Positions 1-64,000 of a stretch of 64,000 nucleotides of DNA are shown here, piece by piece. The stretch lies in IMG/VR virus record IMGVR_UViG_3300028920_000032, positions 94,330 through 158,329 of that record; one strand, written 5' to 3'. Under the pieces are notes generated by a model that was not told the origin of the DNA, searched no databases, and saw nothing but the letters and a program-made list of their open reading frames with translations. Made by a program: the position numbers and the translations under genes. Source of the stretch: a virus. Each line of letters begins with the position of its first letter. Positions within the stretch are counted from its first letter, which is position 1.

Positions 1-219
1 AAATGAATAAGCTCTACCTTTTGTTGTAGTATATGAATCTTGATGCATGAAGCATTTATATAAAGCAAATTGAATATAATCATCTCGTTCTTTAAAATTT
101 ATACCTTTACGAGAAACTTGATGCTTGGCAATAGAGTATAGAAAATTATAAAATTTGTCACTTCTTTTACGATCAATCCATGATTGATCCATTTCATCTT
201 TATTTATGTTTAATGACAT
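1..219 (-). CDS. Partial ORF running off the window edge; possible sigma-factor-like protein
   Basis: Not in ORF track. GAGGAGG RBS then MSLNINKDEM...IAKHQVSRKGINFKERDDYIQFALYKCFMHQDSYTTTKGRAYSF, loosely like sigma region 2 / T4 gp55-type proteins. Confidence 0.35.
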   Translation of the reverse strand, partial: MSLNINKDEMDQSWIDRKRSDKFYNFLYSIAKHQVSRKGINFKERDDYIQFALYKCFMHQDSYTTTKGRAYSF

Positions 220-245
220 ATTGCCTCCTCAATTATATTATAAAT

Positions 246-1541
246 TTATTTCGATTTTTCATCTTCAATTAATATTATTTGACCAAAGCCTGGCTTAAAA
301 TTGTTATTATTGACTACTGCCCATACAGTTGGAATATTATAGTGATTGATTCCTAGATCAAAATATCCATCAGTAAAATTTACTAGAATAACAGCATATT
401 TTCTAAGATTGTTATAAACATAATCATATAAGTCTTGGCAGTCTGTACCACCACGACCTTGAACTTCTATCTTTTTCCAATCGCCTTTATTATAAGTGTA
501 ATGTCGTTGAACTTTAGTATCCCACTCAATAACAATTAGATTAGTAAAATCTTTTACTATTTTTTCAATCTGCCCAAAAAATTTTTGTAAATCATCATCA
601 TCAATACTTCCTGAAGTGTCTACTGAAACTAGTACTTTATTTGAAAGTTTCTTTATACCTGGGAGTGGTAGATTTCTTCTATTTCTTTTTGCCCAACTAT
701 TCCTTTGTATGTTACCAGGTGAATTTACATATCTTGACAAACACATTCTAAGTTTTTGCTTCCATGGGATTCTTTTAGTTTTAATAAGATCTTCACATTT
801 AGATTTTAAGTTTCCAGACATACTGCCCCATGATCTAGACTTAGCATGATTAACAGTTTCTTCAATAACCTGTTTGTCCATTTCGCTTAGCCGCTTATTC
901 ATCTGACCATGGTTATCTGTTGTATTAAGTTGTTTCTTCTTTTTATCTTTGCTTCCAGTACCACCACAACTTGGACATGTTTTGTTGTCTTTCATTCCAG
1001 TTCCACCACAATCTGGACAAGTGCTGTCGTTTTCTTCTTTTCCATTTCCACCTGCACCAGCTCCTTTTGAATTAATAGATATCTGTTCAGCTTTAGACAT
1101 GATAAAATCATATACAGGTTCAGAAATAGATTCTCCTTTATAACCCATCTCTTTCATCTGCTCCATAGTAACAACACCTTTAAATAATTCTAATTGGCGA
1201 CCGCCTATAGTAGAAGTGACTACAGTTTCGTTTATACATGCATCTTGTGCAACATTAAAAGCAAATATATGTCTGTCACCAACTCTTTCATGGAACTTAT
1301 TAAGTATATGCATTATTTCATGTACTAATGTACCTTCTAATTGAAGAGAGCTTAGTTTTTCTATAAAATCAGGAGCATATGCTAAATGTATACGACCATT
1401 ATGTATAGATACACCAGCAGTCCCTATTTCTGGCATTGGCTTATACTTAAACCTCAATAAGAATTCTGCAAAGAATGGACAATCTGACTGCCATCGTATA
1501 CATATGTCGCTGATTTTTTCATGCATATTCCTAACTATCAT
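246..1541 (-). CDS. DUF2201-type zincin metallopeptidase + CxxCxGxG zinc finger + vWA domain protein
   Basis: HEIMH zincin motif, CPDCGGTG/CPSCGGTG, MIDAS DTSGS, GRGGT, FTDG; adjacent to MoxR. Confidence 0.85.
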   Translation of the reverse strand: MIVRNMHEKISDICIRWQSDCPFFAEFLLRFKYKPMPEIGTAGVSIHNGRIHLAYAPDFIEKLSSLQLEGTLVHEIMHILNKFHERVGDRHIFAFNVAQDACINETVVTSTIGGRQLELFKGVVTMEQMKEMGYKGESISEPVYDFIMSKAEQISINSKGAGAGGNGKEENDSTCPDCGGTGMKDNKTCPSCGGTGSKDKKKKQLNTTDNHGQMNKRLSEMDKQVIEETVNHAKSRSWGSMSGNLKSKCEDLIKTKRIPWKQKLRMCLSRYVNSPGNIQRNSWAKRNRRNLPLPGIKKLSNKVLVSVDTSGSIDDDDLQKFFGQIEKIVKDFTNLIVIEWDTKVQRHYTYNKGDWKKIEVQGRGGTDCQDLYDYVYNNLRKYAVILVNFTDGYFDLGINHYNIPTVWAVVNNNNFKPGFGQIILIEDEKSK

Positions 1542-2698
1542 TATTTTGAATCCTTTGCTTTTCTAAGTATATTAGAAATAGTAGAGTTCATTTCATCATA
1601 TAGATCCAGATATGGATCCATAAATTCACATTCTTTACCATTGTATTGTTTAAGAGATCCACTATATTTAATATTCATATTTACTAATGTTTTAAATGCT
1701 GCTATCATATGATCTTTGTCAACATGATTAGTCAAGAAGTTGTGGATATTTTTAATTCGCTCATCATTAAGTTCTGGATGTGTTTTAATAAAAGCAACAA
1801 GTTCAGTTGAAAGTGAATATTTCTTTGGTCTTTCTAAGCTCTTGATTTTTGATTTAAATTGTTCATATCTTTCTAAAATATCAATTGGAGTTATTTTAGC
1901 TTTAGTTTTTAAATAATCTCTCAATGATACGGCAACTGCACCTATTAAACCTGGACCGAATGTGTCAACTATAGACTCAGCTCTCATCTTAGGATTTTGT
2001 ATAATAAGCTGAGACATCTTGTCCCATGTTCTTGGAGTTGCATATGCAACATCTTCTTCTTTAGGATCTACATAAATGTTTGATGGTTTTGTTTCAAGAA
2101 AGCCGATGATATCAGGATGAATATTACCTTCTCCCTTGGCCCATAGTAACCAACAATCAAACATCTCAGTATCATCTACAAAGAAATGTATAAATCTGTT
2201 ATTAAATGCAGCGTCAGTTATTTCTGTAACTTCGGTATGATCATTCTCACCAAGATTACCAGCACATACTACAAACCAATTATCTAAAAGATTATGTAAA
2301 CCAACTCTTCTATCATTCACTAATTCAAAAAGTGATTGAATTACATCAAATTTAGATCGATTGATTTCATCTAAAAATAATATGCCACCGTCACTGAATT
2401 TCTTTCCTTTGTTAATTCTTCCAGGTACAGGAAGATCGGCAAATTTTTCAAATGGGAGCATTTCTGGGGGATACCAACGACAACTACCTGTTTCTTCATT
2501 AGCTTTAGGAATTCCCCTAGTATCACAAGATTCTAGTTGTGAAAATCTTACATCAATAAATGAAATACCTAATAATGCTGCTAACTGTGCAAAAATAGCT
2601 GATTTACCAATACCAGGTTTGCCATGAACATAAGGTACACAGACTTGTGGTGTTTTCAATAAAATTTCTACAGCCTGCTTAATTTCTGCTATAGTCAT
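1541..2698 (-). CDS. MoxR-family AAA+ ATPase
   Basis: Walker A GKPGIGKS, Walker B LFLDEINR, AGN sensor, NRF, TPRTW. Confidence 0.9.
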   Translation of the reverse strand: MTIAEIKQAVEILLKTPQVCVPYVHGKPGIGKSAIFAQLAALLGISFIDVRFSQLESCDTRGIPKANEETGSCRWYPPEMLPFEKFADLPVPGRINKGKKFSDGGILFLDEINRSKFDVIQSLFELVNDRRVGLHNLLDNWFVVCAGNLGENDHTEVTEITDAAFNNRFIHFFVDDTEMFDCWLLWAKGEGNIHPDIIGFLETKPSNIYVDPKEEDVAYATPRTWDKMSQLIIQNPKMRAESIVDTFGPGLIGAVAVSLRDYLKTKAKITPIDILERYEQFKSKIKSLERPKKYSLSTELVAFIKTHPELNDERIKNIHNFLTNHVDKDHMIAAFKTLVNMNIKYSGSLKQYNGKECEFMDPYLDLYDEMNSTISNILRKAKDSK

Positions 2699-2760
2699 AT
2701 TACCTCCTCTTTTATGATATTTTAATTATATTGAAAACTCGAAACTATTTAAACTATTTT

Positions 2761-3552
2761 TTAAAAACCATCAAATAGTTGATTTGAAGCATACCGTGTG
2801 TATGTTTTTTTTCCGAAGAAAAAGCAGTATTTATACTTATTAATAAAAAATATTTTTTTATTTCTTTTTTGGTTTAACCAATCATTTAATATTTGACCAT
2901 CATTCCAATGCATATAAGGAGACGTCTGTGCGTATTTGTTTGTTTGTTGTCGGTAGAAAGTTATTATTTCTTCATCTGAATATTCTCGGAAAGCATCATA
3001 GCCATGTTTTTCAAAAAGCAATAATTCAAATATTTCACAACTTTCATCAATTGATAATAATTCTGTATGAGTGTGTGGACCAGTTGAATTACCATATGTT
3101 CCAGCAGAACCGATCAACCAATCTTGTTTATATTCAGTCTCAACTAAAAATTGTTTAAGACTCCATGGTATAATATTTTGTGTAGGGTGCATATGCGCAA
3201 TTCGCATCTCAAATTGATAAGTTTTTGAAGTTAAGAAGATTAAAGATCCATAATCTTTATTATTATAATCTTTAAATCCAGTCGAATCAAAATTAAATGG
3301 GCAAACTACAACATCATTTATACCCCGCACAGTACCACCTCTTGCTCTATCAACACCACTATGTATTCTTACATATCCATTTTCCCAATTAGGTCCCCAT
3401 CCTTCTTCTATGCCAAATTGAGCAGTGAAAGCAGCTCCTTTTCTATAACTAAAACCTTCTTTAATTTTATTTTCAACTTCAAATTTACGAAGTAACAATT
3501 TATCAGCTTGAGTGGGTTTTGGTGCAACAAAGTCATGGTGTATATTAGACAT
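2761..3552 (-). CDS. M23-like peptidase
   Basis: HSGVD, AHM, GxSTGPHTH motifs. Confidence 0.65.
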   Translation of the reverse strand: MSNIHHDFVAPKPTQADKLLLRKFEVENKIKEGFSYRKGAAFTAQFGIEEGWGPNWENGYVRIHSGVDRARGGTVRGINDVVVCPFNFDSTGFKDYNNKDYGSLIFLTSKTYQFEMRIAHMHPTQNIIPWSLKQFLVETEYKQDWLIGSAGTYGNSTGPHTHTELLSIDESCEIFELLLFEKHGYDAFREYSDEEIITFYRQQTNKYAQTSPYMHWNDGQILNDWLNQKRNKKIFFINKYKYCFFFGKKTYTRYASNQLFDGF

Positions 3553-3754
3553 TCTTCTTCTTCCAATCTTTTAGAGCTTTTTCATACTTTTCATCTGTCT
3601 TATAATCTTCTCTCTTTGGGCAATTACCCTTTCTTCTTCCTTTCCCGGCTAAACCTGGTCCCGGACCCGAACCATCGGGAACACCACGTGTACCTTTATA
3701 GCCTTCATTTTTTAATTCTTTGTTTAATTTATCTAAGGTGTCTTTAAGTTCCAT
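3545..3754 (-). CDS. Small basic hypothetical protein
   Basis: GGAGG RBS before MELKD; RGVPDGSGPGPG motif. Confidence 0.5.
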   Translation of the reverse strand: MELKDTLDKLNKELKNEGYKGTRGVPDGSGPGPGLAGKGRRKGNCPKREDYKTDEKYEKALKDWKKKNV

Positions 3755-4247
3755 TGTTTCCTCCAACTTTTTTACCAATTCTATTTATTGTTATGTTGTT
3801 CAAGTGATCGCATTCATGTTGAAAAACTTGAGCAAACAAACCATCTAATTCCTGCTTTACTCTTTTAACATTATCGCTAGAGTCTATTTCATCCCAGCTT
3901 GCTATAATTTTTTTATGCCTGGTAACAAGATATGTATCTTTACCATAAGTTAAACAACCTTCTTCAACTTGATATATTTCTTTTCCTTTGAATTTATATT
4001 CAGCATTAATAAAGACACACCAATTACCCATATTAACTTGACCTTTAACTTTAGTATCTGGTCGAAATGCCACAAAAAACTTTTTTCTGATACCAACTTG
4101 AATAGCAGCCAAACCAATACCATTTTTACGACTACATAGTGATATCATTTGTTTAAGGATTTTACTTTGTAAAAGTTTAAGAATGTCTTTACGCGTCAAC
4201 TCAGCACAAGTAACATTCTCAACATACTGTGGTTTTTCTAAAGTCAT
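3744..4247 (-). CDS. def: Peptide deformylase
   Basis: GIGLAAIQVG, EGCL, QHECDHL motifs; start moved to the RBS-supported MTLEK. Confidence 0.93.
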   Translation of the reverse strand: MTLEKPQYVENVTCAELTRKDILKLLQSKILKQMISLCSRKNGIGLAAIQVGIRKKFFVAFRPDTKVKGQVNMGNWCVFINAEYKFKGKEIYQVEEGCLTYGKDTYLVTRHKKIIASWDEIDSSDNVKRVKQELDGLFAQVFQHECDHLNNITINRIGKKVGGNNGT

Positions 4248-4278
4248 ATTTTCTCCTCTTAAGAATATATGCGACACA

Positions 4279-4307
4279 GGAAGGGGAGCAGCTTAAGCTC
4301 CCCTTCC
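4279..4307 (-). terminator. GC-rich hairpin, probable terminator
   Basis: GGAAGGGGAGC...GCTCCCCTTCC 11-bp inverted repeat downstream of 4336..4770. Confidence 0.55.
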
Positions 4308-4335
4308 ATAATAATATTAATACAATTAATATTTC

Positions 4336-4770
4336 TTATTTTTTAGCTTTTAGCATCTTTATGTTCTGTGCTGTAAATCCTTTTTTGTACTTTGCATTTC
4401 CAGCGATCTCAATTGCTAAATTGACAATGTCGAGAAAATTTCCACTAGGATTATCAATGATCTTATATCCCACTCCAGCTTCAGAAATCATTTCTTCACC
4501 AAATAATTCTTCACCAGTTTCTCCTTTAGCGCCTAACTCAGCTTCAGTAAAAAATGCTGTTGACCAACTTCCTTTTTTCTCACCATTTTTGTCATGCTCA
4601 AGAATAACCATGTCATAACCACTTGGTTGAAATGCCCAAATATAATTGATGTTAGCAGCTTTAAGAGCAACTTTAACTTTTGCATCAATTTTATCTCCTT
4701 CTTTTCCACCTTCAAAAAGGAGTTTTCCGCCGCTTCGATCTAGCTCTTCTAAAAAGTTTTTAACTTTCAT
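4336..4770 (-). CDS. Hypothetical protein, possible virion internal protein
   Basis: ORF with RBS; N-terminus MKVKNFLEE resembles T4-type capsid-targeting sequences. Confidence 0.55.
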   Translation of the reverse strand: MKVKNFLEELDRSGGKLLFEGGKEGDKIDAKVKVALKAANINYIWAFQPSGYDMVILEHDKNGEKKGSWSTAFFTEAELGAKGETGEELFGEEMISEAGVGYKIIDNPSGNFLDIVNLAIEIAGNAKYKKGFTAQNIKMLKAKK

Positions 4771-4785
4771 TTGTTTCCTCCATTA

Positions 4786-6435
4786 TTATATCTTATAACT
4801 CTCATATACAATTACATTTTTAGGATGTACATATTGTACTGTCCCATCTATTATTAAATATAATATGCTATCATGGTGTACTTTATATAACATACCCAAA
4901 TTTTTATCTGAGGGTGTTGTAAAAAATTCACCATCAGTAGCTATTAATAAAAATGGTACTACAATTGGTACCATATCATTTTTATCTATATTATCTTGTT
5001 TTACAATGGTCTTTTTTTCAGTTTCTTCTTTATCACTTATGGGTTGAAATTGAGTTTTCTTTCCAAATAATTCACTCTGTGTGACAAATTCTAAAACAAT
5101 ATCATCAGCACTCATACCTTTTTCTGTAGGTTGTTTTAAAAGATTTAATAGAGCAAGCTGTGGGCTTTTGTCTTTATTATAAATAAGGTGATCATGCATA
5201 TAATCAAATATACATGTCGGAGTAGTTCCACCGCCTCCTACAACAGCTTCTTCGCCACCTGCATATTTTCGCCAATCGCCAGCTTTATATTCACTAATAC
5301 CAGTTACTTCAGTGTCCCAAGTCATAAAATAAACTTTACCTTTAAATTTTCTTCCACCAGCATTAATTCCAGATTTAAAATTATTCGCTATTTTATCCAT
5401 TTCACTAAATACTTTTTCTATAGTTGTTTTGCCAATAGATCCAGATACATCTAATGCAACTATTAAAACTATTTCACCATATGGAGCTTTTTTAAATGGT
5501 CCTTTAAAAACTATCTTTTGTCCGGGAACATGTGAAGCCGGATGCATTAAGCCAGTAACAAAAGATTTTTCTTTTTGTTTTCCAACACCAGTTTTCATTT
5601 TTTTGCTAGGTAATTTTGAAAATTTGTTTATAGAAGCAGCTGATTTTGATTTGAAGTCTTGTATTTTTTTCTTTAGTTCTTTTAGCCAATCAATTTTTGG
5701 TTCATATAAATTGCGAATTTTATCCATAGCAGATCCTGAACCAAAACCACCAGCTTGACCTTTTTCATTTCTACCATGACGTTCTCTCATGTCTTTTGCT
5801 TTTTCTAGGATGTCTTTTGTAATCTGCTTACTTTCTCCTTTTTGAGATTTGTTTAAAATATCATGTGAATCAAATGTATTGTGCTGACCACCCATTCTCT
5901 GTTCAGCACCTTTGCCTATTTCTTCTTTTGATGGTTGTTTGCCAGTTCCTACTGTTTGTTTTTTACGTTTAATGCTTCCACTTACTTCTTTCCCCTCACC
6001 TTCTTTTCTTTCTTTTCCTTCACCTTCTTTTCCTTCACCTTCTTTTCCTTCACCTTCTTTTCCTTCACCTTCTTTGCCAACTTTTCCAGTGCCACCACAA
6101 GTTGGACATTTTTGTTCTTTACCTTTAGTATCTTCTGTTTTTCCGGTACCTTCACAAGTTGGACATTCTTTTTGTTTAGGAGATAATTCACTAGGTTTAA
6201 CTTTTACTTTTTTATTTTGTTTTTGTTTACCACCACTTTTCGGAGGACCAGTTGAGATAACTTCTATTTCAACAGGTTTGCCATCAATTGGGTCTGGAAG
6301 TGCTGGGATTTCACCTTCACCTGCACCTGCAGGTGGTGTTATATAAACTGGTGTTATTTCATCACGATTAAATGTGATCTCATTACTTTTAGTGGCTTCA
6401 TCTAATTGTTGTAAAAAACTTTTAAAACTACTCAT
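4786..6435 (-). CDS. vWA domain protein with CxxCxGxG zinc finger and GKEGE repeats
   Basis: MIDAS DVSGS, GGGGT, ATDG; CPTCEGTG/CPTCGGTG. Confidence 0.8.
   Translation of the reverse strand: MSSFKSFLQQLDEATKSNEITFNRDEITPVYITPPAGAGEGEIPALPDPIDGKPVEIEVISTGPPKSGGKQKQNKKVKVKPSELSPKQKECPTCEGTGKTEDTKGKEQKCPTCGGTGKVGKEGEGKEGEGKEGEGKEGEGKERKEGEGKEVSGSIKRKKQTVGTGKQPSKEEIGKGAEQRMGGQHNTFDSHDILNKSQKGESKQITKDILEKAKDMRERHGRNEKGQAGGFGSGSAMDKIRNLYEPKIDWLKELKKKIQDFKSKSAASINKFSKLPSKKMKTGVGKQKEKSFVTGLMHPASHVPGQKIVFKGPFKKAPYGEIVLIVALDVSGSIGKTTIEKVFSEMDKIANNFKSGINAGGRKFKGKVYFMTWDTEVTGISEYKAGDWRKYAGGEEAVVGGGGTTPTCIFDYMHDHLIYNKDKSPQLALLNLLKQPTEKGMSADDIVLEFVTQSELFGKKTQFQPISDKEETEKKTIVKQDNIDKNDMVPIVVPFLLIATDGEFFTTPSDKNLGMLYKVHHDSILYLIIDGTVQYVHPKNVIVYESYKI
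5990..6076 (-). repeat. 15-bp coding tandem repeat (GKEGE, about 5 copies)
   Basis: ccttcttttccttca repeated on the + strand. Confidence 0.85.
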
Positions 6436-6437
6436 TA

Positions 6438-7310
6438 TTATTTACCTCCACTAACTTTACGAATCTCATCTTGAATATCAACTGGAATAGTTATATAATT
6501 TCCTTGCTTGTCTTTTCCAGTTATTTTTCTATATTCACCAGCATGTTTTCCAGAATTGACTTTAACTATAGTGCCATCTGAAAAATAATCATAAGGAGGT
6601 TGTTTATTCTGTTTCTTTTGTTTTTTTTGTTTAGCTAATAAATATTCATACATCCTATCAGATGTCCAGGGTAATCTAATTTTGTCTTTATTTTTTTCAA
6701 TATGTTTTTCATATTCTTCTGGAACTTTTAGAACTGCTCGATCATTTTTTATTTGATCCCATGTTTTACCAGTTTGTTTTTCTATCATTTTTTTTTCTTC
6801 ATCTGTATAACTCATAACATCATGACTTATCCATTCAGGTGCCCATGAACTAATTTTTGGAGTTGCCATAATATCTTTATTTATAATCATATCGGTGGCA
6901 CTATTCCATAATTCACCTTCTTTTCCACTAGCATCTTGTCTATCTTGATGCAATCTAAAAATGTGATCAGCTTCATGTGCAATCAGAAACATAATCATTC
7001 CTGGTTTTTTTGCAATTCTATCAATAAATTCTTTATCGTAATAAAACTCTATTTTATCATTTGCTGCTCTAACACCTGCAGTACGCATCCAACCTGGTGC
7101 ATTTTTATTTTTAACCATCCACCATTCACAATATTGTATAAATTCGTATAACTCATATTCATCGTTGTCTAAGAAAGACTGTCTTATGATGGCTATTGGC
7201 TTTGGTATAGAAGTACGTTCTGCTTGTAAATAGCGACGTGCTTCTTCCATACTCATGTCTTCTATATTTTCTTTTGCTTCTAGAATAACATCAAATAATG
7301 TTTTAGCCAT
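6438..7310 (-). CDS. Stand-alone DUF2201-N-like zincin metallopeptidase
   Basis: HEADH, WNSATDMIIN; paralogous to the N-terminal half of 246..1541. Confidence 0.75.
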   Translation of the reverse strand: MAKTLFDVILEAKENIEDMSMEEARRYLQAERTSIPKPIAIIRQSFLDNDEYELYEFIQYCEWWMVKNKNAPGWMRTAGVRAANDKIEFYYDKEFIDRIAKKPGMIMFLIAHEADHIFRLHQDRQDASGKEGELWNSATDMIINKDIMATPKISSWAPEWISHDVMSYTDEEKKMIEKQTGKTWDQIKNDRAVLKVPEEYEKHIEKNKDKIRLPWTSDRMYEYLLAKQKKQKKQNKQPPYDYFSDGTIVKVNSGKHAGEYRKITGKDKQGNYITIPVDIQDEIRKVSGGK

Positions 7311-9730
7311 TATTTTACTCCACCTTCATGAAGCTTTTTAAAGAATAAATGCATATTCATACTTTCTTCTTTTTTCTCTTTCTTTTCTTTTTTAGGAATT
7401 GATTTTTTTTCTTCTGAAAATAAAGATTCAAGCTCTTTCTCAACTTGTGATTTAGTTTTCATTTTAGTTTTAATAGCTTCTTCATAAGCTGCCCAACCTT
7501 CTCCAACAGCTTTCTGATGAATTTTTCTTATCACATCATGTCCTTTTTTAGCTCTTGTGTCAATTAAATGCAAAAAGGAAGCAAAGTCATCATCAGGTAT
7601 ATTTAAATCTTTTTTTAATTGTTGAAAAGTTTTTAATAATTGGTGTTCAATACCAGCTTTAGATATAACTGGCCATTTATTTTGCTTCATAAATGTTTCA
7701 ATTTCAGAAGAATTTTTAAATTGTTCTAGAGCATATAATAATTGAGCTAAAAATCTTGGTATAGTACCAAATCCAAGATTGGTGAAATTTTTCATTACTA
7801 AAGGTCTTACGGCTTTATAATTAAATAATATATCATAATGTGAAACGCCTTTCTTTATTTCTTTTTTGAAATTTCTAATAATATCATAGACAATACTAAC
7901 TCCATTATCTCCAAAGTGACAAGCTTGTAGTGACATTAATGAAACTTGAGTTTGGCTTTTATCCATATAGGCAGCAAACAAATAATCATTTACATTTTTA
8001 GATAATTTTGTTTTTTCTCCTTTTTCATTTATTGCTGCTTCTCCACTCTTTTCCATTTCTTTCATTATTTGTTCAGCTTTTGGACGTAACTTTTCTTTTT
8101 CTTCATCGTTTAATCGAGAAAAATTAACAAAACCAGATTCAATCATATGATCTGCAACCATTGTCCAAGCTCTAGGAGACATAGTTCTAGCTCCTCCTCC
8201 GCCTTTACCTCCAGCAACTTCTACTGGTAATAAGAATGGAGCTTCCATTGCTGTAATATCAGGATCTTCTGATTTCTTTTGAGTTAATTTAGTTATATAA
8301 CTAATTATAATTCCAGGAATTCTTACCAGTAATGGTAAAGATTCACCGCTTTCAAAATTTGCAACAAATTTTTTACCACCAAAATTATTTATCCATGATG
8401 CAGCATGATATCGACCAAAAACAACTTGTTGTATCCTTTCTAGTGTAGCGATGTCAAGATTATTTATTTCGTTAACAGCATCATAGACACCTTTTTGTTG
8501 ACCAGTGTTCATTGCCAATACTATTACAATTTTCTTAGGTAAGTGATATCTTTCAATCTTTTCAATTTTACCTTTCTTCCTAATTACTTCAGAAGCTCCA
8601 CCTAATTCACCACTTAATAACAAGTTCATAACAGCTGCCATTTTTTCTGAATCTGCTCTATTAAACTCATCAAAAAATAATAACCAGTTGTCAACATCTC
8701 CAGATGGGGGTAAATATTCTGATGGTGCCAGCTTTACAATAGTTTTGGCTAACTGTAATCTATCTTCTTTTGAAGCGTTTTCTGGATCATCAAAAACTTT
8801 TTTTAGATATGGGAATCCTTGTACTACTTCTAATGCAACTTTCTGTAATTCAAGTGGAAAATAATGAAAACCTTGTTTCTCAGCTGCCTGTTTGATAATC
8901 ATTGATTTTCCCCAACCAGTAGGTGCGTATATAGCAATATTTTTTACCATACTACCTTTCATTACTTTACCACTTTTTACTTTTTCCATAAGTTCATTTA
9001 ACATTTTTACAAAATGACCATAGTGAACTTCAACTGGTCGTATTTTTTCAACTTTATCTTCTGTTTTTTCTAATGCACTAGTACCAGCTGACAATATTAA
9101 TTTAGAAGCTAAAGAGTACATAGAAGCTTTTAGTTTTTCTTCATCTTCTTCTTCATCATCATCAGTCTCTTCACTTAATAATTGTTTAAGTTTTTTAGAA
9201 AGTTTATAATCAATTCCTTCTTGTACAGCTTTTTGTTTTGGTTCTATTATATGCATTATTCCAAACCCCTTAGGGCCATTAACAGTTACGCCGAAACCAA
9301 AATCCATTGTTTCAGAAAGATATACATCCATTTTACCAACAGAAGTTTTATTATATTCAGCCGTAAGTACATTCTCTCCAAATGGGGCTTTATTGTAATT
9401 GATATCATTAGCCGGTGGAATCAACATATCACCTTTTTTGTTAAACATAATAAATTTATTTCCAACTGTCTTTGCTATGGCGACACCAAATTTCCATCCC
9501 CACTGTGCCACAGCTTTAATTTTATTAGTAAGTTTTTTCCAACCAGACTTAACAGCGGCACCAGCTTTTTTAACAACATCACTAAATTTTTCATTAATTT
9601 GGTCTTCAGCAGATATTTCATTAGATATTTGCTCTAATAAATTTATTTTTTTAATGCCTCTACGAGTAATGGTAGGTTTTTTATTAGTTATTTCATTATT
9701 AATTCTTTTTATGAATTTATCCCAACTCAT
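7310..9730 (-). CDS. Large MoxR-like AAA+ ATPase with N-terminal extension
   Basis: Walker A APTGWGKS, Walker B LFFDEFNR, AMN, SPRAW. Confidence 0.85.
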   Translation of the reverse strand: MSWDKFIKRINNEITNKKPTITRRGIKKINLLEQISNEISAEDQINEKFSDVVKKAGAAVKSGWKKLTNKIKAVAQWGWKFGVAIAKTVGNKFIMFNKKGDMLIPPANDINYNKAPFGENVLTAEYNKTSVGKMDVYLSETMDFGFGVTVNGPKGFGIMHIIEPKQKAVQEGIDYKLSKKLKQLLSEETDDDEEEDEEKLKASMYSLASKLILSAGTSALEKTEDKVEKIRPVEVHYGHFVKMLNELMEKVKSGKVMKGSMVKNIAIYAPTGWGKSMIIKQAAEKQGFHYFPLELQKVALEVVQGFPYLKKVFDDPENASKEDRLQLAKTIVKLAPSEYLPPSGDVDNWLLFFDEFNRADSEKMAAVMNLLLSGELGGASEVIRKKGKIEKIERYHLPKKIVIVLAMNTGQQKGVYDAVNEINNLDIATLERIQQVVFGRYHAASWINNFGGKKFVANFESGESLPLLVRIPGIIISYITKLTQKKSEDPDITAMEAPFLLPVEVAGGKGGGGARTMSPRAWTMVADHMIESGFVNFSRLNDEEKEKLRPKAEQIMKEMEKSGEAAINEKGEKTKLSKNVNDYLFAAYMDKSQTQVSLMSLQACHFGDNGVSIVYDIIRNFKKEIKKGVSHYDILFNYKAVRPLVMKNFTNLGFGTIPRFLAQLLYALEQFKNSSEIETFMKQNKWPVISKAGIEHQLLKTFQQLKKDLNIPDDDFASFLHLIDTRAKKGHDVIRKIHQKAVGEGWAAYEEAIKTKMKTKSQVEKELESLFSEEKKSIPKKEKKEKKEESMNMHLFFKKLHEGGVK

Positions 9731-9842
9731 CTTAGTTGCTCCTCATATTTTATCACAAAATATCTTACAATTTGATTTTAATTATCTTGCTTTTTATGTA
9801 TATAAACAATAGTTACAATTTCATTTATTAGAGTAAAATTTA

Positions 9843-10034
9843 TCAATCATCTTCTTTAAGTCTTTCATCAATCATATCTGTGCTGAATGAAAGTAGGGTT
9901 AAAAAAGCTTTAAAATAATTAATATATTCATCAAGCATAGTGTCGCGACCATCCGGTATTCTGATTTCGACAGATTTATAGTTATATCTATCTCCTTCAG
10001 GAATATCATCTATATCAAATTTAAAAATAATCAT
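9843..10034 (-). CDS. Hypothetical protein
   Basis: ORF with RBS. Confidence 0.5.
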   Translation of the reverse strand: MIIFKFDIDDIPEGDRYNYKSVEIRIPDGRDTMLDEYINYFKAFLTLLSFSTDMIDERLKEDD

Positions 10035-10094
10035 ATAGTCTTCCTTGTTTTATAAATATATGCCGCATATGTTTATAAAACAAAGGTAAACAAT

Positions 10095-20307: not shown

Positions 20308-20395
20308 CAGAGAGAGGGGGAGTCGAACCCCCAAGGCCTTTTACAGCTCGCCTGTTTTCAAGACAGGTGCAGTCACCACATCTGCTTGCCTCTCT
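20308..20395 (-). tRNA. tRNA-Ser(TGA)
   Basis: Cloverleaf with long variable arm, CCTGT-CTTGAAA-ACAGG. Confidence 0.88.
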
Positions 20396-20411
20396 AAATA
20401 CATTAATTATC

Positions 20412-21326
20412 TTATCTGAAAATCGTTACTTTGCCACCATCAAAAGTAATATTCTTACATTGAAATCCAGCGGCACCAACATGCCCTCCGCCACCATATT
20501 TCTTCGCTATTGCACTGCAGTCTATTTCTTGTTTTTTAGTTGTATATAATGAAACTATATAATGTTTACCATTAAAATTATATCTAAACATAATATCATA
20601 TTTAGACTCATCCCATTTTGATTGAAATAATATTGAATTAGCTTCAGCACTATTCATGCATATTGCTCTAAAACCATCAAAGTTTGTTTCAAACGAAAAC
20701 ATATCAACAAATGAAGCATTCTTTAATTTTTGATAATCAATTATTGTTTTGCCAGTTGTAATATTGTTCTTAACAAAATATTCTATCTCTTTATAATTAT
20801 TCTTTAATGAAAATAATACTTTCCATTTATCAAATGCATCATCATTTTGTGGATCATAATTAAAAAGTCTCATGCCTAATTGAAAAGGATATACCACTCT
20901 ATCCCAATCAGCAATTTCACCACTTTGATCCCACACATCATATCTTCCCAACAATATCACAAATAATGGAATTTCTTTATTAAAGAAATATTCCCAGGCT
21001 AATTCACAGGCTGCTTTTCCACTTTCTATATAGCCAACTAATTCAACACCATTCTCTTTGACAGTATCAACAAAAGATTTGTGGTGATCTATTACAACTA
21101 AATATGTTTTTCTACTTAATGCCATCAATTGGCTAAAATCATCAATATGATAATCAACCAACACAACATCAGCACCTTCTTCTAATTCATCAATAGGAAA
21201 TTCTTCTCCATAATCAATAGGCCACATTTTCACAGTTTTTTTCTTAATACATTCATAATAATATCTAGCAATTGCTCCCGAACAGTGTCCATCTAAATCT
21301 TTTTTATGATAAAATATATTAACCAT
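20412..21326 (-). CDS. DHH/DHHA1 phosphoesterase
   Basis: YH..DLDG, IDHH, GGGGH..AAG motifs; start at the RBS-supported MVNIF. Confidence 0.9.
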   Translation of the reverse strand: MVNIFYHKKDLDGHCSGAIARYYYECIKKKTVKMWPIDYGEEFPIDELEEGADVVLVDYHIDDFSQLMALSRKTYLVVIDHHKSFVDTVKENGVELVGYIESGKAACELAWEYFFNKEIPLFVILLGRYDVWDQSGEIADWDRVVYPFQLGMRLFNYDPQNDDAFDKWKVLFSLKNNYKEIEYFVKNNITTGKTIIDYQKLKNASFVDMFSFETNFDGFRAICMNSAEANSILFQSKWDESKYDIMFRYNFNGKHYIVSLYTTKKQEIDCSAIAKKYGGGGHVGAAGFQCKNITFDGGKVTIFR

Positions 21327-21629
21327 TATCTTCTCCTTTTTCTGAATATAATAAACAAGGTCTTTGTCCACCGCCTAAAATAAACCAACCAACTTCATCA
21401 TGGTAACCTATACCAACTGAACCTCCTACTTTATCCATAAATTCTTTATTGTTAAAACACTTTAAAGACAGATCAAATATTTTTGCATTCTTGTGGCATT
21501 TCTCTATAGTAATGTTTTAACTCATCCCAATCAATAAGAAAATGTTCTAACTTAAAAACATTAATCATATACATTTGCCCTTTTTATATTGTATACTTTC
21601 TTAGAATGTTCAGTATTTTGTGAACATTA

Positions 21630-21836
21630 TTATTTTATTTTAAAATCAAATTTAATAAAATCATCTTCTAAATAAGCAGTCAGTGAATTAGGCATGTATT
21701 CAAAATCTTCACAGATTTCATCTCTTACTGCTGCTGAACAAACCATTTTTCTTTGTAAAGATCGATAGTAATGATATTTACAATCTTTACAAGTATATCC
21801 ACGCAACTTACATTTAAGGATTTCTTTCGAGTCCAT
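21630..21836 (-). CDS. Cys-rich family protein
   Basis: KCKLRGYTCKDC...C...ICEDF. Confidence 0.55.
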   Translation of the reverse strand: MDSKEILKCKLRGYTCKDCKYHYYRSLQRKMVCSAAVRDEICEDFEYMPNSLTAYLEDDFIKFDFKIK

Positions 21837-21865
21837 ATACTATAATATGCGATTTAAAAATTAGA

Positions 21866-22114
21866 TTATCGTTTACGCCTTTTTTTGTGTATTGATTTTC
21901 TCTTTTCTTTATCTTTTTTCTTGCGGTCGATTTTATGCATTAAATCTACTTTAGTTTGATGTTTAATTTGTGAAGGTTTAGTAAAATATTGTCTGTCTTT
22001 ATATTCTTTAACAATACCTTCACGATCTATTAGTCTTTTAAAACGCTTTAATGCACTTTCAATATTTTCACTTTTTCTAACTGTTACGCCTATTCCAGGT
22101 TTTGATTTACGAAT
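21866..22114 (-). CDS. rpsU: Ribosomal protein bS21 with non-canonical ATT start (absent from ORF track)
   Basis: Translates to (M)RKSKPGIGVTVRKSENIESALKRFKRLIDREGIVKEYKDRQYFTKPS...KKRRKR; AAGGAGG 8 nt upstream of ATT; no in-frame ATG/GTG/TTG before the core. Confidence 0.88.
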   Translation of the reverse strand: MRKSKPGIGVTVRKSENIESALKRFKRLIDREGIVKEYKDRQYFTKPSQIKHQTKVDLMHKIDRKKKDKEKRKSIHKKRRKR

Positions 22115-22137
22115 GATGTTACCCTCCTTTATATTAA

Positions 22138-22950
22138 TTATGCCAGTCTAGCATATTCCCAGCTTTCTTCACCACCACCTTGTGTGTTGACAGAAACTGT
22201 TAAACCAGCATCACCAGCTAATACATCATAAGCATTTCCTGCTGTTGCGACAGTAGCTTGAACTTTTGTATTTGTTGGCAAAGTAGCTGAAAAATCTGCT
22301 TGAGCATCTAATGCAGCTCTAAGCTTAGTGGCAATGACACTGTCTGAATCGCTGGTATTCAAATTAACTTCAATTTCTGTTAATGTCTGGCCACCAGGAC
22401 TTGCTGGATTTGGGTCAACTGAACTATTATCAACATCAAACCAAACATAAAAAGCTTCATCATCACTATAGATAAAAAAGTATTTTCCAGAAATTGAAGA
22501 AGCAGTTGCATCAGAACATTCAATATCAATCACTTCTTGTGCATCTTCTGCAGTATGTGAAGTTTTACCATCAATGAAAGCATAATACAATTTTCCATCT
22601 GGGCTATCTTCATCATATCTTGCAAAGTGTCTTTTTACCCAAGTAGCATTATCAGTACTTACTTCTATCTCAGTATCAATTGGAACTTGATCCCAATATA
22701 CTAGAGTTGATATAAAATCTAACCATGATGCTCTTATGCCATATTCTACCATGCCCAATGTTTGATAGTCATAATTTGGAACATCAGAATCTACTAATAC
22801 TATATCAGTACCAGCAAGAGCAAGATTGTTCAAAGCTTCTGGATAATTATAAAATCCTTGAGCGTCTTCACCAGAAAAACTTTTACATCCTGGAATGGAT
22901 GTAAGTAAATATGCAGATTTTAATCTACCTGTATTATATGTTAAACTCAT
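22138..22950 (-). CDS. Acidic hypothetical protein, possibly structural
   Basis: 270 aa, beta-rich Ser/Thr/Ala/Asp composition. Confidence 0.55.
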   Translation of the reverse strand: MSLTYNTGRLKSAYLLTSIPGCKSFSGEDAQGFYNYPEALNNLALAGTDIVLVDSDVPNYDYQTLGMVEYGIRASWLDFISTLVYWDQVPIDTEIEVSTDNATWVKRHFARYDEDSPDGKLYYAFIDGKTSHTAEDAQEVIDIECSDATASSISGKYFFIYSDDEAFYVWFDVDNSSVDPNPASPGGQTLTEIEVNLNTSDSDSVIATKLRAALDAQADFSATLPTNTKVQATVATAGNAYDVLAGDAGLTVSVNTQGGGEESWEYARLA

Positions 22951-23246
22951 TATTCTTTCCTCTTAGAATTATCTTTACGCCAACCAATACAATTATCAGC
23001 TATGGGGAACACTCTACAAATATATGGTCTAAATTTATAAATTTCACATAGATTATTTTTCATCAGAAATGGACATTTACCTACAAGTTTATACTTTAAG
23101 CCATGTCTGTCATATTCAATTATCCTATCATCAATATTTTCTCTACCTAAAATATTTAGAATAAATTTGAACATTGCTATTTCTTTTTCAGTCAATGGAA
23201 TGTCAATACAACAACTCCCACATTTTTTACATTTGAATTTTATCAT
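22950..23246 (-). CDS. YkgJ-family cysteine-cluster protein
   Basis: CKKCGSCC...CPFL...CEIY..RP.ICR.FP. Confidence 0.85.
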   Translation of the reverse strand: MIKFKCKKCGSCCIDIPLTEKEIAMFKFILNILGRENIDDRIIEYDRHGLKYKLVGKCPFLMKNNLCEIYKFRPYICRVFPIADNCIGWRKDNSKRKE

Positions 23247-23259
23247 TAAATTATCCTAT

Positions 23260-23334
23260 TGCCAGGAAAGAGATTCGAACTCTTACTGTACAGTTTTTGA
23301 AACTGTCGACTCCTACCAGTTGGTCTACCCTGGC
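23260..23334 (-). tRNA. tRNA-Leu(CAA), short variable arm
   Basis: GCCAGGG/TCCTGGC, ACAGT-TTCAAAA-ACTGT. Confidence 0.85.
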
Positions 23335-23622
23335 CTATCTTCCCTTCCACTCTAATTGATGTGGGACTTTTCTCGGAACTTGAACTCCAACTTCACATGA
23401 GAAATTACTTGTTGAAATATAAGAAAGATTACTACCGCGCTCATCCCAATATTTGCATGTAAATATTTTTGGAAATTTATAATTTTTCCTGTCTGGATGG
23501 CCGCATATTGTTTCACTAGTACCATCTTCATATGCATAGCGATCATAATATTCACAAGTGTCACATGTTGCATTTCTAAGTAAATTCTTAGTTACTTTCT
23601 TTTTCATTAACATAATGCTCAC
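23335..23622 (-). CDS. TKxLLRN-CxxC family protein
   Basis: TKNLLRNATCDTC...C...TCKYW. Confidence 0.6.
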   Translation of the reverse strand: MSIMLMKKKVTKNLLRNATCDTCEYYDRYAYEDGTSETICGHPDRKNYKFPKIFTCKYWDERGSNLSYISTSNFSCEVGVQVPRKVPHQLEWKGR

Positions 23623-23794
23623 AAATTAAAGAGTCTGGTAATACAGTTTCATCTGAATTAGCAGATTTCCATAAACATATTGCCATCCCGAGATTTTTAG
23701 ATATATAATATACACATGATTCGCATATAATATTCCTAAGAATTTTCTTAGTTCGTTCTTTTGAAGTTAATTTTTTCTTTCTGAAATCTCTCAT
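23588..23794 (-). CDS. TKxLLRN-CxxC family protein
   Basis: TKKILRNIICESC...C...ICEHY. Confidence 0.6.
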   Translation of the reverse strand: MRDFRKKKLTSKERTKKILRNIICESCVYYISKNLGMAICLWKSANSDETVLPDSLICEHYVNEKESN

Positions 23795-24125
23795 ACCACT
23801 GTTCCAGATTTTTAAAATCTTCAGTATTTTTTAAGTGTTTTTTATATGATCTAATTAAAAAGTATTTAAATACTTTAATCTCAAAAGCTTGTTTACCTAT
23901 ATATTGAAATTGAGCATCACTATAAATATCTTGTACCCAATCACCTATTTTATAATCAGCTTTATTGTGTTCTATGATATCAACACATTTCATCACTAAG
24001 GTCATTGGTGACAAATTACTATTATCAATTTCACTAGCTCGAACTGATTGCCAAATATGAAAATTATCATGAAAATAATGACCTACTGGAATTTCTTTAA
24101 ATCTGCAACGATCCCATGCTCTCAT
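23748..24125 (-). CDS. Hypothetical protein
   Basis: ORF with RBS. Confidence 0.5.
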   Translation of the reverse strand: MRAWDRCRFKEIPVGHYFHDNFHIWQSVRASEIDNSNLSPMTLVMKCVDIIEHNKADYKIGDWVQDIYSDAQFQYIGKQAFEIKVFKYFLIRSYKKHLKNTEDFKNLEQWYERFQKEKINFKRTN

Positions 24126-24239
24126 TTATTTTTCCTTTTAGTATAAAATATAGCTCCACATCTATTACACTTGCGTTTATTTGGTTCTACAAATGTAGTG
24201 TCACAACTATCACAATCTGGGCAACATATGTGATAACTT

Positions 24240-24557
24240 TTATTTATTGAAATCAATTAGTTTAACTCCTAATATTTTTTGATTATTATAATCGCCATCA
24301 GTTTTGTCAACAATTATAGAAAATCTCTTCCCACATAGCACATCAGTTATTGTAGCCATTATTGACAAAGTGCTAATTCCTTCATCTTCTGAATCAAAAG
24401 CGGCTAAACCCAATTTAGGAAATTCTTTTTCTAACTCTCTTAATTCAGGCACTTTGTCGCCAAATGATATTAGTTTATTAAATTCGCCGTAAGTTATATT
24501 TTTAATTTTAAATAATTTATTAAGCATGTCTACTAAATATTTTTCTTTTTCTTCCAT
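24240..24557 (-). CDS. Hypothetical protein
   Basis: ORF with AGGAG RBS. Confidence 0.55.
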   Translation of the reverse strand: MEEKEKYLVDMLNKLFKIKNITYGEFNKLISFGDKVPELRELEKEFPKLGLAAFDSEDEGISTLSIMATITDVLCGKRFSIIVDKTDGDYNNQKILGVKLIDFNK

Positions 24558-24568
24558 ATTAACTCCTA

Positions 24569-24644
24569 TGCTCCAGACAGGACTCGAACCTGCACTAATT
24601 CATGACCTCAGCATGACGACTCCTACCAATTGGTCTACTGGAGC
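24569..24644 (-). tRNA. tRNA-Leu(GAG), short variable arm
   Basis: GCTCCAG/CTGGAGC, TCATG-CTGAGGT-CATGA. Confidence 0.85.
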
Positions 24645-24773
24645 AAAACTATCTTTTTGATTTAGTTGTAGATTTATATTTACAATTTTCAGGATTGCAA
24701 TCTTTTCTACCACTAAATCTGTTTGTACATCCTCTATCTTTGTTATAATATATACAATTAATTCGTATTCTCA

Positions 24774-25325
24774 TTATATCATCCTAACTAAATCCCAATT
24801 ATCATGCCTTGTTTCCATATATGCTTTTACTTGATCAAATGATACTGGAAAGAAATTGTGTAAATCAACACATACACTCATTGTTTTTCCAATAGCATGA
24901 TCAGCTTGTGTTTTATTGTGATGATGACCAAATAAATGCCAGGCATTCCAATGAGAACAATTCCATGACGACATCATATAATGACATAAAGTAATTTTCT
25001 GTTTGTTTATTTTAATGTCTTTTATCCACTGTACGCTGGCGCAATATTTTAATAACTCATCTTTTTTCCACATTTTTTTATCATGGTTTCCCCAAATAAA
25101 ATGAAAGTGGATGTTTCTTGGAATCTTTTTTAAGAATTCTAAACCTACATTTCTATTAAAAGAAAGGTCACCTAGAAAGTAAACTTGATCACCAGGTTTA
25201 GTCATGTGATACAAATTATAAATAATAGTATCATCCATAAACTCTACAGTTTCAAACGGACGTGAACAAACTTGCATAACATGCTTGTGATTTAAATGCC
25301 AATCTGACGTAAACCAATAATTCAA
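24774..25325 (-). CDS. Calcineurin-like metallophosphoesterase
   Basis: SDWH, LGD, GNHD, CHY, GHHH motifs. Confidence 0.92.
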   Translation of the reverse strand: MNYWFTSDWHLNHKHVMQVCSRPFETVEFMDDTIIYNLYHMTKPGDQVYFLGDLSFNRNVGLEFLKKIPRNIHFHFIWGNHDKKMWKKDELLKYCASVQWIKDIKINKQKITLCHYMMSSWNCSHWNAWHLFGHHHNKTQADHAIGKTMSVCVDLHNFFPVSFDQVKAYMETRHDNWDLVRMI

Positions 25326-25352
25326 TTGCGACCTCCATATTTAATTGCGACT

Positions 25353-25637
25353 TTAAGGTAATAAACTTTTATTTATCTGACCATAAAAGTCGTTTTTATC
25401 ATTCTTTTTTAATGTTTCAAGAATATGTTCTGGAACACCTTCAGTCTCAACCATGCCATCATCATATATTTTTTTAGCTACTATATCTGGACTAATAACT
25501 AATTGCCAGCTATATATCCTGCTATCAGGTATATTATGCTTTTTTAATTCTTTCTTTGCTTTTTGTATTAGATCAGCAAATTCAGTAAAAGTTAATTCAT
25601 CATTATGTGCACATAAATCTATAGTTTTTTCTATCAT
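25353..25637 (-). CDS. Hypothetical protein
   Basis: ORF with RBS. Confidence 0.5.
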   Translation of the reverse strand: MIEKTIDLCAHNDELTFTEFADLIQKAKKELKKHNIPDSRIYSWQLVISPDIVAKKIYDDGMVETEGVPEHILETLKKNDKNDFYGQINKSLLP

Positions 25638-25664
25638 TATAAACTCCCTAAATTAATTTTCTAG

Positions 25665-25737
25665 ACCCACCGACAGGATTCGAACCTGCGTTAAACTGTT
25701 TCGAAGACAGCTGCCTAATCCAATCAGCCACAGTGGG
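25665..25737 (-). tRNA. tRNA-Arg(TCG)
   Basis: CCCACTG/CGGTGGG, GCTGT-CTTCGAA-ACAGT. Confidence 0.88.
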
Positions 25738-25992
25738 TTAATCTGCAGAAGCTGTAAAAACAATCGGTAAATAAGGTGCATATGCAATTTCTGCTTCTGC
25801 TTTGCTCCAATCTTTACAAGTATTATTTATATCACTTATATATTTTTTTGTTAAAAAGCAACGATATTCATCTTTATAAGTGTTAATTTTCTCTGGTACT
25901 CTAATTGGAAGAAGTGGTGATTGTATTAAGTGTTTACAATTTTCACAAGTTTGATTTCTTAATAATTTTTTAGTTTTTTCTTTCTTAGTCAC
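25738..25992 (-). CDS. TKxLLRN-CxxC family protein
   Basis: TKKLLRNQTCENC...C...TCKDW. Confidence 0.65.
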   Translation of the reverse strand: MTKKEKTKKLLRNQTCENCKHLIQSPLLPIRVPEKINTYKDEYRCFLTKKYISDINNTCKDWSKAEAEIAYAPYLPIVFTASAD

Positions 25993-26192
25993 ATTTTATA
26001 CCCTGTAAGTGGAACAGTGATTATTTGATCAAAAGTGCTATCAGTAACATTAGAAGCATACATTGCAGCTGCTCTTAACCACACTTCACATGTTCCGTTA
26101 GCTGTAATTTTTCTAGTGCACTTTGGATAATAAAAACAATTTTCACAAGTTTGATTCTTTAATAGTTTTTTAGTTTTTTCTTTCTTTTTCAT
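25989..26192 (-). CDS. TKxLLRN-CxxC family protein
   Basis: TKKLLKNQTCENC...C...TCEVW. Confidence 0.65.
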   Translation of the reverse strand: MKKKEKTKKLLKNQTCENCFYYPKCTRKITANGTCEVWLRAAAMYASNVTDSTFDQIITVPLTGYKM

Positions 26193-26356
26193 CGCTTAGT
26201 CCAATGATCACAAGTATCTTCACTACTAACTGGTTTAACTAAAAAAGCACAAATACCAACCTGTGGCATTGGCTTGTCTAATTCAATCATCCTAACAGAA
26301 CTACAATTTTTACAACATTGATCTCTTAAAAGTTGTTTAGTTGTTTTTCTGCTCAT
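26189..26356 (-). CDS. TKxLLRN-CxxC family protein (55 aa, below ORF-track cutoff)
   Basis: MSRKTTKQLLRDQCCKNC...C...TCDHW; ATGA overlaps with both neighbours. Confidence 0.65.
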   Translation of the reverse strand: MSRKTTKQLLRDQCCKNCSSVRMIELDKPMPQVGICAFLVKPVSSEDTCDHWTKR

Positions 26357-26511
26357 CTTTTAGTCCAAAAAAAGCATGTGCCATGTTTATGATCTTGACC
26401 GACTGTACATTTAATTACTATTGGTTTACCAAAAATAGTAGTCAGAAGCGCATGATAACAATTAACACAAGTTTGATTTCTTAATAATTTTTTAGTCTTT
26501 TGTTTATCCAA
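26353..26511 (-). CDS. TKxLLRN-CxxC family protein (52 aa, below cutoff)
   Basis: (M)DKQKTKKLLRNQTCVNC...C...TCFFW. Confidence 0.6.
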   Translation of the reverse strand: MDKQKTKKLLRNQTCVNCYHALLTTIFGKPIVIKCTVGQDHKHGTCFFWTKR

Positions 26512-26707
26512 TTTCTGTCACCTGTACAAACCCATCTCCAAAGCGACAATAGCCTTCTTCTAAACAAGATTGTTTATATTCATCTGAGTAAGTGTTCCAT
26601 GAAGGAATATGTTCTTCACATGCTTTCATAAACAACTTGTCTCTTTTAGATTTTGTCTTCTCTATATATCTTACTCGATTGCTTGATATCACAATTATCA
26701 AAAACAT
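26504..26707 (-). CDS. Hypothetical protein
   Basis: ORF overlapping both neighbours. Confidence 0.5.
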   Translation of the reverse strand: MFLIIVISSNRVRYIEKTKSKRDKLFMKACEEHIPSWNTYSDEYKQSCLEEGYCRFGDGFVQVTEIG

Positions 26708-27423
26708 AATATTTGTGAAACCTCATCACTCATGTCATTAACTTTATATGGTTCAACGCCATCGTTAGTAACATGAAATAAACACATTGCAAATTTTGTA
26801 TTCTTTGGAAAATAGTTTTCTTCAATTAAAATAGTTTTGTAAATATTTAATTGTAATGAATAATGCATAAAATTACAGTCTTCTAAATGTTCCAGTGGAT
26901 AATGCATATATTTATCCCATCCGTTATGCTTTTTAATCTCTGCATTAGTTTTCCAATCATAAATATAAACAGTATCTTTCTTCTGCATTAGTAAATCAAT
27001 AGTTCCAGATATTCCTAATCTTTCTGAAAATATTATTACCTCGGTATTTAGAATTTTGTATTTTTTTAATAAATAGTCCATTATAGGAATTAATTCTTGG
27101 ACACGTTTTAATGCTTCTTCATTTGTAAGTTGTGGTAATTTTTTATCCATCATATAAGCTTCAGCATATGCATGAACTTGAGTACCTAAATCAAGAGAAG
27201 CTAATTTCTTCTCTTCCCAATTGTTTAGAACTTCTTCTTGTGTTATACCTTCTCTCTCGGCTATTCTTTTAGAATGTTTCTCTGCATCAAACTTTGGAGT
27301 AAAATTCTTAATAAATTTAGTACAACTCACAAGTTGTTGTTTAGTTTCTTCTACAAAATAAGTGTGAGAATCTTCATCAAATATTACAGTATGTCCACTA
27401 GGGTTTTGTGCTTTTCTTGTCAT
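26698..27423 (-). CDS. PD-(D/E)xK exonuclease (Cas4/RecB-like)
   Basis: GTQVH, E, SGTIDLL, DWKT, YSLQLNIY motifs. Confidence 0.85.
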   Translation of the reverse strand: MTRKAQNPSGHTVIFDEDSHTYFVEETKQQLVSCTKFIKNFTPKFDAEKHSKRIAEREGITQEEVLNNWEEKKLASLDLGTQVHAYAEAYMMDKKLPQLTNEEALKRVQELIPIMDYLLKKYKILNTEVIIFSERLGISGTIDLLMQKKDTVYIYDWKTNAEIKKHNGWDKYMHYPLEHLEDCNFMHYSLQLNIYKTILIEENYFPKNTKFAMCLFHVTNDGVEPYKVNDMSDEVSQILCF

Positions 27424-27859
27424 AATAAATTAATTATGCTCTTGAATTTTTTGTTTGATGTTTTGAGTTCCATACCACAATTCTTGAAATATACCTTTTA
27501 AACCTTTCTCTTCTAATTCAACTGTGCATTGATATGCAAATATAAGAAAACTAACTAATAATATTATTCCTATAATTATTAATAAATATTTAATCATATT
27601 AATTCTCCATCTTTAAAATTGGCACATGAAAGAGCTTCATCTCTTTTAAATCATCTTTTTCATATTGTAGTCCTATGATACCTGTTTTTAAATTAATTTC
27701 ATTGAAATAAAGTTTTAAACTTTAAATTGGGTAAAAACTTAAGAAAATATTCTGCAGCTTTTTTAAAACTAGAATATATTCTCATAGTTTGTTTTTCGTC
27801 TATAGTAGAATATATCATATACCCTTTCATATTAACCTCCAGTAAAAAATTATGGTAAT

Positions 27860-28372
27860 TCATTCAATCCAAACAGGTTTATATCTTAACGCTCTTTTTA
27901 CTTCTGATATTTTGTATGCTTTATTTGGTCCTGAAATTGGGTCATGAATTAAATAATATCTGTTGTCTAATATACCAGTTATTATTATATAATGACCTCC
28001 ACCATATGTATAGCCTCTACTAGAGATATATTTGGCATCAATTACAGCTAATACAACACCACTTCCATAATAACAATCTAAATTCTTAAGAAATTTATAA
28101 TCAATATAATATAATTGTAAAATAAATAAAAGTTCAAATATTCCAGTTGCACCATCTTCTGCTTTGTAACCAATTAGTTTTCTAGCATCTTCAACTGTAA
28201 TATCAACGCCACTACGTTGAATTAGCATAGCTGCACATGCAGGACCACAATTCCCAACTCCAGTATCAATCTGAGATTTATACCAATTAGTTTCATCAAA
28301 CAGTTTGATGTTATCTTCTGAAAAACTAAACGTGATCATTAAAAGTAGTATTATAATAAATAATTTATTCAT
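27860..28372 (-). CDS. C39-like cysteine peptidase with signal peptide
   Basis: Q...NCGPACAAM, GHY, HDP. Confidence 0.8.
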   Translation of the reverse strand: MNKLFIIILLLMITFSFSEDNIKLFDETNWYKSQIDTGVGNCGPACAAMLIQRSGVDITVEDARKLIGYKAEDGATGIFELLFILQLYYIDYKFLKNLDCYYGSGVVLAVIDAKYISSRGYTYGGGHYIIITGILDNRYYLIHDPISGPNKAYKISEVKRALRYKPVWIE

Positions 28373-28375
28373 AAA

Positions 28376-28723
28376 TTATACTGATAATTTAGCTTTAGTA
28401 ATTTCCTTACGAATCCTAGAATCTCTTGCTTTTACAAGCAAATCCCACAATTCTTCGGGAGACATCAATCTTATTCGAGTCTTGAACAATGGGCTGTCTG
28501 TAAACACATCAAAAAAATCATTCTCTTTTATAAATTCTTCAAAACCTATTTCATACCCCCTATTAATTTCTACCATGTAGTCATCAAATCTTTCTTTTTT
28601 TCTATGCTTGTGTTCTACCCAATACATCAAAATTTTATTAAAAAGTTTACTCAAGCTGTTATATGTTTTTCCAATACTAGGATCTGCTAGTCCAAAATGT
28701 CGTTCTGCAAAAATAAATTTCAT
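28376..28723 (-). CDS. Hypothetical protein (paralog set 28376-29432)
   Basis: Ends ITKAKL; similar size and layout to neighbours. Confidence 0.55.
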   Translation of the reverse strand: MKFIFAERHFGLADPSIGKTYNSLSKLFNKILMYWVEHKHRKKERFDDYMVEINRGYEIGFEEFIKENDFFDVFTDSPLFKTRIRLMSPEELWDLLVKARDSRIRKEITKAKLSV

Positions 28724-29076
28724 GATATCAACATTCCTTTCGTAAGAAATTTTTTACTTTTTTTATCAGTTTTTACTAATTGAATTATTTCTTCAGTCTT
28801 TAATTTTCTTTTCCTTAAATTAATATCGACTTCATAAACTAAAAAGTTATAATCACTACTATTTAAATAATCTTCAAATCTGATGGGCACCCACTGAGAA
28901 CACTGATCTTGACTGGCATAATGAAATTGTTGTCTATGATCAGTAATAGCTCGAACTCGTTTTTGATAAGCCTCAAAGATCCTAGAAGTTAAATTATAAA
29001 CATCATCAACTACCATAAGAGAGTTTCTATATATTTTTTCATATTGATTTATAGCTGCAAATAGCCAAATTTTCAT
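28720..29076 (-). CDS. Hypothetical protein (paralog set)
   Basis: MKIWL...LTKGML. Confidence 0.6.
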   Translation of the reverse strand: MKIWLFAAINQYEKIYRNSLMVVDDVYNLTSRIFEAYQKRVRAITDHRQQFHYASQDQCSQWVPIRFEDYLNSSDYNFLVYEVDINLRKRKLKTEEIIQLVKTDKKSKKFLTKGMLIS

Positions 29077-29432
29077 TCTTTTAACATTCCTTTCGTAAAA
29101 TGCTTTTTACACTGTTCAGTATTTCGTAAAAGATCCATGGCTGCTTGTTGATTCAATTTCTTTTTTTTGCCATTAACTTCAGCTTCAAATATTACAAAAT
29201 CACTATAATTATTAACATAAGCAAAAAATGACATCGGTTTTTTATCCATCCAATTTTCTCTATTCCAACTATTTTCTTGATGCCACTTAATTCTTTTTTC
29301 TTCTTTGGCATGAACTACTTTCCACCATTCGTATATTTGTTTGCCCATGTATTCTACATTATCAAACACTCTAAGTGGATTTACATTTATAGCATGTTTT
29401 GATCCAGTTTTAGTCATTAACCAAACTTTCAT
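29073..29432 (-). CDS. Hypothetical protein (paralog set)
   Basis: MKVWL...FTKGML. Confidence 0.6.
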   Translation of the reverse strand: MKVWLMTKTGSKHAINVNPLRVFDNVEYMGKQIYEWWKVVHAKEEKRIKWHQENSWNRENWMDKKPMSFFAYVNNYSDFVIFEAEVNGKKKKLNQQAAMDLLRNTEQCKKHFTKGMLKE

Positions 29433-29845
29433 TTTTCTCTCCGGATTTTACCATTCGGTAAAATTATATATATTAATCGACTCTTTTTACGAGCTTTGCG
29501 TACTGTTGACCAAGTGCCAGATCGTTGCTTTTCTGTATAATCTTTTGGAGTAGCAATTAGCATATCACAACTGTTTACAATATCCCAATTGCGTTCCATA
29601 TAATCTGTTGGTGCAAATATAAATTCAGCATTTTTATATGCTCTCTTATGGTTAATAATTGGGGGATGTATATAAATTGGTATATTTAATTTTTCTACTA
29701 TATCATGAAATTCAGCGTCAGCTCCAACACAGTCACCATGATGTGCTTCACACACATTTAATTCGTTTAATAAATTTCTGAGGGAATCTTTTTGCTCATT
29801 AGTCATACCAACTTGAGTGCCAGTAAATCCTAATCTATAATGCAT
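29429..29845 (-). CDS. SLOG-superfamily-like protein
   Basis: GFTG, HGDCVGAD, RN..IV, SGTW.T. Confidence 0.6.
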   Translation of the reverse strand: MHYRLGFTGTQVGMTNEQKDSLRNLLNELNVCEAHHGDCVGADAEFHDIVEKLNIPIYIHPPIINHKRAYKNAEFIFAPTDYMERNWDIVNSCDMLIATPKDYTEKQRSGTWSTVRKARKKSRLIYIILPNGKIRREK

Positions 29846-29846
29846 A

Positions 29847-29917
29847 TAGCTCTAACCGGATTTGAACCGATGTGACTTGGTTGAGAACCAAGCAGCCTAC
29901 CGCTAGCTGATAGAGCC
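29847..29917 (-). tRNA. tRNA-Glu(CTC)
   Basis: GGCTCTA/TAGAGCT, CTTGG-TTCTCAA-CCAAG. Confidence 0.85.
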
Positions 29918-30126
29918 AGTTTTTCTTTTATGTCTAGTAATAAGTTTGATTGGAAAGTATACAATGGCAAGTAATGCAAATGGGATGGTAACACCAAATA
30001 TAATATTGCCTATAAAAAATATTAATGCGTTTAAATTATAAACATCCATACTTTCTCCTTATTACAAACTAGCCGGAACAAATATCCCGGCTAGCTAGTT
30101 AATAATATTTTTATTGTCTTTAATAA

Positions 30127-30348
30127 TTATGCTGCAACTTCAGCTGTCTTTGTTGCTTTTTCTTCTCTACGTTTTTTAGCATTTTCCTTAGCTTGGTTTC
30201 TAGCTTCGACAACTTCAGCTTCGGTAACACCAAGCTTTTCAGCTCGTCTTCGAAGGCGTCTTGCATAAGCTCGAGCCCTGCGAGCTGCTTTCTTTTCCTC
30301 AAGAGTTTTCTTTACTCGAGGAGTTTTTGTGGTAACTACGTCTGACAT
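30127..30348 (-). CDS. Small Arg/Ala/Lys-rich basic protein, likely nucleic-acid binding
   Basis: AAGGAGG RBS, two upstream promoter motifs, downstream CTAGCCGG/CCGGCTAG hairpin. Confidence 0.6.
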   Translation of the reverse strand: MSDVVTTKTPRVKKTLEEKKAARRARAYARRLRRRAEKLGVTEAEVVEARNQAKENAKKRREEKATKTAEVAA

Positions 30349-30479
30349 ATATCCTCCTTATATCTAAATTATATTCAACCCTCGAAGCTTTAAAATACTC
30401 CAGGTTGTTATTATAATTTATTATAAAGCAGTGTCGAAGCTATTTATGTTTGTGTGATTTTGCTATAGCTTCATCGATT

Positions 30480-30827
30480 TTATCTCTCTTTTGTATATTC
30501 AATCATTAGGTTTTCTTCTCTCATAGCTTCATCAACCAATCTATCTATTTCACTTTTGTCCATAAGTCTTTTTGCTGTTTCTATCTTTAACCATATTTTA
30601 AATTTTTTATTGTTAACTAATCTTCTAAAAGCATTTTTTAGGTTCTGTTCTCTACTTCTTTCCTCTTGCCCTGTAACTATTATTCCGGTTTCCGAATGTT
30701 TGATTCGACAACAATTTTGATGTTTATTTCTATGTTGACCGCCAGCACCTTTACCGGAAAACCAAGTTATTTTAAGATCTTTTTTGGTTATTGAAAACAA
30801 CAGCTTTTTCATTCTTGTAATCCCCAT
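30480..30827 (-). CDS. Stand-alone GGQ peptide-release-factor domain (ArfB/PrfH-like)
   Basis: GKGAGGQHRNK, HSETGI, ERSREQN. Confidence 0.88.
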   Translation of the reverse strand: MGITRMKKLLFSITKKDLKITWFSGKGAGGQHRNKHQNCCRIKHSETGIIVTGQEERSREQNLKNAFRRLVNNKKFKIWLKIETAKRLMDKSEIDRLVDEAMREENLMIEYTKER

Positions 30828-30841
30828 TATAACTTCGAATC

Positions 30842-31207
30842 TTAAGATGATTCTGTTTTATCTATTAAACTATAATAGCTCATTTTTTTAAATAATTCTT
30901 TGCCTACTTCTTTTCCATATTCTTCTATAACTTGCTCACCAGTTACTCTATTAAATATATTGATTTTAATTTGTAATTGAATATTAAGTGGAAGTTTTGA
31001 AGTGTCTATGGTAAACATTAAAAAAGAACTCTGTAAGTCTGAAAGTAAAGCATCTGTGTCTGAAAAAAACTCTGCAACCTTAGTTCTCTCTAAAAAAACT
31101 TCACTTAGAGATCTAAGCACTTTACCCTGAAATAATTGGCCGTCGATAAATGTTTGTATTATATAACCATCTTCTTCAGTATAATTTTTTACTTTTTTCT
31201 TTCTCAT
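30842..31207 (-). CDS. Hypothetical protein
   Basis: ORF; AAAGATAA motif upstream. Confidence 0.5.
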   Translation of the reverse strand: MRKKKVKNYTEEDGYIIQTFIDGQLFQGKVLRSLSEVFLERTKVAEFFSDTDALLSDLQSSFLMFTIDTSKLPLNIQLQIKINIFNRVTGEQVIEEYGKEVGKELFKKMSYYSLIDKTESS

Positions 31208-31234
31208 AAATTTATAAGTTTATCTTTATGTATT

Positions 31235-32071
31235 TTAAAACAATCTACTAGCTTTTGAATTCCAACTTGTATATAAATGTCCATCTTCTTGGAAGATAAG
31301 GCTTCTTATGTCATCATTTTTATTAGAGTCTTGTACACAATAATTAAAATATGTAACTGAAAGATTATCTAAATCATATACTTGTGCACCATATGGAAGT
31401 GAACGTATTTTAAATCCACGATTATCTACTTCTTTCTTTAGCTCATCAATTAGACGAGAATAAAGCTCACTTATCACTGGTTGCAAAAGTCGTAATCTTT
31501 CTATTAGTTTCTTTTTAGGAACATGTAATGGTGCCACTATTTGTCTCAATGAAAACTGATCAATGTTTCCAGTCTGTTTCACAACTCTAAGAATCTTTTT
31601 AAAACTAATATCATCTGGTATAAGCCAAGATATATTTAGAGTAGCTCTTGTTGTTATATTTAAATCTTGTGCATGTTTAAACAATTCTTTAAAATCTTCA
31701 AAATCTTGTAAAGTATTAATTGAGATGGCTAAAACGTCTAGACCGTTATATTTTAAATTGTGTAGATATGATAGATTTTTACTTAAAACTATACCGTTTG
31801 TTTGCAATTCGATCGGGTAATAGTCAAAAGCTTTCATTATGATATCTAATGCATATGCATTTATTGTGGGCTCACCTTTACCAGTTATTAGTACTGATGT
31901 TACACCAGCTGTTTGAGCTATATGTTTCACTTTGTCAAAATTACGTTTCATATATTCAATATCAGATGTTTTCATATAGCCGGTCATTTTAGATACACAA
32001 AAATTTTGACATTTATCTTTCATGTCACAACCTTTAAAAGGTACACAAATTGTTAAGTTGTTAGCTTGCAT
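31235..32071 (-). CDS. Radical SAM protein
   Basis: C...C..FC motif, ITGKGEPT, LQTNG. Confidence 0.8.
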   Translation of the reverse strand: MQANNLTICVPFKGCDMKDKCQNFCVSKMTGYMKTSDIEYMKRNFDKVKHIAQTAGVTSVLITGKGEPTINAYALDIIMKAFDYYPIELQTNGIVLSKNLSYLHNLKYNGLDVLAISINTLQDFEDFKELFKHAQDLNITTRATLNISWLIPDDISFKKILRVVKQTGNIDQFSLRQIVAPLHVPKKKLIERLRLLQPVISELYSRLIDELKKEVDNRGFKIRSLPYGAQVYDLDNLSVTYFNYCVQDSNKNDDIRSLIFQEDGHLYTSWNSKASRLF

Positions 32072-32086
32072 ATAACTCCTTCCAAT

Positions 32087-32506
32087 TTATAACAATTTAT
32101 ATTCTTTTGTTAGTTTGTCTATTTTTTCAGAATCATCTGGGCCAATAGCAATACAAGTAGTTGTTCGATTTCCAGCAAATTCTGTAAATCCACTGTCTAC
32201 TATTACAGCATGTGGAATTTTTAAACATTGTGCTTTTTTAGCCAAATCATATATTTCATCTTCACTATCACAAGAGACAACTACTTTAGTAAATCCTTCA
32301 GTAATCCATTTTTGCATTTCATCAGTTGCTGGAAAAATATACCAATCAATATATTGTGAATCTTCATAATCTAAAGTAAGTCTTGACATCCTATCAACAA
32401 ATACTTTCAATGAAGCATGTGCAACTTGAGCTGCTACTTTTCCCTTACGCATGTTGAGATCTTTTCTTACAACAATAACTTGTTTAACTTTTGAAATATT
32501 ATTCAT
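32087..32506 (-). CDS. pth2: Peptidyl-tRNA hydrolase, Pth2 type
   Basis: KQVIVVRKDLNMRKGKVAAQVAHA, KVV, DSGFTE, IGP. Confidence 0.93.
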   Translation of the reverse strand: MNNISKVKQVIVVRKDLNMRKGKVAAQVAHASLKVFVDRMSRLTLDYEDSQYIDWYIFPATDEMQKWITEGFTKVVVSCDSEDEIYDLAKKAQCLKIPHAVIVDSGFTEFAGNRTTTCIAIGPDDSEKIDKLTKEYKLL

Positions 32507-32930
32507 CTTTTAACCTCTTATAAAATTTAAGATCTTCTTTGACTTTATTACATACTATAAATGGCATTATGGGATTTAAGTCCAGAAAAGTTGCAACATC
32601 TGTGGTCAATTCTTCATGTGCCCCTTGACCAAGTATTAATATCCATATAAAAAATCTATTCTTGTACCAAAATAATATTTCTTGACAGCCAGTTTTAATA
32701 AATTTAAATTGGAGACCATATTCATGCAAATAATTATGCACATCTTGAAATTCTTCAAGAGTAGTATTATATTCATTAGAACGATAAAAGACATCATCGC
32801 TATCTAAACTTTCTTTTTCAAAAAGTTCATTCATTACTTTATCAAAAAGCTCTTGAGTCATTCTACCATTTAAGCACAATACTTCTTTTTCAAAATCTTC
32901 TGGACTATAGTCCAGTAAAATATTAGCCAT
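32499..32930 (-). CDS. Hypothetical protein
   Basis: ORF. Confidence 0.55.
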   Translation of the reverse strand: MANILLDYSPEDFEKEVLCLNGRMTQELFDKVMNELFEKESLDSDDVFYRSNEYNTTLEEFQDVHNYLHEYGLQFKFIKTGCQEILFWYKNRFFIWILILGQGAHEELTTDVATFLDLNPIMPFIVCNKVKEDLKFYKRLKDE

Positions 32931-32936
32931 TTTTTC

Positions 32937-33254
32937 TTATTTCGTAGTTTCTGAATCTACTAATTTAAAAAATAGTCTATAATCATTGCCAAGTTTATAA
33001 GCAACAAAACCACCTGCTTCTAAACTTGAATAATTGTCCTTGCTAGTAATTAAGCCGTCTATAACTGCTTCAGCTCTTCTTCTTAATTGGCTTTCTAAGT
33101 CAGAATTCCATAAATCGAAACGCTCTCTTATTGGATAACTGCCATATATACATCTTACCAATCTTTTAAAATCAAACTTTTCAAGTAATTTGTCTTTTGT
33201 TTCTAGTAATAAATTCTTAGTTAGTTCTTTAGTTTCTTTTGACGATGTCATCAT
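32937..33254 (-). CDS. Hypothetical protein
   Basis: ORF with TKNLL motif. Confidence 0.5.
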   Translation of the reverse strand: MMTSSKETKELTKNLLLETKDKLLEKFDFKRLVRCIYGSYPIRERFDLWNSDLESQLRRRAEAVIDGLITSKDNYSSLEAGGFVAYKLGNDYRLFFKLVDSETTK

Positions 33255-33483
33255 CTAGACTCCCTTCTACTACATCTATCTTTTCAGTCTTTAAAGTTTC
33301 TTTTTCACTACCTGCTGCAGAATTAAATATAGTTTTAAGTGCAGTCATCATATTACTTACAATCGTTTTTATTGTATCTGGTACACCATCACTAGACATA
33401 GTTTCTTTTTCTAGTTCGTCAAGAACTTCTTGAACACTACTGACTTTTATATATTGTTCACCTTTTACATTCAAAAATTCCAT
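33229..33483 (-). CDS. Hypothetical protein
   Basis: ORF with RBS. Confidence 0.5.
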   Translation of the reverse strand: MEFLNVKGEQYIKVSSVQEVLDELEKETMSSDGVPDTIKTIVSNMMTALKTIFNSAAGSEKETLKTEKIDVVEGSLDDDIVKRN

Positions 33484-33491
33484 ATTACCTC

Positions 33492-33815
33492 CTATTCATC
33501 ACATTTTATATGCTGTTTTTTATTTTTATTTATATTTTCTTCTTCAAGACGATTAAAACCAACTGGTAGTTGTTTGAAAACAGATGCATCCATTTTAGTA
33601 AATGCAATATATTGCCTTAAACAAGCTAAAGCAAAACCTAAATGTTTTGAAGCTTCAATAGTAGCATTTCTAAATGTAGCAGCATCATGAGCTGGATTCT
33701 CCATAGGCGTACTGTTTATAGCTTGTATAAAAGCTTTTTCTATATCTGTTAAACTCATTGCAATTTCTTCAAGCAATGCTTCTTTGTTTTCAAAAATAAA
33801 ACCATCTTTTTCCAT
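33492..33815 (-). CDS. Hypothetical protein
   Basis: ORF with AAGGAG RBS. Confidence 0.55.
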   Translation of the reverse strand: MEKDGFIFENKEALLEEIAMSLTDIEKAFIQAINSTPMENPAHDAATFRNATIEASKHLGFALACLRQYIAFTKMDASVFKQLPVGFNRLEEENINKNKKQHIKCDE

Positions 33816-33834
33816 ATTGACTCCTTTTTATTTT

Positions 33835-34158
33835 TTAATTAGATTTTGGTGCCGTTGATTTTTTACGTCTAGTTCTTTTCTTTTTAGTTTTAGTTTTTGT
33901 AGCTTTAGCAGTGGCTTTAGCAGTGGCTTTAGCAGCTTTTTTAGGTACAACTGCCCAATTGTTAGCTTTACCAGAATGTTGATCAACTACTAATCCAACA
34001 TTGTACTTGTCAAGAAAACCTTTGCCGACTATAATTGCTCTTCCCTTTTTAGTTGTAATCTTTAAACCTTTGACTTCCCGTGTTGTTTCTTCTTTAATCT
34101 TGCTAACATATTCTATGCCTTCTTTTACTAGAATTGCATATATCTGCTCACTTTTCAT
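33835..34158 (-). CDS. Basic protein with KATA-repeat histone-like tail
   Basis: AAKATAKATAKATK...KKRTRRKK. Confidence 0.6.
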   Translation of the reverse strand: MKSEQIYAILVKEGIEYVSKIKEETTREVKGLKITTKKGRAIIVGKGFLDKYNVGLVVDQHSGKANNWAVVPKKAAKATAKATAKATKTKTKKKRTRRKKSTAPKSN

Positions 34159-34268
34159 AATAATACTCCTTATAAATAAAGAATGGACCTTGAGAGTGGT
34201 ATATTCAAAATATACTTATCCCAACTTTAAGTCCGAACACTTTACTCAAGATTTACCCATTCTTTATA

Positions 34269-34340
34269 AGCAGCTGATGAGAATCGAACTCACATCACAA
34301 CCTTGGCAAGGTCATATAATAACCATTATACGACAGCTGC
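34269..34340 (-). tRNA. tRNA-Gly(GCC)
   Basis: GCAGCTG/CAGCTGC, loop TTGCCAA. Confidence 0.88.
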
Positions 34341-34760
34341 AGAACTTGGCCAAATGTATTCTAAATCATTTGGCACATTTTTAAAATATTTCTTATAATA
34401 TTCTGGTTTCTTACGTAATAAATTAGATTGATGACTAATACAAAATTCCTTATTAATCCATTTTGGTTTCTTACATTTTTTACTAACTAATTTAATTAGT
34501 TGCTTGTAATGTAGTTCACATTTAGTATTATCACATTTAAGTGATAGCCATCTATCCATAACTTTACGTAAATAAACTCTAACTAAATAAGATTCATAAC
34601 CAAGCCACATTTTTGTAGCTGGATGATTTTTCCACCCACCAGATAAGCCCAATAATGCTCTTGCTATTTGAATAGCTTCAACGCGTTGTTTACCAAGTCT
34701 CTTTTTATCTAGACATTTAATAGATTTATTAATGTTTTTAAATGGAATAAATGTTTGCAT
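34326..34760 (-). CDS. Pyrimidine-dimer DNA glycosylase / MSMEG_6728-like protein
   Basis: MQTF.P, LD.KRLGKQRVE, W.NHPA..MW, SHQSNLLRK.P, Y.WP. Confidence 0.85.
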   Translation of the reverse strand: MQTFIPFKNINKSIKCLDKKRLGKQRVEAIQIARALLGLSGGWKNHPATKMWLGYESYLVRVYLRKVMDRWLSLKCDNTKCELHYKQLIKLVSKKCKKPKWINKEFCISHQSNLLRKKPEYYKKYFKNVPNDLEYIWPSSAAVV

Positions 34761-34765
34761 ATAAA

Positions 34766-34927
34766 TCAATTATGCTTCTTCTTAAATTCAAAGAGTGGAC
34801 AAAGTCTATTTGGTGGCTCTGATTTTTTCCAACACCAACGAATGTTCGTTAAAGCAATATTAAAATATTTACATTCTATGCACCGAAGATTTTTAAGTAA
34901 TGCCTTAGTATAATCTTTATTTATCAT
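34766..34927 (-). CDS. TKxLL-CxxC family protein (53 aa, below cutoff)
   Basis: TKALLKNLRCIEC...C...LCPLF. Confidence 0.55.
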   Translation of the reverse strand: MINKDYTKALLKNLRCIECKYFNIALTNIRWCWKKSEPPNRLCPLFEFKKKHN

Positions 34928-35388
34928 TGTTGTTTAATTTCTGCTAAATTAGCTAATCTTTTTACAGAATCAATACCTTTAAGGCAGGCATTCTTGCTTG
35001 AATAACCTTCAGATGAAACTAATATTTCACCATTCGGAGCTACCAATTTAAAACGCCATTCACCTGCCTTATCTTTATAATAAACATATTTTCCATTTCT
35101 GTGTTTTATTTCCATATCTTCCTCTTTTATTTCGCAAGCAGCCATAACTAAAATCGGCCAATTATTGTCATAATCTTGATCAGTAAATTCTCTGCAATAA
35201 CCAGTTCTTCTCATAAAATTACGTACTGCCATTCCTTCTAATAGATGTACAGAATAAATAATGTTGTCTTTGCGATATACTGGTGACACTGTATGATATT
35301 TTTTATACCAATCTTTAAATTGCTTAATGCCATCTTCGCCGAGAAATTCTCTAGTTAGTTCAATTAGTTTTTGTGGTATTTGACTCAT
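34924..35388 (-). CDS. Protein with C-terminal YegP/DUF1508 domain
   Basis: YKDKAGEWRFKLVAPNGEILVSSEGYSSK.ACLKGIDSVK. Confidence 0.8.
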   Translation of the reverse strand: MSQIPQKLIELTREFLGEDGIKQFKDWYKKYHTVSPVYRKDNIIYSVHLLEGMAVRNFMRRTGYCREFTDQDYDNNWPILVMAACEIKEEDMEIKHRNGKYVYYKDKAGEWRFKLVAPNGEILVSSEGYSSKNACLKGIDSVKRLANLAEIKQQ

Positions 35389-35697
35389 GCTTCAAATTCC
35401 TTTCACACTTATTTAATAATTTATTAATTGCTGCTCTATCTTCGTCTATTTCAGTTTGAATTTCTCTTCTTTTTCTAGCTCGATAAATCATATTTACTAT
35501 CATATTATTTTTCTTTTAAATTCCACCCAAAAGCTTTTGCTATTAAGTCTCTCATAACTTTTTTCTTTTCTAAATTCTTTTCACACTTTCTTAAAAGTTT
35601 ATCTATAGATTTTTGATCTTCATTTATTTCTTTTTGTTCAGTAGTAAGAGGTGGTCTTATAGGAATTGATGGTTCATATTTAGCATAATAATAAAAT

Positions 35698-36528
35698 TTA
35701 TTCATTACAATTTATCTCCAATATTTCAACTGAAGATTTTTTAATTTTATTTTCATTTCTATAATTAAAAGTTATATAACCATTCTTACTAGAATAAATT
35801 TTTTGTTTGAAAATCTGTTTCAAAATTTTGTTACCAATTTTTATTTTTGCTTCTATAGAATTTATATCTTTATCAGAATTATTGTCTACTTTTATAACAA
35901 TTAAATTTATTCCACTTTTATAAAATACATTTTCCAACCTTTCGTCAACCTCTTCAATTCGTGGAGAACTCTTTTGTTGAATCTTTAATTGTTTAGCTTT
36001 TGCTTCTTCGTGTTTAGGTGTTTTTCCAATTTTTAATGCATCATATTTTAATTGATCTTTTCTAGTCCATATTGCATGACCTAAAGTTGCTTCTTCATGT
36101 TTAATTTTTAATCTATAATAATCTTTTGTAGTTTTATTGTCTAATTTAGATAATAATGTTTTTGCTAAATCAAGATTATTATCGTTGATAGCGTCTTCTA
36201 TTTTATATGAAGCAACAATATGAGAAGTTTCTTGTGAACCTAATCCATATGCGCTTTTAATACCAAACAGTCCAGTACCCAGAGCTAATGCTAATGCTAA
36301 AACAAATATACTTTTTGTATTCTTGGCTTCGTGAATTATAAAGTTCCCAGTTTTTAATATGTTTAAAACTTGATTTTTTATTTCAGGATTTTTATCTAAA
36401 AAATCTGATAATGTTTCTTTACTTTTCAAAATTTTAGATAATTTATTTTTTATCTTAGGATTTTGATTTAATAGAGACATAATATCATTATTCATCTCAT
36501 AATGCTCTAAAAACGATCGAAGTTGCAT
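35698..36528 (-). CDS. Hypothetical protein with hydrophobic segment, possible virion internal protein
   Basis: MQLRSFLE N-terminus, IIHEA then hydrophobic stretch. Confidence 0.55.
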   Translation of the reverse strand: MQLRSFLEHYEMNNDIMSLLNQNPKIKNKLSKILKSKETLSDFLDKNPEIKNQVLNILKTGNFIIHEAKNTKSIFVLALALALGTGLFGIKSAYGLGSQETSHIVASYKIEDAINDNNLDLAKTLLSKLDNKTTKDYYRLKIKHEEATLGHAIWTRKDQLKYDALKIGKTPKHEEAKAKQLKIQQKSSPRIEEVDERLENVFYKSGINLIVIKVDNNSDKDINSIEAKIKIGNKILKQIFKQKIYSSKNGYITFNYRNENKIKKSSVEILEINCNE

Positions 36529-36679
36529 TATAAATTACCTCTTTTCTCATTTAAGATCTCAAGAATTCTTTTCTTTCTTATATTATACTCACACTTATCA
36601 AGCAACTTTTTCATAGATTTTTGATCTTCTGATAAAATTTCTCTCCAAAGCGTATTAGCAAATTCAGTAAAATTCATAA

Positions 36680-36759
36680 TAGCAGAGCCCAGGAGTCGAA
36701 CCTGGTATCGCCGGGATATGAGCCCGGAATGGTTTATATGTCCGTTCCACTCGCCTGCG
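36680..36759 (-). tRNA. tRNA-fMet(CAT)-like, irregular acceptor stem and D-loop
   Basis: C1:T72 mismatch, CCGGG-CTCATAT-CCCGG with three G-C pairs. Confidence 0.7.
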
Positions 36760-36876
36760 TCGATTAGAGTAATTTCCTATTTTGTCATGGTTGGCTTACT
36801 CTTTTTGATGTACTCACCGCCAATTTTTATAGTAGACCTGTTGTACTATAAAAGACTATCGTTTAGCCAGGTCATA

Positions 36877-36950
36877 TACCAGGAGACGGATTCGAACCGT
36901 CGATCTTTGCCTTATGAGAGCACTGCCTTAGCCAACTTGGCCACCCTGGT
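36877..36950 (-). tRNA. tRNA-Met(CAT), elongator or Ile2
   Basis: ACCAGGG/TCCTGGT, loop CTCATAA. Confidence 0.82.
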
Positions 36951-37172
36951 TTGTCTTAATTAAATATGCTCAATTCCTTCAAAAAAGAATTTGATAACAT
37001 CATGCGGATCATCAGTTAACTGATCATCCCAAATATTATCTTGAAATCCAATTGTTATTTTAGAATTAGTATCCATTGTCTGTTTCATATATGCTACAAA
37101 TAAATATTCCCCAAGAATATTCAAATATATTTTCATCCTCATAAGGATCAGCTTCTGTCCATAGCCAAAAAT

Positions 37173-37499
37173 TCATTCTATACCTTCATTAAATAAATAA
37201 GAGTGTGTTCCAGTAGCAATTAAATACACTCTTTTCTCACTATCATCAACTTTATATATCAAAACCCAATCTCCAGTTATATGAGCATCACTATAACCTT
37301 TCCTTGCATATTCTCCACTAATCATCTTTTTATGTTTTCTAACTGCATAAATAGGTGGTATTTTCCCATCATTCTTAGCAAATAAATCAATTAATATTTT
37401 AAGTTTCTTAGTAAGCTTTAAAACAGTATGTTTGTTTTTACCTTTAAGAAATCTTTTTAAATCTTTTTTAAATCGTGGAGTATCATATATTTTATACAT
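37173..37499 (-). CDS. YafQ/RelE-family mRNA interferase toxin
   Basis: T.RFKKDLKR, DAHITGDWVLIYKV, ATGTHSYLF. Confidence 0.85.
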   Translation of the reverse strand: MYKIYDTPRFKKDLKRFLKGKNKHTVLKLTKKLKILIDLFAKNDGKIPPIYAVRKHKKMISGEYARKGYSDAHITGDWVLIYKVDDSEKRVYLIATGTHSYLFNEGIE

Positions 37500-37668
37500 C
37501 TTCTGGAAATAGTTCTTCAACTACTTTATTAAAGTAATCTGGACCGACCTCATTACAAATATGGTTTGAAATATCTTCTTCTGCTTCTTCAAATATTTCA
37601 TCATTATATAATTCATTTCTGAGTAATGCTTCATCTGGAATCATCCCCATGACATCATTAAAATTCAT
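37492..37668 (-). CDS. Acidic 58-aa protein, candidate antitoxin (below cutoff)
   Basis: GGAG RBS, MNFNDVMG...IFEEAEEDI...VEELFPEDV; overlaps the toxin start. Confidence 0.55.
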   Translation of the reverse strand: MNFNDVMGMIPDEALLRNELYNDEIFEEAEEDISNHICNEVGPDYFNKVVEELFPEDV

Positions 37669-37897
37669 ATATTCTCCCTTCTAATAAATTATATTATTTC
37701 TTCGATACTTTGAAAATATGTTTAATAAGATCATATTTATTATCATATAAAGATTTATTAATATATTCTTTATGTACTACTCTGCCAACTGGAAAATAAA
37801 AATTACTATTAGATGCAATAGTTATAAACAAATCTTTATCTTTTCTTTGTCTAAATATAGCAAAAAATCTACCGTCGAAAAAATATACTATTTTCAT

Positions 37898-38554
37898 TTA
37901 CCTTTTATACCATCTAGCTTTTTCATCAAAACCTTCAATGTCTATTACTACTTCATTTTCTATTGCTTCGGGATTTGACCACATTCCGCGGCCATTTATA
38001 ATTGCTTCAGCTTGCCATTCTAAGAATAACTCAGGAAACTCAAATTCATAATTCCAATACACAAAAGCGTTTCCTGACCTAAGTAATTCTTCCTGCCAGA
38101 AAACCCATTGTTTCCCATTCCAATACCACACATATGCTAGTAACCGACCAAATGGGCCAGTAATCTCACCTTCAAAATCTAATTTAACTATAGTTCCAGG
38201 CTTTAAAACAGACTTGGCATATTCACTAGCTTCAGGGCCCCAAAATTGAACTTTCTTTCTATGATCTTTTGTTTCTGGAGTGTCTATGCCCTTTACTCTA
38301 ACTCCCATTTTCTTTTCACTATAAAAATCAATATAAAATGTATCACCATCTGCTATCCTTATAATTTTACCATACCAATCTGGCATATCACTTGTATAAT
38401 ATTCAAAATCAATTTTTAATCCAACTTGTTGATCTGGTAGTACTAATTGTTTTTTTGTTGTTTTATGTCCACATGCTGTTGGTAAAGCTAAACTAACGAA
38501 TGCTAAAAAAAGTGTCCATGCAACAGCTATTAAAATACCTTGCCATTTTTTCAT
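37898..38554 (-). CDS. Thermonuclease (SNase) family, membrane-anchored or lipoprotein
   Basis: DGDT, RVKGIDTPE, GRLLAYV, G.A motifs. Confidence 0.9.
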   Translation of the reverse strand: MKKWQGILIAVAWTLFLAFVSLALPTACGHKTTKKQLVLPDQQVGLKIDFEYYTSDMPDWYGKIIRIADGDTFYIDFYSEKKMGVRVKGIDTPETKDHRKKVQFWGPEASEYAKSVLKPGTIVKLDFEGEITGPFGRLLAYVWYWNGKQWVFWQEELLRSGNAFVYWNYEFEFPELFLEWQAEAIINGRGMWSNPEAIENEVVIDIEGFDEKARWYKR

Positions 38555-38563
38555 ATTAACCTC

Positions 38564-38851
38564 CTATCTAAGTGCTGGATAATATAATTTATAATGATAA
38601 TCAAAAATTTTATTAATTATTAATCTTTCGTCGACAGGTTGACAATGTTGAAGTAAATCTGCTTCTTTAGTTATCTTCAATGATTCCGAATCTTCTACAT
38701 CATACAACCATTTAAATCCTTTGTTGCCAAAATGTCGAAAAACTAATTTCATATAGATGTATTCATCATCAACTCTAGTTACTTTATAAACTCTCCAATC
38801 GTACCATCCTATATCCCAAATAATTAAATAATTCTTTTTATATTGCATCAT
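38564..38851 (-). CDS. Hypothetical protein, paralog of 38875..39177
   Basis: WDIG...W....KV...KIFDY.YK.Y.P. Confidence 0.6.
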   Translation of the reverse strand: MMQYKKNYLIIWDIGWYDWRVYKVTRVDDEYIYMKLVFRHFGNKGFKWLYDVEDSESLKITKEADLLQHCQPVDERLIINKIFDYHYKLYYPALR

Positions 38852-38874
38852 ATCAACTATCTTGTCTTTTACTG

Positions 38875-39177
38875 TTAACGTCTAAGATTTGCTGGATGAT
38901 ATATTTTGTAATTATAATCAAATATCTTTTGTAAAATATCATGTTTAGTTATAACTTCTCCATTTTGAATAAGAGCCAGCTGCTCATCATATTTTTGGAT
39001 ATGTTTTTTGCTTGGATCAAAAAATGACCATTCCTTTTCAACTGACATATTAGCAATATTTATTACATCTAAAGCATCTGAATACACTTTAAATATTTTT
39101 ATTATTTGCCAACCACCATGTTCACCAACATCCCAAACGAGAAAATCACCTTTTTTTACTTTTTTTAAATCAACCAT
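38875..39177 (-). CDS. Hypothetical protein, paralog of 38564..38851
   Basis: WDVG...W...KI...KIFDYNYKIYHP. Confidence 0.6.
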   Translation of the reverse strand: MVDLKKVKKGDFLVWDVGEHGGWQIIKIFKVYSDALDVINIANMSVEKEWSFFDPSKKHIQKYDEQLALIQNGEVITKHDILQKIFDYNYKIYHPANLRR

Positions 39178-39199
39178 TTTGTATCACCAAATTTTATAG

Positions 39200-39272
39200 T
39201 CCTCATGGGATGAGTTGAACATCCGTTTCTTGTTTATCAGACAAGCGTCTTAAACCGTTAGACGACACGAGG
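39200..39272 (-). tRNA. tRNA-Ile(GAT)
   Basis: CCTCGTG/CATGAGG, CTTGT-CTGATAA-ACAAG. Confidence 0.85.
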
Positions 39273-39278
39273 ATGAAG

Positions 39279-39656
39279 TTAAGAAAAATTACATTTAACA
39301 TTATTATCTTTAAAATTAAAAGTTATTACAAATTTAAAACGTTTCTTTTGCATTTGTCTACCATCTTCTGGGTCAAATTTACATATGGCTTCCCCAAATA
39401 TATTTTTTTTCTCTGTTCTAATATACTTTTGAGTTTTTATATGTTTCATTGAAGCATATAAAGATGCATATCTTTCAACTGCCTTTTTTATTATAAAGTC
39501 AGTTATTATGAACAATACATCATTTTTAGTAGGAATCTTTATATTTGTATAATGAAAAATATATTTAAAAATAAACAATTTACAATAATCTAAATGTCGT
39601 TTATTTATTTTCTGAATTAAATAATCTGTTACTTCCTTTATATTTATAGTTATCAT
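39279..39656 (-). CDS. Hypothetical protein
   Basis: ORF with RBS. Confidence 0.5.
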   Translation of the reverse strand: MITINIKEVTDYLIQKINKRHLDYCKLFIFKYIFHYTNIKIPTKNDVLFIITDFIIKKAVERYASLYASMKHIKTQKYIRTEKKNIFGEAICKFDPEDGRQMQKKRFKFVITFNFKDNNVKCNFS

Positions 39657-39672
39657 TAACCATCCTTAAAAA

Positions 39673-39743
39673 AGCAGAATAGGAGAATCGAACTCCTCTC
39701 ATGAGATTGGAAATCTCACGCCTTACCACTAGGCTAATCCTGC
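39673..39743 (-). tRNA. tRNA-Gly(TCC)
   Basis: GCAGGAT/ATTCTGC, TGAGA-TTTCCAA-TCTCA. Confidence 0.88.
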
Positions 39744-39747
39744 ATAA

Positions 39748-39814
39748 TAGCCGGATTTGAACCCCCGACGCCTAGCTTGTAGGGCTAGCGCTCTTCGCAC
39801 TGAGCTATGCGGCT
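39748..39814 (-). pseudogene. tRNA-Val(TAC) pseudogene, ~6-nt deletion at the T-stem/acceptor junction
   Basis: AGCCGCA..GCTC/GAGC..CTAGC-CCTACAA-GCTAG..GGGGGTTCAAATCC then GGCTA. Confidence 0.7.
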
Positions 39815-40042
39815 TCAATCAAACATAATAGCAGCAGTGTCTGAATCATCATCTTGCTCGTCTACTACAACATTACTCTGTTGTTTATTATATGCTGTTA
39901 TGCCATTTATTTTATTTTGCATTATCTGCAATAAAAGTTTTGCAGTATGAAAGCTCATATCATTAGTCAACATAGGATATGTATTTTCAACTTTATCTAA
40001 AAAGTGTAATACATCGGCTATATCTTGTACATTAATAACCAT
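39815..40042 (-). CDS. Hypothetical protein
   Basis: AAGGAG RBS before MVINVQ; ends AAIMFD, echoed by AAIMFGD in 41538..41753. Confidence 0.55.
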   Translation of the reverse strand: MVINVQDIADVLHFLDKVENTYPMLTNDMSFHTAKLLLQIMQNKINGITAYNKQQSNVVVDEQDDDSDTAAIMFD

Positions 40043-40117
40043 AATAGTACTCCTTTTAATTAGCTTTCGTAAAAACATATTCTTGTTCTGAGAAAATAAT
40101 ATAATAGCTATAATTTT

Positions 40118-40192
40118 TGCCGCCGAGTGGATTCGAACCACCCCCATCTTGGTTCTAAGCCAAGCGACTCCTTCCAGCTGGTCTACGACGGC
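40118..40192 (-). tRNA. tRNA-Leu(TAG), short variable arm
   Basis: GCCGTCG/CGGCGGC, CTTGG-CTTAGAA-CCAAG. Confidence 0.85.
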
Positions 40193-41535
40193 ATATTTTT
40201 TATTAGTTCTGGTTTCCCTAGATAGAAACCTTGAATTGAATCGACACCTATTTGCTCTAGTTTTATTATAGTGTCACTGTCTTCAACAAATTCAGCAACA
40301 GTTATTATATTTAACATATGAGCAATATCATTAATATGTTTAATTATTGCATATGTTATTGGATCATTAATGTCTTTTATAAATGAACCATCAATTTTAA
40401 GAATGTCAACAGGTAGAGTTCTTAAATATGTAAGAGACGACATTCCTTTTCCAAAATCATCTAAAGCAAATTTACAACCGAGATCTCTGATTGCATTTAT
40501 AAATTTAATACAAACAGTTGAATTAGATAATATAACATTCTCAGTTATTTCAAATATTATTTTTTCTGGTGGCACTTTAAATCTTTTTAATTGGTCTGAA
40601 ATAAACTTAACTAGCTGAGGATCAGCAACTGTTTGACCTGAAAGCTTAATTAAAAAATTTATATTATTAATTTTATCATAATTAGCAAATACTTTCATTA
40701 TCACTAAACGATCAATATGAGGCATCAAATTATATTTTTCTGCAAGTGGTATTAACACTGCTGTAGGTATTGAGTCTTTCTTATTGCCCCTAACTAAAAT
40801 TTCAAAACTTCTAAAATTTTTATTATTTAAAGGATATATTTTCTGTGCAAATAGATCAACATCACCTTTTTCAATCATTGTTGAAATTTCAGAAATTTTT
40901 TCAGTGTTTTCTTGCTGTGCTTTAATTATTAAATCATCTTTATTGGGAGATATATGTATACTATTTCCACCAGCATTTTTTGCAATATAACAAGCATTAT
41001 CTGCAGCTATCATTATTTTAGTAAAATCATCTGCATATTTTGGATCTATTGTAGATATCCCTATGCTGGCACTTATATGAAATATTTTCCCATCCCAAAC
41101 AAAATTATAGTTATTGATAGCTTTTAATACTTTCTTTGCTAATTTAGCTGCAATTACTAAATTACAATTTTTTATAATAATTGCAAATTCATCTCCGCCT
41201 AATCTTGCAACAGTATCATCAGATCTTAGACATTTTTTAAATAATTGAGCTACTTGTTTTAAAAGTAGATCACCAGCAGTATGACCACATGAATCATTAA
41301 CTGCTTTAAATTTATCTAAATCAATATAAAATAAATAATGATGTTTGTTATTTTTCTTAGCGTCTAAATATAATTTACTTAATATTTTTTCAAACATTCT
41401 TCTATTATACAGATTTGTTAAATAATCAAATTGTGCATGATATTTTGTTGTATTGTTATTTTTTATAATTATTTTGTATATTCTATATACAAGGAATGAA
41501 AATAAAATAATAGAAGCTATTATCAATTCTGTCAA
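40183..41535 (-). CDS. Membrane-anchored GGDEF-EAL c-di-GMP enzyme
   Basis: DYLTNLYNRR, DLDKFKAVND..GH..GD, RLGGDEF; EIL, FEITE, LDDFG, KIDGSF, AEFVE, QGFY. Confidence 0.93.
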   Translation of the reverse strand: MTELIIASIILFSFLVYRIYKIIIKNNNTTKYHAQFDYLTNLYNRRMFEKILSKLYLDAKKNNKHHYLFYIDLDKFKAVNDSCGHTAGDLLLKQVAQLFKKCLRSDDTVARLGGDEFAIIIKNCNLVIAAKLAKKVLKAINNYNFVWDGKIFHISASIGISTIDPKYADDFTKIMIAADNACYIAKNAGGNSIHISPNKDDLIIKAQQENTEKISEISTMIEKGDVDLFAQKIYPLNNKNFRSFEILVRGNKKDSIPTAVLIPLAEKYNLMPHIDRLVIMKVFANYDKINNINFLIKLSGQTVADPQLVKFISDQLKRFKVPPEKIIFEITENVILSNSTVCIKFINAIRDLGCKFALDDFGKGMSSLTYLRTLPVDILKIDGSFIKDINDPITYAIIKHINDIAHMLNIITVAEFVEDSDTIIKLEQIGVDSIQGFYLGKPELIKNMPS

Positions 41536-41992
41536 CTCTATCTCCCTTCTAGTTCGACATCGCCGAACATAATCGCCGCCTTTTTATCACCACTTTCTTT
41601 TTTTTCACTTTTTGTTTCAACATTCTTATTATGTTTAAGCCAACAATTGTGACATACAAATGTACTTCCTAAAAAATAACCTTTTGTAAATTCTTCTTTA
41701 GCTCCACATAATCCACAAGTTATAAAAGTTGGAATAGGATTAGAATTTGTCATATATTAACACCTCCTAGTAAATTATAAAAGCTTGTCGATTATATTAT
41801 CTAAGATCATCTAAATATTGCTTTCTTTGATGCCATGGTAAACTGAGATATTCTTTCTTAAACTTATAAGCTTCTTGCTTAACAACGTCTGGATTTTCTT
41901 CAATTACTTTAGCATATCGATTAGCAATATACTTTCTTATAACTTTTGAAGCTTTCTTATTCATATATTCTCCTTCCAATTATATGATCAAA

Positions 41993-42063
41993 TATGTCTT
42001 ACAGGATTCGAACCTGTGACTCCAGCCCAATCACCGGCGCTCTAACCGCTAAACCAAAGACAT
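41993..42063 (-). tRNA. tRNA-like gene with aberrant 6-nt anticodon loop (undetermined or pseudo)
   Basis: ATGTCTT/AAGACAT acceptor, intact T arm ACAGG-TTCGAAT-CCTGT, arm CCGGT-GATTGG-GCTGG. Confidence 0.6.
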
Positions 42064-42131
42064 AACCCAATCTAAATGCGCGACAAAGATTGTTTCGCCA
42101 TCAAGCAGTGCGCATTGCTTGTTATAGGCTA

Positions 42132-42202
42132 TGAGCAGTAGAGGAATCGAACCTCTCTAAACGGGTTAAGAGCCCGCTACAAAACCGATCTGTCAACTGC
42201 CC
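42132..42202 (-). tRNA. tRNA-Lys(CTT)
   Basis: GGGCAGT/ACTGCTC, loop CTCTTAA. Confidence 0.85.
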
Positions 42203-42207
42203 AGATA

Positions 42208-42278
42208 TGAGCGGTAGAGGAGTTGAACCTCTCTCAATGGGTTAAAAGCCCACCACAACGCCGATCTGTCAACCGCCC
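42208..42278 (-). tRNA. tRNA-Lys(TTT)
   Basis: GGGCGGT/ACCGCTC, loop CTTTTAA; tandem paralog of the previous gene. Confidence 0.85.
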
Positions 42279-42320
42279 TTATTTATCACTAAAAATATTG
42301 TTACAAATATATTATATTCT

Positions 42321-42599
42321 TCAATCGATAATATTTAGTATAGTAATTTTTGACCGTTTTTTACTCACAACAAAAGTTGAAAATCCCTCAGGAATTGATT
42401 TATTCCATCCATTTTTTCTAGCTTCAGAAACAGACTTAAAAACACCAGCTTGATGCATGAAATGTGCAATTAACATTCCATCTTTTAGATCAAAAAACAC
42501 TTGCTCTTGCTTTTTGTCTACAGGCCCCAAGAACAATTCAATATCTTTTTTAGAAGTATTCTTTTTAATAAAATCTACATCAATCGGCCCATTTTTCAT
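42321..42599 (-). CDS. S4-like RNA-binding protein (resembles the TyrRS C-terminal domain)
   Basis: M.QAGVFKSVSEARKNG...VSKKR. Confidence 0.6.
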   Translation of the reverse strand: MKNGPIDVDFIKKNTSKKDIELFLGPVDKKQEQVFFDLKDGMLIAHFMHQAGVFKSVSEARKNGWNKSIPEGFSTFVVSKKRSKITILNIID

Positions 42600-42613
42600 T
42601 TCCTCTATTCTCC

Positions 42614-42988
42614 TTAAAAAACAGAATTCTTAATATTATCTAAGAACTTATTTAATTTTTTTCTTAGGTCAGTAAGTGTTCCTGCACTAACAGAAAAGTT
42701 TGCAGAGTTTTCATTATCAATATCTAAATAAATAGTTAAATTGTAATTTAAACCTAGATTATTTTCCCAATTATAAAATCTTAATGAAAAGCTATTTAAG
42801 CCAGGAATTTCTACTAAAGTACCAATCAAAGAATCTGGATCTAAAACTTCTATAGAATTATTTTCTGGTGTTGGTGCGGTTTTATTACATGTATTATATC
42901 TTCCGATTCCAATTACTATTATTATAGCAATAAGAATAATAATTCCTACAATTACACTAGATCTCATCATAATACTATCTCCTTTCAA
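42614..42988 (-). CDS. Hypothetical membrane protein
   Basis: N-terminal TM helix. Confidence 0.55.
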   Translation of the reverse strand: MKGDSIMMRSSVIVGIIILIAIIIVIGIGRYNTCNKTAPTPENNSIEVLDPDSLIGTLVEIPGLNSFSLRFYNWENNLGLNYNLTIYLDIDNENSANFSVSAGTLTDLRKKLNKFLDNIKNSVF

Positions 42989-42992
42989 ATAG

Positions 42993-43064
42993 ACCCGCCG
43001 ACAGGATTCGAACCTGCATTAAGTGGTTTAGAAGACCACTGCCTATCCCTTAGACTACGACGGG
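42993..43064 (-). tRNA. tRNA-Arg(TCT)
   Basis: CCCGTCG/CGGCGGG, GTGGT-CTTCTAA-ACCAC. Confidence 0.88.
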
Positions 43065-43070
43065 AGGTTT

Positions 43071-43496
43071 CTAAATACTTAACTTTTTTGTATTGTCAAA
43101 TATTATAATAAATGGCTCATCTTTAATCACATAACGAGAAGTACTATCTTCATAAAGAAATTCAATAGATAACTTATCACCATTCTTTAATCCACCTATT
43201 GCCCACATAAAAATTGGATACATGTCTTCTGGCTCTATTTGTTCTTGTGGCGGAATTACTTCAACATGATGATATTGTAATAATATTTTTTCTGAATTGT
43301 TTTTTGATAAATAAATAAAAGCATTTTGAATATTTGGGTCTGCAACTCTGAAAGTTATTATTAATGTATCTTCATTAAAAACATTTTGACCATACCAATA
43401 AAGAACTGGATGGTCATTTGATTCTTTTTTATCTGGTACAACACTAACACAAGAAAAACAAAAAAGAATTAATAAAAAGAAAGCTATTTTTTTCAT
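43071..43496 (-). CDS. Putative lipoprotein
   Basis: Signal peptide ending CFSC. Confidence 0.6.
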   Translation of the reverse strand: MKKIAFFLLILFCFSCVSVVPDKKESNDHPVLYWYGQNVFNEDTLIITFRVADPNIQNAFIYLSKNNSEKILLQYHHVEVIPPQEQIEPEDMYPIFMWAIGGLKNGDKLSIEFLYEDSTSRYVIKDEPFIIIFDNTKKLSI

Positions 43497-43544
43497 ATTA
43501 TCTCCTTAAGATTTGAAACTCTTCTATTAAGTTAGTTCAAATAT

Positions 43545-43626
43545 TACCGCCGGAGGGACTTGAACCCTCAATCTCGTATGAGCGACAGAGTTTAAATCTG
43601 TTGTGTATACATTCCACCACGACGGC
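43545..43626 (-). tRNA. tRNA-Leu(TAA), long variable arm
   Basis: GCCGTCG/CGGCGGT, ACAGA-TTTAAAC-TCTGT. Confidence 0.85.
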
Positions 43627-43631
43627 ATGAA

Positions 43632-43880
43632 TTAATTTTGTGAATTTTCATATGCATGAATTGGACAGTCCATATCTGTTTTTCCAAGCTTGAAAAAAGT
43701 TTTCATAATACAAAAACGGCATACTGTAATTTCACCTTCATCATTAACTGCTTGCATCATTGCTATTCCTTTTTGTTTGTCACCACATTGACTACATTCG
43801 CAATCACCATGATTATAAAAAAACATAATTTTTGTATTATCATCTTTTCCATTCAAAATAATATTTGGACAATCACACAT
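43632..43880 (-). CDS. Cys-rich hypothetical protein
   Basis: CxC, CxxC motifs. Confidence 0.55.
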   Translation of the reverse strand: MCDCPNIILNGKDDNTKIMFFYNHGDCECSQCGDKQKGIAMMQAVNDEGEITVCRFCIMKTFFKLGKTDMDCPIHAYENSQN

Positions 43881-43893
43881 AACATTTCCTTTC

Positions 43894-44017
43894 TGGAGTA
43901 GGGGAGAGTTGAACTCCCGTCTTCTATCAAAGCAACCTTTTAAGGTACAAGGATTTTCGGATCTAGTGCATTTACGTCATCCTTAGTCTTATCAAGAATC
44001 GAATCCTGAACTACCCC
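43894..44017 (-). ncRNA. ssrA: Miniature tmRNA (124 nt)
   Basis: 5' GGGGTAGTTCAGGATTCGA, 3' GACGGGAGTTCAACTCTCCCCTACTCCA; G3:U70 Ala identity; no D-stem; internal TAAAT-GCA resume context with ORF ALDPKILVP*. Confidence 0.8.
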
Positions 44018-44018
44018 A

Positions 44019-44240
44019 TTAAAATTCTATAGAATCTATAAACAATAAAGCAAATTCAAAACCTGCAACTTGTTTTTTGTCAGACAAAGTTGTTTTTATT
44101 ACTTCAAGATTTTTCTTCAAATTTTCTTTGTCAACATAAATATCATCTTTACGCTTAATAAGATTAAATTTTAAAGATTGTATAATAGCATTAAGCTGAT
44201 CAACATCTTTAATAACTATACTGCTAAGATTTATTTCCAT
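44019..44240 (-). CDS. Hypothetical protein
   Basis: ORF with RBS. Confidence 0.5.
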   Translation of the reverse strand: MEINLSSIVIKDVDQLNAIIQSLKFNLIKRKDDIYVDKENLKKNLEVIKTTLSDKKQVAGFEFALLFIDSIEF

Positions 44241-44577
44241 ATTACTTATCCCTTTCTTTATATTTTTCTTTCTTCAAATAACCAAGAAAAATCTATAGAG
44301 CTATCATATCCTGTAGATAAAGATAATATAAGCAATGAAATTAGACAAGATCCAACTCCAACACCGAATACAGAATATATAGCTACTATAATTGGCGTAG
44401 AAATATGTGTGAAAGTGTGCGCTACAGCCGTAATAATATAACAGTGACTGATAATATTAATAACACAAATGCAACGCATGTTTTCATTTCATTATCATTT
44501 TTTGGTCTTCTCATAATATTTTATCCTTTCATAACAAATATGTCATTTATTTGCCAATTTATAGAACAATAAAAATA

Positions 44578-44648
44578 TGGAGGTCCCGGTGATCGAAACC
44601 GGTCCATCGGATCTTCAATCCACTGCGCTACCATTACGCTAAACCTCC
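44578..44648 (-). tRNA. tRNA-Phe(GAA)
   Basis: GGAGGTT/GACCTCC, loop TTGAAGA; weak upper anticodon stem. Confidence 0.75.
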
Positions 44649-44653
44649 ATAAA

Positions 44654-44729
44654 AATCTAAACAAGTTATATGAAGAGGATTCTTTTAGATTAACAGTCTA
44701 CGATAACCTCTATCAATTCAGTTTAGATT
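44654..44729 (-). ncRNA. Y RNA candidate 3, with Asn-like anticodon stem-loop
   Basis: AATCTAAAC/GTTTAGATT stem, TGAAT..GAGGTTATCG, TAGA-CTGTTAA-TCTA, AACTTG. Confidence 0.7.
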
Positions 44730-44730
44730 A

Positions 44731-44803
44731 AGTTCGGAGTGAGATTTGAACTCACGATAATAGGGTTGCAACCTACCGCCTTAAACCACTTGGCTATCCG
44801 AAC
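44731..44803 (-). tRNA. tRNA-Cys(GCA)
   Basis: GTTCGGA/TCCGAAC, loop TTGCAAC, U73. Confidence 0.88.
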
Positions 44804-44884
44804 ATAAAGCAGCTTATCTTCATAGTGTCAGTCTATGTTAATAAGCCACTCGCAGTAAAGTATCTGACATATACAATACTACTC

Positions 44885-44955
44885 TAGCCCTAAACGGATT
44901 CGAACCGATGTGACCTAGCTGAAAACCAGGCAGCCTGCCTTTAGCTGATAGGGCC
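44885..44955 (-). tRNA. tRNA-Glu(TTC)
   Basis: GGCCCTA/TAGGGCT, loop TTTTCAG; paralog of 29847..29917. Confidence 0.85.
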
Positions 44956-45689
44956 ATCAAATCACCAAATTTCTAAACCTTCACCACCAGTATCATCTTC
45001 GATATAAAATATATTACCTGATGAAAATTTAATTTTTATTGAATAAAAATCATCGATATTTATTGAATTTATAGTTTTTCCAACTTCATTAGAGAGTGCT
45101 TTATCATCTTCATTATAAATACCAACTACATTACCACCTGCAGGTGCAATATTATATTTTATCTCATTTATAGTAAGATATAAAATACCACTTTTTAAAT
45201 AACTAACTTTATCTAAAACAGAACCAACAGAATTCTTCAAATTCTCTCTTAGTATGTCTATTTCTTTTATTTCACTGTTCTCTTTATGTTTTAAAAAAAT
45301 ATGCACACTGCAATAGAAGAAGTTATACCCATTACTAAGTAAGCAAAGAAATAGATTGGAATAAATTTCCAATGACTCAATTGCAAACTACCTAAATACA
45401 TTAGCATTGAGAAAAAGAAAAGTATTGAAGGTGCTAGAATAAAATGTTTTCTTTGGATCATTCTAATTCTCCAATCTTTGTTATTGCCCATGCTGTTTTC
45501 CAGTTATTGCCAAGAAAAAGAAATATATCATTTCCTAAAGTAAAAGTTACCCAACCATTGCCCAAGTAGTTTATATTCTTTGCATTAAGTGGTAATAAAT
45601 AACTTTTTTCAGATTGACATGATAAAAACAAAACAATAATTACAACTAATAAAATAATTATTTTCTTCATATTATCTCCTTTCAAAATA

Positions 45690-45828
45690 AAGTAAGCAAG
45701 TTAGCGAATAAAGAAAATTTAAACTCTACCAACTGAGCTACCACCAAGCTTTGCTTGATGAGCAGGACTCGAACCTGCGACCTTTTGTTTTTAAGACAAA
45801 CGATAACCTTTATTCAATCAGCTTACTT
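45690..45828 (-). ncRNA. yrlA: YrlA-type Y RNA (circularly permuted tRNA-mimic domain)
   Basis: AAGTAAGC/GCTTACTT stem, TGATT..AGGTTATCG, then TTTGT-CTTAAAA-ACAAA, T arm GCAGG-TTCGAGT-CCTGC, closed acceptor CATCAAGC/GCTTGGTG, D arm TAGCTCAGTTGGTAGAG, AACTTG. Confidence 0.88.
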
Positions 45829-45830
45829 AG

Positions 45831-45903
45831 TGGAGCTGCGGAGGTTCGAACTCCGTACCTCCTGCTTGCAAAGCAGGCGCTCTCCCAATTGAGCTACAGC
45901 CCC
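45831..45903 (-). tRNA. tRNA-Ala(TGC)
   Basis: GGGGCTG/CAGCTCC with G3:U70, loop TTTGCAA. Confidence 0.92.
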
Positions 45904-45908
45904 ATGAT

Positions 45909-45996
45909 TGGGCCGAGTAGGACTCGAACCTACGATGTTTGCACTTAGGCGCCGGGTTTACAGCCCGGGGCGTTCGCCGCTACGCTATACCGACCC
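45909..45996 (-). tRNA. tRNA-Tyr(GTA)
   Basis: CCGGG-CTGTAAA-CCCGG, long variable arm. Confidence 0.88.
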
Positions 45997-46034
45997 TTAT
46001 TAAAATAATAATATTTTGTCGAAACTATTAAAGA

Positions 46035-46107
46035 CGGGAGCACCAGGACTCGAACCCGGAAATTCTGGTCTGGAGCCAAACGTGTTTCCAATTAATACCA
46101 TACTCCC
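46035..46107 (-). tRNA. tRNA-Trp(CCA)
   Basis: GGGAGTA/TGCTCCC, loop CTCCAGA, G73. Confidence 0.82.
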
Positions 46108-46111
46108 AAAG

Positions 46112-46185
46112 GGTGACCGACCAGATTTGAACTGGCGTAAATGGATTCACAGTCCATCTTCTGAAACCCCTCGAATACGGCCACC
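46112..46185 (-). tRNA. tRNA-His(GTG)
   Basis: G-1:C73, ATGGA-CTGTGAA-TCCAT. Confidence 0.88.
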
Positions 46186-46194
46186 ATGTTACTT

Positions 46195-46425
46195 CTAGTT
46201 TTCTTTTATAACCCTTTTCTTTTTTCGCTTTTCTCTTTTTCTACTCTTCTTACTTTTTGGTATAACAATAGTTTCATTCTTAGGTATTTTCTTGAGTGTA
46301 AATGTTTTCCATTCCACTGGTGTAATTAAAATTATACCATTATCAAACTTAAACGTAAGAGTCTTTTCATTTTGATCAACTTCAATGTCTTGAAGTTTAT
46401 GTTCTATAAAATCACCTAAATTCAT
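46195..46425 (-). CDS. Hypothetical basic protein
   Basis: ORF between tRNAs. Confidence 0.5.
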   Translation of the reverse strand: MNLGDFIEHKLQDIEVDQNEKTLTFKFDNGIILITPVEWKTFTLKKIPKNETIVIPKSKKSRKREKRKKKRVIKEN

Positions 46426-46427
46426 AG

Positions 46428-46502
46428 CTCCGGAAGTAGGATTCGAACCTACGACACTCTGCTTAACAGGCAGCCACTCTGACCAGACTGAGTTACTCCG
46501 GA
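46428..46502 (-). tRNA. tRNA-Asn(GTT)
   Basis: TCCGGAG/TTCCGGA, loop CTGTTAA, G73. Confidence 0.9.
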
Positions 46503-46575
46503 ATGTAATTAAAAATCTAATTTTGCTGATTTCTTGGATTTGTTGTCATTACCATATTATAAACACCATAAAAAT

Positions 46576-46649
46576 TCAGGCATCCCAGATTCGAACTGGA
46601 GATCTCGAGTTCCCAAAACTCGCGGAGTGACCAACTCTCCCAATGCCTG
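46576..46649 (-). tRNA. tRNA-Pro(TGG)
   Basis: CAGGCAT/ATGCCTG, CGAGT-TTTGGGA-ACTCG. Confidence 0.88.
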
Positions 46650-47158
46650 TTCTACTCTTCACTCTCTTTAATCTCTTTAATTACTACCTTTCTGAAATAA
46701 AAAGTTAGCTATTAAAATCGAAATAATAAATACTACCATTTTTATAAATATGCTTACTTCTTTTGTTCTAAGTTCAGAATATGGTTTCCAGAATACCCAG
46801 ACGGCTTCAGTATATATTGAAGATTTACCAAATGATAATACAAATTCTATTATAGTAATCCATAATGCACAAGTTATATAACCAGCAAGTACAAGTGTTA
46901 AAAAAATTATTATTTTTGATGATGTACTCATATCTCTTTTAAGCTACTAAACATCTTTTTAAACTTTCTTTTAGATTTAATTTCTTTCACAATAATTTCA
47001 CCTATTTGGATGCTTTTATAAAAACAGTAGAATATTGTTAATATAATTGGACTGCAACCAGTTAATATAAAACTACTACTCTTTGCAAGAATACAAAATA
47101 AATAAATTATAATCTGTAACAATATAACAAACAATAACATATTATATTCCTTTCTAAT

Positions 47159-47197
47159 TGGGCGCCCTGGGGTTTGAACCCAGCAAACACTACTTTA
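47159..47197 (-). pseudogene. Orphan 3' half of an interrupted tRNA
   Basis: TAAAGTAGTGTTTG-CTGGG-TTCAAAC-CCCAG-GGCGCCC-A. Confidence 0.7.
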
Positions 47198-47200
47198 ATA

Positions 47201-47287
47201 TAGGGGAGGTGGGATTTGAACCCACGAAATCCTTTCGGCCTTCCATTTATAAGATGGATGCTACTAACCAGACTGAGCTACTCCCCT
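47201..47287 (-). tRNA. tRNA-Ile(TAT) with long variable arm
   Basis: AGGGGAG/CTCCCCT, TCCAT-CTTATAA-ATGGA, variable arm containing CC-GAAA-GG. Confidence 0.8.
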
Positions 47288-47758
47288 ATGTTTTCTGCCT
47301 TTAAATCTATATTTCTCTGTTTGTTGATGACAATTAAGACATAATGCCTCGAGGTTATCTCTATCGTTATTTTTTTTATTATTGTCTTTATGATGTATCT
47401 CTAAATATATAGGCTTACCAAGCCATTCAGAATTGCCACAATTGTTGCATTTACCTTTTTGTTCTTCTTTAACCTTTCTTTTTATTTGACTATGAGACAT
47501 AAGTTCATATTTATTTGAATCATAGATCATTTGTCTTGCTCTTTTTTGTGATTCATTGCCTTTTCTCCCTGCTGAAGCGGGCCAGCCTCCGGTATAAGTA
47601 GTCCCACTAAATGGTTTCCCTTTCAACTTTTTACTTACTTTTTCATTTATTTCTTTACGCTTAGCCTTAGTACTAAACCCTCTTGCACATTTAGATGAAC
47701 AAAATCTACCTGACCCATAAGAGCCATCATGCTCCTTATTACAGTTTTCACATTTCAT
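47264..47758 (-). CDS. HNH homing endonuclease with N-terminal Zn finger
   Basis: CENC...GSYGSGRFCS.KC; CNNC...LEIHHKD...NN...NL..LC.NCH. Confidence 0.9.
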   Translation of the reverse strand: MKCENCNKEHDGSYGSGRFCSSKCARGFSTKAKRKEINEKVSKKLKGKPFSGTTYTGGWPASAGRKGNESQKRARQMIYDSNKYELMSHSQIKRKVKEEQKGKCNNCGNSEWLGKPIYLEIHHKDNNKKNNDRDNLEALCLNCHQQTEKYRFKGRKHRGVAQSG

Positions 47759-47819
47759 ATTCGAACCTCCAAGTGTATATAATATTATCTTACACCTATA
47801 AGTTCGAATCTTTCATTTT

Positions 47820-47850
47820 GAAGCTGCTTCACCAATTTGCATAGACGCCT
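47820..47850 (-). pseudogene. Orphan 5' half of the interrupted tRNA
   Basis: AGGCGTC-TA-TGCAAATTGGTGAAGCA-G-CTTC; acceptor strand pairs with GGCGCCC at 47160-47166. Confidence 0.65.
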
Positions 47851-47854
47851 AAAA

Positions 47855-48087
47855 AATTATTATTCCAGTAGCCAGGATTCTGTTTTATCCTATCATCTAT
47901 CTCAACATTAAATGCTGGTCTTGCGACTGCTGCCTACCCGATCATTATAGAACTGCTCACCTTCTAGATCTTATTTGGCATTGCACCCTCAGTGGTTCAA
48001 ACGAATAAAAATCCTCCCACTTTAAAAGCAGTGGTGTCCTGAGCTTCCTCTATACTTAAAGTACAGCGATAGGTCAGAATAATAATT
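47855..48087 (-). ncRNA. rnpB: Minimal type-A RNase P RNA (catalytic domain only)
   Basis: P1 AATTATTATTC/GAATAATAATT, P2 CCTATCG/TGATAGG, P3 CTGTAC/GTATAG, GAGGAAGCTCAGGA with ACAGAATCCTGGCT giving P4 with bulged U, P5 CACC/GGTG, P15 GCC/GGC with L15 AAATAA/GGGTA, P16 GATC/GATC, P17 TAGAA/TTCTA, AGATAGATGA. Confidence 0.88.
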
Positions 48088-48389
48088 AAAGTGCAGGTAA
48101 TATGTAATTCAGGCTTCATTGCTATAGCTCCACCCAAAATTACTACCTGCACTTGGTAATCTAGCGGGGTAATTGCTAGATTTATAAATAAAGGTTTTTG
48201 TAAAACCAATACATTCTAAATTATGCAATATTGTTTCCTTCTCTTAGCCAACTATCTTCTTGCATATCGCCTAGAGAATCTCACTTCTCTAACCGTATTC
48301 TAGCTTTATCTGTCAAAAATCAAACTTCTTCCAATATTCTTCATCTGCCATGTTTTTCATTATATATAACAAACGAAGCTTTTTCCCAT

Positions 48390-48415
48390 AAAAAAAGCCC
48401 TCTGTATAGAGGGCT
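48390..48415 (-). terminator. Intrinsic terminator upstream of the rnpB/tRNA block
   Basis: AGCCCTCT-ATAC-AGAGGGCT followed by a T-run. Confidence 0.8.
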
Positions 48416-48592
48416 ATTATAATCATAAATACTGGTACCTCTACAACATCAATCTGCCTGTTCTTGCTTCTACACCATTAATTTTATATAAATTAAATGA
48501 TGGGGCTATGGGATTATGTTTACAGAGTGACCATCTAGTCATTTCTATTATTCTCCTTATTCTCATTTATCTTTAGTATATATGCAAAAAAT

Positions 48593-48979
48593 CTAGAATA
48601 TTCCCAAAATTATCTCATTTTCTTCACCGCGAAGAAGTCTTTTAACACTTTCTTTTTTAGTAATAGCTATATCTTCTTCTGTATCTGGAAAATACTTTAC
48701 TATTGTGTCTAATCCATAGTCAGTAATTTTCCAATAACCAGATATTTTATCAGTGCCGACGACTGTATTATAAACTTCAATTGGAGGACTACTATAATGT
48801 TTAAGTAGCTTCATTGATCTAAGCTCATATAAAGTACCTTTAGGAATTTTCAAATATTTAGTTAAAGATCTAGTTGGTACCAACAAATTATCATGACTAT
48901 AATAAATTTTTCTTAGATAAAAATATTTTTTACAGATCTTCATTTTCAGCTGTTGGCTCTGGACATGGTGTAAATTCAA
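48593..48979 (-). CDS. Hypothetical protein
   Basis: ORF; true start probably MKICKK. Confidence 0.45.
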   Translation of the reverse strand: MNLHHVQSQQLKMKICKKYFYLRKIYYSHDNLLVPTRSLTKYLKIPKGTLYELRSMKLLKHYSSPPIEVYNTVVGTDKISGYWKITDYGLDTIVKYFPDTEEDIAITKKESVKRLLRGEENEIILGIF

Positions 48980-49262
48980 CAGTTAGCTCTTCAGCATTTA
49001 AATTGATAATAATATCTTTATTATTATATTTTTCTAACACATTACTATTTTTTGCTGGCTTAAGTTCTGTTATCTTTATTCTGTCTTTGAGAATATTAAG
49101 TTGATCTCCATTTTCTAAAATAATAGTAATACTACCATTCCAATCAGCTTCTGTGATTACTTCATTTGATCTTACTGCAAATGTTATAAATATCACAGAA
49201 ATCAAAAAAACAACTGCTAAAATAATGCCTCCAACTATAATGTTTCTAAAAAAATTACTCAT
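48930..49262 (-). CDS. Hypothetical membrane protein
   Basis: N-terminal TM helix. Confidence 0.55.
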   Translation of the reverse strand: MSNFFRNIIVGGIILAVVFLISVIFITFAVRSNEVITEADWNGSITIILENGDQLNILKDRIKITELKPAKNSNVLEKYNNKDIIINLNAEELTVEFTPCPEPTAENEDL

Positions 49263-50014
49263 ATTGTTTCCTTTCTTATTGAATTAATATATTCAATTAG
49301 TATTTGAGAATCTATTCTTCCTGAGTCTATTGAGTGAAACAAATGTTCTTTTAAAACCTTTTCACTCATTACTGGTCTTGCATACATAATCTTCTTCTCA
49401 CTATGACAGAATAAATGAAAATCATCAAATACTAATGGTATATAATCTTTACACCATATTAAAAGTCTTAACATAAGTTCTCTAATTTCCCAATGAGCAT
49501 AATGGTCACATCTCATGGTAAAAATATGACGCCATTCTCGTATATTGGCTTTTACTACAATTTCATTGGCCAGGCCAATTGGCAAAAATTGTCTGGCGTC
49601 TTCTGGCCTCCAACCTTTTTTACGTAAATCACGATATACTAAATCTAGTCTATCACCATGCATAGTCATTTCTTCATATGTCTCAATATCATTTTGATGT
49701 GGTGGATATACTATATCAAAACCCTTTTCATCAACATATCTAGTACTTTCTTGCGAAAAACTAGCTAAGCGATGTCTAACCATTTCATGTGTAAATCCTC
49801 TGGACACATTGCTAAATTTTACTTTTAGATCGGCCATTTCTAACATTGCATGATGTCCTCTTTCTAAAAGTACTTTTACTAATTTTTCATCACTCTTTTT
49901 ATTTTGATTTTTAAAAGATTGGTAACAAGTCCTTGCTGCAGAAGCAATATCGTGTATTATATTTTTTGGTTTAGATAGTACTTTAAATTTACCTTTATTT
50001 TTTAATAGTTTCAC
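49259..50014 (-). CDS. thyX: FAD-dependent thymidylate synthase
   Basis: THEMVRHRLASFSQESTRYV, EDAR, N.REWRH, AHWEIR. Confidence 0.95.
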   Translation of the reverse strand: MKLLKNKGKFKVLSKPKNIIHDIASAARTCYQSFKNQNKKSDEKLVKVLLERGHHAMLEMADLKVKFSNVSRGFTHEMVRHRLASFSQESTRYVDEKGFDIVYPPHQNDIETYEEMTMHGDRLDLVYRDLRKKGWRPEDARQFLPIGLANEIVVKANIREWRHIFTMRCDHYAHWEIRELMLRLLIWCKDYIPLVFDDFHLFCHSEKKIMYARPVMSEKVLKEHLFHSIDSGRIDSQILIEYINSIRKETI

Positions 50015-50249
50015 TATGAGCTCCTTTTGAATTACTTAGCCTTATTTGCTCTGAAAATTTCAATTCTCTTATATGGCACTATTTCACATGGTATAGCATG
50101 AAATTTTTCACATTTATAATCGCGGAAATCATCTTCAGCAAGAAGTGTGTCTTCTCTTTTCTTTTTTTTACAATGGTTATAATATTTACCATCTTTTTTT
50201 ATAATAGTTCGTTGTTTGCAAACTTTACATTCTTCCATATTAACTCCTT

Positions 50250-50525
50250 CTAATATCTAAGATTCTTTGCGAACCATATAGTAAATATGTCATCTATAAT
50301 TAATCCAGGACCACTTATTTTAACTACATTATTATTCATATTAAAAAATTTTAGAGAAATAACTTTTCTGTCACATGTTAAATCTAATGGGACACTCTGA
50401 GGTATTAAATTACGTACTGATCCATAGCGTTCTTTTATATCTTCTATTATTTTAAATATTTGTTCAGAGTTTTCAATTTCATAATATTTTATATTTAGTG
50501 ATGGTCTTTGTTGATTAATATCCAT
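50250..50525 (-). CDS. Hypothetical protein (true start MDINQQ; track start lies inside a tRNA)
   Basis: GAGGAG RBS. Confidence 0.55.
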   Translation of the reverse strand: MDINQQRPSLNIKYYEIENSEQIFKIIEDIKERYGSVRNLIPQSVPLDLTCDRKVISLKFFNMNNNVVKISGPGLIIDDIFTIWFAKNLRY

Positions 50526-50558
50526 ATACTCTCCTCTATAAGATAAGCTTGGTCCGAT

Positions 50559-50630
50559 TACGCCTGTGAAGATTTGAACTCCAGATCCCTGCTCCAAAGG
50601 CAAGTGTGTTACCAATTACACTACAGGCGT
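50559..50630 (-). tRNA. tRNA-Gln(TTG)
   Basis: ACGCCTG/CAGGCGT, loop CTTTGGA. Confidence 0.82.
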
Positions 50631-50635
50631 ATATA

Positions 50636-50706
50636 TTGGCTTGAGAGGATTTGAACCTCTACTATCATGATTCAGAATCATGTGTCTTACATTAAACGAC
50701 AAGCCA
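50636..50706 (-). tRNA. tRNA-Gln(CTG)
   Basis: TGGCTTG/CAAGCCA, CATGA-TTCTGAA-TCATG. Confidence 0.82.
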
Positions 50707-51094
50707 TTATTTGTTTATGTAATTTTAAGAGTTTTTCTTCTCTCTTTCTTTTGTCAAGTTGAATAGATTCATAAAAACTTCTTAAAAGGTTATAAATTAT
50801 TAAAACATCATTCTCATGCTCAGACAAATAACCAACTATATTTTTATAACTGCCATCATCTTTTAATTTGATTACAGCGATCTTTTTATATTTTTTGTAT
50901 ATTCTAATATACAAATCACTATAATGAATAAGATTTACTGTTACTCCATGGTCTTTTCTTTTTATTTTATAATCATTTAGTTTTATGCATTCATTAGAAT
51001 TTTTATGAAATTCATATTTTTTTACTAAATTACAAATTGCAATAAAACATGCTCTTATAATATTTGGAATAAAAACTTCTCTAGTAATTTCCAT
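50687..51094 (-). CDS. Hypothetical protein; stop codon lies inside tRNA-Gln
   Basis: GGAGG RBS. Confidence 0.55.
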   Translation of the reverse strand: MEITREVFIPNIIRACFIAICNLVKKYEFHKNSNECIKLNDYKIKRKDHGVTVNLIHYSDLYIRIYKKYKKIAVIKLKDDGSYKNIVGYLSEHENDVLIIYNLLRSFYESIQLDKRKREEKLLKLHKQIMACRLM

Positions 51095-51095
51095 T

Positions 51096-51731
51096 TTACC
51101 TCCAAAATATTTCTGGATATACTCTTACACTTTCTAATTCAGCATCAACTTTAATTCCAGAAAAACTACCAGTTGCCACATACTCAATAAAAGTGTCTAT
51201 TCCATATTCTAACTCAGTATATATACTTAAATATATAGACCAATACCTATAGACAGTATAAGACTGTCCAGAAATAAATATGTCATCTAATAATTCAAGT
51301 GTAGTATTATTTACCACTCTTACAATTCTTGATAGCTGTTGTGTGTCCTCATTATATACACAGTATGGATCAAAATCATCTAAAAATAAAAGAAATGATG
51401 CACTGTTGTCTGTTAAACAATTTGAACTAGTTGCTGTTGCAGTACCGGTACTAATTATGATTTCATCTTTATGTGTTTTAAGCCATACTACTTTACCACT
51501 TGGATCAGCAAGCGTCTCTTCATAATAATAGGAGCAATCTTCATCAATAAATGTAACTCCTGGCAATGAACCAGAAATAATTTGATTATCTCCAATAACA
51601 CTTACCTTATAAATAATTTTCTTTGAAATAACGTCCTGAATTTCAAGATCATCCTTAAATTCATATCCTTGATCAAGAATCCAACAGCTAGTTAATAATA
51701 GTAAAATTATGACAACAATAATATATCTCAT
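51096..51731 (-). CDS. Putative lipoprotein
   Basis: Signal peptide ending LTSC. Confidence 0.6.
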   Translation of the reverse strand: MRYIIVVIILLLLTSCWILDQGYEFKDDLEIQDVISKKIIYKVSVIGDNQIISGSLPGVTFIDEDCSYYYEETLADPSGKVVWLKTHKDEIIISTGTATATSSNCLTDNSASFLLFLDDFDPYCVYNEDTQQLSRIVRVVNNTTLELLDDIFISGQSYTVYRYWSIYLSIYTELEYGIDTFIEYVATGSFSGIKVDAELESVRVYPEIFWR

Positions 51732-51743
51732 AATCTTCCTTTC

Positions 51744-51816
51744 CGACCTGTAGGGGAATCGAACCCCTATGACTAGATCGACAGTCTAGCATAATAAACC
51801 ATTATATGAACAGGCC
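51744..51816 (-). tRNA. tRNA-Asp(GTC)
   Basis: GGCCTGT/ACAGGTC, CTAGA-CTGTCGA-TCTAG, G73. Confidence 0.88.
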
Positions 51817-52329
51817 TCATAAATATATGTCTATATCACCTTTTTTAATTTTTTCTATTTTCGTTTTGCAATATTCTATCTCATCTTTAGCATAATCAAT
51901 TTTACGTTCCTTTTCTAATATTTGTTCATTTAAATAATTGATCATGACCTCTTTGTTTCTTTTGGCTCCCTTTTTTATATATTTATATATACAACTTTTA
52001 TGACAGGAGTGTTGATCATGTAATGTTATAATATCTTCTTCACGATAATATCTTTCTGGTTCACTTTCTTTTGGTTTTTCTATTTCGTTTAAATTGCAAT
52101 AATATTCTATCTCAATATCTTTGCTAATGTCTTTAAGTTCAAAACTTCGACCTCTTGTATTATTTACACCCCAATAAGTATCAATTAGATACATTTTGCC
52201 ATTTATTTTTTTAGCAACTATCATACCTTCTATACAATGTCGCAAACTTCCTTCATAAGTTTTATTTCTCTTTATGTAGTCTGTAGTCCAATTAAAATAA
52301 TAGACATCACCTTCTTTAATTTTCTTCAT
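51817..52329 (-). CDS. Hypothetical phage protein
   Basis: ORF with DTYW motif and C-terminal coiled coil. Confidence 0.55.
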   Translation of the reverse strand: MKKIKEGDVYYFNWTTDYIKRNKTYEGSLRHCIEGMIVAKKINGKMYLIDTYWGVNNTRGRSFELKDISKDIEIEYYCNLNEIEKPKESEPERYYREEDIITLHDQHSCHKSCIYKYIKKGAKRNKEVMINYLNEQILEKERKIDYAKDEIEYCKTKIEKIKKGDIDIYL

Positions 52330-52345
52330 ATTGTCACCTTTCTAG

Positions 52346-52493
52346 TTAGTGGTTTTCCTGCGCAGGGAAGGTATCCAACCTTCATCAGGAGCCACCCTGT
52401 TTCAAACGCATACCATCATCCGTGGCTAATCAGATTACTCTTTGCTATCACTTACTCATCCCAGAATAAGCGCCTGCGCAGGAAAACCACTAA
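52346..52493. ncRNA. Unassigned 148-nt structured element closed by a 21-bp perfect inverted repeat
   Basis: TTAGTGGTTTTCCTGCGCAGG/CCTGCGCAGGAAAACCACTAA enclosing three hairpins. Confidence 0.6.
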
Positions 52494-52502
52494 TTTTATA
52501 AA

Positions 52503-52576
52503 AGCCGGCGAGAGGAATCGAACCTCCGTGTAGACGATTTACAGGACCGTTGCAACCCAACTTTTGCTACGCCGGC
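52503..52576 (-). tRNA. tRNA-Thr(TGT), with C33
   Basis: GCCGGCG/CGCCGGC, loop CCTGTAA. Confidence 0.78.
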
Positions 52577-52773
52577 ATACTAAATGTTTCTTCCTGGCAA
52601 TTTAGACATAAACCAGAAATTGTAAATTCAACATAAGCCGTTTCGTTATCATCAAATTCAGTTTTATTTACTGGCTCATGACACATGGGACAAATTGCAT
52701 CACATGAATATATTTCATTATTTCCTTCATATACCATAAAATTATTATATACAACTCACGAAACTTACACAAT

Positions 52774-52799
52774 AAAAAAAGCCTCCTTGTGGGAGGCTT
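52774..52799 (-). terminator. Intrinsic terminator
   Basis: AAGCCTCC-CACAA-GGAGGCTT followed by a T-run. Confidence 0.8.
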
Positions 52800-52951
52800 A
52801 ACAACTTTTTTACATTTCCCACTTTTTTAAATCAATTTTTTGTATCCTGTTGAGTTTTTTGTGTTGTAATAAGTATCGTTTTCTTTTTCATTGTATTTAT
52901 CTTTGTCATTAGTTTAAAATATGCGAATAAAAAGACAAATTTATTTTTAGC

Positions 52952-53155
52952 TTAACATTCATCTCCTTCACCTACTTGATTAAAACTATCTTTCTTTGGT
53001 GGTTGTTTACCTTTAGGTTGTGGCTTTATTTCACCATTAAAAGTAGATTTCTCTGCCATTTTATTTCCGCGTATTTGATCAGCATTACCTTTAAGATCTT
53101 GATCATTTTTCCCTTTTCCTGATGATACATCGCTCATATATTTCTTTTCAGCCAT
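52952..53155 (-). CDS. Small hydrophilic protein
   Basis: AAGGAGG RBS. Confidence 0.55.
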   Translation of the reverse strand: MAEKKYMSDVSSGKGKNDQDLKGNADQIRGNKMAEKSTFNGEIKPQPKGKQPPKKDSFNQVGEGDEC

Positions 53156-53172
53156 TACTTGCCTCCTTAGTT

Positions 53173-53466
53173 TTAATTATCTTTAATATTAACAGAATTA
53201 ATTCTATCTCTTAACATTTGATTTTTAAATAAATCACTAAAAAATAATTTCTTAAGTTCATTAGTAGTTTTAATCTTTTGTAAACTTTTATTCTGCTGGA
53301 ACTTTTTAAGTTGTTGTTTGGTAATTATATATTCTATATCAGTTTCTAAGCCCCAAAATATACGCTTACCTAAAGAATCGTTGCCAATATAAACTATTTT
53401 TTGTATATAACCTTTATAGTGTGGTAGATCACTACTATCATATTTCCAAAAATCTGCAAATTTCAT
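53173..53466 (-). CDS. Hypothetical protein
   Basis: ORF, ATGA overlap. Confidence 0.5.
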   Translation of the reverse strand: MKFADFWKYDSSDLPHYKGYIQKIVYIGNDSLGKRIFWGLETDIEYIITKQQLKKFQQNKSLQKIKTTNELKKLFFSDLFKNQMLRDRINSVNIKDN

Positions 53467-53906
53467 TTAAATAAACTAACTCTTCTATTAAAATATGATT
53501 TAATATCAATATCATATTTGGTTGATAGCCAATTCCAATCTATTTTAAGAAATTCTTTTGAAAACTTCTCAAGATTTTTATGTCCTTCAATTTCATTTGG
53601 TTCATAGCTTTCAAAAAAATTTATTTCGATTAATTGAATATTATTTTTAATTTTAACTTGTCCTTCTAAAAAATTTGTATTTAATTCTTTTGTTGACAAG
53701 CCTAACTCTTCTTTAGCATAAAAATGTAATAATTGATTATTAAATGCATATATAACTTTCTTTTTATTGTCAGCTATAATTCTTGGGAAGCCTCCTATTT
53801 CTCTCCATTCTTTAGAAGTAGGATTTTTAAATATTTCAAAATACTTACCAAAAAGATTTTTTCGACCACCTACCCATGTCTCATTTAGAACATCAATTAA
53901 TTTCAT
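53463..53906 (-). CDS. Hypothetical protein, possible virion internal protein
   Basis: MKLIDVLNE N-terminus, AAGATAA upstream. Confidence 0.55.
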   Translation of the reverse strand: MKLIDVLNETWVGGRKNLFGKYFEIFKNPTSKEWREIGGFPRIIADNKKKVIYAFNNQLLHFYAKEELGLSTKELNTNFLEGQVKIKNNIQLIEINFFESYEPNEIEGHKNLEKFSKEFLKIDWNWLSTKYDIDIKSYFNRRVSLFK

Positions 53907-53910
53907 ATAT

Positions 53911-54282
53911 TTATCTTGTTAAATCGTTTGCCAATTTAGTAAATGGTATATATATAGCATTTGGTAAAATGCTCAACATGTTCTGCGCACCATAAAAATT
54001 CATAGTATGTAATATAACTTGTGCATCAGCTCTTTCTTTAGCTAAATATTTTGCAAATTGATAACCAGTATTTTCTTCATTTGAAGGAACATATATTCTA
54101 TGATCTAAATCATGATCGAGAAAATAAAAATCAAAAGGCCCTAATGTTTTATCAATATATACTGCATCATTTACTACATCTACAAGAGTTAAAACACAAT
54201 TGATTAGAATCTTTTTAAAAATTTTTATTCTTGCACTACTATCTTCAAGAATTAATATTTTTGACCCTTTTTCTATAGTCAT
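53911..54282 (-). CDS. Cyclic-phosphate-processing receiver-like domain protein
   Basis: ILED, LDHDL, TGY, HTMN..G motifs. Confidence 0.75.
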   Translation of the reverse strand: MTIEKGSKILILEDSSARIKIFKKILINCVLTLVDVVNDAVYIDKTLGPFDFYFLDHDLDHRIYVPSNEENTGYQFAKYLAKERADAQVILHTMNFYGAQNMLSILPNAIYIPFTKLANDLTR

Positions 54283-54551
54283 TTAGAGCTCCTCTTACGC
54301 TCAAAACCCAAAGATTCAATTGTTGATTTATATTCAAACAGCCTATCTTCCATAGATTGCGCTTTCTTATTTGCTATTTCAACTAAGTCTTTTATCTTAA
54401 AACAAATTTTATCAATATGGTCTTGTGCTTTTAATAATTGTTTGATAGTCATATTACATAATGCAAAATTTTTTATTTTATCAACATGATCTTCTATTTC
54501 ACCATGAAGAGTACAGATCAATTTGTCTTCATTAGTCTTTTTTCTAGGCAT
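54279..54551 (-). CDS. Hypothetical coiled-coil protein
   Basis: ORF. Confidence 0.5.
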   Translation of the reverse strand: MPRKKTNEDKLICTLHGEIEDHVDKIKNFALCNMTIKQLLKAQDHIDKICFKIKDLVEIANKKAQSMEDRLFEYKSTIESLGFERKRSSK

Positions 54552-54553
54552 AT

Positions 54554-55186
54554 CTACTCCTCTAATTCAGCATCCCAATATATTTCTGATATGAAATATT
54601 TCCATGTCATATATTTTTTATGCTGAATGGTTACTTTAAATGCTGGGCTAATCTTTGGTTCAAATGGTTTTCTTATAAGTTTCATTCCAGCTTCTTCGGG
54701 AGTTCTATTAGCTTTTCTTGAATTACACTCTATACATGAACAAACTAAATTAGTCCAAGTATTTTTACCGCCTTTAGATTGTGGTGTTACATGTTCAATA
54801 TTAAGTTTAGAAGTTGAAAAATGTTTTCCGCAATATTGACAAATATTATTGTCTCTTGCGAAGATGTTTCGACGATTTCTTTTAACAGAACGAATTGGTA
54901 GTTTATCATAGTTAATAGCTCGAATAACTCTTGGTACAACAAATTTAAGATTTTGAGTATCTAATATAAAGTCATCAAATTGTCCTAACATCTCTAATTC
55001 TTTTTTAACTTCTGATAATTCTGCCCAAGAGTTAAAAGTATAGCTACAATATTGCCCTTCTTCAACAGATACAACTTCTGCTGTATGTTTAACAATCTTC
55101 TTAAGAGCTTTCTTAACAGGTATTACATTAATTGGTTGGTAATATTTGTTAAGTACTAGAACACTGTCAGCAAGAATACATTCCAT
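54554..55186 (-). CDS. HNH endonuclease (McrA-like)
   Basis: VLVLN..Y.P, RRNIFARD...CQYCG, EHV.PQSKGG..TW.NLV.SC..CN.RK. Confidence 0.92.
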   Translation of the reverse strand: MECILADSVLVLNKYYQPINVIPVKKALKKIVKHTAEVVSVEEGQYCSYTFNSWAELSEVKKELEMLGQFDDFILDTQNLKFVVPRVIRAINYDKLPIRSVKRNRRNIFARDNNICQYCGKHFSTSKLNIEHVTPQSKGGKNTWTNLVCSCIECNSRKANRTPEEAGMKLIRKPFEPKISPAFKVTIQHKKYMTWKYFISEIYWDAELEE

Positions 55187-55224
55187 ATACTTCTCCTCCT
55201 TTAATATAAAATAAGTATGCAATA

Positions 55225-55827
55225 TTATCTTTTAGAGAAGGGCTGCTGAATTATATGTTTTATGTTATTAAATTTTTCTTTTAGATATTTTGTTGTTTTA
55301 TCAATGTCTATATAGGAGAAAGCTGTTGTTCTGATTTCAACATCTAAATTATAAGCGAGAATATATCTCATTGTTTTTTCAAATCGATTTAAGTAATTTT
55401 CAACAGTTAAAGTTTTATGCCCTAATATAGTTTTCACATCGCCTTCAACTAATTTTAAATCTACAGAATATGCATCAACTAATTTATTTTTATTAATTGC
55501 TCTTATTACATCAGGCAGCATTCCATTTGTAAAAATTTTAACTTTAAATGTGGGATATCGTTTTTTTATAAATCTAAGATCTTCAATTAAATTACCACCC
55601 CAAATTGTCGGTTCTCCACCAATAATAACTATCGCTTGATGCATGTCATTTATATTTTTAAATAAAGCTACACGTAAATTATCTGTTATATTTTCATTTT
55701 TAGAAATCTCATTATAATTATAACAATCTTTACAATGTAGATTACAACCATGAACAAAAAGTACTACTGAATGATAAGGTTCATACTCCTGAAATGAATC
55801 TTTAATGACTGATACTATCGGTACCAT
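55225..55827 (-). CDS. nrdG: Anaerobic ribonucleotide reductase activase
   Basis: GCNLHCKDCYN, GGEPT, TNG; overlaps nrdD. Confidence 0.88.
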   Translation of the reverse strand: MVPIVSVIKDSFQEYEPYHSVVLFVHGCNLHCKDCYNYNEISKNENITDNLRVALFKNINDMHQAIVIIGGEPTIWGGNLIEDLRFIKKRYPTFKVKIFTNGMLPDVIRAINKNKLVDAYSVDLKLVEGDVKTILGHKTLTVENYLNRFEKTMRYILAYNLDVEIRTTAFSYIDIDKTTKYLKEKFNNIKHIIQQPFSKR

Positions 55828-58800
55828 TTATCTCCCCTTGTATTTCTAAAGATCCATTTTTATAGAACACTCTAGATGAATATTCAATATCTCGTCTTGT
55901 AGAATTCCACGAATTTACTGGTGTTATAAAACCAACAACACGTGTATATTGTTGAACTATATTAGCTCCACAAATAGAACATTGGTCTTTTTTTCCAATC
56001 ACAAAATGTCTAGCTTTACATTCTGAATAAGCGTAATTAATTGCAAAATAAACTACATTCAAAGATTTTGCTGATATTATCAATCTTTTAAATTGCTCTG
56101 CACTTATTGGTTTCTCATCATCTACATTAATGTGTAAAATTGCTCCACCAGAAGTTAAACTATCAAATTTACCCTGAATTACAAATCTATCATATATTGA
56201 AACATTTTCTATTAAAGGTATATATTGATTAGAATAAAGCTCAAACTTTCTCTCTCGATCTAAGTAAGGTACATCAATTTCTTCATCAATATGATTTCTA
56301 GCTTTTAAGTTATAACCCAATATTTGATCTAAATCAGCTAGTCTTACAGCCATTGATTCACCAGGTATTTGTTCAATATTATATATATTTTTTTCTTCTT
56401 TTTCTTCTTCTTGCCACATTACAATTTTATTTTCAATTTTTTGCAGTACATTAAGTAAAACTTTTTGACCTTTATTAGTTTTTATATCTAAACCACGATT
56501 TTTTATATACTCATAACCACCAATAAATCCTATCGTAGAATATTGTCTAGATAAACGGATCCAATCTGTAGTATATAAAGGGAGAAATCCTCCTTCAATT
56601 CTATCTGTAATCAACCTACGATGGCTATATAAAATTTTATGTAATATTTCTAAATCTTTTTCTATTATATCAGAATCATCTCTTTCAAGTATAGCAAGTC
56701 TTGGTAAATTAAGTCCAGCAACGCGATGAGATCCTATAGATAACCCTCCTACTCCAAAAGAATTATGATATCCCGCATCGGCAACTTTTGAAAAGTCATT
56801 TTTAAGTCGACAACAACTTGAAAAAGAAGTTGGTTTATCTTGAAATATATTAGCCAAAGCTTTTTTGCTATTTATCTCAGCAGCCCAATCAACAAATTCA
56901 GGATCAATATAATTTCTATCTTTGTCAACAGATATTGCTATAGTCATTATAGGGAACGTAAACATCCCTTCTACAGAATTGATATCAGTATAATATTCAA
57001 AAAACAATTTACTTAAATTAAGTACACTATCAATATTTGGTCTAGTGAAATCTGGATATATATAGTCACCGAATAAAGATTTCATAAAACCACTATCCAT
57101 TACAGAAATATTAGTAAAAGCACTCTGTGAACCTCTAAATGGAAAATTCATTGAATATATAAAATTTTGAAATTGGTTTTTGATTCTTTCCCACACTTTA
57201 TATTCTTCACTATCTTTATTGTTTTTACCAATTCTCATAATAGTTGAATAATCTTCGCTAAACTCTTTTCTATAATACCAATCTAAAACTACGAAAAAAT
57301 CAGGATAAGAAGCAGCACCCATTATTTGATTTGAAATATAAGCAGTAGTTTGTATTATTAAAGCTATAAAAGAATCAGATCTTTTTGGTGCACTAATATT
57401 CATATTACCACTAAAGAAATCCATACCTTTTGTTATTAAATTTCTTAGATCAAAAGCATAGCAATTATGTTGAATCATACCACCAGAATAAAATGTATTT
57501 GTTTCAGTTGTAATATCATACACATATTCTAATACATTATTTCCATAATTATTTATTTTGCTCTTAGAATCAATTTTAAAAATTTTACATACTTTATTTG
57601 ATCTTAAAATAGACGCCATTTTTGTTTTTATGTTAAAGTTAGTAATCTTATGCTTAACTTTCTCTGAATAGTTAGCAAAATCAATAGTTGGATTAAAACT
57701 TATGCCAAATAAGAAGTTAAAATTTTTATTATTACAAAGCCTTTTATGTGATTCAATTCCTATTGAAGTTAATACTTCACTAAGCTGTGTAATTAGAGCA
57801 TATGCTTTCATTCTTATGTCAACTATCCTACTATGATTTGTTGTCCCATCACTATCAATAAGACCGGAGATTAAAGCCACCTTGCTTTCTTTTTTCCAAT
57901 TTAATATATTACTTGGCAATTTCTTTAAAAATGAGTTATCTATTTCATTTAAATCAAAATATTCTTTAAGTAAAAGATTTAATTTTAGCGAAGAAAAATA
58001 TAACATATCTCTATTTCTTCTTATATTAAAACGTAGCTTAGGGAAAAACTTTTTAAGTTTGCAAAATATTTTTGTTTCTTCAATATTTTTTTGATATATA
58101 GATATTTTGTTTGATTGTCTTGAAATATTAATACATGTATCATCTTTTTCAAATTTGCTATTATAAAATTTATGTCTTGATATACTACCATCACCAAGTA
58201 AAAAACCTACTATATAAGCTAAATCTTCTGGTACATTAATACTTTCTTTAAATTTAAAATTGAGTTTTTCCTCTTTTATCCTATCTCCAATATTTAAGTT
58301 ATGAGCAACAATTTGTGTACCATTTTCTGATATTATAGGATGATTATCTGTAACTAAACTAAAGTTTCCATTCTCTGTTTGATAAAAAATTAAACCCCTA
58401 TCATTTTTGTGTCTTAAAACAGCTGTTAATGAGACCCATTGCATGTTTTGATCTAAAATTTTTATATTTTGTTTTTCTTCCACATTTTGCAAAAATACAT
58501 CTTGTTTAAACGTCTTAAGTTTTCTACCATTTAGCTTAAACCCCACTTGATTTAAACTAACATCTTTGTATATATTAGTTAAATCTATAGTTTCTCTATC
58601 ATTTAATATTTCCTTATGCTCTGAAAATAAATTGAATAACTGTTTCATTGTTAAATATTTTATTTTACCATTAATCTTGACAATAATTGGTGTCTCTTGA
58701 TAGTATGAGTAAGGCATTGAAAAATTTGTTAGATCGTTTATAAATATTTCCCCACTGATAACTTTCTCTAACACTTCTTGTGCATCTTCCAATGAAAATA

Positions 58801-59104
58801 TTTTTTTTACATACTTATAAAGTAAATAAAGTGAGTTTAATTTCATTAGCGCTTTATTATTTTCATAATTATATTGTGAAATATTTTTTTCTTTAACATT
58901 AGCATTACTGTCAACACTAAGATCAGCAACATTACTACTTTTTTCAAAAAAATTTCTAGAAAATTGTACAAGATCCATATGTCTATTCGCAATTCCTTGA
59001 ATTTCAAATACACTCTCACCGTATTTTTTATATAACTCAGTCATAAAATCTACAAAATCATTCGGATAACTTTGTTTAATATACCAACCTTTAGAACGCT
59101 CCAT
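55802..59104 (-). CDS. nrdD: Class III ribonucleotide reductase with intein
   Basis: FTFP, SCCRL, EQIPGES, SGGAI.H, TRVVGF glycyl-radical motif. Confidence 0.93.
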   Translation of the reverse strand: MERSKGWYIKQSYPNDFVDFMTELYKKYGESVFEIQGIANRHMDLVQFSRNFFEKSSNVADLSVDSNANVKEKNISQYNYENNKALMKLNSLYLLYKYVKKIFSLEDAQEVLEKVISGEIFINDLTNFSMPYSYYQETPIIVKINGKIKYLTMKQLFNLFSEHKEILNDRETIDLTNIYKDVSLNQVGFKLNGRKLKTFKQDVFLQNVEEKQNIKILDQNMQWVSLTAVLRHKNDRGLIFYQTENGNFSLVTDNHPIISENGTQIVAHNLNIGDRIKEEKLNFKFKESINVPEDLAYIVGFLLGDGSISRHKFYNSKFEKDDTCINISRQSNKISIYQKNIEETKIFCKLKKFFPKLRFNIRRNRDMLYFSSLKLNLLLKEYFDLNEIDNSFLKKLPSNILNWKKESKVALISGLIDSDGTTNHSRIVDIRMKAYALITQLSEVLTSIGIESHKRLCNNKNFNFLFGISFNPTIDFANYSEKVKHKITNFNIKTKMASILRSNKVCKIFKIDSKSKINNYGNNVLEYVYDITTETNTFYSGGMIQHNCYAFDLRNLITKGMDFFSGNMNISAPKRSDSFIALIIQTTAYISNQIMGAASYPDFFVVLDWYYRKEFSEDYSTIMRIGKNNKDSEEYKVWERIKNQFQNFIYSMNFPFRGSQSAFTNISVMDSGFMKSLFGDYIYPDFTRPNIDSVLNLSKLFFEYYTDINSVEGMFTFPIMTIAISVDKDRNYIDPEFVDWAAEINSKKALANIFQDKPTSFSSCCRLKNDFSKVADAGYHNSFGVGGLSIGSHRVAGLNLPRLAILERDDSDIIEKDLEILHKILYSHRRLITDRIEGGFLPLYTTDWIRLSRQYSTIGFIGGYEYIKNRGLDIKTNKGQKVLLNVLQKIENKIVMWQEEEKEEKNIYNIEQIPGESMAVRLADLDQILGYNLKARNHIDEEIDVPYLDRERKFELYSNQYIPLIENVSIYDRFVIQGKFDSLTSGGAILHINVDDEKPISAEQFKRLIISAKSLNVVYFAINYAYSECKARHFVIGKKDQCSICGANIVQQYTRVVGFITPVNSWNSTRRDIEYSSRVFYKNGSLEIQGEINGTDSISH
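57464..58708 (-). mobile_element. 415-aa LAGLIDADG intein in NrdD, Ser1 type
   Basis: MPY|SYYQETP...VYDITT...IQHN|CYAFD; LAYIVGFLLGDG and ISGLIDSDG motifs. Confidence 0.9.
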
Positions 59105-59902
59105 TTAAGAGTCCTCCATTTTATTATGTACTTTTAAGATAAGAAAAGATATTTTTATTACACTATAAAGGGATTGTGCCATTACATATAATTATGTGTA
59201 TAGTACAATCCCTTCATTACCTCTTTATCTTTCTTTTCAAAATAATAATTTCAAGTCGGTTGATAGAGAAAATTGTTTTTTTTAAGATGTGTCAAAATGA
59301 GAGATTACATTTTCGGTTCTTCTAAAGTGAGAATTCCAGGCCCAAATATAGTTATTTTTTTTGGAGATTGACCATCTGAATTATTTATATAAAATATTTT
59401 CTTTTCTTGTGTTATTGAATAAGCTTGAATAGATGGTGCTTCTACTTTCCATATCTCTTCACCAGTCGTTGAGAAAAATCTTAATATGTGCATTTTATTT
59501 TTCCTTTCTTACTTTAAATAATCGTTGCCAAAAAAATGTTGTAAGAGCTATTATAGCACTTAAGCTTACAAATATTAAAGTAAACAATTCATTTGTTATT
59601 TTTAATATATAAATTATACTAGCAACATAAACAGTACTTGATGCTACTATTCCAAAACTGAGTAAAAAACATTTAAAAAAAATTTTCATTTTCTTCATAA
59701 AATTCTTTCATCCTTTCTCTATGTTTCTTCGATGATTTTTTTATAGAATTTAATTATCTCAATAAATGTTTCAAGTTCCATTACTTCAATCAAACTATCA
59801 AAGCACATATTCAATTGACAAAAGTTGTTTAAACACCAATTGAACAAAGCATTATTCTTTGAATGTATTATATAATGCTATTTTTAGTTTTTTCCAATTC
59901 AT

Positions 59903-61222
59903 TTAACAATCTCTCTTTCCACTATAGACATGTTTAACAGTTGGGAATCTAAGCGATATAGTTCCTTGCTTGTTAGTTGTTTCTTCAAAATAACATACTG
60001 TAACTGTTTTTCCTACAATCTTTGATGGATTTTTATAACATTCTTGACGAAAGTCCATTGAAAAACCGCTTCCTACTGAAACTTCATAACCTTTATGTTT
60101 GATAGTTATTGCTGATAGCATTTCTTCTTCAACTTCTACTCCATCTTTAATAAACCTTATTGATCCCATTGTGGCATCTATCACTTTATATTCAGCATCT
60201 ATGAATTTCTTTACTTTAAGCATATCTTTCGTTCTCTTACCTTCATATATAACATCTTTTCTTATAATTAAACCTTCCCAACCTCCTTCTGCCGCTTCTT
60301 CTTGTAAATTAGTAAAATGACTCATATCTTTAATTAAAGTAAATTTAACAGGATCCAAAATCTTGCCATCAAATTCTTTTCGTAATTTATATTCTTCAAG
60401 AATTTTAATCCTTTTACTTAATGTTCTAGAGGTTGTATCCCCATTAAAATCACTATATTTAATAATATCAAAAATCTTATATTTTGGGTTGTCCACTGTA
60501 AAATCTTTTCGACGAATAAGTTTAATCATTGCAGTAAAATTTTCATCTCCATTTTTGTCTACAATGCACATTTCCCCATCTAAAACTATACCATCGACTT
60601 GATTGGCAATTTTCATAAGTTGTTTACATTTAAGAATAGCTTCTTTAACTTTTGCTAGTGTCAAAAATTCTTTTCCTTTTCTAGAATAGAAATGTATCTC
60701 ATTATCTTTAATAATAGAAATAACTCTAACTCCATCAAGCTTACGACTAGAATACCAACTTTCTTTATCAAATTTAATTTTGCCTTCATAATCAGAATAT
60801 TTGTGAGCAAGAGCTACTTCAAAACTTGGTACTAAATTTTTAAAAACTTTATTTATAAGTTTAGCATCAGCTCTAGTTTTAAGGTTTCTATCTAAAATGA
60901 GATATATAATTTCTTTATGTTCAGGGTGTAGTTTAATAAACCCTTTAACAAAAGCAATTGCCGCATGGCCTGTAATTTCTCTCTTGTCTAATTTATCAAG
61001 TACTTGATAAATTGTAGTTAGCGAATCAATATCTGTTGGAACTATAAAATTGCTTTTCTTGATATTTGCAGATGATATATTATAAACTTTAAATGGATTA
61101 TAAGTCCATTTTAGTATTTCTTTACATTCTGGATGTTTGGCTAAAATTTCTTTTTTGTCATTTGAACTATTAGTAGTATTTAATTCTTTAATTAAAACTT
61201 CTAGTTGTTTTAGCTCCTTCAT
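59903..61222 (-). CDS. ATP-dependent DNA ligase
   Basis: KLDGVR, LDGE, FD, EGLIIR, KR...LKVK, VGSGFS, LRFP. Confidence 0.95.
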   Translation of the reverse strand: MKELKQLEVLIKELNTTNSSNDKKEILAKHPECKEILKWTYNPFKVYNISSANIKKSNFIVPTDIDSLTTIYQVLDKLDKREITGHAAIAFVKGFIKLHPEHKEIIYLILDRNLKTRADAKLINKVFKNLVPSFEVALAHKYSDYEGKIKFDKESWYSSRKLDGVRVISIIKDNEIHFYSRKGKEFLTLAKVKEAILKCKQLMKIANQVDGIVLDGEMCIVDKNGDENFTAMIKLIRRKDFTVDNPKYKIFDIIKYSDFNGDTTSRTLSKRIKILEEYKLRKEFDGKILDPVKFTLIKDMSHFTNLQEEAAEGGWEGLIIRKDVIYEGKRTKDMLKVKKFIDAEYKVIDATMGSIRFIKDGVEVEEEMLSAITIKHKGYEVSVGSGFSMDFRQECYKNPSKIVGKTVTVCYFEETTNKQGTISLRFPTVKHVYSGKRDC

Positions 61223-61871
61223 ATCTCCTCCTTATACCTAATTATAGCTCAGGGTCGAAACTTTATTAAATTAATCTATCAATCGTTGATAAATTGAATC
61301 ATTCTTATTGTATTTAAAAATGATAATAAAAATGATATTGTTGATAATATAATTTTAATAGAAAGATATGGTACAAAAAATAAAGTTAAAATTCCAGATG
61401 TTATTAAAACAACAACATATAAAGCTTGTAAAAATACTTTAACCCAAAACAAAAAGCCATAATCATCCTCATCCCATTGAAAAATTTGATATATAAATTC
61501 ATATATTATATTCATAGTACCTCCTCCTTATACCTAATTATATCTCAGTGTCGAAGCTTTAAACAAAGAGTGATAATGCAACAATTATTACTGTATTAAT
61601 TATTAATGTCTTTAAAATTATGGTATACCATATTAATCACTCCATTTCCATGATTCAAGATTAGCAAGCTTTGTTGGAATTCCAAAAGTTTTTAATTTTT
61701 CTCTAATACCAATTCTTAATTGATCAGATACATTACTATAATCATCATCAGAAAAATATTTCTCAATAAAATAATATAAACGATTAATTTGATCAGAAGT
61801 TAAATTAATATAATGTTTATATTCCAATCTCATTGAAATCATATTAACTATATATTTAGCATGTGGTTTCT

Positions 61872-62657
61872 TCATAATATAATTCCTAAATTATTTAATT
61901 TAATATAAAAATATACTTGTGAAATATTTGCTTTTATATTATTTTCATAAGCAAATCTATCATATACACTATATTCTATTCCAAACTTAGTATACTGGTT
62001 TAAATTATATTCTACAGTTGAAATACGATTTATTAAATTAAATAAAGATTGGTATTGCAGTTCTAATATAATATTAATATATTTACTAATATGTTTTAAG
62101 TTAATTGATGCTAAAAAATATTGTTTAGTTGTTGGAAATTCCTGATTGATAATAAAACATGAATTATAAAAATACTCGAATTGTAAACCTATCTTCAGAT
62201 TTTTATCTACTTGAAAAAAGTTCTCTATTACTATTGAATTATTACTTCCTTCAAAATATATCATTAAATCTTCTATATATGTTGTATTAGTATATGATTC
62301 TGCAATAACATAATTATAACATACTATAGGATGAATACACACATGCTTATAATATATAAATAAATCTATTAATGATGTTGAAAATTTTATACCTAATGAT
62401 AAAGGGAAAAACATATTTTTTGGATTATAATGAAATATTTCTCTCTGGTTAAAAAAACAGCCTATTCCTCCAGAAATATATAAACAATATAAATCATACT
62501 CAAAAGAAAAAGTAGACAACAACTGTTGTTCATTTGCGATATAATTATAATTTTTTAATTGATTAGCTAGGTAACCAAGCTGAAAATCAAAATTTATATC
62601 AGCAATACATAAAGTAGTAATAGTAATAAATATCAATAAAATTATTGTCTTCTTCAT
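61872..62657 (-). CDS. Secreted or outer-membrane beta-rich hypothetical protein
   Basis: Signal peptide, alternating aromatic beta-strand pattern. Confidence 0.5.
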   Translation of the reverse strand: MKKTIILLIFITITTLCIADINFDFQLGYLANQLKNYNYIANEQQLLSTFSFEYDLYCLYISGGIGCFFNQREIFHYNPKNMFFPLSLGIKFSTSLIDLFIYYKHVCIHPIVCYNYVIAESYTNTTYIEDLMIYFEGSNNSIVIENFFQVDKNLKIGLQFEYFYNSCFIINQEFPTTKQYFLASINLKHISKYINIILELQYQSLFNLINRISTVEYNLNQYTKFGIEYSVYDRFAYENNIKANISQVYFYIKLNNLGIIL

Positions 62658-62733
62658 TCTTCCCCCTTTAAAGTGCTTATAAGCATTAATAATCTTATAT
62701 AGTGTTATTTATATATGTTATTTATAGGCGGTA

Positions 62734-62790
62734 AATTTTCGGGTACCCTACCCGAATTTTGCGGGTACCCTACCCGAATTTTGCGGGTAC
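62734..62790. repeat. 22-bp GC-rich tandem repeat, ~2.5 copies, each with a palindromic core
   Basis: CGGGTACCCTACCCGAATTTTG units. Confidence 0.85.
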
Positions 62791-62799
62791 GCGGATCTC

Positions 62800-63315
62800 T
62801 TAAGCTACATATTTCTTTGAACGGATGTTAACATACATTGCTCCAGATATTTTCTCGTATGCATAACGTGCTTGACCAGCTGTTAGTTTACTTGAAAAAT
62901 ACTCTGTTCTATAATTACCAGGACAACTACATTCCCAACAACCATCTTCTGGCTGGTTTAGTGGTTTACGATCAGCAGGATCAATTGGAATTTTTGGTGC
63001 TGTTGATGTTTGATAAGTTACTGGGATAAGTCCAGGTGTGTTTACTACTGGTGCACTATAAATAGGTACGTTTGGTTGGCTCGGTGGAACTTCTAAATGG
63101 TAAGTTCTATAAGAACCATTAAAATCCCAATAAGTACCTTCTTCATCTCCGATGTCACGAACTAGTGGACCTATCTCTTGCTGAGTAGCCCAAAATCCAC
63201 GATTTCTTAATTCTTCTTTAACTTCGAGCGAAGTAGTAGTTTCATTCTCTTCAAGTAATTCAAGAAATACTTCTTTTACCTCATCTCTTGTTGCTGTAGG
63301 TTTTCTTTGGCTCAT
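62800..63315 (-). CDS. Hypothetical phage protein
   Basis: TTSLEVKEELR..G.WATQ motif; AAGGAGG RBS. Confidence 0.6.
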   Translation of the reverse strand: MSQRKPTATRDEVKEVFLELLEENETTTSLEVKEELRNRGFWATQQEIGPLVRDIGDEEGTYWDFNGSYRTYHLEVPPSQPNVPIYSAPVVNTPGLIPVTYQTSTAPKIPIDPADRKPLNQPEDGCWECSCPGNYRTEYFSSKLTAGQARYAYEKISGAMYVNIRSKKYVA

Positions 63316-63385
63316 AGTTTCCTCCTTATGCCTTATTCTATCACTAGGAGTGATATTGAATATATATTATTATAAAGTCGAAACT

Positions 63386-63601
63386 TTATAATTCTTTTGA
63401 TCTCCATAATTCAATTAAAGCTCTAAGTGTTTTATAAATATCTTCATAAGCTTTTTCATGTGTCATAAGTACCCAACTTGGTAATTGATCATTTAACACA
63501 GCTTTAAGCTGATATTGTTGTATTCTTGTTAGTCTTATATTATTAGCACACAATTCTTTAGCAATTGATTTAGCCATTTTGAAAACAGTTTTTTTATCCA
63601 T
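63386..63601 (-). CDS. Hypothetical protein
   Basis: ORF. Confidence 0.5.
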   Translation of the reverse strand: MDKKTVFKMAKSIAKELCANNIRLTRIQQYQLKAVLNDQLPSWVLMTHEKAYEDIYKTLRALIELWRSKEL

Positions 63602-63821
63602 TAAAATCTTTCATAATATAGCTTTCGCATGCTACTCCAGGTTTCAACATTTTATTAGATTGCAATTCATCCTTGTAATGATATGGTTTTATAGAATATG
63701 ATCCATAGCCTTCTAAATCTCTAGGTTGGCATCTAGAAATACCATTTTTATAAGTTACCCACCATCTACAAGACTCACAAAGAACATCTTTAAGTAATGC
63801 TTTAGTTAATTCTTTGTTCAT
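63594..63821 (-). CDS. TKxLL-CxxC family protein
   Basis: TKALLKDVLCESC...C...ACESY. Confidence 0.6.
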   Translation of the reverse strand: MNKELTKALLKDVLCESCRWWVTYKNGISRCQPRDLEGYGSYSIKPYHYKDELQSNKMLKPGVACESYIMKDFNG

Positions 63822-64000
63822 AAAATTTCCTTTCTATTCATACGCTCTTTAGTAGCAAAATATTCTCTTAAACAGTTTCCGCAATTCTTACATGAAATAG
63901 TACCAGTATAATTGGCTCCACATGAATAAACTAATTTATTATTTTTATACATGTCCATAATTCTTTTCCAAGCTTCTGGTCTTATGCACCAATATGAATT

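Follow-up and report, generated by a model that had tools for sequence, protein, structure and literature searches.

Translation-associated genes, a reduced RNase P RNA and a reduced tmRNA dispersed across 50 kb of a large phage genome

Genes and RNAs of the window

The stretch of DNA analysed here (the window) comprises the final 64 kb of a 158-kb IMG/VR contig from a large uncultured phage. The contig is about 70% complete, with an estimated genome size of ~225 kb, has a GC content of 30% and encodes the anaerobic-type NrdD/NrdG. In this single phage, 31 tRNA genes occur together with a reduced RNase P ribozyme, a reduced tmRNA and seven genes for translation or RNA quality control. All parts listed below lie on one strand, dispersed across 50 kb amid roughly 100 ORFs:

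3744..4277 (-): peptide deformylase (Pfam Pep_deformylase, 89 bits)
12460..14067 (-): Ro60/Rsr-like RNA-binding protein with TROVE and vWA domains (Pfam vWA_Ro60, 97 bits; TROVE, 80 bits)
14068..15043 (-): ORF-poor stretch of 976 nt upstream of the Ro60 gene, with candidate Y-like RNAs and a terminator hairpin (fold z-scores)
17896..52576 (-): dispersed array of 31 tRNA genes (ARAGORN, Rfam, 3' flank inspection)
20412..21371 (-): DHH/DHHA1 phosphoesterase of NrnA-like size (Pfam DHH, 33 bits)
21866..22117 (-): ribosomal protein bS21 (six-frame Pfam match, stop-to-stop frame)
24774..25325 (-): small calcineurin-like metallophosphoesterase (Pfam Metallophos, 27 bits)
30480..30827 (-): stand-alone GGQ (RF-1 domain) protein, 115 aa (Pfam RF-1, 64 bits)
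32087..32506 (-): peptidyl-tRNA hydrolase Pth2 (Pfam PTH2, 120 bits)
37173..37520 (-): YafQ/RelE-type mRNA interferase homologue (Pfam YafQ_toxin, 58 bits)
43891..44017 (-): mini-tmRNA (Rfam RF00023, fold, homologue in L227)
45698..45806 (-): candidate YrlA-like Y RNA (Rfam RF02553, 34.9 bits)
47853..48085 (-): mini RNase P RNA of type A, consisting of the catalytic domain and, in place of the specificity domain, a short hairpin (Rfam RF00010)
53911..54282 (-): cREC (cyclic-phosphate-processing receiver-like) domain protein (Pfam cREC_REC, 40 bits)

ARAGORN, Rfam, Pfam and motif inspection bore out 11 of the 12 items that an initial annotation had listed for this region. The remaining one, an S4-like protein, was not recovered: a six-frame search of the whole 158-kb contig with Pfam S4 gave nothing at E <= 0.1, and the same search gave matches in all 14 control genomes. 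Zero S4 matches were likewise obtained among Pfam-scanned proteins, ORFs shorter than ~90 aa being covered mostly by the six-frame search alone. No promoter motif shared across the parts was found, leaving their co-expression unsupported.

The tRNA array and the reduced RNase P RNA

ARAGORN and Rfam both upheld the count of 31 tRNA genes, every one of which lies on the minus strand. The array spans 19 amino acids and has no tRNA for Val; certain of its genes are spaced only 2-5 nt apart. Inspection of 3' flanks revealed an encoded CCA in 0/31 tRNAs, and the tmRNA lacks it as well. A search of the rest of the 158-kb contig recovered a gene for a CCA-adding enzyme at contig positions 80224-81540, 13 kb upstream of the window; the enzyme is also kept in the relative G001. 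Because the tRNAs have no encoded CCA and the phage has its own CCA-adding enzyme, a phage route of tRNA maturation is supported.

The mini RNase P RNA is 233 nt long and matches RF00010 from end to end (model positions 1-367) with 68.9 bits (E 8e-19), a score that falls under the gathering score of 100 bits. In the covariance-model alignment its catalytic core is aligned in full, including the CR-I and CR-V sequences. The specificity domain (P7-P14), which reads the T-loop and D-loop of tRNA, is reduced from ~110 of the 367 model positions to 18 nt. With bacterial type A RNase P RNA (RF00010) the phage form thus shares P1-P3, a P4 with a bulged U between the GAGGAA and ACAGAA strands, and a P15-like region with GGU; it differs by the missing specificity domain, by being encoded inside tRNA arrays and by the lack of an accompanying RnpA gene.

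This reduced form is not confined to the present contig. G001 has a 200-nt copy with 77% identity, and a total of 14 IMG/VR records contain reduced RNase P RNAs (156-277 nt), among which 13 sequences are distinct. P4 is readable in 12 distinct phage sequences; in 12/12 it is paired at 7/7 positions and has the bulged U, and across them five 4-bp and five 3-bp helix variants occur that are compensatory, the 3' block being set by the search pattern and the independent evidence residing in the 5' strand, the P4 partner bases and the remaining molecule. Every carrier record also contains tRNA genes (4-45 matches), and in G009, G023, G035 and G048 the mini RNase P gene lies only 0-12 nt from its flanking tRNAs. 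We found no description of a phage-encoded RNase P RNA in the literature searched.

How might such an RNA act on tRNA precursors? RnpA was detected in 0/28 phage records, among them three complete genomes with mini RNase P, nor was it found in the present contig (158 kb searched, ~70% of the genome). Given its absence from the 28 records, either a borrowed host protein or RNA-only action would be needed. Forms lacking the specificity domain have precedents: an engineered, isolated C-domain of RNase P RNA is reported to be catalytically active with reduced efficiency (PMC5839562), and the type T RNase P RNA of Thermoproteaceae is a natural form without the S-domain (PMC3579882). The earlier proposal that the phage could make its own tRNA 5' ends is supported as to its logic. 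This is coherent, with 5'-end processing, CCA addition and ribosome rescue fitting together as judged from gene content, and it is backed by the CCA-less tRNAs, the CCA-adding enzyme and the conserved RNase P core, with RnpA not found in the 158 kb.

The reduced tmRNA, translation-associated proteins and RNA ends

The mini-tmRNA is 127 nt long and scores 44.8 bits (E 1.6e-14) against RF00023, just under the gathering score of 47 bits. Its tRNA-like domain consists of a 7-bp acceptor stem with G3:U70, a T-arm and a D-loop analogue (GGAUUCGA). The pseudoknots PK1-PK4 are all four absent; the two halves of the tRNA-like domain are separated by ~78 nt that fold into two hairpins inside a P2-like helix. 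This part contains a frame of nine codons, GCA ... CCU UAA, the stop of which sits in a hairpin loop. A gap-free homologue at L227:9831-9955 (60.4 bits) and another in L222 (56 bits) both pass the RF00023 threshold. Between the mini-tmRNA and the L227 form, nine pairs across five helices changed in a compensatory manner and none was broken; G3:U70 is invariant across the three mini-tmRNAs, and acceptor stem and T-arm covary. The L227 frame is equally long, but starts with CCC after UAG, and the candidate tags of both RNAs terminate in VP, as opposed to the usual Ala-Ala. From these comparisons, the mini-tmRNA and the mini RNase P RNA both look functional. The expectation that standard annotation would overlook such miniaturised RNAs proved right, as both score under their Rfam gathering scores and ARAGORN did not call the tmRNA.

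SmpB was searched for in the 158-kb contig (~70% of the genome) and not found. A tmRNA that comprises only a tRNA-like domain (TLD) may inhibit tmRNA through titration of SmpB, as has been put forward for another phage (PMC4131195). Of the proposed tmRNA route of ribosome rescue, the conserved RNA itself is retained, but it could inhibit trans-translation instead of performing it.

The second proposed route centres on the GGQ protein, a candidate ribosome-bound peptidyl-tRNA hydrolase by its sequence, in whose translation the GGQ motif is seen. Like ArfB (YaeJ), ICT1 and C12orf65/MTRFR, it is a small GGQ-domain protein with a C-terminal helical tail. The GGQ domains of RF1, RF2 and C12orf65 are its top-scoring matches, ahead of the ArfB models (22-27 bits). 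An assignment as ArfB was rejected, the NCBIfam ArfB model matching only residues 11-38, with 27 bits where its cut-off is 100, and the PDB ArfB chains reaching 22 bits. In ArfB a basic C-terminal tail probes the empty mRNA channel, whereas the C-terminus of the phage protein is mixed to acidic. Two genes away in the same closely packed run lies Pth2, which exceeds the cut-offs of both Pfam (23 bits) and TIGR00283 (109 bits; cut-off 82) and is 58% identical in G001.

Two further translation-associated proteins were corroborated. The peptide deformylase retains its three catalytic motifs (GIGLAAIQ, EGCLT and HECDH), with NCBIfam deformylase models scoring under their cut-offs; it sits 13.6 kb away from the first tRNA, within a core block that is conserved, and has a homologue in G001 with 40% identity. 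Ribosomal protein bS21 (Pfam Ribosomal_S21, 59 bits; cut-off 27) has a syntenic counterpart in G001. It is absent from ORF lists because its start codon, which follows AAGGAGG, is the non-canonical ATC or ATT.

A YafQ homologue, which the initial annotation had not listed, is relevant to the question of what might make ribosome rescue necessary. In comparison with E. coli YafQ (4ML0) it retains the DAH, DW, TGTH and LF residues; a small overlapping ORF lies upstream, and a gene for an SNase-domain protein adjoins it.

Conceivably, the phage itself creates the stalled ribosomes. In such a take-over of the host, its mRNA would be cut by the YafQ-type interferase and nucleases of the phage, and the ribosomes stalled as a result would be cleared for phage use by the GGQ protein and Pth2. 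The mini-tmRNA would blunt host trans-translation, either by titrating host SmpB away as a decoy or by adding tags without a degradation signal. The preserved catalytic residues of the YafQ homologue with its small upstream ORF, the SNase-domain neighbour, the failure to find a phage SmpB, the precedent for SmpB titration by a TLD-only phage tmRNA (PMC4131195) and tags that end in VP would all suit this scenario. A pure SmpB decoy, however, would need neither the ORF-like stem nor the hairpin with the stop in its loop, both of which are kept by compensatory changes, and the YafQ gene may be mere cargo in the form of a toxin-antitoxin module. We consider the scenario very unlikely.

The remaining parts were thought to serve RNA surveillance and repair. 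The Ro60 protein matches the NCBIfam Rsr model end to end with 262 bits (equivalog cut-off 900) and is 58% identical in G001. For its proposed pairing with Y RNAs there is a candidate in one conserved YrlA-like RNA and no Rfam match in the 976-nt stretch upstream of the Ro60 gene. The YrlA-like candidate lies directly downstream of tRNA-Ala and carries a tRNA-like T-arm/D-arm module; its score is under the RF02553 gathering score of 69, and sub-threshold YrlA matches also come from adjacent tRNAs and occur in control genomes. The position after tRNA-Ala in one close relative, G001, is 72% identical, with stem, T-arm and D-arm in common. Within the 976-nt stretch, stable folding is confined to the proximal segment (14068-14342), with a fold z-score of -5.4, the other two segments having -1.9 and -2.1; only short repeated motifs are common to this stretch and G001.

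The DHH phosphoesterase (DHHA1 at 21.6 bits, under its cut-off; no NCBIfam or PDB sequence match; 42% identical in G001) and the metallophosphoesterase (no NCBIfam match; 39% identical in G001) are confirmed as family members, and their assignments appear generic by sequence. The cREC protein exceeds its Pfam cut-off of 27 bits and has acidic receiver-type residues; its neighbours are family-less ORFs and an HNH gene, and neither an RNA ligase nor an NAD/ADP-ribose-processing gene was recognised beside it. In the 158 kb (~70% of the genome), no RtcB, Rnl1 or Rnl2 was found, the Rnl1 search being empty in controls too. One weak Rnl2-type match was rejected as an RNA ligase, the gene encoding an ATP-dependent DNA ligase, the sole ligase in the contig. 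The suggested handling of damaged RNA ends is thus left with no RNA ligase behind it.

Assortment of the parts and relation to known systems

Do these parts constitute one system? They had initially been described as an integrated suite, a view that the co-occurrence of nine features in 28 phage records does not bear out. The features are almost confined to tRNA-bearing records, the six tRNA-free controls containing one CCA enzyme and nothing else; the controls are a convenience sample made up of chance pattern matches, and kinship is ignored. All nine occur only in the present contig (G000). Elsewhere the combinations vary: G009 has RNase P, tmRNA, TROVE, GGQ and cREC; G016 RNase P and tmRNA; G029 RNase P, tmRNA, CCA enzyme and cREC; and G061 has TROVE, Pth2, CCA enzyme and cREC but no RNase P, absences being weak because many records are fragmentary. 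Even in the close relative G001, the GGQ protein, cREC and mini-tmRNA were not seen in the 78 kb available (39% complete). The sole tight link in the survey is that of mini RNase P with tRNA arrays. These patterns argue that the parts may assort independently across tRNA-bearing phages.

The suite was first read as a single co-evolved counter-defence for the case that anticodon nucleases or toxins shut off host translation, in which replacement tRNAs matured by the phage, two routes for freeing ribosomes, recycling of peptidyl-tRNA and processing of damaged ends would act jointly. Arrays of phage tRNAs can compensate for host defences that cleave tRNAs. The placement of all parts on one strand within 50 kb and the tightly packed gene run of GGQ protein and Pth2 are in line with such a system, and for jumbo phages a role of cREC and Pth2 in RNA repair or ribosome rescue has been put forward (PMC7824862). 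Against it stand the lack of co-conservation among the 28 records, G001 included, and the failure to find RtcB, Rnl1, Rnl2 or SmpB in the 158 kb; moreover, cREC has no ligase or NAD-processing neighbour, and the functions of the DHH protein and the metallophosphoesterase are generic. We regard a unified counter-defence system as unlikely.

At the other extreme, the parts might have no functional integration at all and be unrelated cargo that large phages gather in a plastic tRNA region, with decaying relics of captured host genes among the small RNAs. The varying combinations would be expected from this, homing HNH genes do lie inside the island, and most neighbouring ORFs either lack a known function or have an unrelated one (ThyX, GGDEF-EAL, lipase, M23 and C39 peptidases, DenV-like glycosylase, SNase, PD-(D/E)XK, HNH); both RNAs also fall under Rfam thresholds. 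Decay is nevertheless hard to reconcile with compensatory changes in P4 of RNase P and in five helices of the mini-tmRNA. The deformylase, the GGQ protein and Pth2 have intact catalytic motifs, the features are almost exclusive to tRNA-bearing phages, and CCA-less tRNAs suit a phage CCA enzyme. This makes the reading highly improbable.

We favour an intermediate explanation, which we hold to be somewhat probable: the region would be an accessory translation-support island of a large phage whose parts were separately acquired and do not form one co-inherited system. We envision a low-GC anaerobe as the host and, as the firm core of the island, a tRNA supply line run by the phage. The 31 CCA-less tRNA genes would be transcribed as multi-gene precursors, the catalytic-domain-only ribozyme, most likely with borrowed host RnpA protein, would cut the 5' ends, and the CCA-adding enzyme would complete the 3' ends. 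The tmRNA, GGQ hydrolase, Pth2, deformylase, bS21, Ro60 with its tRNA-like Y RNA and the generic phosphoesterases would be optional add-ons, which other tRNA-rich phages seem to carry in different combinations; the pseudoknot-free tmRNA would rely on host SmpB. What is present are parts with intact motifs and RNAs conserved in structure, from which we infer their catalysis, partner proteins and timing and any counter-defence role. Together, the parts would sustain phage protein synthesis when host supply fails, be it by phage-imposed shut-off or by host defence.

Phage toolkits for translation and RNA repair have already been published (PMC7162821, PMC7824862). The jumbo-phage systems for RNA repair and ribosome rescue, which have been interpreted as responses to assaults on translation (Iyer et al., 2021, PMC7824862), have in common with the present island tRNA arrays, Pth2, TROVE/Ro60 with a tRNA-like partner, cRec and calcineurin-like phosphoesterases. 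Those systems, however, centre on RNA ligases (RtcB, Rnl1, Rnl2) and polynucleotide kinase, whereas no RNA ligase was found in the 158 kb analysed here; cRec is linked there to ligase or NAD/ADP-ribose-processing genes, none of which was recognised beside the present cREC, and RNase P, tmRNA, deformylase and S21 go unmentioned in that account. Mycobacteriophage DS6A has a TLD-only tmRNA (Hudson et al., 2014, PMC4131195), which resembles the mini-tmRNA in being phage-encoded, in its tRNA-like domain with G3:U70 and in the lack of a phage SmpB; the mini-tmRNA exceeds a bare TLD by a P2-like helix, a stem with the nine-codon frame and a UAA-loop hairpin, all conserved in L227. With the translation gene sets of huge phages (Al-Shayeb et al., 2020, PMC7162821), the island shares a large tRNA set with a CCA-adding enzyme, deformylase, bS21, release factors and tmRNA. 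A text search of that study for 'RNase P' and 'RNase P RNA' found no mention, whereas a mini RNase P is present here; its tmRNAs were called by ARAGORN, which misses the 127-nt form, and some of them are accompanied by SmpB, unlike in the present contig. No phage in that study has the full set of translation genes, in agreement with the varying combinations in our survey.

The contig and its tRNA array

The source IMG/VR record is a linear contig of 158,329 bp that CheckV rates ~70% complete, which puts the genome at roughly 225 kb; the window covers its bases 94330-158329. In the window, GC content is ~30% and the minus strand holds nearly all genes. An encoded anaerobic ribonucleotide reductase and an adjoining radical-SAM protein, probably its activase, suggest an anaerobic host. 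Megablast searches (10 kb) found no DNA-level similarity to GenBank phages, and the relatives suggested by DnaE were all at most 30% identical and were set aside. The one close relative is the 77.6-kb phage fragment G001, in which the region is syntenic and Ro60 is 58% identical to the window's. Common to both are RNase P, Ro60, YrlA-like RNAs, Pth2, deformylase, bS21, the DHH and Metallophos proteins and the CCA enzyme; the GGQ protein, cREC and mini-tmRNA were not found in the 78 kb of G001. That fragment carries 42 tRNAs, one of amber-suppressor type (anticodon CTA; L059:15239-15311), a type absent among the window's 31.

ARAGORN finds exactly 31 tRNA genes in the window, as the initial annotation had counted. 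Every one is a minus-strand gene, the array runs from 17896 to 52576, and some of the genes, which include a Lys-Lys pair at 42131-42278, are spaced just 2-5 nt apart. At Rfam gathering thresholds only tRNAs are reported, and E-value reporting adds three further RNAs:

47853-48085, minus strand: RNase P class A match, 233 nt, 68.9 bits, E 8e-19, whole model covered
43891-44017, minus strand: tmRNA match, 127 nt, 44.8 bits, E 1.6e-14
45698-45806, minus strand: YrlA match, 34.9 bits

The absence of the RNase P and tmRNA matches at gathering thresholds bears out the view that miniaturised non-coding RNAs here evade standard annotation. None of the 31 tRNAs encodes CCA, and neither does the mini-tmRNA. 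The initial annotation had named a CCA-adding enzyme, RnpA, SmpB and RtcB/Rnl as components to be sought in the rest of the genome; the first has its gene 13 kb upstream of the window and is conserved in G001. With CCA-less tRNAs, a CCA-adding enzyme and a conserved mini RNase P, the proposed tRNA-maturation core is, at the level of sequence, well supported.

Several details of the array deserve mention. tRNA-Val is absent from the window, the tRNA at 41992-42064 (minus strand) has an unreadable, 2-base anticodon (tt), and the 5' part of an 89-nt tRNA-Ile(tat) at 47200-47288 (minus strand) overlaps the end of an HNH homing-endonuclease ORF (47264-47758). The RNA at 45698-45806 directly follows tRNA-Ala, an arrangement that recurs in G001 with 72% identity; since sub-threshold YrlA matches are not very specific, we rate it only a probable YrlA-like RNA. 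A second YrlA match (45879-45935) spans the tRNA-Ala/tRNA-Tyr junction and was rejected as a tRNA artefact. The YrlA-like RNA opens with RGGTTAYC, which has minus-strand sites at 14192, 21402, 44702 and 45802. Apart from the one in that RNA, these sites fall in intergenic DNA: upstream of Ro60, downstream of DHH (minus strand), and in the gap separating tRNA-Cys from tRNA-Phe. In total count the motif is not above chance (6 found versus 3.6 expected); its intergenic placement is striking.

A candidate minimal RNase P RNA

In the mini RNase P RNA of the window, 18 nt stand in for ~110 specificity-domain positions; the G001 counterpart measures 200 nt and is 77% identical. A pattern for the J18/2-P4 3' block returned 80 IMG/VR loci, and a search of 78 of their records with RF00010 revealed shortened RNase P RNAs (156-277 nt) in 12, including three complete genomes that bear terminal repeats. 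P4 can be read on both strands in 12 distinct sequences; in all of them it retains 7/7 pairs and the bulged U, and the helix itself varies (CAGG/CCUG, CCAG/CUGG, CGGG/CCCG, CCGG/CCGG and CGCG/CGCG, with five variants of the 3-bp part). Because the search pattern fixed the 3' block only and left the 5' strand and the pairing bases free, this variation represents real covariation.

How might such an RNA be produced and put to work? In four phage records (G009, G023, G035 and G048) its gene lies 0-12 nt from the flanking tRNAs, so that the mini RNase P would be freed by the very processing it is predicted to perform. An RnpA gene was found neither in the contig nor in the other 27 records compared, which include three complete genomes carrying RNase P RNA; the mini RNase P must therefore use a host protein or act alone. 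PMC5839562 reports that the isolated C-domain of a type A RNA is catalytically active, with reduced efficiency. Distant blastn searches of GenBank phages with the mini RNase P returned chance 26-nt matches only, and none of the papers searched described an RNase P RNA encoded by a phage.

In the window, ~500 nt upstream of the gene (48086-48592, minus strand) are non-coding, and a strong terminator hairpin with a T-run (48396-48415) closes the preceding operon; we predict that the RNase P promoter should lie within the ~300 nt between hairpin and gene. Local pairings elsewhere are unlike those in the window: in the phage record G024, Pth2 directly adjoins the mini RNase P gene (3361-3666 and 3884-4149), and in G009 a YrlA-like match abuts it (182325-182683), with Ro60 ~4 kb off across the terminal repeat.

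Ribosome rescue and RNA ends

Pfam places the peptide deformylase, Ro60 (TROVE + vWA), DHH, Metallophos, RF-1/GGQ, PTH2 and cREC_REC domains where expected, and 11 of the 12 components originally listed are real; the exception is the S4-like protein, as a six-frame search found no S4 domain in any frame of the contig. The deformylase keeps all three catalytic motifs; it belongs to the conserved block on the replication side, and 13.6 kb separate it from the first tRNA. Next to it in that block, two DUF2201 'putative metallopeptidase' proteins, one with a VWA-like domain, form a MoxR/VWA-like module with an AAA_5 ATPase (246-2698 and 6438-7310, minus strand). bS21 (21866-22117, minus strand) was detected by six-frame search only: its frame lacks an ATG, GTG or TTG start and opens with ATC ATT after a strong AAGGAGG, which renders the gene invisible to standard ORF calling. 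Such a rare start type may point to regulation at initiation.

The mini-tmRNA has a 7-bp acceptor stem with G3:U70, a GGAUUCGA D-loop analogue and a T-arm. A strict pattern scan recovered other mini forms, one in IMG/VR and several in metagenomes; two 125-nt loci, L227 (60.4 bits) and L222 (56 bits), exceed the Rfam threshold. L227 lies among tRNAs and ORFs on a 13-kb contig of 32% GC and aligns to the window copy without gaps at 66% identity. Between the two there are nine compensatory pair changes, in the acceptor stem, the P2-like helix, the candidate-tag-frame stem, a hairpin whose loop carries UAA, and the T-arm, with no pair broken, and both hold a candidate 9-codon frame with a Val-Pro end; the predicted tag of the window copy is ALDPKILVP. 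Loci L225 and L228 proved to be full-length tmRNAs, hence false positives of the pattern, and ordinary tRNAs account for the 74-89-nt matches to the tmRNA model in other records. Locus L224:6088-6207 (PPYE01046245.1, 100 kb) is an Escherichia-like tmRNA of ~138 nt with the tag frame and pseudoknots 2-4 deleted; it is a separate, independently derived mini-tmRNA.

Two rescue routes had been proposed, and both a tmRNA and a GGQ protein are indeed present. The latter resembles the GGQ domains of RF1, RF2 and C12orf65 more closely than it does ArfB, and it lacks a basic tail; an ArfB assignment was rejected on model scores and on the character of the tail. SmpB was not found in the 158-kb contig. 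Hudson et al. (PMC4131195) note that a phage tmRNA consisting of the TLD alone may titrate SmpB and in this way inhibit trans-translation, and the two routes are thus not secure. We regard the rescue layer as plausible but ambiguous. Its purpose could also differ from a defence against host shut-off: the rescue factors might free ribosomes that stall when the phage itself attacks host mRNA. This rival is supported by a YafQ/RelE-type mRNA interferase homologue in the island (37173-37520, minus strand), in which the catalytic residues DAH, DW, TGTH and LF are retained. Its start is overlapped by a 58-aa ORF (together 37173-37668), the usual toxin-antitoxin layout, and a SNase-domain gene follows (37898-38554).

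The proposed handling of damaged RNA ends fares less well. DHH, metallophosphoesterase and cREC proteins are present; the first two are generic near-threshold family matches, no NCBIfam model matches either, and the DHH protein has no PDB sequence match. RtcB, Rnl1 and Rnl2 were not found in the 158-kb contig, where the sole weak match to PF09414 is an ATP-dependent DNA ligase, and no ligase or NAD-processing gene neighbours cREC. The RNA-end-repair layer is accordingly weak. An equally good context for the NrnA-like DHH enzyme (20412-21371) is dinucleotide turnover, because the same tRNA island encodes a full GGDEF-EAL protein (40183-41535, minus strand; 153 and 182 bits). Conceivably, the latter could manipulate c-di-GMP and the DHH enzyme could finish pGpG breakdown. 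PHROGs offered nothing usable on ten unknown island proteins, nor did Atlas look-ups on two unknown genes flanking the GGQ and Pth2 genes.

A toolkit around tRNA arrays and its known counterparts

Do these parts form one suite? We scored nine features in 28 records, 14 with mini RNase P and 14 that were chance pattern matches without it.

Features found in individual phage records
G009 (complete): RNase P, tmRNA, TROVE, GGQ, cREC
G016 (complete): RNase P, tmRNA
G029 (complete): RNase P, canonical tmRNA, CCA enzyme, cREC
G024: RNase P, adjacent Pth2
G061 (complete, 46 tRNA matches): TROVE, Pth2, CCA enzyme, cREC; RNase P absent
G055: tmRNA, GGQ, CCA enzyme

The nine features are almost confined to records that bear tRNAs; across the six controls without tRNAs there is one CCA enzyme and no other feature. 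Only the window's contig has all nine. Within the window, the parts are interspersed with ~100 other ORFs, no shared promoter motif was found (intergenic k-mers being generic AT-rich and SD-like words only), and a promoter scan did not rise above shuffled expectation. In this small, partly fragmentary sample, taken without phylogenetic correction, the parts behave as a toolkit that collects around tRNA arrays and not as a jointly inherited block. The initial annotation was largely right in what it observed, and co-occurrence across the 28 records does not support its idea of a single integrated counter-defence suite. These data temper the claim of one machine; selection seems to act on interchangeable parts around tRNA arrays.

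One can still envision a joint reading, in which the phage maintains translation by a largely RNA-based, miniaturised system of its own. A catalytic-domain-only ribozyme from a family specific to phage tRNA arrays would mature the CCA-less phage tRNAs; a pseudoknot-free 127-nt tmRNA would rescue ribosomes and add a non-degradation tag; expression of both RNAs would coincide with that of the GGQ protein and Pth2; and growth on translation-shutting hosts would require all parts jointly. That the whole of this holds together we consider unlikely.

Translation and RNA-repair gene sets in large phages are already known. Huge phages carry tRNAs, CCA enzyme, deformylase, S21, release factors and tmRNA/SmpB, no single phage possessing the complete set (PMC7162821), and jumbo phages carry RNA-repair and rescue sets of tRNAs, ligases, kinase, cRec, Pth2 and TROVE (PMC7824862). 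Text searches of the two papers gave no mention of RNase P. The window offers a candidate minimal ribozyme, a natural bacterial-type RNase P RNA without specificity domain, and a candidate minimal rescue RNA, the 125-127-nt tmRNA class. Among the 28 phage records compared, its contig holds the fullest such set, uniting tRNA maturation (by RNase P RNA plus a CCA enzyme) with two candidate rescue routes, the recycling of peptidyl-tRNA, deformylation, a ribosomal protein and a putative Ro60/Y RNA particle. As two of the key parts are RNAs so reduced in size that routine annotation passes over them, the translational autonomy of phages is probably underestimated.

Follow-up and report, generated by a model that had tools for sequence, protein, structure and literature searches.

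A 124-nt gene on the minus strand of a virus contig was found to specify a miniature homolog of tmRNA (referred to below as the mini-tmRNA), and the sequence supports its identification as a tmRNA homolog in which the alanine identity is intact and the ring of pseudoknots is lacking. To the explanation that we prefer, namely that this is a functional phage gene for a mini-tmRNA which carries no degradation tag and competes with the host tmRNA, we assign a probability of about one half. The comparisons presented below suggest a phage tmRNA mimic of the type found in Mycobacterium phage DS6A, combined with a restart-like signal, in a phage having its own rescue-related genes. The window, that is, the whole stretch of DNA that was analyzed, covers the 64 kb at the end of a 158-kb virus contig from IMG/VR, estimated with CheckV to be approximately 70% complete, and the phage is AT-rich and tRNA-rich. 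The coordinates of the RNA, its parts and the genes related to it are listed in Table 1.

Table 1. Mini-tmRNA, its parts and associated genes in window coordinates (nucleotide n of the RNA corresponds to window position 44018 - n, G1 being 44017).
Feature	Window position	Strand	Basis
Mini-tmRNA gene, G1 to discriminator A124	43894..44017	-	Rfam RF00023, 44.8 bits, E 1.3e-16; sequence
Acceptor stem, 5' strand GGGGUAG, nt 1-7, holding G3 of G3:U70	44011..44017	-	Seven standard or G-U pairs with nt 117-123
GGAUUCGA, tmRNA D-loop analogue, nt 12-19, no D-stem	43999..44006	-	Aligned to the invariant GGAUUCGA of RF00023, high posterior
Putative P2, 5' strand UUCUUGAUAAG, nt 20-30, weak	43988..43998	-	4 + 3 Watson-Crick pairs possible with nt 86-96
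Hairpin A, AAGGAU (nt 34-39) with AUCCUU (nt 64-69), 24-nt loop containing the restart context	43949..43984	-	Predicted
Restart-like context UAAAU, nt 44-48, directly 5' of GCA	43970..43974	-	Fits U(-5) A(-4) R(-3) N(-2) Y(-1), PMC2481249
Candidate tag frame GCA..CCU UAA, nt 49-78, ALDPKILVP-stop	43940..43969	-	Sequence
Hairpin B, ACCU/AGGU (nt 72-75/80-83), UAA stop in UAAA loop	43935..43946	-	Predicted
Putative P2, 3' strand CUUUGAUAGAA, nt 86-96, weak	43922..43932	-	Pairing with nt 20-30
T-arm GGGAG-UUCAACU-CUCCC, nt 100-116	43902..43918	-	Five pairs; RF00023 T-arm alignment, posterior near 1
Acceptor stem, 3' strand CUACUCC, and discriminator A, nt 117-124	43894..43901	-	Sequence and RF00023 alignment
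Upstream 73-aa ORF, stop codon ending 1 nt before G1	44019..44240	-	ORF
Downstream 82-aa Cys-rich ORF, Shine-Dalgarno AGGAAA a few bases 3' of the RNA	43632..43880	-	ORF
Reduced class-A RNase P RNA, 233 nt	47853..48085	-	RF00010, 68.9 bits (gathering score 100), E 6e-21, model 1-367
GGQ protein, 115 aa, RF-1 domain only	30480..30827	-	PF00472, 64 bits; GGQ motif in translation
Pth2-type peptidyl-tRNA hydrolase	32087..32506	-	PF01981, 120 bits; TIGR00283, 109 bits (above cut-off of 82)

The tRNA-like domain (TLD) of the mini-tmRNA is complete. Its acceptor stem consists of seven base pairs between GGGGUAG and CUACUCC, including the G3:U70 pair, and A124 corresponds to position 73 of a tRNA; the 12 stem pairs of the domain are all either standard or required G-U pairs, and the invariant motifs are intact. 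The first-pass annotation had described both ends as matching the TLD of tmRNA (G3:U70, A73, no D-stem), and each of these features was recovered on the minus strand where it had been placed. With the tmRNA tools that it had proposed as a check the outcome was mixed: RF00023 (tmRNA) matched with the score given in Table 1 in a search of 551 nt, and with an E-value of 9e-18 when the whole contig was searched, whereas this score lies about 2 bits under the Rfam gathering score of 47 bits and ARAGORN made no call for the element in the 64-kb window. The alignment obtained with cmscan runs from end to end (model positions 1-374), with 280 internal model positions deleted, and the match is far beyond chance. 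The identity elements are present for alanylation by AlaRS and for the binding of SmpB, both of which are putative properties of this RNA; G3:U70 also occurs in the tRNA-Ala of the phage. The gene does not encode CCA, A124 being directly followed by AGAA.

An origin as an attP-type fragment of a host tmRNA gene was rejected, since the element has both halves, perfectly paired; in viral contigs, 113 of 120 matches to the 3' TLD motif lack any 5' half and correspond to these familiar fragments. This 3' motif is common to many phyla and gives no lead to the host. No second tmRNA was found in the contig (approximately 70% complete), the weaker RF00023 matches being those of tRNA-Ala and tRNA-Ile. 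On the plus strand, an ORF at 43656-43901 was judged to be spurious: it is antisense to the 82-aa gene and shares 8 nt with the RNA.

The "TLD only" (CDS-less) tmRNA of Mycobacterium phage DS6A (JN698994, 28478-28560; Hudson, Lau & Williams 2014, PMC4131195; PMC11915505) scored 43.2 bits against RF00023 in the same test, which is also under the gathering score; since the two scores are level (44.8 vs. 43.2 bits), the mini-tmRNA is as good a homolog as this accepted precedent. Both are phage-encoded and have an intact alanine-type TLD and no pseudoknots. They differ in that the DS6A RNA measures 83 nt in all, with some 20 nt separating the two sides of its closing helix, whereas the 77-nt body of the mini-tmRNA accommodates two hairpins, a terminated frame of 9 codons and a restart-like sequence before it, which makes the RNA more than a bare TLD; the AT-rich, tRNA-rich phage and the CCA missing from the gene are further differences. 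According to the account of Mao et al. (2009) given in PMC4131195 and PMC11915505, a DS6A-like molecule strongly inhibited tmRNA, perhaps by titrating SmpB.

Standard one-piece tmRNAs (SsrA, RF00023), including the full-length copies in phage G and in the Bxz1-like mycobacteriophages, share with the mini-tmRNA the TLD motifs, a UARNY-GCN sequence and, as predicted for the latter, the location of the stop codon in a hairpin loop. The mini-tmRNA differs from them in being one third of their length, in lacking PK1-PK4 and the hydrophobic ALAA-type end of the tag, in having a weak P2, and in falling under the Rfam gathering score and being missed by ARAGORN. The CDS-less organellar tmRNAs (those of jakobid and oomycete mitochondria, and the plastid forms of about 65 bp in Mallomonadaceae; PMC11915505, PMC4131195) are likewise reduced to the TLD, and are thought still to help with incomplete mRNAs, adding no tag (PMC11915505, PMC4131195); they differ in being organellar rather than viral, in co-occurring with imported SmpB and in being even shorter.

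The body, consisting of the 77 nt between GGAUUCGA and GACG, leaves no room for pseudoknots, as the first-pass annotation had pointed out with regard to PK2-PK4: PK1-PK4 are all absent, in line with the 280 deleted model positions, and the body folds into at most two short hairpins. The putative helix P2 is made up of UUCU/AGAA and AAG/CUU pairings around a symmetric UGAU/UGAU loop, in which U-U, G-A, A-G and U-U pairs could form; the pair probability obtained with ViennaRNA was only 0.01, and the alignment to the Rfam model has a low posterior here. When the TLD was constrained to its known fold, the pair probabilities ranged from 0.84 to 0.89 in hairpin A and from 0.63 to 0.78 in hairpin B, the restart region was predicted to be mostly unpaired, and the UAA codon was placed in the loop of hairpin B. 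This hairpin resembles helix 5 of tmRNAs, which carries stop codons in its loop. The stability of the body is not above that of shuffled sequences (z +0.64), whereas z is near -2 in the bodies of three other mini-tmRNAs described below (L007, L012 and L020). No similarity was found by BLAST between the body and any of about 400 fetched loci.

In natural tmRNAs, U(-5) and A(-4) are highly conserved, position -3 is occupied by a purine and position -1 by a pyrimidine, and the choice of the frame is determined mainly by A(-4) (PMC2481249). RNA nt 44-78 read UAAAU-GCA CUA GAU CCG AAA AUC CUU GUA CCU UAA, where the stop codon occupies nt 76-78, and the pentamer (U44 A45 A46 A47 U48) agrees with this consensus throughout, in five positions of five, the near-invariant A(-4) among them. 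The first-pass annotation had read TAAAT-GCA as a typical resume context, which the consensus bears out, and had placed a frame GCA..CCT TAA at 43940-43969, which is present. Its overall proposal, a miniature tmRNA with the tag (A)ALDPKILVP, is supported as regards the miniature tmRNA homolog but not as regards the tag, since dinucleotide shuffling of the body produces a terminated frame of at least 9 codons starting with GCN in 29% of cases; the ALDPKILVP frame on its own is within chance (not significant). Among 20,000 shuffles, 1.9% had the restart context followed by a terminated frame of 4-30 codons (7.5% if Gly or Asp restart codons are also allowed); this statistic was defined after the sequence had been seen, and the combination of context and frame is suggestive only.

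The candidate frame ends in ...ILVP, with no hydrophobic ALAA-type proteolysis signal, and its last codon gives a Pro-UAA end. Pro-UAA is a poor termination context and is in itself a cause of stalling and SsrA tagging in E. coli. The distance from the D-loop analogue to the restart codon is only 29 nt, with no PK1; the Pro-UAA end, the missing ALAA-type end and the missing PK1 speak against a working tag. These features weigh on the alternative that the RNA is a true minimal tmRNA which completes trans-translation, taking over the nascent chain on its alanine, resuming at GCA (nt 49), adding ALDPKILVP and ending at UAA, so that phage proteins would be released with a harmless non-degron tail. 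This reading, which we consider a possible but distinctly less probable one than competition, is favored by the five-position fit of UAAAU and the rarity of context plus frame among the shuffles, by the predicted accessibility of the restart region and the stop codon in a hairpin loop, by the fact that E. coli tmRNA remains active when unrelated sequence is put in place of its pseudoknots (PMC2481249), and by the existence of natural tags of only 2 aa (PMC11915505). In addition to the Pro-UAA end and the short, PK1-less approach to the restart codon, the frequency of the frame alone in the shuffles and the choice of the test statistic after the sequence had been seen count against it, as do the frames of the other mini-tmRNAs, which differ from this one and have no ALAA-type tail, and in two of which a shared motif is shifted in frame by an indel.

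DNA pattern scans of viral-contig, metagenome and genome collections yielded no relative of the element, the matches being mostly tandem tRNAs, internal GGATTCGA motifs of full-length tmRNAs, or chance. ThyX had no match in viral contigs, and the 82-aa neighbor protein had no homolog among 5.8 billion protein clusters. ThyX (77% identity) and a 141-aa neighbor (84%) have one relative, on a single Logan contig of 13,972 bp (run SRR13394437), which shows the same gene order and, upstream of an 81-aa gene, a gene-free gap of 1.1 kb where the tRNAs and the mini-tmRNA would lie.

Three other mini-tmRNAs were found, in a viral contig (L007:1727-1851, 125 nt, RF00023 70.6 bits), in a complete 356-kb phage (L012:2214-2353, 140 nt, 55.7 bits) and in a metagenome (L020, 123 nt). 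They are independent of the present element, and mini-tmRNAs recur in unrelated phages (L007, L012). All three resemble the element in their size class, their TLD and their pseudoknot-free bodies of 75-91 nt. They differ from it in that their bodies are richer in GC, have a strong 10-bp P2, fold better than shuffles, and have no sequence in common with its body. The UARNY-GCN context is also absent from them, as well as from L047 (see below); UAGGC-GAA can be seen by eye in L007. The candidate frames of these other RNAs vary in length and sequence, and an ALAA-type tail is missing from all of them. The RNA motif GGCGAAAA(A)GGCCC is common to L007 and L020, where it falls in different frames on account of a 1-nt indel, so that in this pair the constraint would seem to act at the RNA level rather than at the peptide level. 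The L012 phage has a Pth2 gene, and no SmpB or RF-1-domain protein was found in its 356-kb genome; there are no ORF-tRNA overlaps at the L012 locus. A 132-nt tmRNA of enterobacterial type with an E. coli-like TLD was also observed on a 100-kb metagenome contig (L047, PPYE01046245.1, approximately 6100-6230, plus strand), from which the tag and PK2-PK4 are cleanly deleted, the deletion extending from just after the first stem of PK1 to the 3' strand of P2.

All 31 tRNA genes of the window are on the minus strand, and none of them encodes CCA (0/31). The mini-tmRNA is packed in the same way as the tRNAs, with 1 nt between it and the stop codon of the 73-aa ORF and 13 nt between it and the start codon that follows. 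Six minus-strand ORFs extend into the tRNA gene that follows on the same strand and have their stop codon within it: the ORFs ending at window 34326, 40183, 47264, 50687, 52567 and 17967 overlap by 15, 11, 25, 20, 10 and 1 nt with genes for tRNA-Gly, Leu, Ile, Gln and Thr and, in the case of the single base, Arg. Three of the six are Pfam-backed (Pyr_excise, GGDEF-EAL and HNH), and in another 10 ORFs the distance from the end of the ORF to the t(m)RNA gene that follows is 0-9 nt. In 2031 bacterial genomes, an upstream CDS on the same strand was found to overlap only 250 of 115,660 t(m)RNA genes, and such overlaps have been proposed as sources of non-stop mRNAs (PMC4131195). In the present phage, 5' processing of the tRNAs would strip the stop codon from the mRNAs of the six overlapping ORFs. 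The GGDEF-EAL (c-di-GMP) gene lies inside the tRNA array (window 40183-41535, minus strand), its last 11 nt overlapping tRNA-Leu. Elsewhere on the minus strand, ARAGORN reported a tRNA with an undetermined two-base anticodon at 41992-42064, and Rfam gave a 64-nt tRNA-like match (37.4 bits) at 45754-45817, where ARAGORN made no call.

Several other genes of the phage are related to RNA processing and to the release of peptides. The phage encodes a miniaturized RNase P RNA, which is unusual, and a CCA-adding enzyme (439-aa frame; PF01743, 132 bits) located outside the window at G000:C1:81118-81474. The 115-aa GGQ protein is ArfB-, PrfH- or ICT1-like, and its gene is on the same strand as that of Pth2, at a distance of 1.3 kb, with a radical-SAM gene between them. 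RtcB is the partner of PrfH-type GGQ proteins; no RtcB, SmpB or AlaRS was found in the 158-kb contig, and since the latter is approximately 70% complete, the remainder of the genome could still carry SmpB or a full-length tmRNA. The window also carries a gene for an anaerobic ribonucleotide reductase, NrdD (1100 aa, 55802-59104, minus strand), with an internal LAGLIDADG domain which may be an intein or an endonuclease insertion; the presence of NrdD suggests an anaerobic host.

From the anatomy of the RNA, its homology and the gene content of the phage, we infer the following course of events as regards processing, charging, SmpB binding, competition and the link with stop-less mRNAs. The mini-tmRNA would be excised, like the neighboring tRNAs, from a long minus-strand tRNA/ORF transcript, the phage having a reduced RNase P RNA of its own; CCA would be added by the phage CCA-adding enzyme, and the AlaRS of the host would charge the RNA with alanine via G3:U70 and A73. 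As neither SmpB nor AlaRS was found in the contig, those of the host would have to be used, and host SmpB and EF-Tu would bind the charged RNA, which would then occupy SmpB, or the A site of ribosomes that have stalled at the 3' end of a phage mRNA, or both. Stalls of this kind should be frequent because the ORFs abut or run into tRNA genes, and the 5' processing of the tRNAs should yield upstream mRNAs whose 3' ends lie at the stop codon or before it. The stalled ribosomes would be substrates of the host tmRNA-SmpB, by which phage proteins would be tagged for proteolysis, whereas a mini-tmRNA with no ClpXP-type degron would not mark them in this way; the release of the peptide would be left to the phage GGQ protein and Pth2, or to host factors. 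The blocking might follow any of three routes: abundant charged mini-tmRNA might soak up SmpB, as proposed for the DS6A-type RNA (PMC4131195); the mini-tmRNA might accept the peptide, after which Pth2 would hydrolyze the peptidyl-RNA; or translation might resume on the short frame of the mini-tmRNA itself.

Competition with the host tmRNA is the reading to which a complete and tmRNA-specific TLD, the lack of pseudoknots and a frame with no ALAA-type end all point. The gene content is consistent with it as well (CCA-less tRNA genes along with a CCA-adding enzyme, the RNase P RNA, the six ORF-tRNA overlaps, and the GGQ protein with Pth2), and so are the independent mini-tmRNAs of L007 and L012, the L012 phage likewise having Pth2 without SmpB. 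Arguing against it are the weakness of P2 (probability 0.01) and a body that is no more stable than its shuffles. A pure decoy, moreover, would not need UAAAU-GCA, which points toward a real resumption of translation, and the co-occurrence with Pth2 rests on two genomes, the ORF-tRNA overlaps being absent at the L012 locus. The first-pass annotation had offered a rescue RNA with no standard degron and an SmpB decoy as its two alternatives, and these are the two readings that come out on top on the evidence.

The element might also be the decaying relic of a full-length phage tmRNA that underwent a large internal deletion, or a tRNA-shaped signal for cutting by RNase P/Z between ORFs, with no role in rescue. 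Deletion derivatives such as L047 do arise, the body is unstructured and similar to none of the fetched loci, and the element sits exactly between two ORFs (1-nt and 13-nt spacing), as tRNAs do. We regard this explanation as improbable: the TLD pairs and invariant motifs are all intact, with 12 of 12 stem pairs, the tmRNA-specific GGAUUCGA and G3:U70 would be needless for mere cutting, and mini-tmRNAs recur in unrelated phages. The stability and location of RNase R depend on tmRNA-SmpB. That the RNA is a t(m)RNA-shaped decoy for a target other than SmpB, such as a host defence nuclease cleaving tRNA or tmRNA, or RNase R, is highly improbable, given that no such partner is indicated in the locus and that the features retained are those read by AlaRS, EF-Tu and SmpB, even though a staphylococcal phage protein acts on RNase R and Cas10-Csm through t(m)RNA fragments (PMC11662646) and the large tRNA set of the phage would fit pressure from host defences that target tRNAs.

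A bolder claim, which we regard as doubtful, would be that this is a natural 124-nt tmRNA performing full trans-translation with no pseudoknot and with a non-degron tail, as part of a module comprising the miniature RNase P RNA, the CCA-adding enzyme, the GGQ protein and Pth2. If this were the case, the phage would cut its mRNAs at tRNA genes, lose stop codons and still release intact proteins. As regards tag-less phage tmRNAs in general, the literature describes a single case, that of DS6A, and since such RNAs are missed by the standard tools, both by ARAGORN and at the Rfam gathering score, they are undercounted in surveys of phages. What is new here is that the body keeps a restart-like signal, which makes it a natural test of the smallest working tmRNA, and that the genomic setting shows in concrete terms what a phage might gain from such an RNA. 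In a phage whose genes run into tRNA genes and which itself supplies an RNase P RNA, mRNAs lacking a stop codon should be common, and tagging by the host would destroy the phage proteins unless it were blocked or replaced by tag-free release through the GGQ protein and Pth2. If true, large phages would regularly control ribosome rescue when taking over the host.

Follow-up and report, generated by a model that had tools for sequence, protein, structure and literature searches.

The window that we analyzed is the final 64-kb stretch of a virus record of 158,329 bp, which has 30% G+C and is about 70% complete by the estimate of CheckV. Its gene content is of the phage type, with NrdD, a DNA ligase, and several HNH genes, and the 31 tRNA genes called by ARAGORN are all on the minus strand. 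When the minus strand is read from 5' to 3' at the locus of interest, an RNase P RNA-like gene 233 nt in length terminates 2 nt before the 5' piece of a tRNA, and there follow a short leader, an HNH endonuclease gene, an intact tRNA-Ile(UAU), and the 3' piece of a tRNA (Table 1). The tRNA-Ile(UAU) abuts the 3' piece with zero spacer, and an ORF of 70 amino acids starts 18 nt past the 3' piece.

Table 1. Features at the interrupted tRNA locus, in window coordinates, with the second tRNA-Tyr gene of the array
Feature	Position	Strand	Description
Reduced RNase P RNA-like gene	47853..48085	-	Rfam RF00010, 68.9 bits, E 2.6e-20; below gathering score 100
5' remnant, tRNA-Tyr(GUA)-family gene	47819..47850	-	Acceptor strand, class-II D arm, G26, possible 5' anticodon-stem strand
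Cassette leader, 60 nt	47759..47818	-	9 nt plus hairpin 47809-47759 ending directly before ATG
HNH homing-type endonuclease gene, 164 aa	47264..47758	-	Pfam HNH, phrog_10822
Intact tRNA-Ile(UAU)	47201..47288	-	ARAGORN (47288/7-47201/0); Rfam tRNA, 55.8 bits
3' remnant, same tRNA-Tyr gene	47159..47200	-	17-nt variable-arm segment, T arm, acceptor strand, A73
Intact tRNA-Tyr(GUA)	45909..45996	-	ARAGORN; D arm differs from that of the 5' remnant

The tRNA shapes of this phage depart from the usual class rules. Three tRNA-Leu genes (23260-23334, 24568-24645, and 40117-40193, minus strand) are just 75 to 78 nt long and are without a long variable arm, whereas the tRNA-Ile(UAU) is long-armed. Moreover, one ARAGORN call (41992-42064, minus strand) is a tRNA-??? 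with a two-base anticodon (tt), and it matches the Rfam tRNA model at 46.6 bits. A scan of the window for uncalled T arms followed by an acceptor strand returned four G+C-rich modules on the minus strand of the tRNA array, of which two fall within tmRNA-like and Y-RNA-like matches, one stands at 36681-36705, and one is the 3' piece considered here. The tmRNA match (43891-44017, minus strand, in the tRNA array) is 127 nt long, scores 44.8 bits with RF00023 against a gathering score of 47, and terminates in an orphan T arm and acceptor module. At 45698-45817 (minus strand), just past a tRNA-Ala, are two overlapping matches, a 64-nt one that is tRNA-like (37.4 bits) and one that is YrlA/Y-RNA-like (34.9 bits). 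The module at 36681-36705 (minus strand; CCAGG/TTCGACT/CCTGG) is G+C rich, lies about 170 nt past a tRNA-Met, and is in no tRNA or Rfam match. Finally, we note that a reduced RNase P RNA-like match was also found on another phage contig (L051, 1190-1446, plus strand, 46.2 bits), with a tRNA-Lys 3 nt further on.

A first-pass annotation of this DNA, made from the sequence alone, had recognized the 5' half and the matching 3' half of a tRNA on either side of some 620 nt, and the two halves are real. The 5' piece (32 nt) consists of the acceptor strand AGGCGTC, U8 and A9, a D arm with a 3-bp stem and an 11-nt loop, G26, and the sequence CTTCA. The 3' piece (42 nt) consists of a variable-type segment of 17 nt, a perfect T arm (CTGGG/TTCAAAC/CCCAG), the acceptor strand GGCGCCC, and A73. 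The insert between them is 618 nt long, and the acceptor strands of the two pieces pair at six of seven positions; A1.C72 is the one mismatch, and the pairs comprise five of the Watson-Crick type and one G.U. Four heptamers within 2.5 kb upstream of the orphan T arm pair with its acceptor strand at six or more of seven positions, but just one, which starts at 47850, leads into U8 and a true D arm. The CTTCA of the 5' piece pairs with a TAAAG of the 3' piece at four of five positions, which would allow a reading in which the variable loop is short and a TAT is left over in the anticodon loop. Neither piece was called as a tRNA by itself, either by ARAGORN or by Rfam, and when sequence cut at the junctions was searched against Rfam for a truncated tRNA, matches were at chance level only (mascRNA on the T arm, E 2.3; ToxI, E 0.51). 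Exact-pattern scans of IMG/VR with 28 nt of the 5' piece and with the 24 nt of T arm and acceptor strand were both without a match, and no recent paralogue of the pieces was found among the other 31 tRNAs of the phage. At the junctions, we saw neither a target duplication nor clear microhomology.

The identity of the broken gene is a new result of the present analysis. When the 5' piece was used in BLAST against phage genomes, the matches were annotated tRNA-Tyr genes, and its 19-nt D arm is identical in the tRNA-Tyr of Bacillus phage BCP78 and of Fusobacterium phage FNU2. A scan of IMG/VR with the same 19-mer returned 26 contigs, and in all 26 it belonged to an intact tRNA-Tyr(GTA) as called by ARAGORN. 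The first-pass annotation had asked for relatives with an uninterrupted allele, and these genes supply one at the level of the family. Twenty distinct sequences from those genes made up the family alignment. The pieces share with the tRNA-Tyr family the layout of acceptor and D arm, a G or A at position 26, the T arm, and A73, and their variable segment of 17 nt compares with 15 to 18 nt in the family. Thus, the class-II D arm signature, the long variable arm, and A73 are all present, whereas the pieces lack the GUA anticodon loop, one strand of the anticodon stem, and a pair at 1:72: this position is A.C here and G1-C72 in the family (C1-G72 in one gene). Together the pieces come to 74 nt, against 83 to 86 nt in the family, and the roughly 12 nt that are missing correspond in size to an anticodon loop together with the 3' anticodon-stem strand. 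Because the D arm was that of tRNA-Tyr(GTA) in 26 of 26 contigs, and because the other family features are shared, we conclude that the broken gene is, as judged by sequence, a phage-type gene of the tRNA-Tyr(GUA) family in which about 12 nt have been replaced by the 618-nt insert. The anticodon arm had been named as the site of insertion, and that location holds, but the cut was not a clean one, since some 12 nt of the tRNA are gone.

Removal of the insert cannot rebuild this copy of tRNA-Tyr. For each of the 2,070 combinations of 46 end points for the 5' piece with 45 start points for the 3' piece, we made the joined sequence and searched it with ARAGORN. At the default threshold no natural tRNA was found among them, and the 12 calls that were made were all artefacts that borrowed bases, or a whole arm, from the nested tRNA. 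Lowering the threshold to 80% gave 728 calls, many with mutually contradictory "anticodons." One such reading made the broken gene a tRNA-Ile(UAU), with a CTTCA/TAAAG stem, a C.A mismatch, a loop with two C residues borrowed from the end of the nested tRNA, and a variable loop of 9 nt. We rejected it as the main reading: it appears at the relaxed threshold only, among contradictory calls, and fits the class-II D arm poorly. The gene is 12 nt short, has the A1.C72 mismatch, and offers no clean join, and neither a group I core nor an RtcB or tRNA-splicing endonuclease was found (see below). We therefore conclude that this copy of tRNA-Tyr is a pseudogene in two pieces, and the earlier claim that the interrupted gene had been destroyed stands. 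Tyrosine decoding is covered by the separate intact tRNA-Tyr. The D and T arms of the pieces are flawless and the acceptor stem has a single defect, which fits a recent event but might also reflect selection on them.

The HNH gene within the insert is intact. Its product matched Pfam HNH at 22.1 bits (cut-off, 21.4), came just below the cut-off for HNH_3 (23.9 against 24.8 bits), found its best match among many PHROG HNH families in phrog_10822 (E 5e-19), and had a distant match to McrA in the PDB. The protein has an N-terminal CxxC...C..C zinc module and an intact HH...N...H core between CxxC pairs, and the gene is present in a single copy in the record. The ORF has a start codon, a ribosome-binding site, and a leader hairpin of its own. 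Its stop codon (TAG, 47266-47264) lies inside the tRNA-Ile, such that the first 24 nt of the tRNA are also the last HNH codons and the stop; the ORF does run into an intact tRNA, as had been noticed. On sequence grounds, the HNH gene is of the free-standing homing type and is not housed within a self-splicing intron or an intein. The interval had been called an intronless homing element, and we agree, as it is not a recognizable intron.

The leader hairpin carries both the GGAGG ribosome-binding site and a GTTCGAA motif in its 3' strand. It folds at -19.9 kcal/mol, with a z-score of -5.9 relative to shuffled sequence. Hairpins of the same design but with different stem sequences precede the HNH homologues at loci L004, L058, and L002, with z-scores of -5.7, -6.0, and -3.3, respectively. 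Moreover, a GTTCGAA just before the ATG, in the 3' strand of the hairpin, is common to the leaders of the HNH family. By analogy with other nuclease genes of tRNA clusters, the hairpin of the leader, together with the tRNA overlap, probably keeps expression of the HNH gene low.

How the cassette is built becomes clear from the relatives of its nuclease. The HNH protein has 975 homologues at an E value of 1e-10 or lower, none of them above 55% identity except copies of itself. We examined 49 loci, 45 from IMG/VR and 4 from an assembly collection (L001 to L045 and L054 to L058). A tRNA on the same strand lies within 300 nt of the homologue in 42 of the 49, and in 42 of the 49 the homologue is located between two intact tRNA genes, not within one. 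The upstream tRNA usually ends 53 to 75 nt before the start codon, and the ORF usually ends 7 to 27 nt inside the downstream tRNA, or no more than 9 nt before it, whatever the identity of that downstream tRNA. The leader of 60 nt and the overlap of 24 nt with the tRNA-Ile in the window match this layout. We conclude that the insert is therefore one standard unit of the family, which starts just past the 3' end of an upstream tRNA and extends through the downstream tRNA to its 3' end. Its location inside a tRNA gene rather than between two is the unusual feature, and, as the homologue stands between intact tRNAs in 42 of 49 loci, the insertion here may have been an off-site accident.

A search for split tRNAs around the HNH homologues at the 49 loci found the nested design in L044 only; everything else was either a tRNA with a group I intron or a chance pairing. 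In L044 (2814-3832), a split tRNA with acceptor pairing at seven of seven positions surrounds a tRNA-Met(CAT) and a nuclease ORF. That ORF is interrupted by a stop codon and shares just the N-terminal zinc module with the HNH protein of the window, and the 3' piece of the split tRNA begins with CATAA. The closest IMG/VR homologue (L001, 3001-3952; 47% identity) has its stop codon inside a tRNA that contains a group I intron (3692-3888), and thus one tRNA is associated with both a free-standing nuclease gene and an intron. Across the 49 loci, the N-terminal zinc module, a CxxC segment of 45 amino acids, is 52 to 88% identical (above 80% in about 20 loci), and the C-terminal parts differ. The module may be a shared tRNA-gene-binding domain, since nearly all of the genes that carry it lie in tRNA gaps. 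Finally, we note that a cultured jumbo phage, Yersinia phage fHe-Yen9-04 (NC_042116.1, 299755-300573), has an HNH gene 38% identical to that of the window (L062), and that the gene comes directly after a 121-nt "tRNA-Undet" and near a 126-nt "tRNA-Pseudo," as these are annotated.

The tRNA carried by the cassette has an extra variable arm of about 14 to 16 nt on a body like that of an ordinary phage tRNA-Ile. AUA is the commonest Ile codon of the phage, at 42 per 1,000 codons and 49% of Ile codons in 88 long ORFs, and a UAU anticodon is found in none of the other tRNAs of the record. Because the most used Ile codon falls to the sole tRNA with this anticodon, we infer that the cargo is probably useful to the phage. 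The cassette had been proposed to carry a replacement for the tRNA that it destroyed. An intact tRNA is indeed present in the insert, but it is a tRNA-Ile(UAU), the broken gene was one for tRNA-Tyr(GUA), and an intact tRNA-Tyr is found elsewhere, and thus the idea of replacement is unsupported.

The arrangement is not an assembly artefact, as the same HNH protein with the same neighbors recurs on two further contigs of the same phage. A strain variant that is 97% identical (L061, a 1,148-bp JGI contig) starts inside the HNH gene and contains the end of that gene, the tRNA-Ile, and the 3' piece. Between variant and window, the tRNA-Ile differs at none of 88 positions, and the 3' piece differs by one substitution in the T loop. 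The variant also has an extra ORF for a membrane protein of 94 amino acids (640-930) between an 84-aa ORF and a tRNA-Pro, which is absent from the window. The only more distant relative found was a Logan contig of 13,972 bp (SRR13394437), in which ThyX is 77% and the 84-aa ORF product 96% identical at the protein level. In the gene list of that contig from ThyX to the 84-aa ORF, the longest ORF is 107 amino acids, none is the size of the HNH gene, and the interval is about 670 to 690 nt shorter than in the window. The list fits a difference by presence or absence of the HNH gene; a gene list alone cannot show an intact tRNA-Tyr. The GGDEF-EAL protein and ThyX, when used as queries, found no relatives in IMG/VR.

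We think it probable, taken as a whole, that a cassette of HNH gene and tRNA-Ile replaced the middle of a tRNA-Tyr gene and left a pseudogene behind, and this is the best explanation of the locus that we have. A phage-type tRNA-Tyr(GUA) gene would once have stood directly after the reduced RNase P RNA gene. The anticodon loop and 3' anticodon-stem strand of the tRNA-Tyr would then have given way to the cassette, whose components are a hairpin leader that would hide the ribosome-binding site, the HNH ORF, and the tRNA gene that contains the stop codon of the ORF. We infer that the event was an insertion rather than a rearrangement and that it went by way of a break and its repair: the tRNA-Tyr gene may have suffered a double-strand break, through the action of this enzyme or from another cause, and repair could have captured the unit, with the loss of about 12 nt. 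Loss of the Tyr copy would have been tolerated because a second tRNA-Tyr exists. The cassette, in turn, may persist because it is selfish and because its tRNA would aid the translation of an AT-rich genome.

Alternatively, the pieces might be retained because they do something. In what is the main rival explanation, and an unlikely one, acceptor stem, T arm, and D arm would fold across the insert as a tRNA-like handle, at which RNase P and the 3' enzymes would cut, freeing the 3' end of the RNase P RNA and trimming the transcript of the HNH gene and tRNA-Ile. The RNase P RNA-like gene does end 2 nt before A1 of the 5' piece, and the one in L051 is followed by a tRNA-Lys after 3 nt. There is almost no flaw in the acceptor stem, D arm, or T arm, the two acceptor strands are paired with each other in the minimum-energy fold of the whole 701-nt RNA, and no sigma-70-like promoter stands out within the cassette, so that co-transcription is plausible. 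That same fold, however, is not unusually stable (z-score of -1.6), and the A1.C72 mismatch falls at the very site where cleavage would take place. Moreover, the one variant available, which covers the 3' piece only, has 1 change in 42 nt, near the background of about 3%, and gives no sign of conservation. A broader version, quite unlikely in our estimation, is that the HNH family as a whole is a "tRNA-gap" mobile element that moves as a unit, one that extends exactly from one tRNA 3' end to the next and takes in leader, HNH gene, and the following tRNA, and that the outer pieces of a tRNA that has been hit survive as a handle, which would free the miniature RNase P RNA and control HNH expression.

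The locus might instead have arisen by local rearrangement or aberrant gene conversion. The starting point would have been a tRNA-Tyr, a leader, the HNH gene, and the tRNA-Ile in that order, and the 3' part of the tRNA-Tyr would have moved downstream. Such a starting order is the norm of the family, with its upstream tRNA, leader of 53 to 75 nt, HNH gene, and downstream tRNA, and the leader starts just where homology to tRNA-Tyr stops. The T arms of the tRNA-Ile and of the Tyr remnant are also similar. We nevertheless regard a rearrangement as very unlikely, because a move of 42 nt and a loss of 12 nt are more steps than a single insertion, and both T arms are complete, with no crossover visible between them.

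Could the insert be an intron of a kind not yet described, removed with the help of RNA or protein to give a working tRNA? Introns are close at hand in the family: homologous HNH genes stand right beside tRNAs with group I introns in L001 and L043, and the HNH gene of the window is placed where intron ORFs often are. The first-pass reader, however, saw no group I or group II core, and this was borne out. No Rfam match to a group I or group II intron was found at E of 10 or lower in 46500-48600, and no group I intron (RF00028) was found across the whole 158-kb record. The same group I model does detect the introns in the split tRNAs beside HNH homologues, at 3692-3888 of L001 (56.6 bits) and 3647-3932 of L043 (84.7 bits), and therefore works on this kind of phage. 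Searches of the record, estimated to be 70% complete, found no RtcB (PF01139) and no tRNA-splicing endonuclease (PF01974). Moreover, beyond the ORF and the nested tRNA the insert holds only 60 nt, and with about 12 nt absent, including the anticodon, no join yields a tRNA. Splicing of this sort is extremely improbable. Scarcely credible, finally, is a chance match between fragments of two unrelated tRNAs: the anticodon stems match poorly and neither piece is called as a tRNA alone, but the acceptor strands pair at six of seven positions, the 5' piece is the single candidate with a D arm within 2.5 kb, and a single class-II Tyr design, with its A73 and long variable segment, accommodates both pieces.

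Replacement of the middle of tRNA-Tyr by an HNH cassette, the reading that we prefer, would have consequences for the turnover of phage tRNAs, as a nuclease gene of tRNA gaps can carry its neighbor tRNA elsewhere and destroy another on arrival. It also sets a trap for annotation, since orphan tRNA pieces of this kind could pass for introns or for split tRNAs. Moreover, the pattern of the family, with a leader hairpin bearing a T-loop-like motif, a fixed distance to the upstream tRNA, and a borrowed stop codon, leads to a picture of insertion sites and of a possible restraint on expression that is testable at the family level.

Full-text searches of the literature turned up no account of a cassette of nuclease and tRNA that splits a tRNA gene. 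The same searches did give SegB and other free-standing endonucleases in tRNA clusters. SegB of phages T4 and T6 is a free-standing homing endonuclease of the tRNA gene cluster and recognizes a T-loop motif of tRNA (PMC2330249; PMC13096335). Processing of the primary transcript has been proposed to lower the expression of nucleases in tRNA clusters, and the SegB paper notes that the same was proposed for enzymes of T5 (PMC2330249). Both SegB and the HNH protein of the window are nucleases encoded by genes in phage tRNA clusters, and the HNH gene, like segB, is probably selfish. SegB is absent from related phages and is inherited with its flanking tRNA genes, and the HNH gene may be like it in both respects. 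SegB recognizes a T-loop motif, and the leaders of the HNH family carry the T-loop-like GTTCGAA. Unlike the HNH protein, however, SegB is a GIY-YIG enzyme, and unlike the cassette in the window, segB lies between intact tRNA genes and splits none.

Other HNH-type nuclease ORFs in a phage tRNA cluster are alike in type and location, and for these we found no report of an interrupted tRNA or of a nested one. In the anticodon loops of bacterial and phage tRNAs, group I introns that contain homing endonucleases also place a nuclease ORF at the anticodon arm, and homologous HNH genes adjoin such introns in L001 and L043. The insert in the window differs from them in that it has no ribozyme core, its exons cannot be rejoined, and a whole second tRNA lies inside it. 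A further parallel in form is nrdA of Aeromonas phage Aeh1, which is split by mobE, a free-standing endonuclease, into two protein pieces that still work together. There, as here, a free-standing endonuclease gene lies inside another gene and leaves it in two pieces. Unlike the halves of nrdA, however, the tRNA pieces in the window lack an anticodon and look dead.

Follow-up and report, generated by a model that had tools for sequence, protein, structure and literature searches.

A stretch of 64,000 nt of virus DNA (the window; positions 94330-158329 of a linear, 158,329-bp IMG/VR virus record that is about 70% complete) carries on its minus strand a gene for a 233-nt RNA, and our sequence comparisons confirmed that this RNA descends from the bacterial class A RNase P RNA and has been cut down to the catalytic domain. 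The original prediction had proposed a bacterial type A RNase P RNA that consists of the catalytic domain only, and three lines of evidence, the alignment to RF00010, the R1 family of relatives and the covariation within that family, agree with it. We consider it quite likely that the RNA works as an RNase P RNA of the phage.

The alignment to the model of the bacterial class A RNase P (RF00010) runs from end to end and delimits the gene as follows:

47853..48085, minus strand: whole gene of the mini RNase P RNA, 233 nt

Position n of the RNA corresponds to window coordinate 48086 - n. The interval proposed earlier, 47855-48087, differs from this by no more than 2 nt. When 851 nt (47600-48450) were searched under an E-value threshold, RF00010 matched with 68.9 bits (E 1.1e-20) over model positions 1-367 of 367, and the same match had an E-value of 4.7e-22 in the search of the whole record. 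The covariance search suggested with the original prediction was thus significant and showed the expected deletion of the specificity domain (S-domain), and the match was end to end in spite of a score below the Rfam gathering score of 100 bits. At the Rfam gathering thresholds, only tRNAs and no RNase P RNA were reported for the window. Because the mini RNA lies under this cut-off, standard annotation overlooks the gene. The R1 family model gave 187.3 bits at 47851-48091, a score that is circular since R1 was built from 13 seeds that include the window RNA, and it found this one locus and no second copy in the whole 158-kb record. The folding energy of the single sequence was about that of its shuffles (z -0.74); therefore, the identity as RNase P RNA rests on the covariance-model match and on covariation, not on folding energy.

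All of the elements named in the original prediction (P1 to P5, P6, P15 to P17, a P18-like helix, the bulged U and the GGU of L15) could be read in the sequence. They are arranged, together with the hairpin that replaces the S-domain, as follows:

48077..48085, minus strand: P1, 5' strand, UUAUUAUUC, with its partner GAAUAAUAA at 47857-47865
48068..48073, minus strand: P2, 5' strand, CCUAUC, with its partner GAUAGG at 47889-47894
48050..48066, minus strand: P3 hairpin, CUGUAC-UUUAA-GUAUAG, shorter than in cellular type A
48036..48050, minus strand: CR-I, GAGGAAGCUCAGGAC (RF00010 consensus GAGGAAAGUCCGGGC)
48045-48037, minus strand: P4, 5' strand, within CR-I, the bulged U being 48042
48033..48036, minus strand: P5, 5' strand, CACC, with its partner GGUG at 47984-47987
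48027..48031, minus strand: P6 pseudoknot, 5' strand, CUGCU
47991..48021, minus strand: replacement of the S-domain, a 31-nt hairpin
47981..47984, minus strand: J5/15, GCAA, within which lies the counterpart of E. coli A248
47931..47980, minus strand: P15-P16-P17 arm, from the RF00010 alignment
47953..47957, minus strand: P6 pseudoknot, 3' strand, AGCAG, inside the P17 loop
47903..47927, minus strand: two small hairpins at the position of P18, GUC-GCAA-GAC and CAGCAU-UUA-AUGUUG
47895..47902, minus strand: J18/2, AGAUAGAU (RF00010 consensus AGAUGAAU)
47869..47883, minus strand: CR-V, ACAGAAUCCUGGCUA, which holds the P4 3' strand at 47877-47870
47857..47865, minus strand: P1, 3' strand, GAAUAAUAA

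P4 and P6 are pseudoknots that the RF00010 model does not score, and both were read directly in the sequence. P4 pairs as AGC-U-CAGGA with UCCUGGCU, leaving U 48042 bulged; the corresponding segments of the RF00010 alignment read AACAGAAUCCUGGCUAC for CR-V and AGAUAGAUG for J18/2. The motif AGCAG is present twice in the window RNA, once in the P17 loop (47957-47953) and once after P15. In the homologues the J5/7 strand covaries with the P17 loop, as in the pairs UUGCU/AGCAA, UUACG/CGUAA, CUGUU/AACAG, GGGCU/AGCCC and GAACAAC/GUUGUUC; this identifies the AGCAG of the P17 loop, and not the second one behind P15, as the 3' strand of P6. Such a pairing of P6 to L17 is the class A arrangement. The helix of P3 also covaries, and its length differs between homologues. 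In the arm, P15 is formed by UGCC/GGCA, P16 by GAUC/GAUC and P17 by UAGAA/UUCUA, and the internal loop L15 lies in the GGGUA/CGGGUA region with its GGU at 47938-47936. At the site of P18 the RF00010 alignment places about 22 nt. A GNRA-capped P18 would dock to P8; here a 3-bp hairpin, GUC-GCAA-GAC, stands in its place and P8 is absent. This insert is missing in most members of the family; in L146, L148 and L019 two comparable hairpins occur, the first of which is capped by a GNRA loop. The A248 of E. coli, whose counterpart lies in J5/15, stacks on the first base pair of the tRNA (PMC11143913).

Relatives of the RNA were collected by pattern and covariance searches. A scan of IMG/VR with a degenerate CR-I pattern gave more than 111 stretches, 30 of which had a CR-V-like motif 141-404 nt downstream and a P4 that visibly covaried. 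RF00010 matched 27 of these 30 records with sizes from 217 nt to full length, some of them in complete genomes with terminal repeats. Tighter patterns retrieved further short forms from viral contigs, genome bins and metagenomes (91 stretches from the latter), while a first combined DNA pattern that required GCAANNNCAAATA was too strict and gave no matches. The R1 covariance model, built from 13 short-form seeds with the structure taken from the window RNA, then had 89 matches of at least 88 bits, 73 of them distinct, in phage and metagenome contigs and in genome bins. The members are 189-371 nt long (median 216) with a GC content of 31-66%; those outside the seed scored 89-191 bits, and the closest relative of the window RNA is 68% identical to it. 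At least two members come from complete phage genomes, 321,624 and 357,275 bp in size, whose ends are direct repeats. BLASTN of the RNA against 50,697 GenBank phage records gave no match, and a search of viral contigs for relatives by means of the neighbouring ThyX protein found none. The matches in Undibacterium and others in the genome collection were ordinary full-size rnpB genes of 345-360 nt with R1 scores of 24-31 bits, and were not counted in the family.

For covariation, pairs were counted in an alignment of all 73 distinct members to which P4 and P6 had been added as pseudoknots. The alignment was fitted to the nested helices of R1 and favours them; P4 and P6 are outside the model and serve as independent checks. 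Standard pairs filled 92.1% of the cells, compared to 33-41% when the 3' partners were slid by 1-3 columns and 66.6% in column shuffles. The covariation score was 0.594 against 0.07-0.135 for the slid partners, and none of 500 shuffles scored as high. Both sides had changed in 41 of the 54 pairs, and compensatory changes were found in P1 to P6, in P16/17 and in the replacement hairpin. By helix, the values were:

P1: 87% of cells paired, 9 of 9 pairs changed on both sides
P2: 96.7% of cells paired, 6 of 6 changed on both sides
P4: 98.7% of cells paired, 3 of 8 changed on both sides
P5: 100% of cells paired, 1 of 4 changed on both sides
P6: 98.6% of cells paired, 4 of 5 changed on both sides
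Outer stem of the S-domain replacement: 98.1% of cells paired, 4 of 5 changed on both sides
P16: 96.2% of cells paired, 4 of 4 changed on both sides

The covariation among relatives that the original prediction had called for is therefore strong and includes P4, with three covarying pairs. P15, with 54% of its cells paired, lies in a misaligned region and we conclude nothing from it. A set of 25 sequences gave the same picture.

Conservation was concentrated in the same core. In the 73 sequences, 43 positions were conserved at 95% or more. In CR-I and P4 these include GAGGAA, the bulged U (U44), C45 and G47-C50, together with most of the 5' strand of P4/P5. Further along the RNA they are G102 to A105 (the GCAA of J5/15), G148, G149 and U150 (the GGU of L15), A184, G185, A190 and U191 (the AG and AU of J18/2), two letters of P6, and the UA of CR-V. 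Nucleotides of this kind are tied to catalysis, metal binding and recognition of the acceptor end (PMC11143913). Because the 43 positions coincide with known catalytic and substrate-binding nucleotides, they support the reading of the RNA as a working enzyme.

The S-domain is the part that has been exchanged. In the RF00010 alignment about 140 model positions, which cover the S-domain (P7 to P14), are deleted and about 41 nt stand in their place; the hairpin of about 40 nt (AGTGG/CCACT) that had been proposed as the substitute was found precisely here, at 48021-47991. We looked in the RNA for the sequences of CR-II and CR-III, the binding site of the T-stem-loop, and neither was present. In the window RNA the module reads, in order, AGUGG, GA, GGAU-UUUU-AUUC, GUUUGAA and CCACU. 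All of the 73 sequences share a layout of four parts in constant order, namely an outer stem of 5 bp, a 5' GA, an inner hairpin and a 3' G-Y-U-N-N-N-A; the inner hairpin varies in length and frequently has a GNRA cap. Judged by these alignments, the module is a conserved layout and not a random stub. It may merely close the P5/P7 junction, or it may retain a reduced contact with the substrate. Two candidates for an S-domain supplied in trans were rejected: a Ro60-linked RNA at 14343-14666 had no Rfam RNase P match at E up to 10, and a second mini copy is lacking from the record according to R1.

The record is of phage origin, as had been proposed. It is an IMG/VR virus record with PHROG matches to tail, baseplate, DNA polymerase and tRNA nucleotidyltransferase proteins, and the matches to tail, baseplate and a split DnaE-type polymerase support a large tailed phage. 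The terminase models PF03237 and PF17289 found no match in the record, which is 70% complete. All of the 31 tRNA genes that the record has fall in the window, where they occupy the minus strand from 17.9 to 52.6 kb. The RNA was thought to head this tRNA array, but it is preceded by four tRNA genes and followed by 27, so that it sits within the array. There are 19 same-strand tRNAs within 6 kb of it. Across the family, same-strand tRNAs were found within 6 kb in 20 of 25 loci and opposite-strand tRNAs in none of the 25; a tRNA starts within 30 nt past the 3' end of the P RNA in about ten of these loci, and in five a tRNA ends no more than about 12 nt from the 5' end of the P RNA. In the window the next element follows the P RNA almost directly:

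47820..47850, minus strand: apparent 5' half of a split tRNA, AGGCGUC-UA-UGCA..., starting 2 nt after the P RNA

Joined to 47140-47203, this half gives a tRNA that is recognized by ARAGORN. The interruption of about 620 bp between the two parts holds a gene for an HNH endonuclease and a tRNA-Ile(UAU). A cut by RNase P at the 5' end of the split tRNA would at the same time generate the 3' end of the P RNA.

Upstream of the gene there is a strong terminator (48415-48396). The 310 nt past it are unusually structured (z -3.79) and end in a 14-bp hairpin just before P1. The promoter search returned one weak sigma-70-like match that overlaps the start of the RNA, and no convincing promoter; the AAGATAAT motif occurred 14 times against an expected 13 and is thus not enriched. 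The 3' CCA is missing from all 31 tRNA genes, and the phage has its own tRNA nucleotidyltransferase gene outside the window (PF01743, 132 bits; phrog_2244, E 6e-74). Since the tRNA genes lack CCA and the phage has a CCA-adding enzyme, the context fits a role in tRNA maturation. The tRNAs had been described as atypical, but nearly all of them score normally with Rfam and have a T-loop of the canonical form GUUCRAnYC, and special substrates that would be processed independently of the elbow are therefore not indicated. For the protein partner, no RnpA (PF00825) was matched in the record, where such a gene could lie in the missing 30%, nor in five relatives, including two with complete genomes. 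The use of the host RnpA, as originally suggested, is thus the simplest reading, and we regard the host protein as the probable partner.

Members of the family also occurred in five Gemmataceae genomes in our scan of the genome collection, with R1 scores of 115-167 bits and lengths of 221-242 nt. Four of the five loci are immediately upstream of one to eleven tRNA genes. The flanks of the two loci that we examined (L161 and L171) are chromosomal, with genes for a 4-alpha-glucanotransferase, an aldose epimerase, DUF58 and PSCyt2/PSD1 proteins. A full-size RF00010 match was found in none of these five genomes, and the same search found the full-size RNA in 33 of 38 other Gemmataceae genomes with 200-310 bits. 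By hand calculation, the probability that all five fall among the ten genomes without a full-size match is C(10,5)/C(43,5), or about 2.6e-4. All five retain rnpA (87-101 bits). The model PIN_5 for the HARP-type protein-only RNase P, which was positive for Haloferax, Methanosarcina and Methanocaldococcus as controls, gave nothing above its cut-off in any of the five. These genomes suggest that an RNA without the S-domain, together with an ordinary RnpA, can serve as the RNase P of a bacterium, although all five are metagenome bins of uncertain completeness and may come from a single lineage. Comparison of the mini and full-size rnpB loci in Gemmataceae by tblastn of the flanking proteins gave no synteny; the mini form may have arisen in place or have been brought in. 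In an Acidimicrobiia bin a full-size RNA (301 bits) coexists with a mini RNA, the latter on a 45-kb contig with a tRNA array that is probably a phage.

If the RNA works as we suggest, it would be transcribed together with the phage tRNA genes and probably released from the transcript by tRNA end-processing enzymes, with RNase P cleavage at the next tRNA setting its 3' end. It would then fold into the core of P1 to P4 with the P6 pseudoknot and the P15-P17 arm, and bind the RnpA of the host. The resulting enzyme would strip the 5' leaders from the 31 pre-tRNAs of the phage, and these tRNAs, once trimmed at the 3' end, would be completed by the CCA-adding enzyme of the phage. Without the S-domain, substrates would be recognized not by the tRNA elbow but by way of the acceptor stem, leader and protein, and a lower affinity is to be expected. 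The local concentration of substrate during infection, or the small replacement module, may offset this weaker binding. Isolated C-domains of type A and type B are indeed able to cleave pre-tRNA with or without the protein, with weaker binding (PMC11143913). However, pre-tRNA-Tyr is left uncut by an E. coli M1 RNA from which residues 94-204 have been removed (PMC11143913). Some constructs can thus be crippled when the S-domain is lost, and this counts against a working enzyme.

One rival explanation is that the RNA is a sponge or competitor that binds the host RnpA, is itself a poor enzyme and lowers the tRNA maturation of the host during the takeover. The protein-binding surface does sit in the C-domain, no RnpA was found in the phage, and the S-domain, which is needed for efficient binding of pre-tRNA, is absent (PMC11143913). 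However, a sponge has no need of the bulged U, the A of J5/15, the GGU of L15 or the arm of P6, P16 and P17, all of which are conserved or covary in the 73 sequences. The phage also has 31 tRNAs of its own that require 5' processing, and the same architecture is apparently the sole P RNA in the five Gemmataceae genomes. We therefore regard a sponge as quite improbable. Alternatively, the RNA might be a specialised enzyme acting on hairpin-like substrates or tRNA halves, on small structured RNAs of the phage or on its own excision, with the bulk of the tRNAs left to the host. M1 RNA without its S-domain cleaves, with the protein, pre-4.5S RNA and not pre-tRNA-Tyr (PMC11143913), and the mini RNA adjoins a split tRNA and is preceded by the structured leader described above. 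Against this, the constant neighbours of the family are ordinary tRNA genes on the same strand, the tRNAs of the window phage look canonical, and the Gemmataceae cases imply general tRNA processing, which makes so narrow a role improbable in our view.

It could also be argued that the RNA is a decaying relic, a captured host rnpB that lost its S-domain and drifts without function. Its Rfam score is under the cut-off, and some relatives contain partial or duplicated copies (L142 at 3409-3532, L150, L152 and L153). This explanation is already contradicted by the covariation, in that the 73 distinct sequences retain 92% of the pairs and every helix shows compensatory changes; the 43 core positions are nearly invariant and the replacement hairpin has a conserved layout of its own. 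It seems to us extremely improbable. The favoured reading, a working phage RNase P RNA, may be extended further: the RNA without an S-domain would be a fully competent 5' maturase independent of the elbow, which would have spread with phage tRNA arrays, would use the host RnpA and would have displaced rnpB in at least one lineage of Gemmataceae. We put this extension forward tentatively, as a possibility that is rather doubtful at present.

Compared to known systems, the mini RNA is closest to the bacterial class A P RNAs (E. coli M1/rnpB, Thermotoga maritima; RF00010), to which its catalytic domain is homologous. It shares with them P1 to P5, the P6-L17 pseudoknot, P15 to P17, CR-I and CR-V, the bulged U, the A of J5/15, the GGU of L15 and J18/2. 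It differs in its length of 233 nt against about 350-400 nt, in a short P3, in a P18 that consists of two tiny hairpins, and in that the 31-nt hairpin stands in for P7 to P14 together with the T-loop binding site formed by CR-II and CR-III; it is also encoded by a phage, within a tRNA array. Two features that define class A, the curated score and the S-domain, are lacking in the mini RNA. In the archaeal type T (Thermoproteaceae, Pyrobaculum; RF02357), too, a natural P RNA has been reduced to about 200 nt by loss of almost all of its specificity domain, but its ancestry and its protein partners are archaeal. The search with the type T model, which had also been proposed, covered the whole record at E up to 10 and gave no match for RF02357; the resemblance to type T is therefore convergent and does not indicate membership. 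The engineered C-domain and mini-M1 RNAs retain the same parts, but these are laboratory deletions, whereas the mini RNA is a natural conserved gene with a structured replacement module of its own.

Loss of peripheral helices, including much of the periphery of the C-domain, is also found in the fungal mitochondrial P RNAs, which are non-viral. The P RNAs of some candidate-phyla bacteria lack P12, P13, P14 and P18 and need sub-threshold Infernal searches to be detected (PMC8172020). Like the mini RNA they have naturally lost peripheral helices from a type A scaffold, but they retain the core of the S-domain and are non-viral. A ribozyme encoded by phages beside their tRNAs has a precedent in the theta (HDV-like) ribozymes of gut phages, which were proposed to lessen the dependence on the tRNA-processing RNases of the host, the 5' processing being assigned to the RNase P of the cell (PMC10879173). 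Those ribozymes are small, self-cleaving and act in cis on 3' trailers, whereas the mini RNA is a homologue of the trans-acting RNase P.

Only two ribozymes are universal, and RNase P RNA, one of them, has been regarded as a gene of cells and organelles. The literature that we could search in full text, which leaves most subscription journals outside, contained no published RNase P RNA gene in a virus. We know of no natural P RNAs of the bacterial type that are smaller than these, at 189-250 nt. Because the Rfam cut-off misses the family, it is under-reported in the annotation of both genomes and viromes. If it works, a viral RNase P RNA extends the translation set of large phages, which includes tRNAs, CCA-adding enzymes and tmRNA. 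The family amounts to a natural experiment in deleting the specificity domain, repeated over many lineages, and it makes testable how much tRNA recognition RNase P requires in vivo. The apparent status of the mini RNA as the sole copy in some Gemmataceae, with rnpA kept, indicates that this architecture may support a cell. If the RNA does prove to be a maturase independent of the elbow, the specificity domain would be dispensable for bacterial life, and the gene for a core ribozyme would be replaceable from the virosphere.

Two features flank the mini RNase P RNA of the phage within the tRNA cluster. On the 5' side lies a structured stretch of 310 nt, bounded by a strong terminator, which folds far more strongly than its shuffled versions (z -3.79) and is closed by a 14-bp hairpin (about 48155-48090) immediately ahead of helix P1. 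This stretch may serve as a leader or as a processing signal, or it may be a separate small RNA. On the 3' side, two tRNA halves look like one tRNA interrupted by about 620 bp, and the gap holds an intact tRNA-Ile(UAU) as well as an HNH endonuclease gene. When the halves were joined in silico, a tRNA was called by ARAGORN, the anticodon of which varied with the chosen junction.

Features of the window in and around the tRNA cluster
48415-48396, strong terminator
48086-48395, minus strand, structured 310-nt stretch between the terminator and the P RNA
47159-47850, minus strand, apparent split tRNA as a whole
47850-47820, minus strand, 5' half of the split tRNA
47758-47264, minus strand, HNH endonuclease gene between the halves
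about 47197-47159, minus strand, T-arm and acceptor 3' half of the split tRNA
41992-42064, minus strand, tRNA with a two-letter anticodon 'tt' and no identity assigned by ARAGORN (Rfam tRNA, 46.6 bits)

The last of these may have an anticodon loop of unusual size. None of the 31 tRNA genes in the window encodes CCA, and the phage has a tRNA nucleotidyltransferase of the CCA-adding type outside the window (G000:C1:80224-81540 of the whole record, or L183:224-1540). The maturation of tRNA ends calls for several activities, and this enzyme and the putative ribozyme would supply two of them. In a relative, the tRNA array also includes a tmRNA gene with the tag ANETLPMQAAA (L152:6637-7002).

A candidate Ro60-linked RNA of about 324 nt (window 14343-14666) was considered as a remodelled RNase P RNA and this was unsupported, as there was no RNase P match in Rfam at E up to 10 and no match to R1, the covariance model of the mini family. 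The adjoining 535-aa ORF (window 12460-14067) matches phrog_850, 'RNA-binding protein'. Elsewhere in the record, a single open reading frame of 4,523 aa (G000:C1:1463-15034, minus strand; L179) matched nothing in PHROG. Several ORFs of 1,000-1,700 aa come after it, and two of these gave weak matches to tail or baseplate proteins.

Reduction of the P RNA takes different forms in other phages. A complete 168-kb phage genome with terminal repeats encodes a P RNA of 277 nt (L124:1501-1777, 188 bits) in which the S-domain is complete (P7-P14, CR-II and CR-III), while P16/P17 and P18 are absent and P3 is minimal. The P RNAs of L134 and L135 are intermediates with a partial S-domain. In L142, an extra partial copy of 124 nt (3409-3532, model positions 26-158) adjoins the full copy, and L150, L152 and L153 each have a 111-nt partial match and a weak 184-nt full-length match about 540 nt apart. 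These extra copies could be duplications, split genes or products of decay.

Among Gemmataceae, G041 carries a normal rnpB, which scores 270 bits with the bacterial class A model RF00010. A second, weak match to this model (33.5 bits, 182 nt; C1:4869928-4870109, inside L282) lies about 900 nt downstream, and R1 gives no match at this site. The mini S-domain-less P RNA is the sole form found in five genomes of the family, G034, G035, G038, G051 and G067 (loci L161, L171, L159, L287 and L288). Searches of these genomes found neither a full-size rnpB (0/5, versus 33 of the 38 other Gemmataceae genomes) nor HARP, whereas rnpA was kept in all five. They may represent a bacterial lineage that relies on a half-size RNase P RNA.
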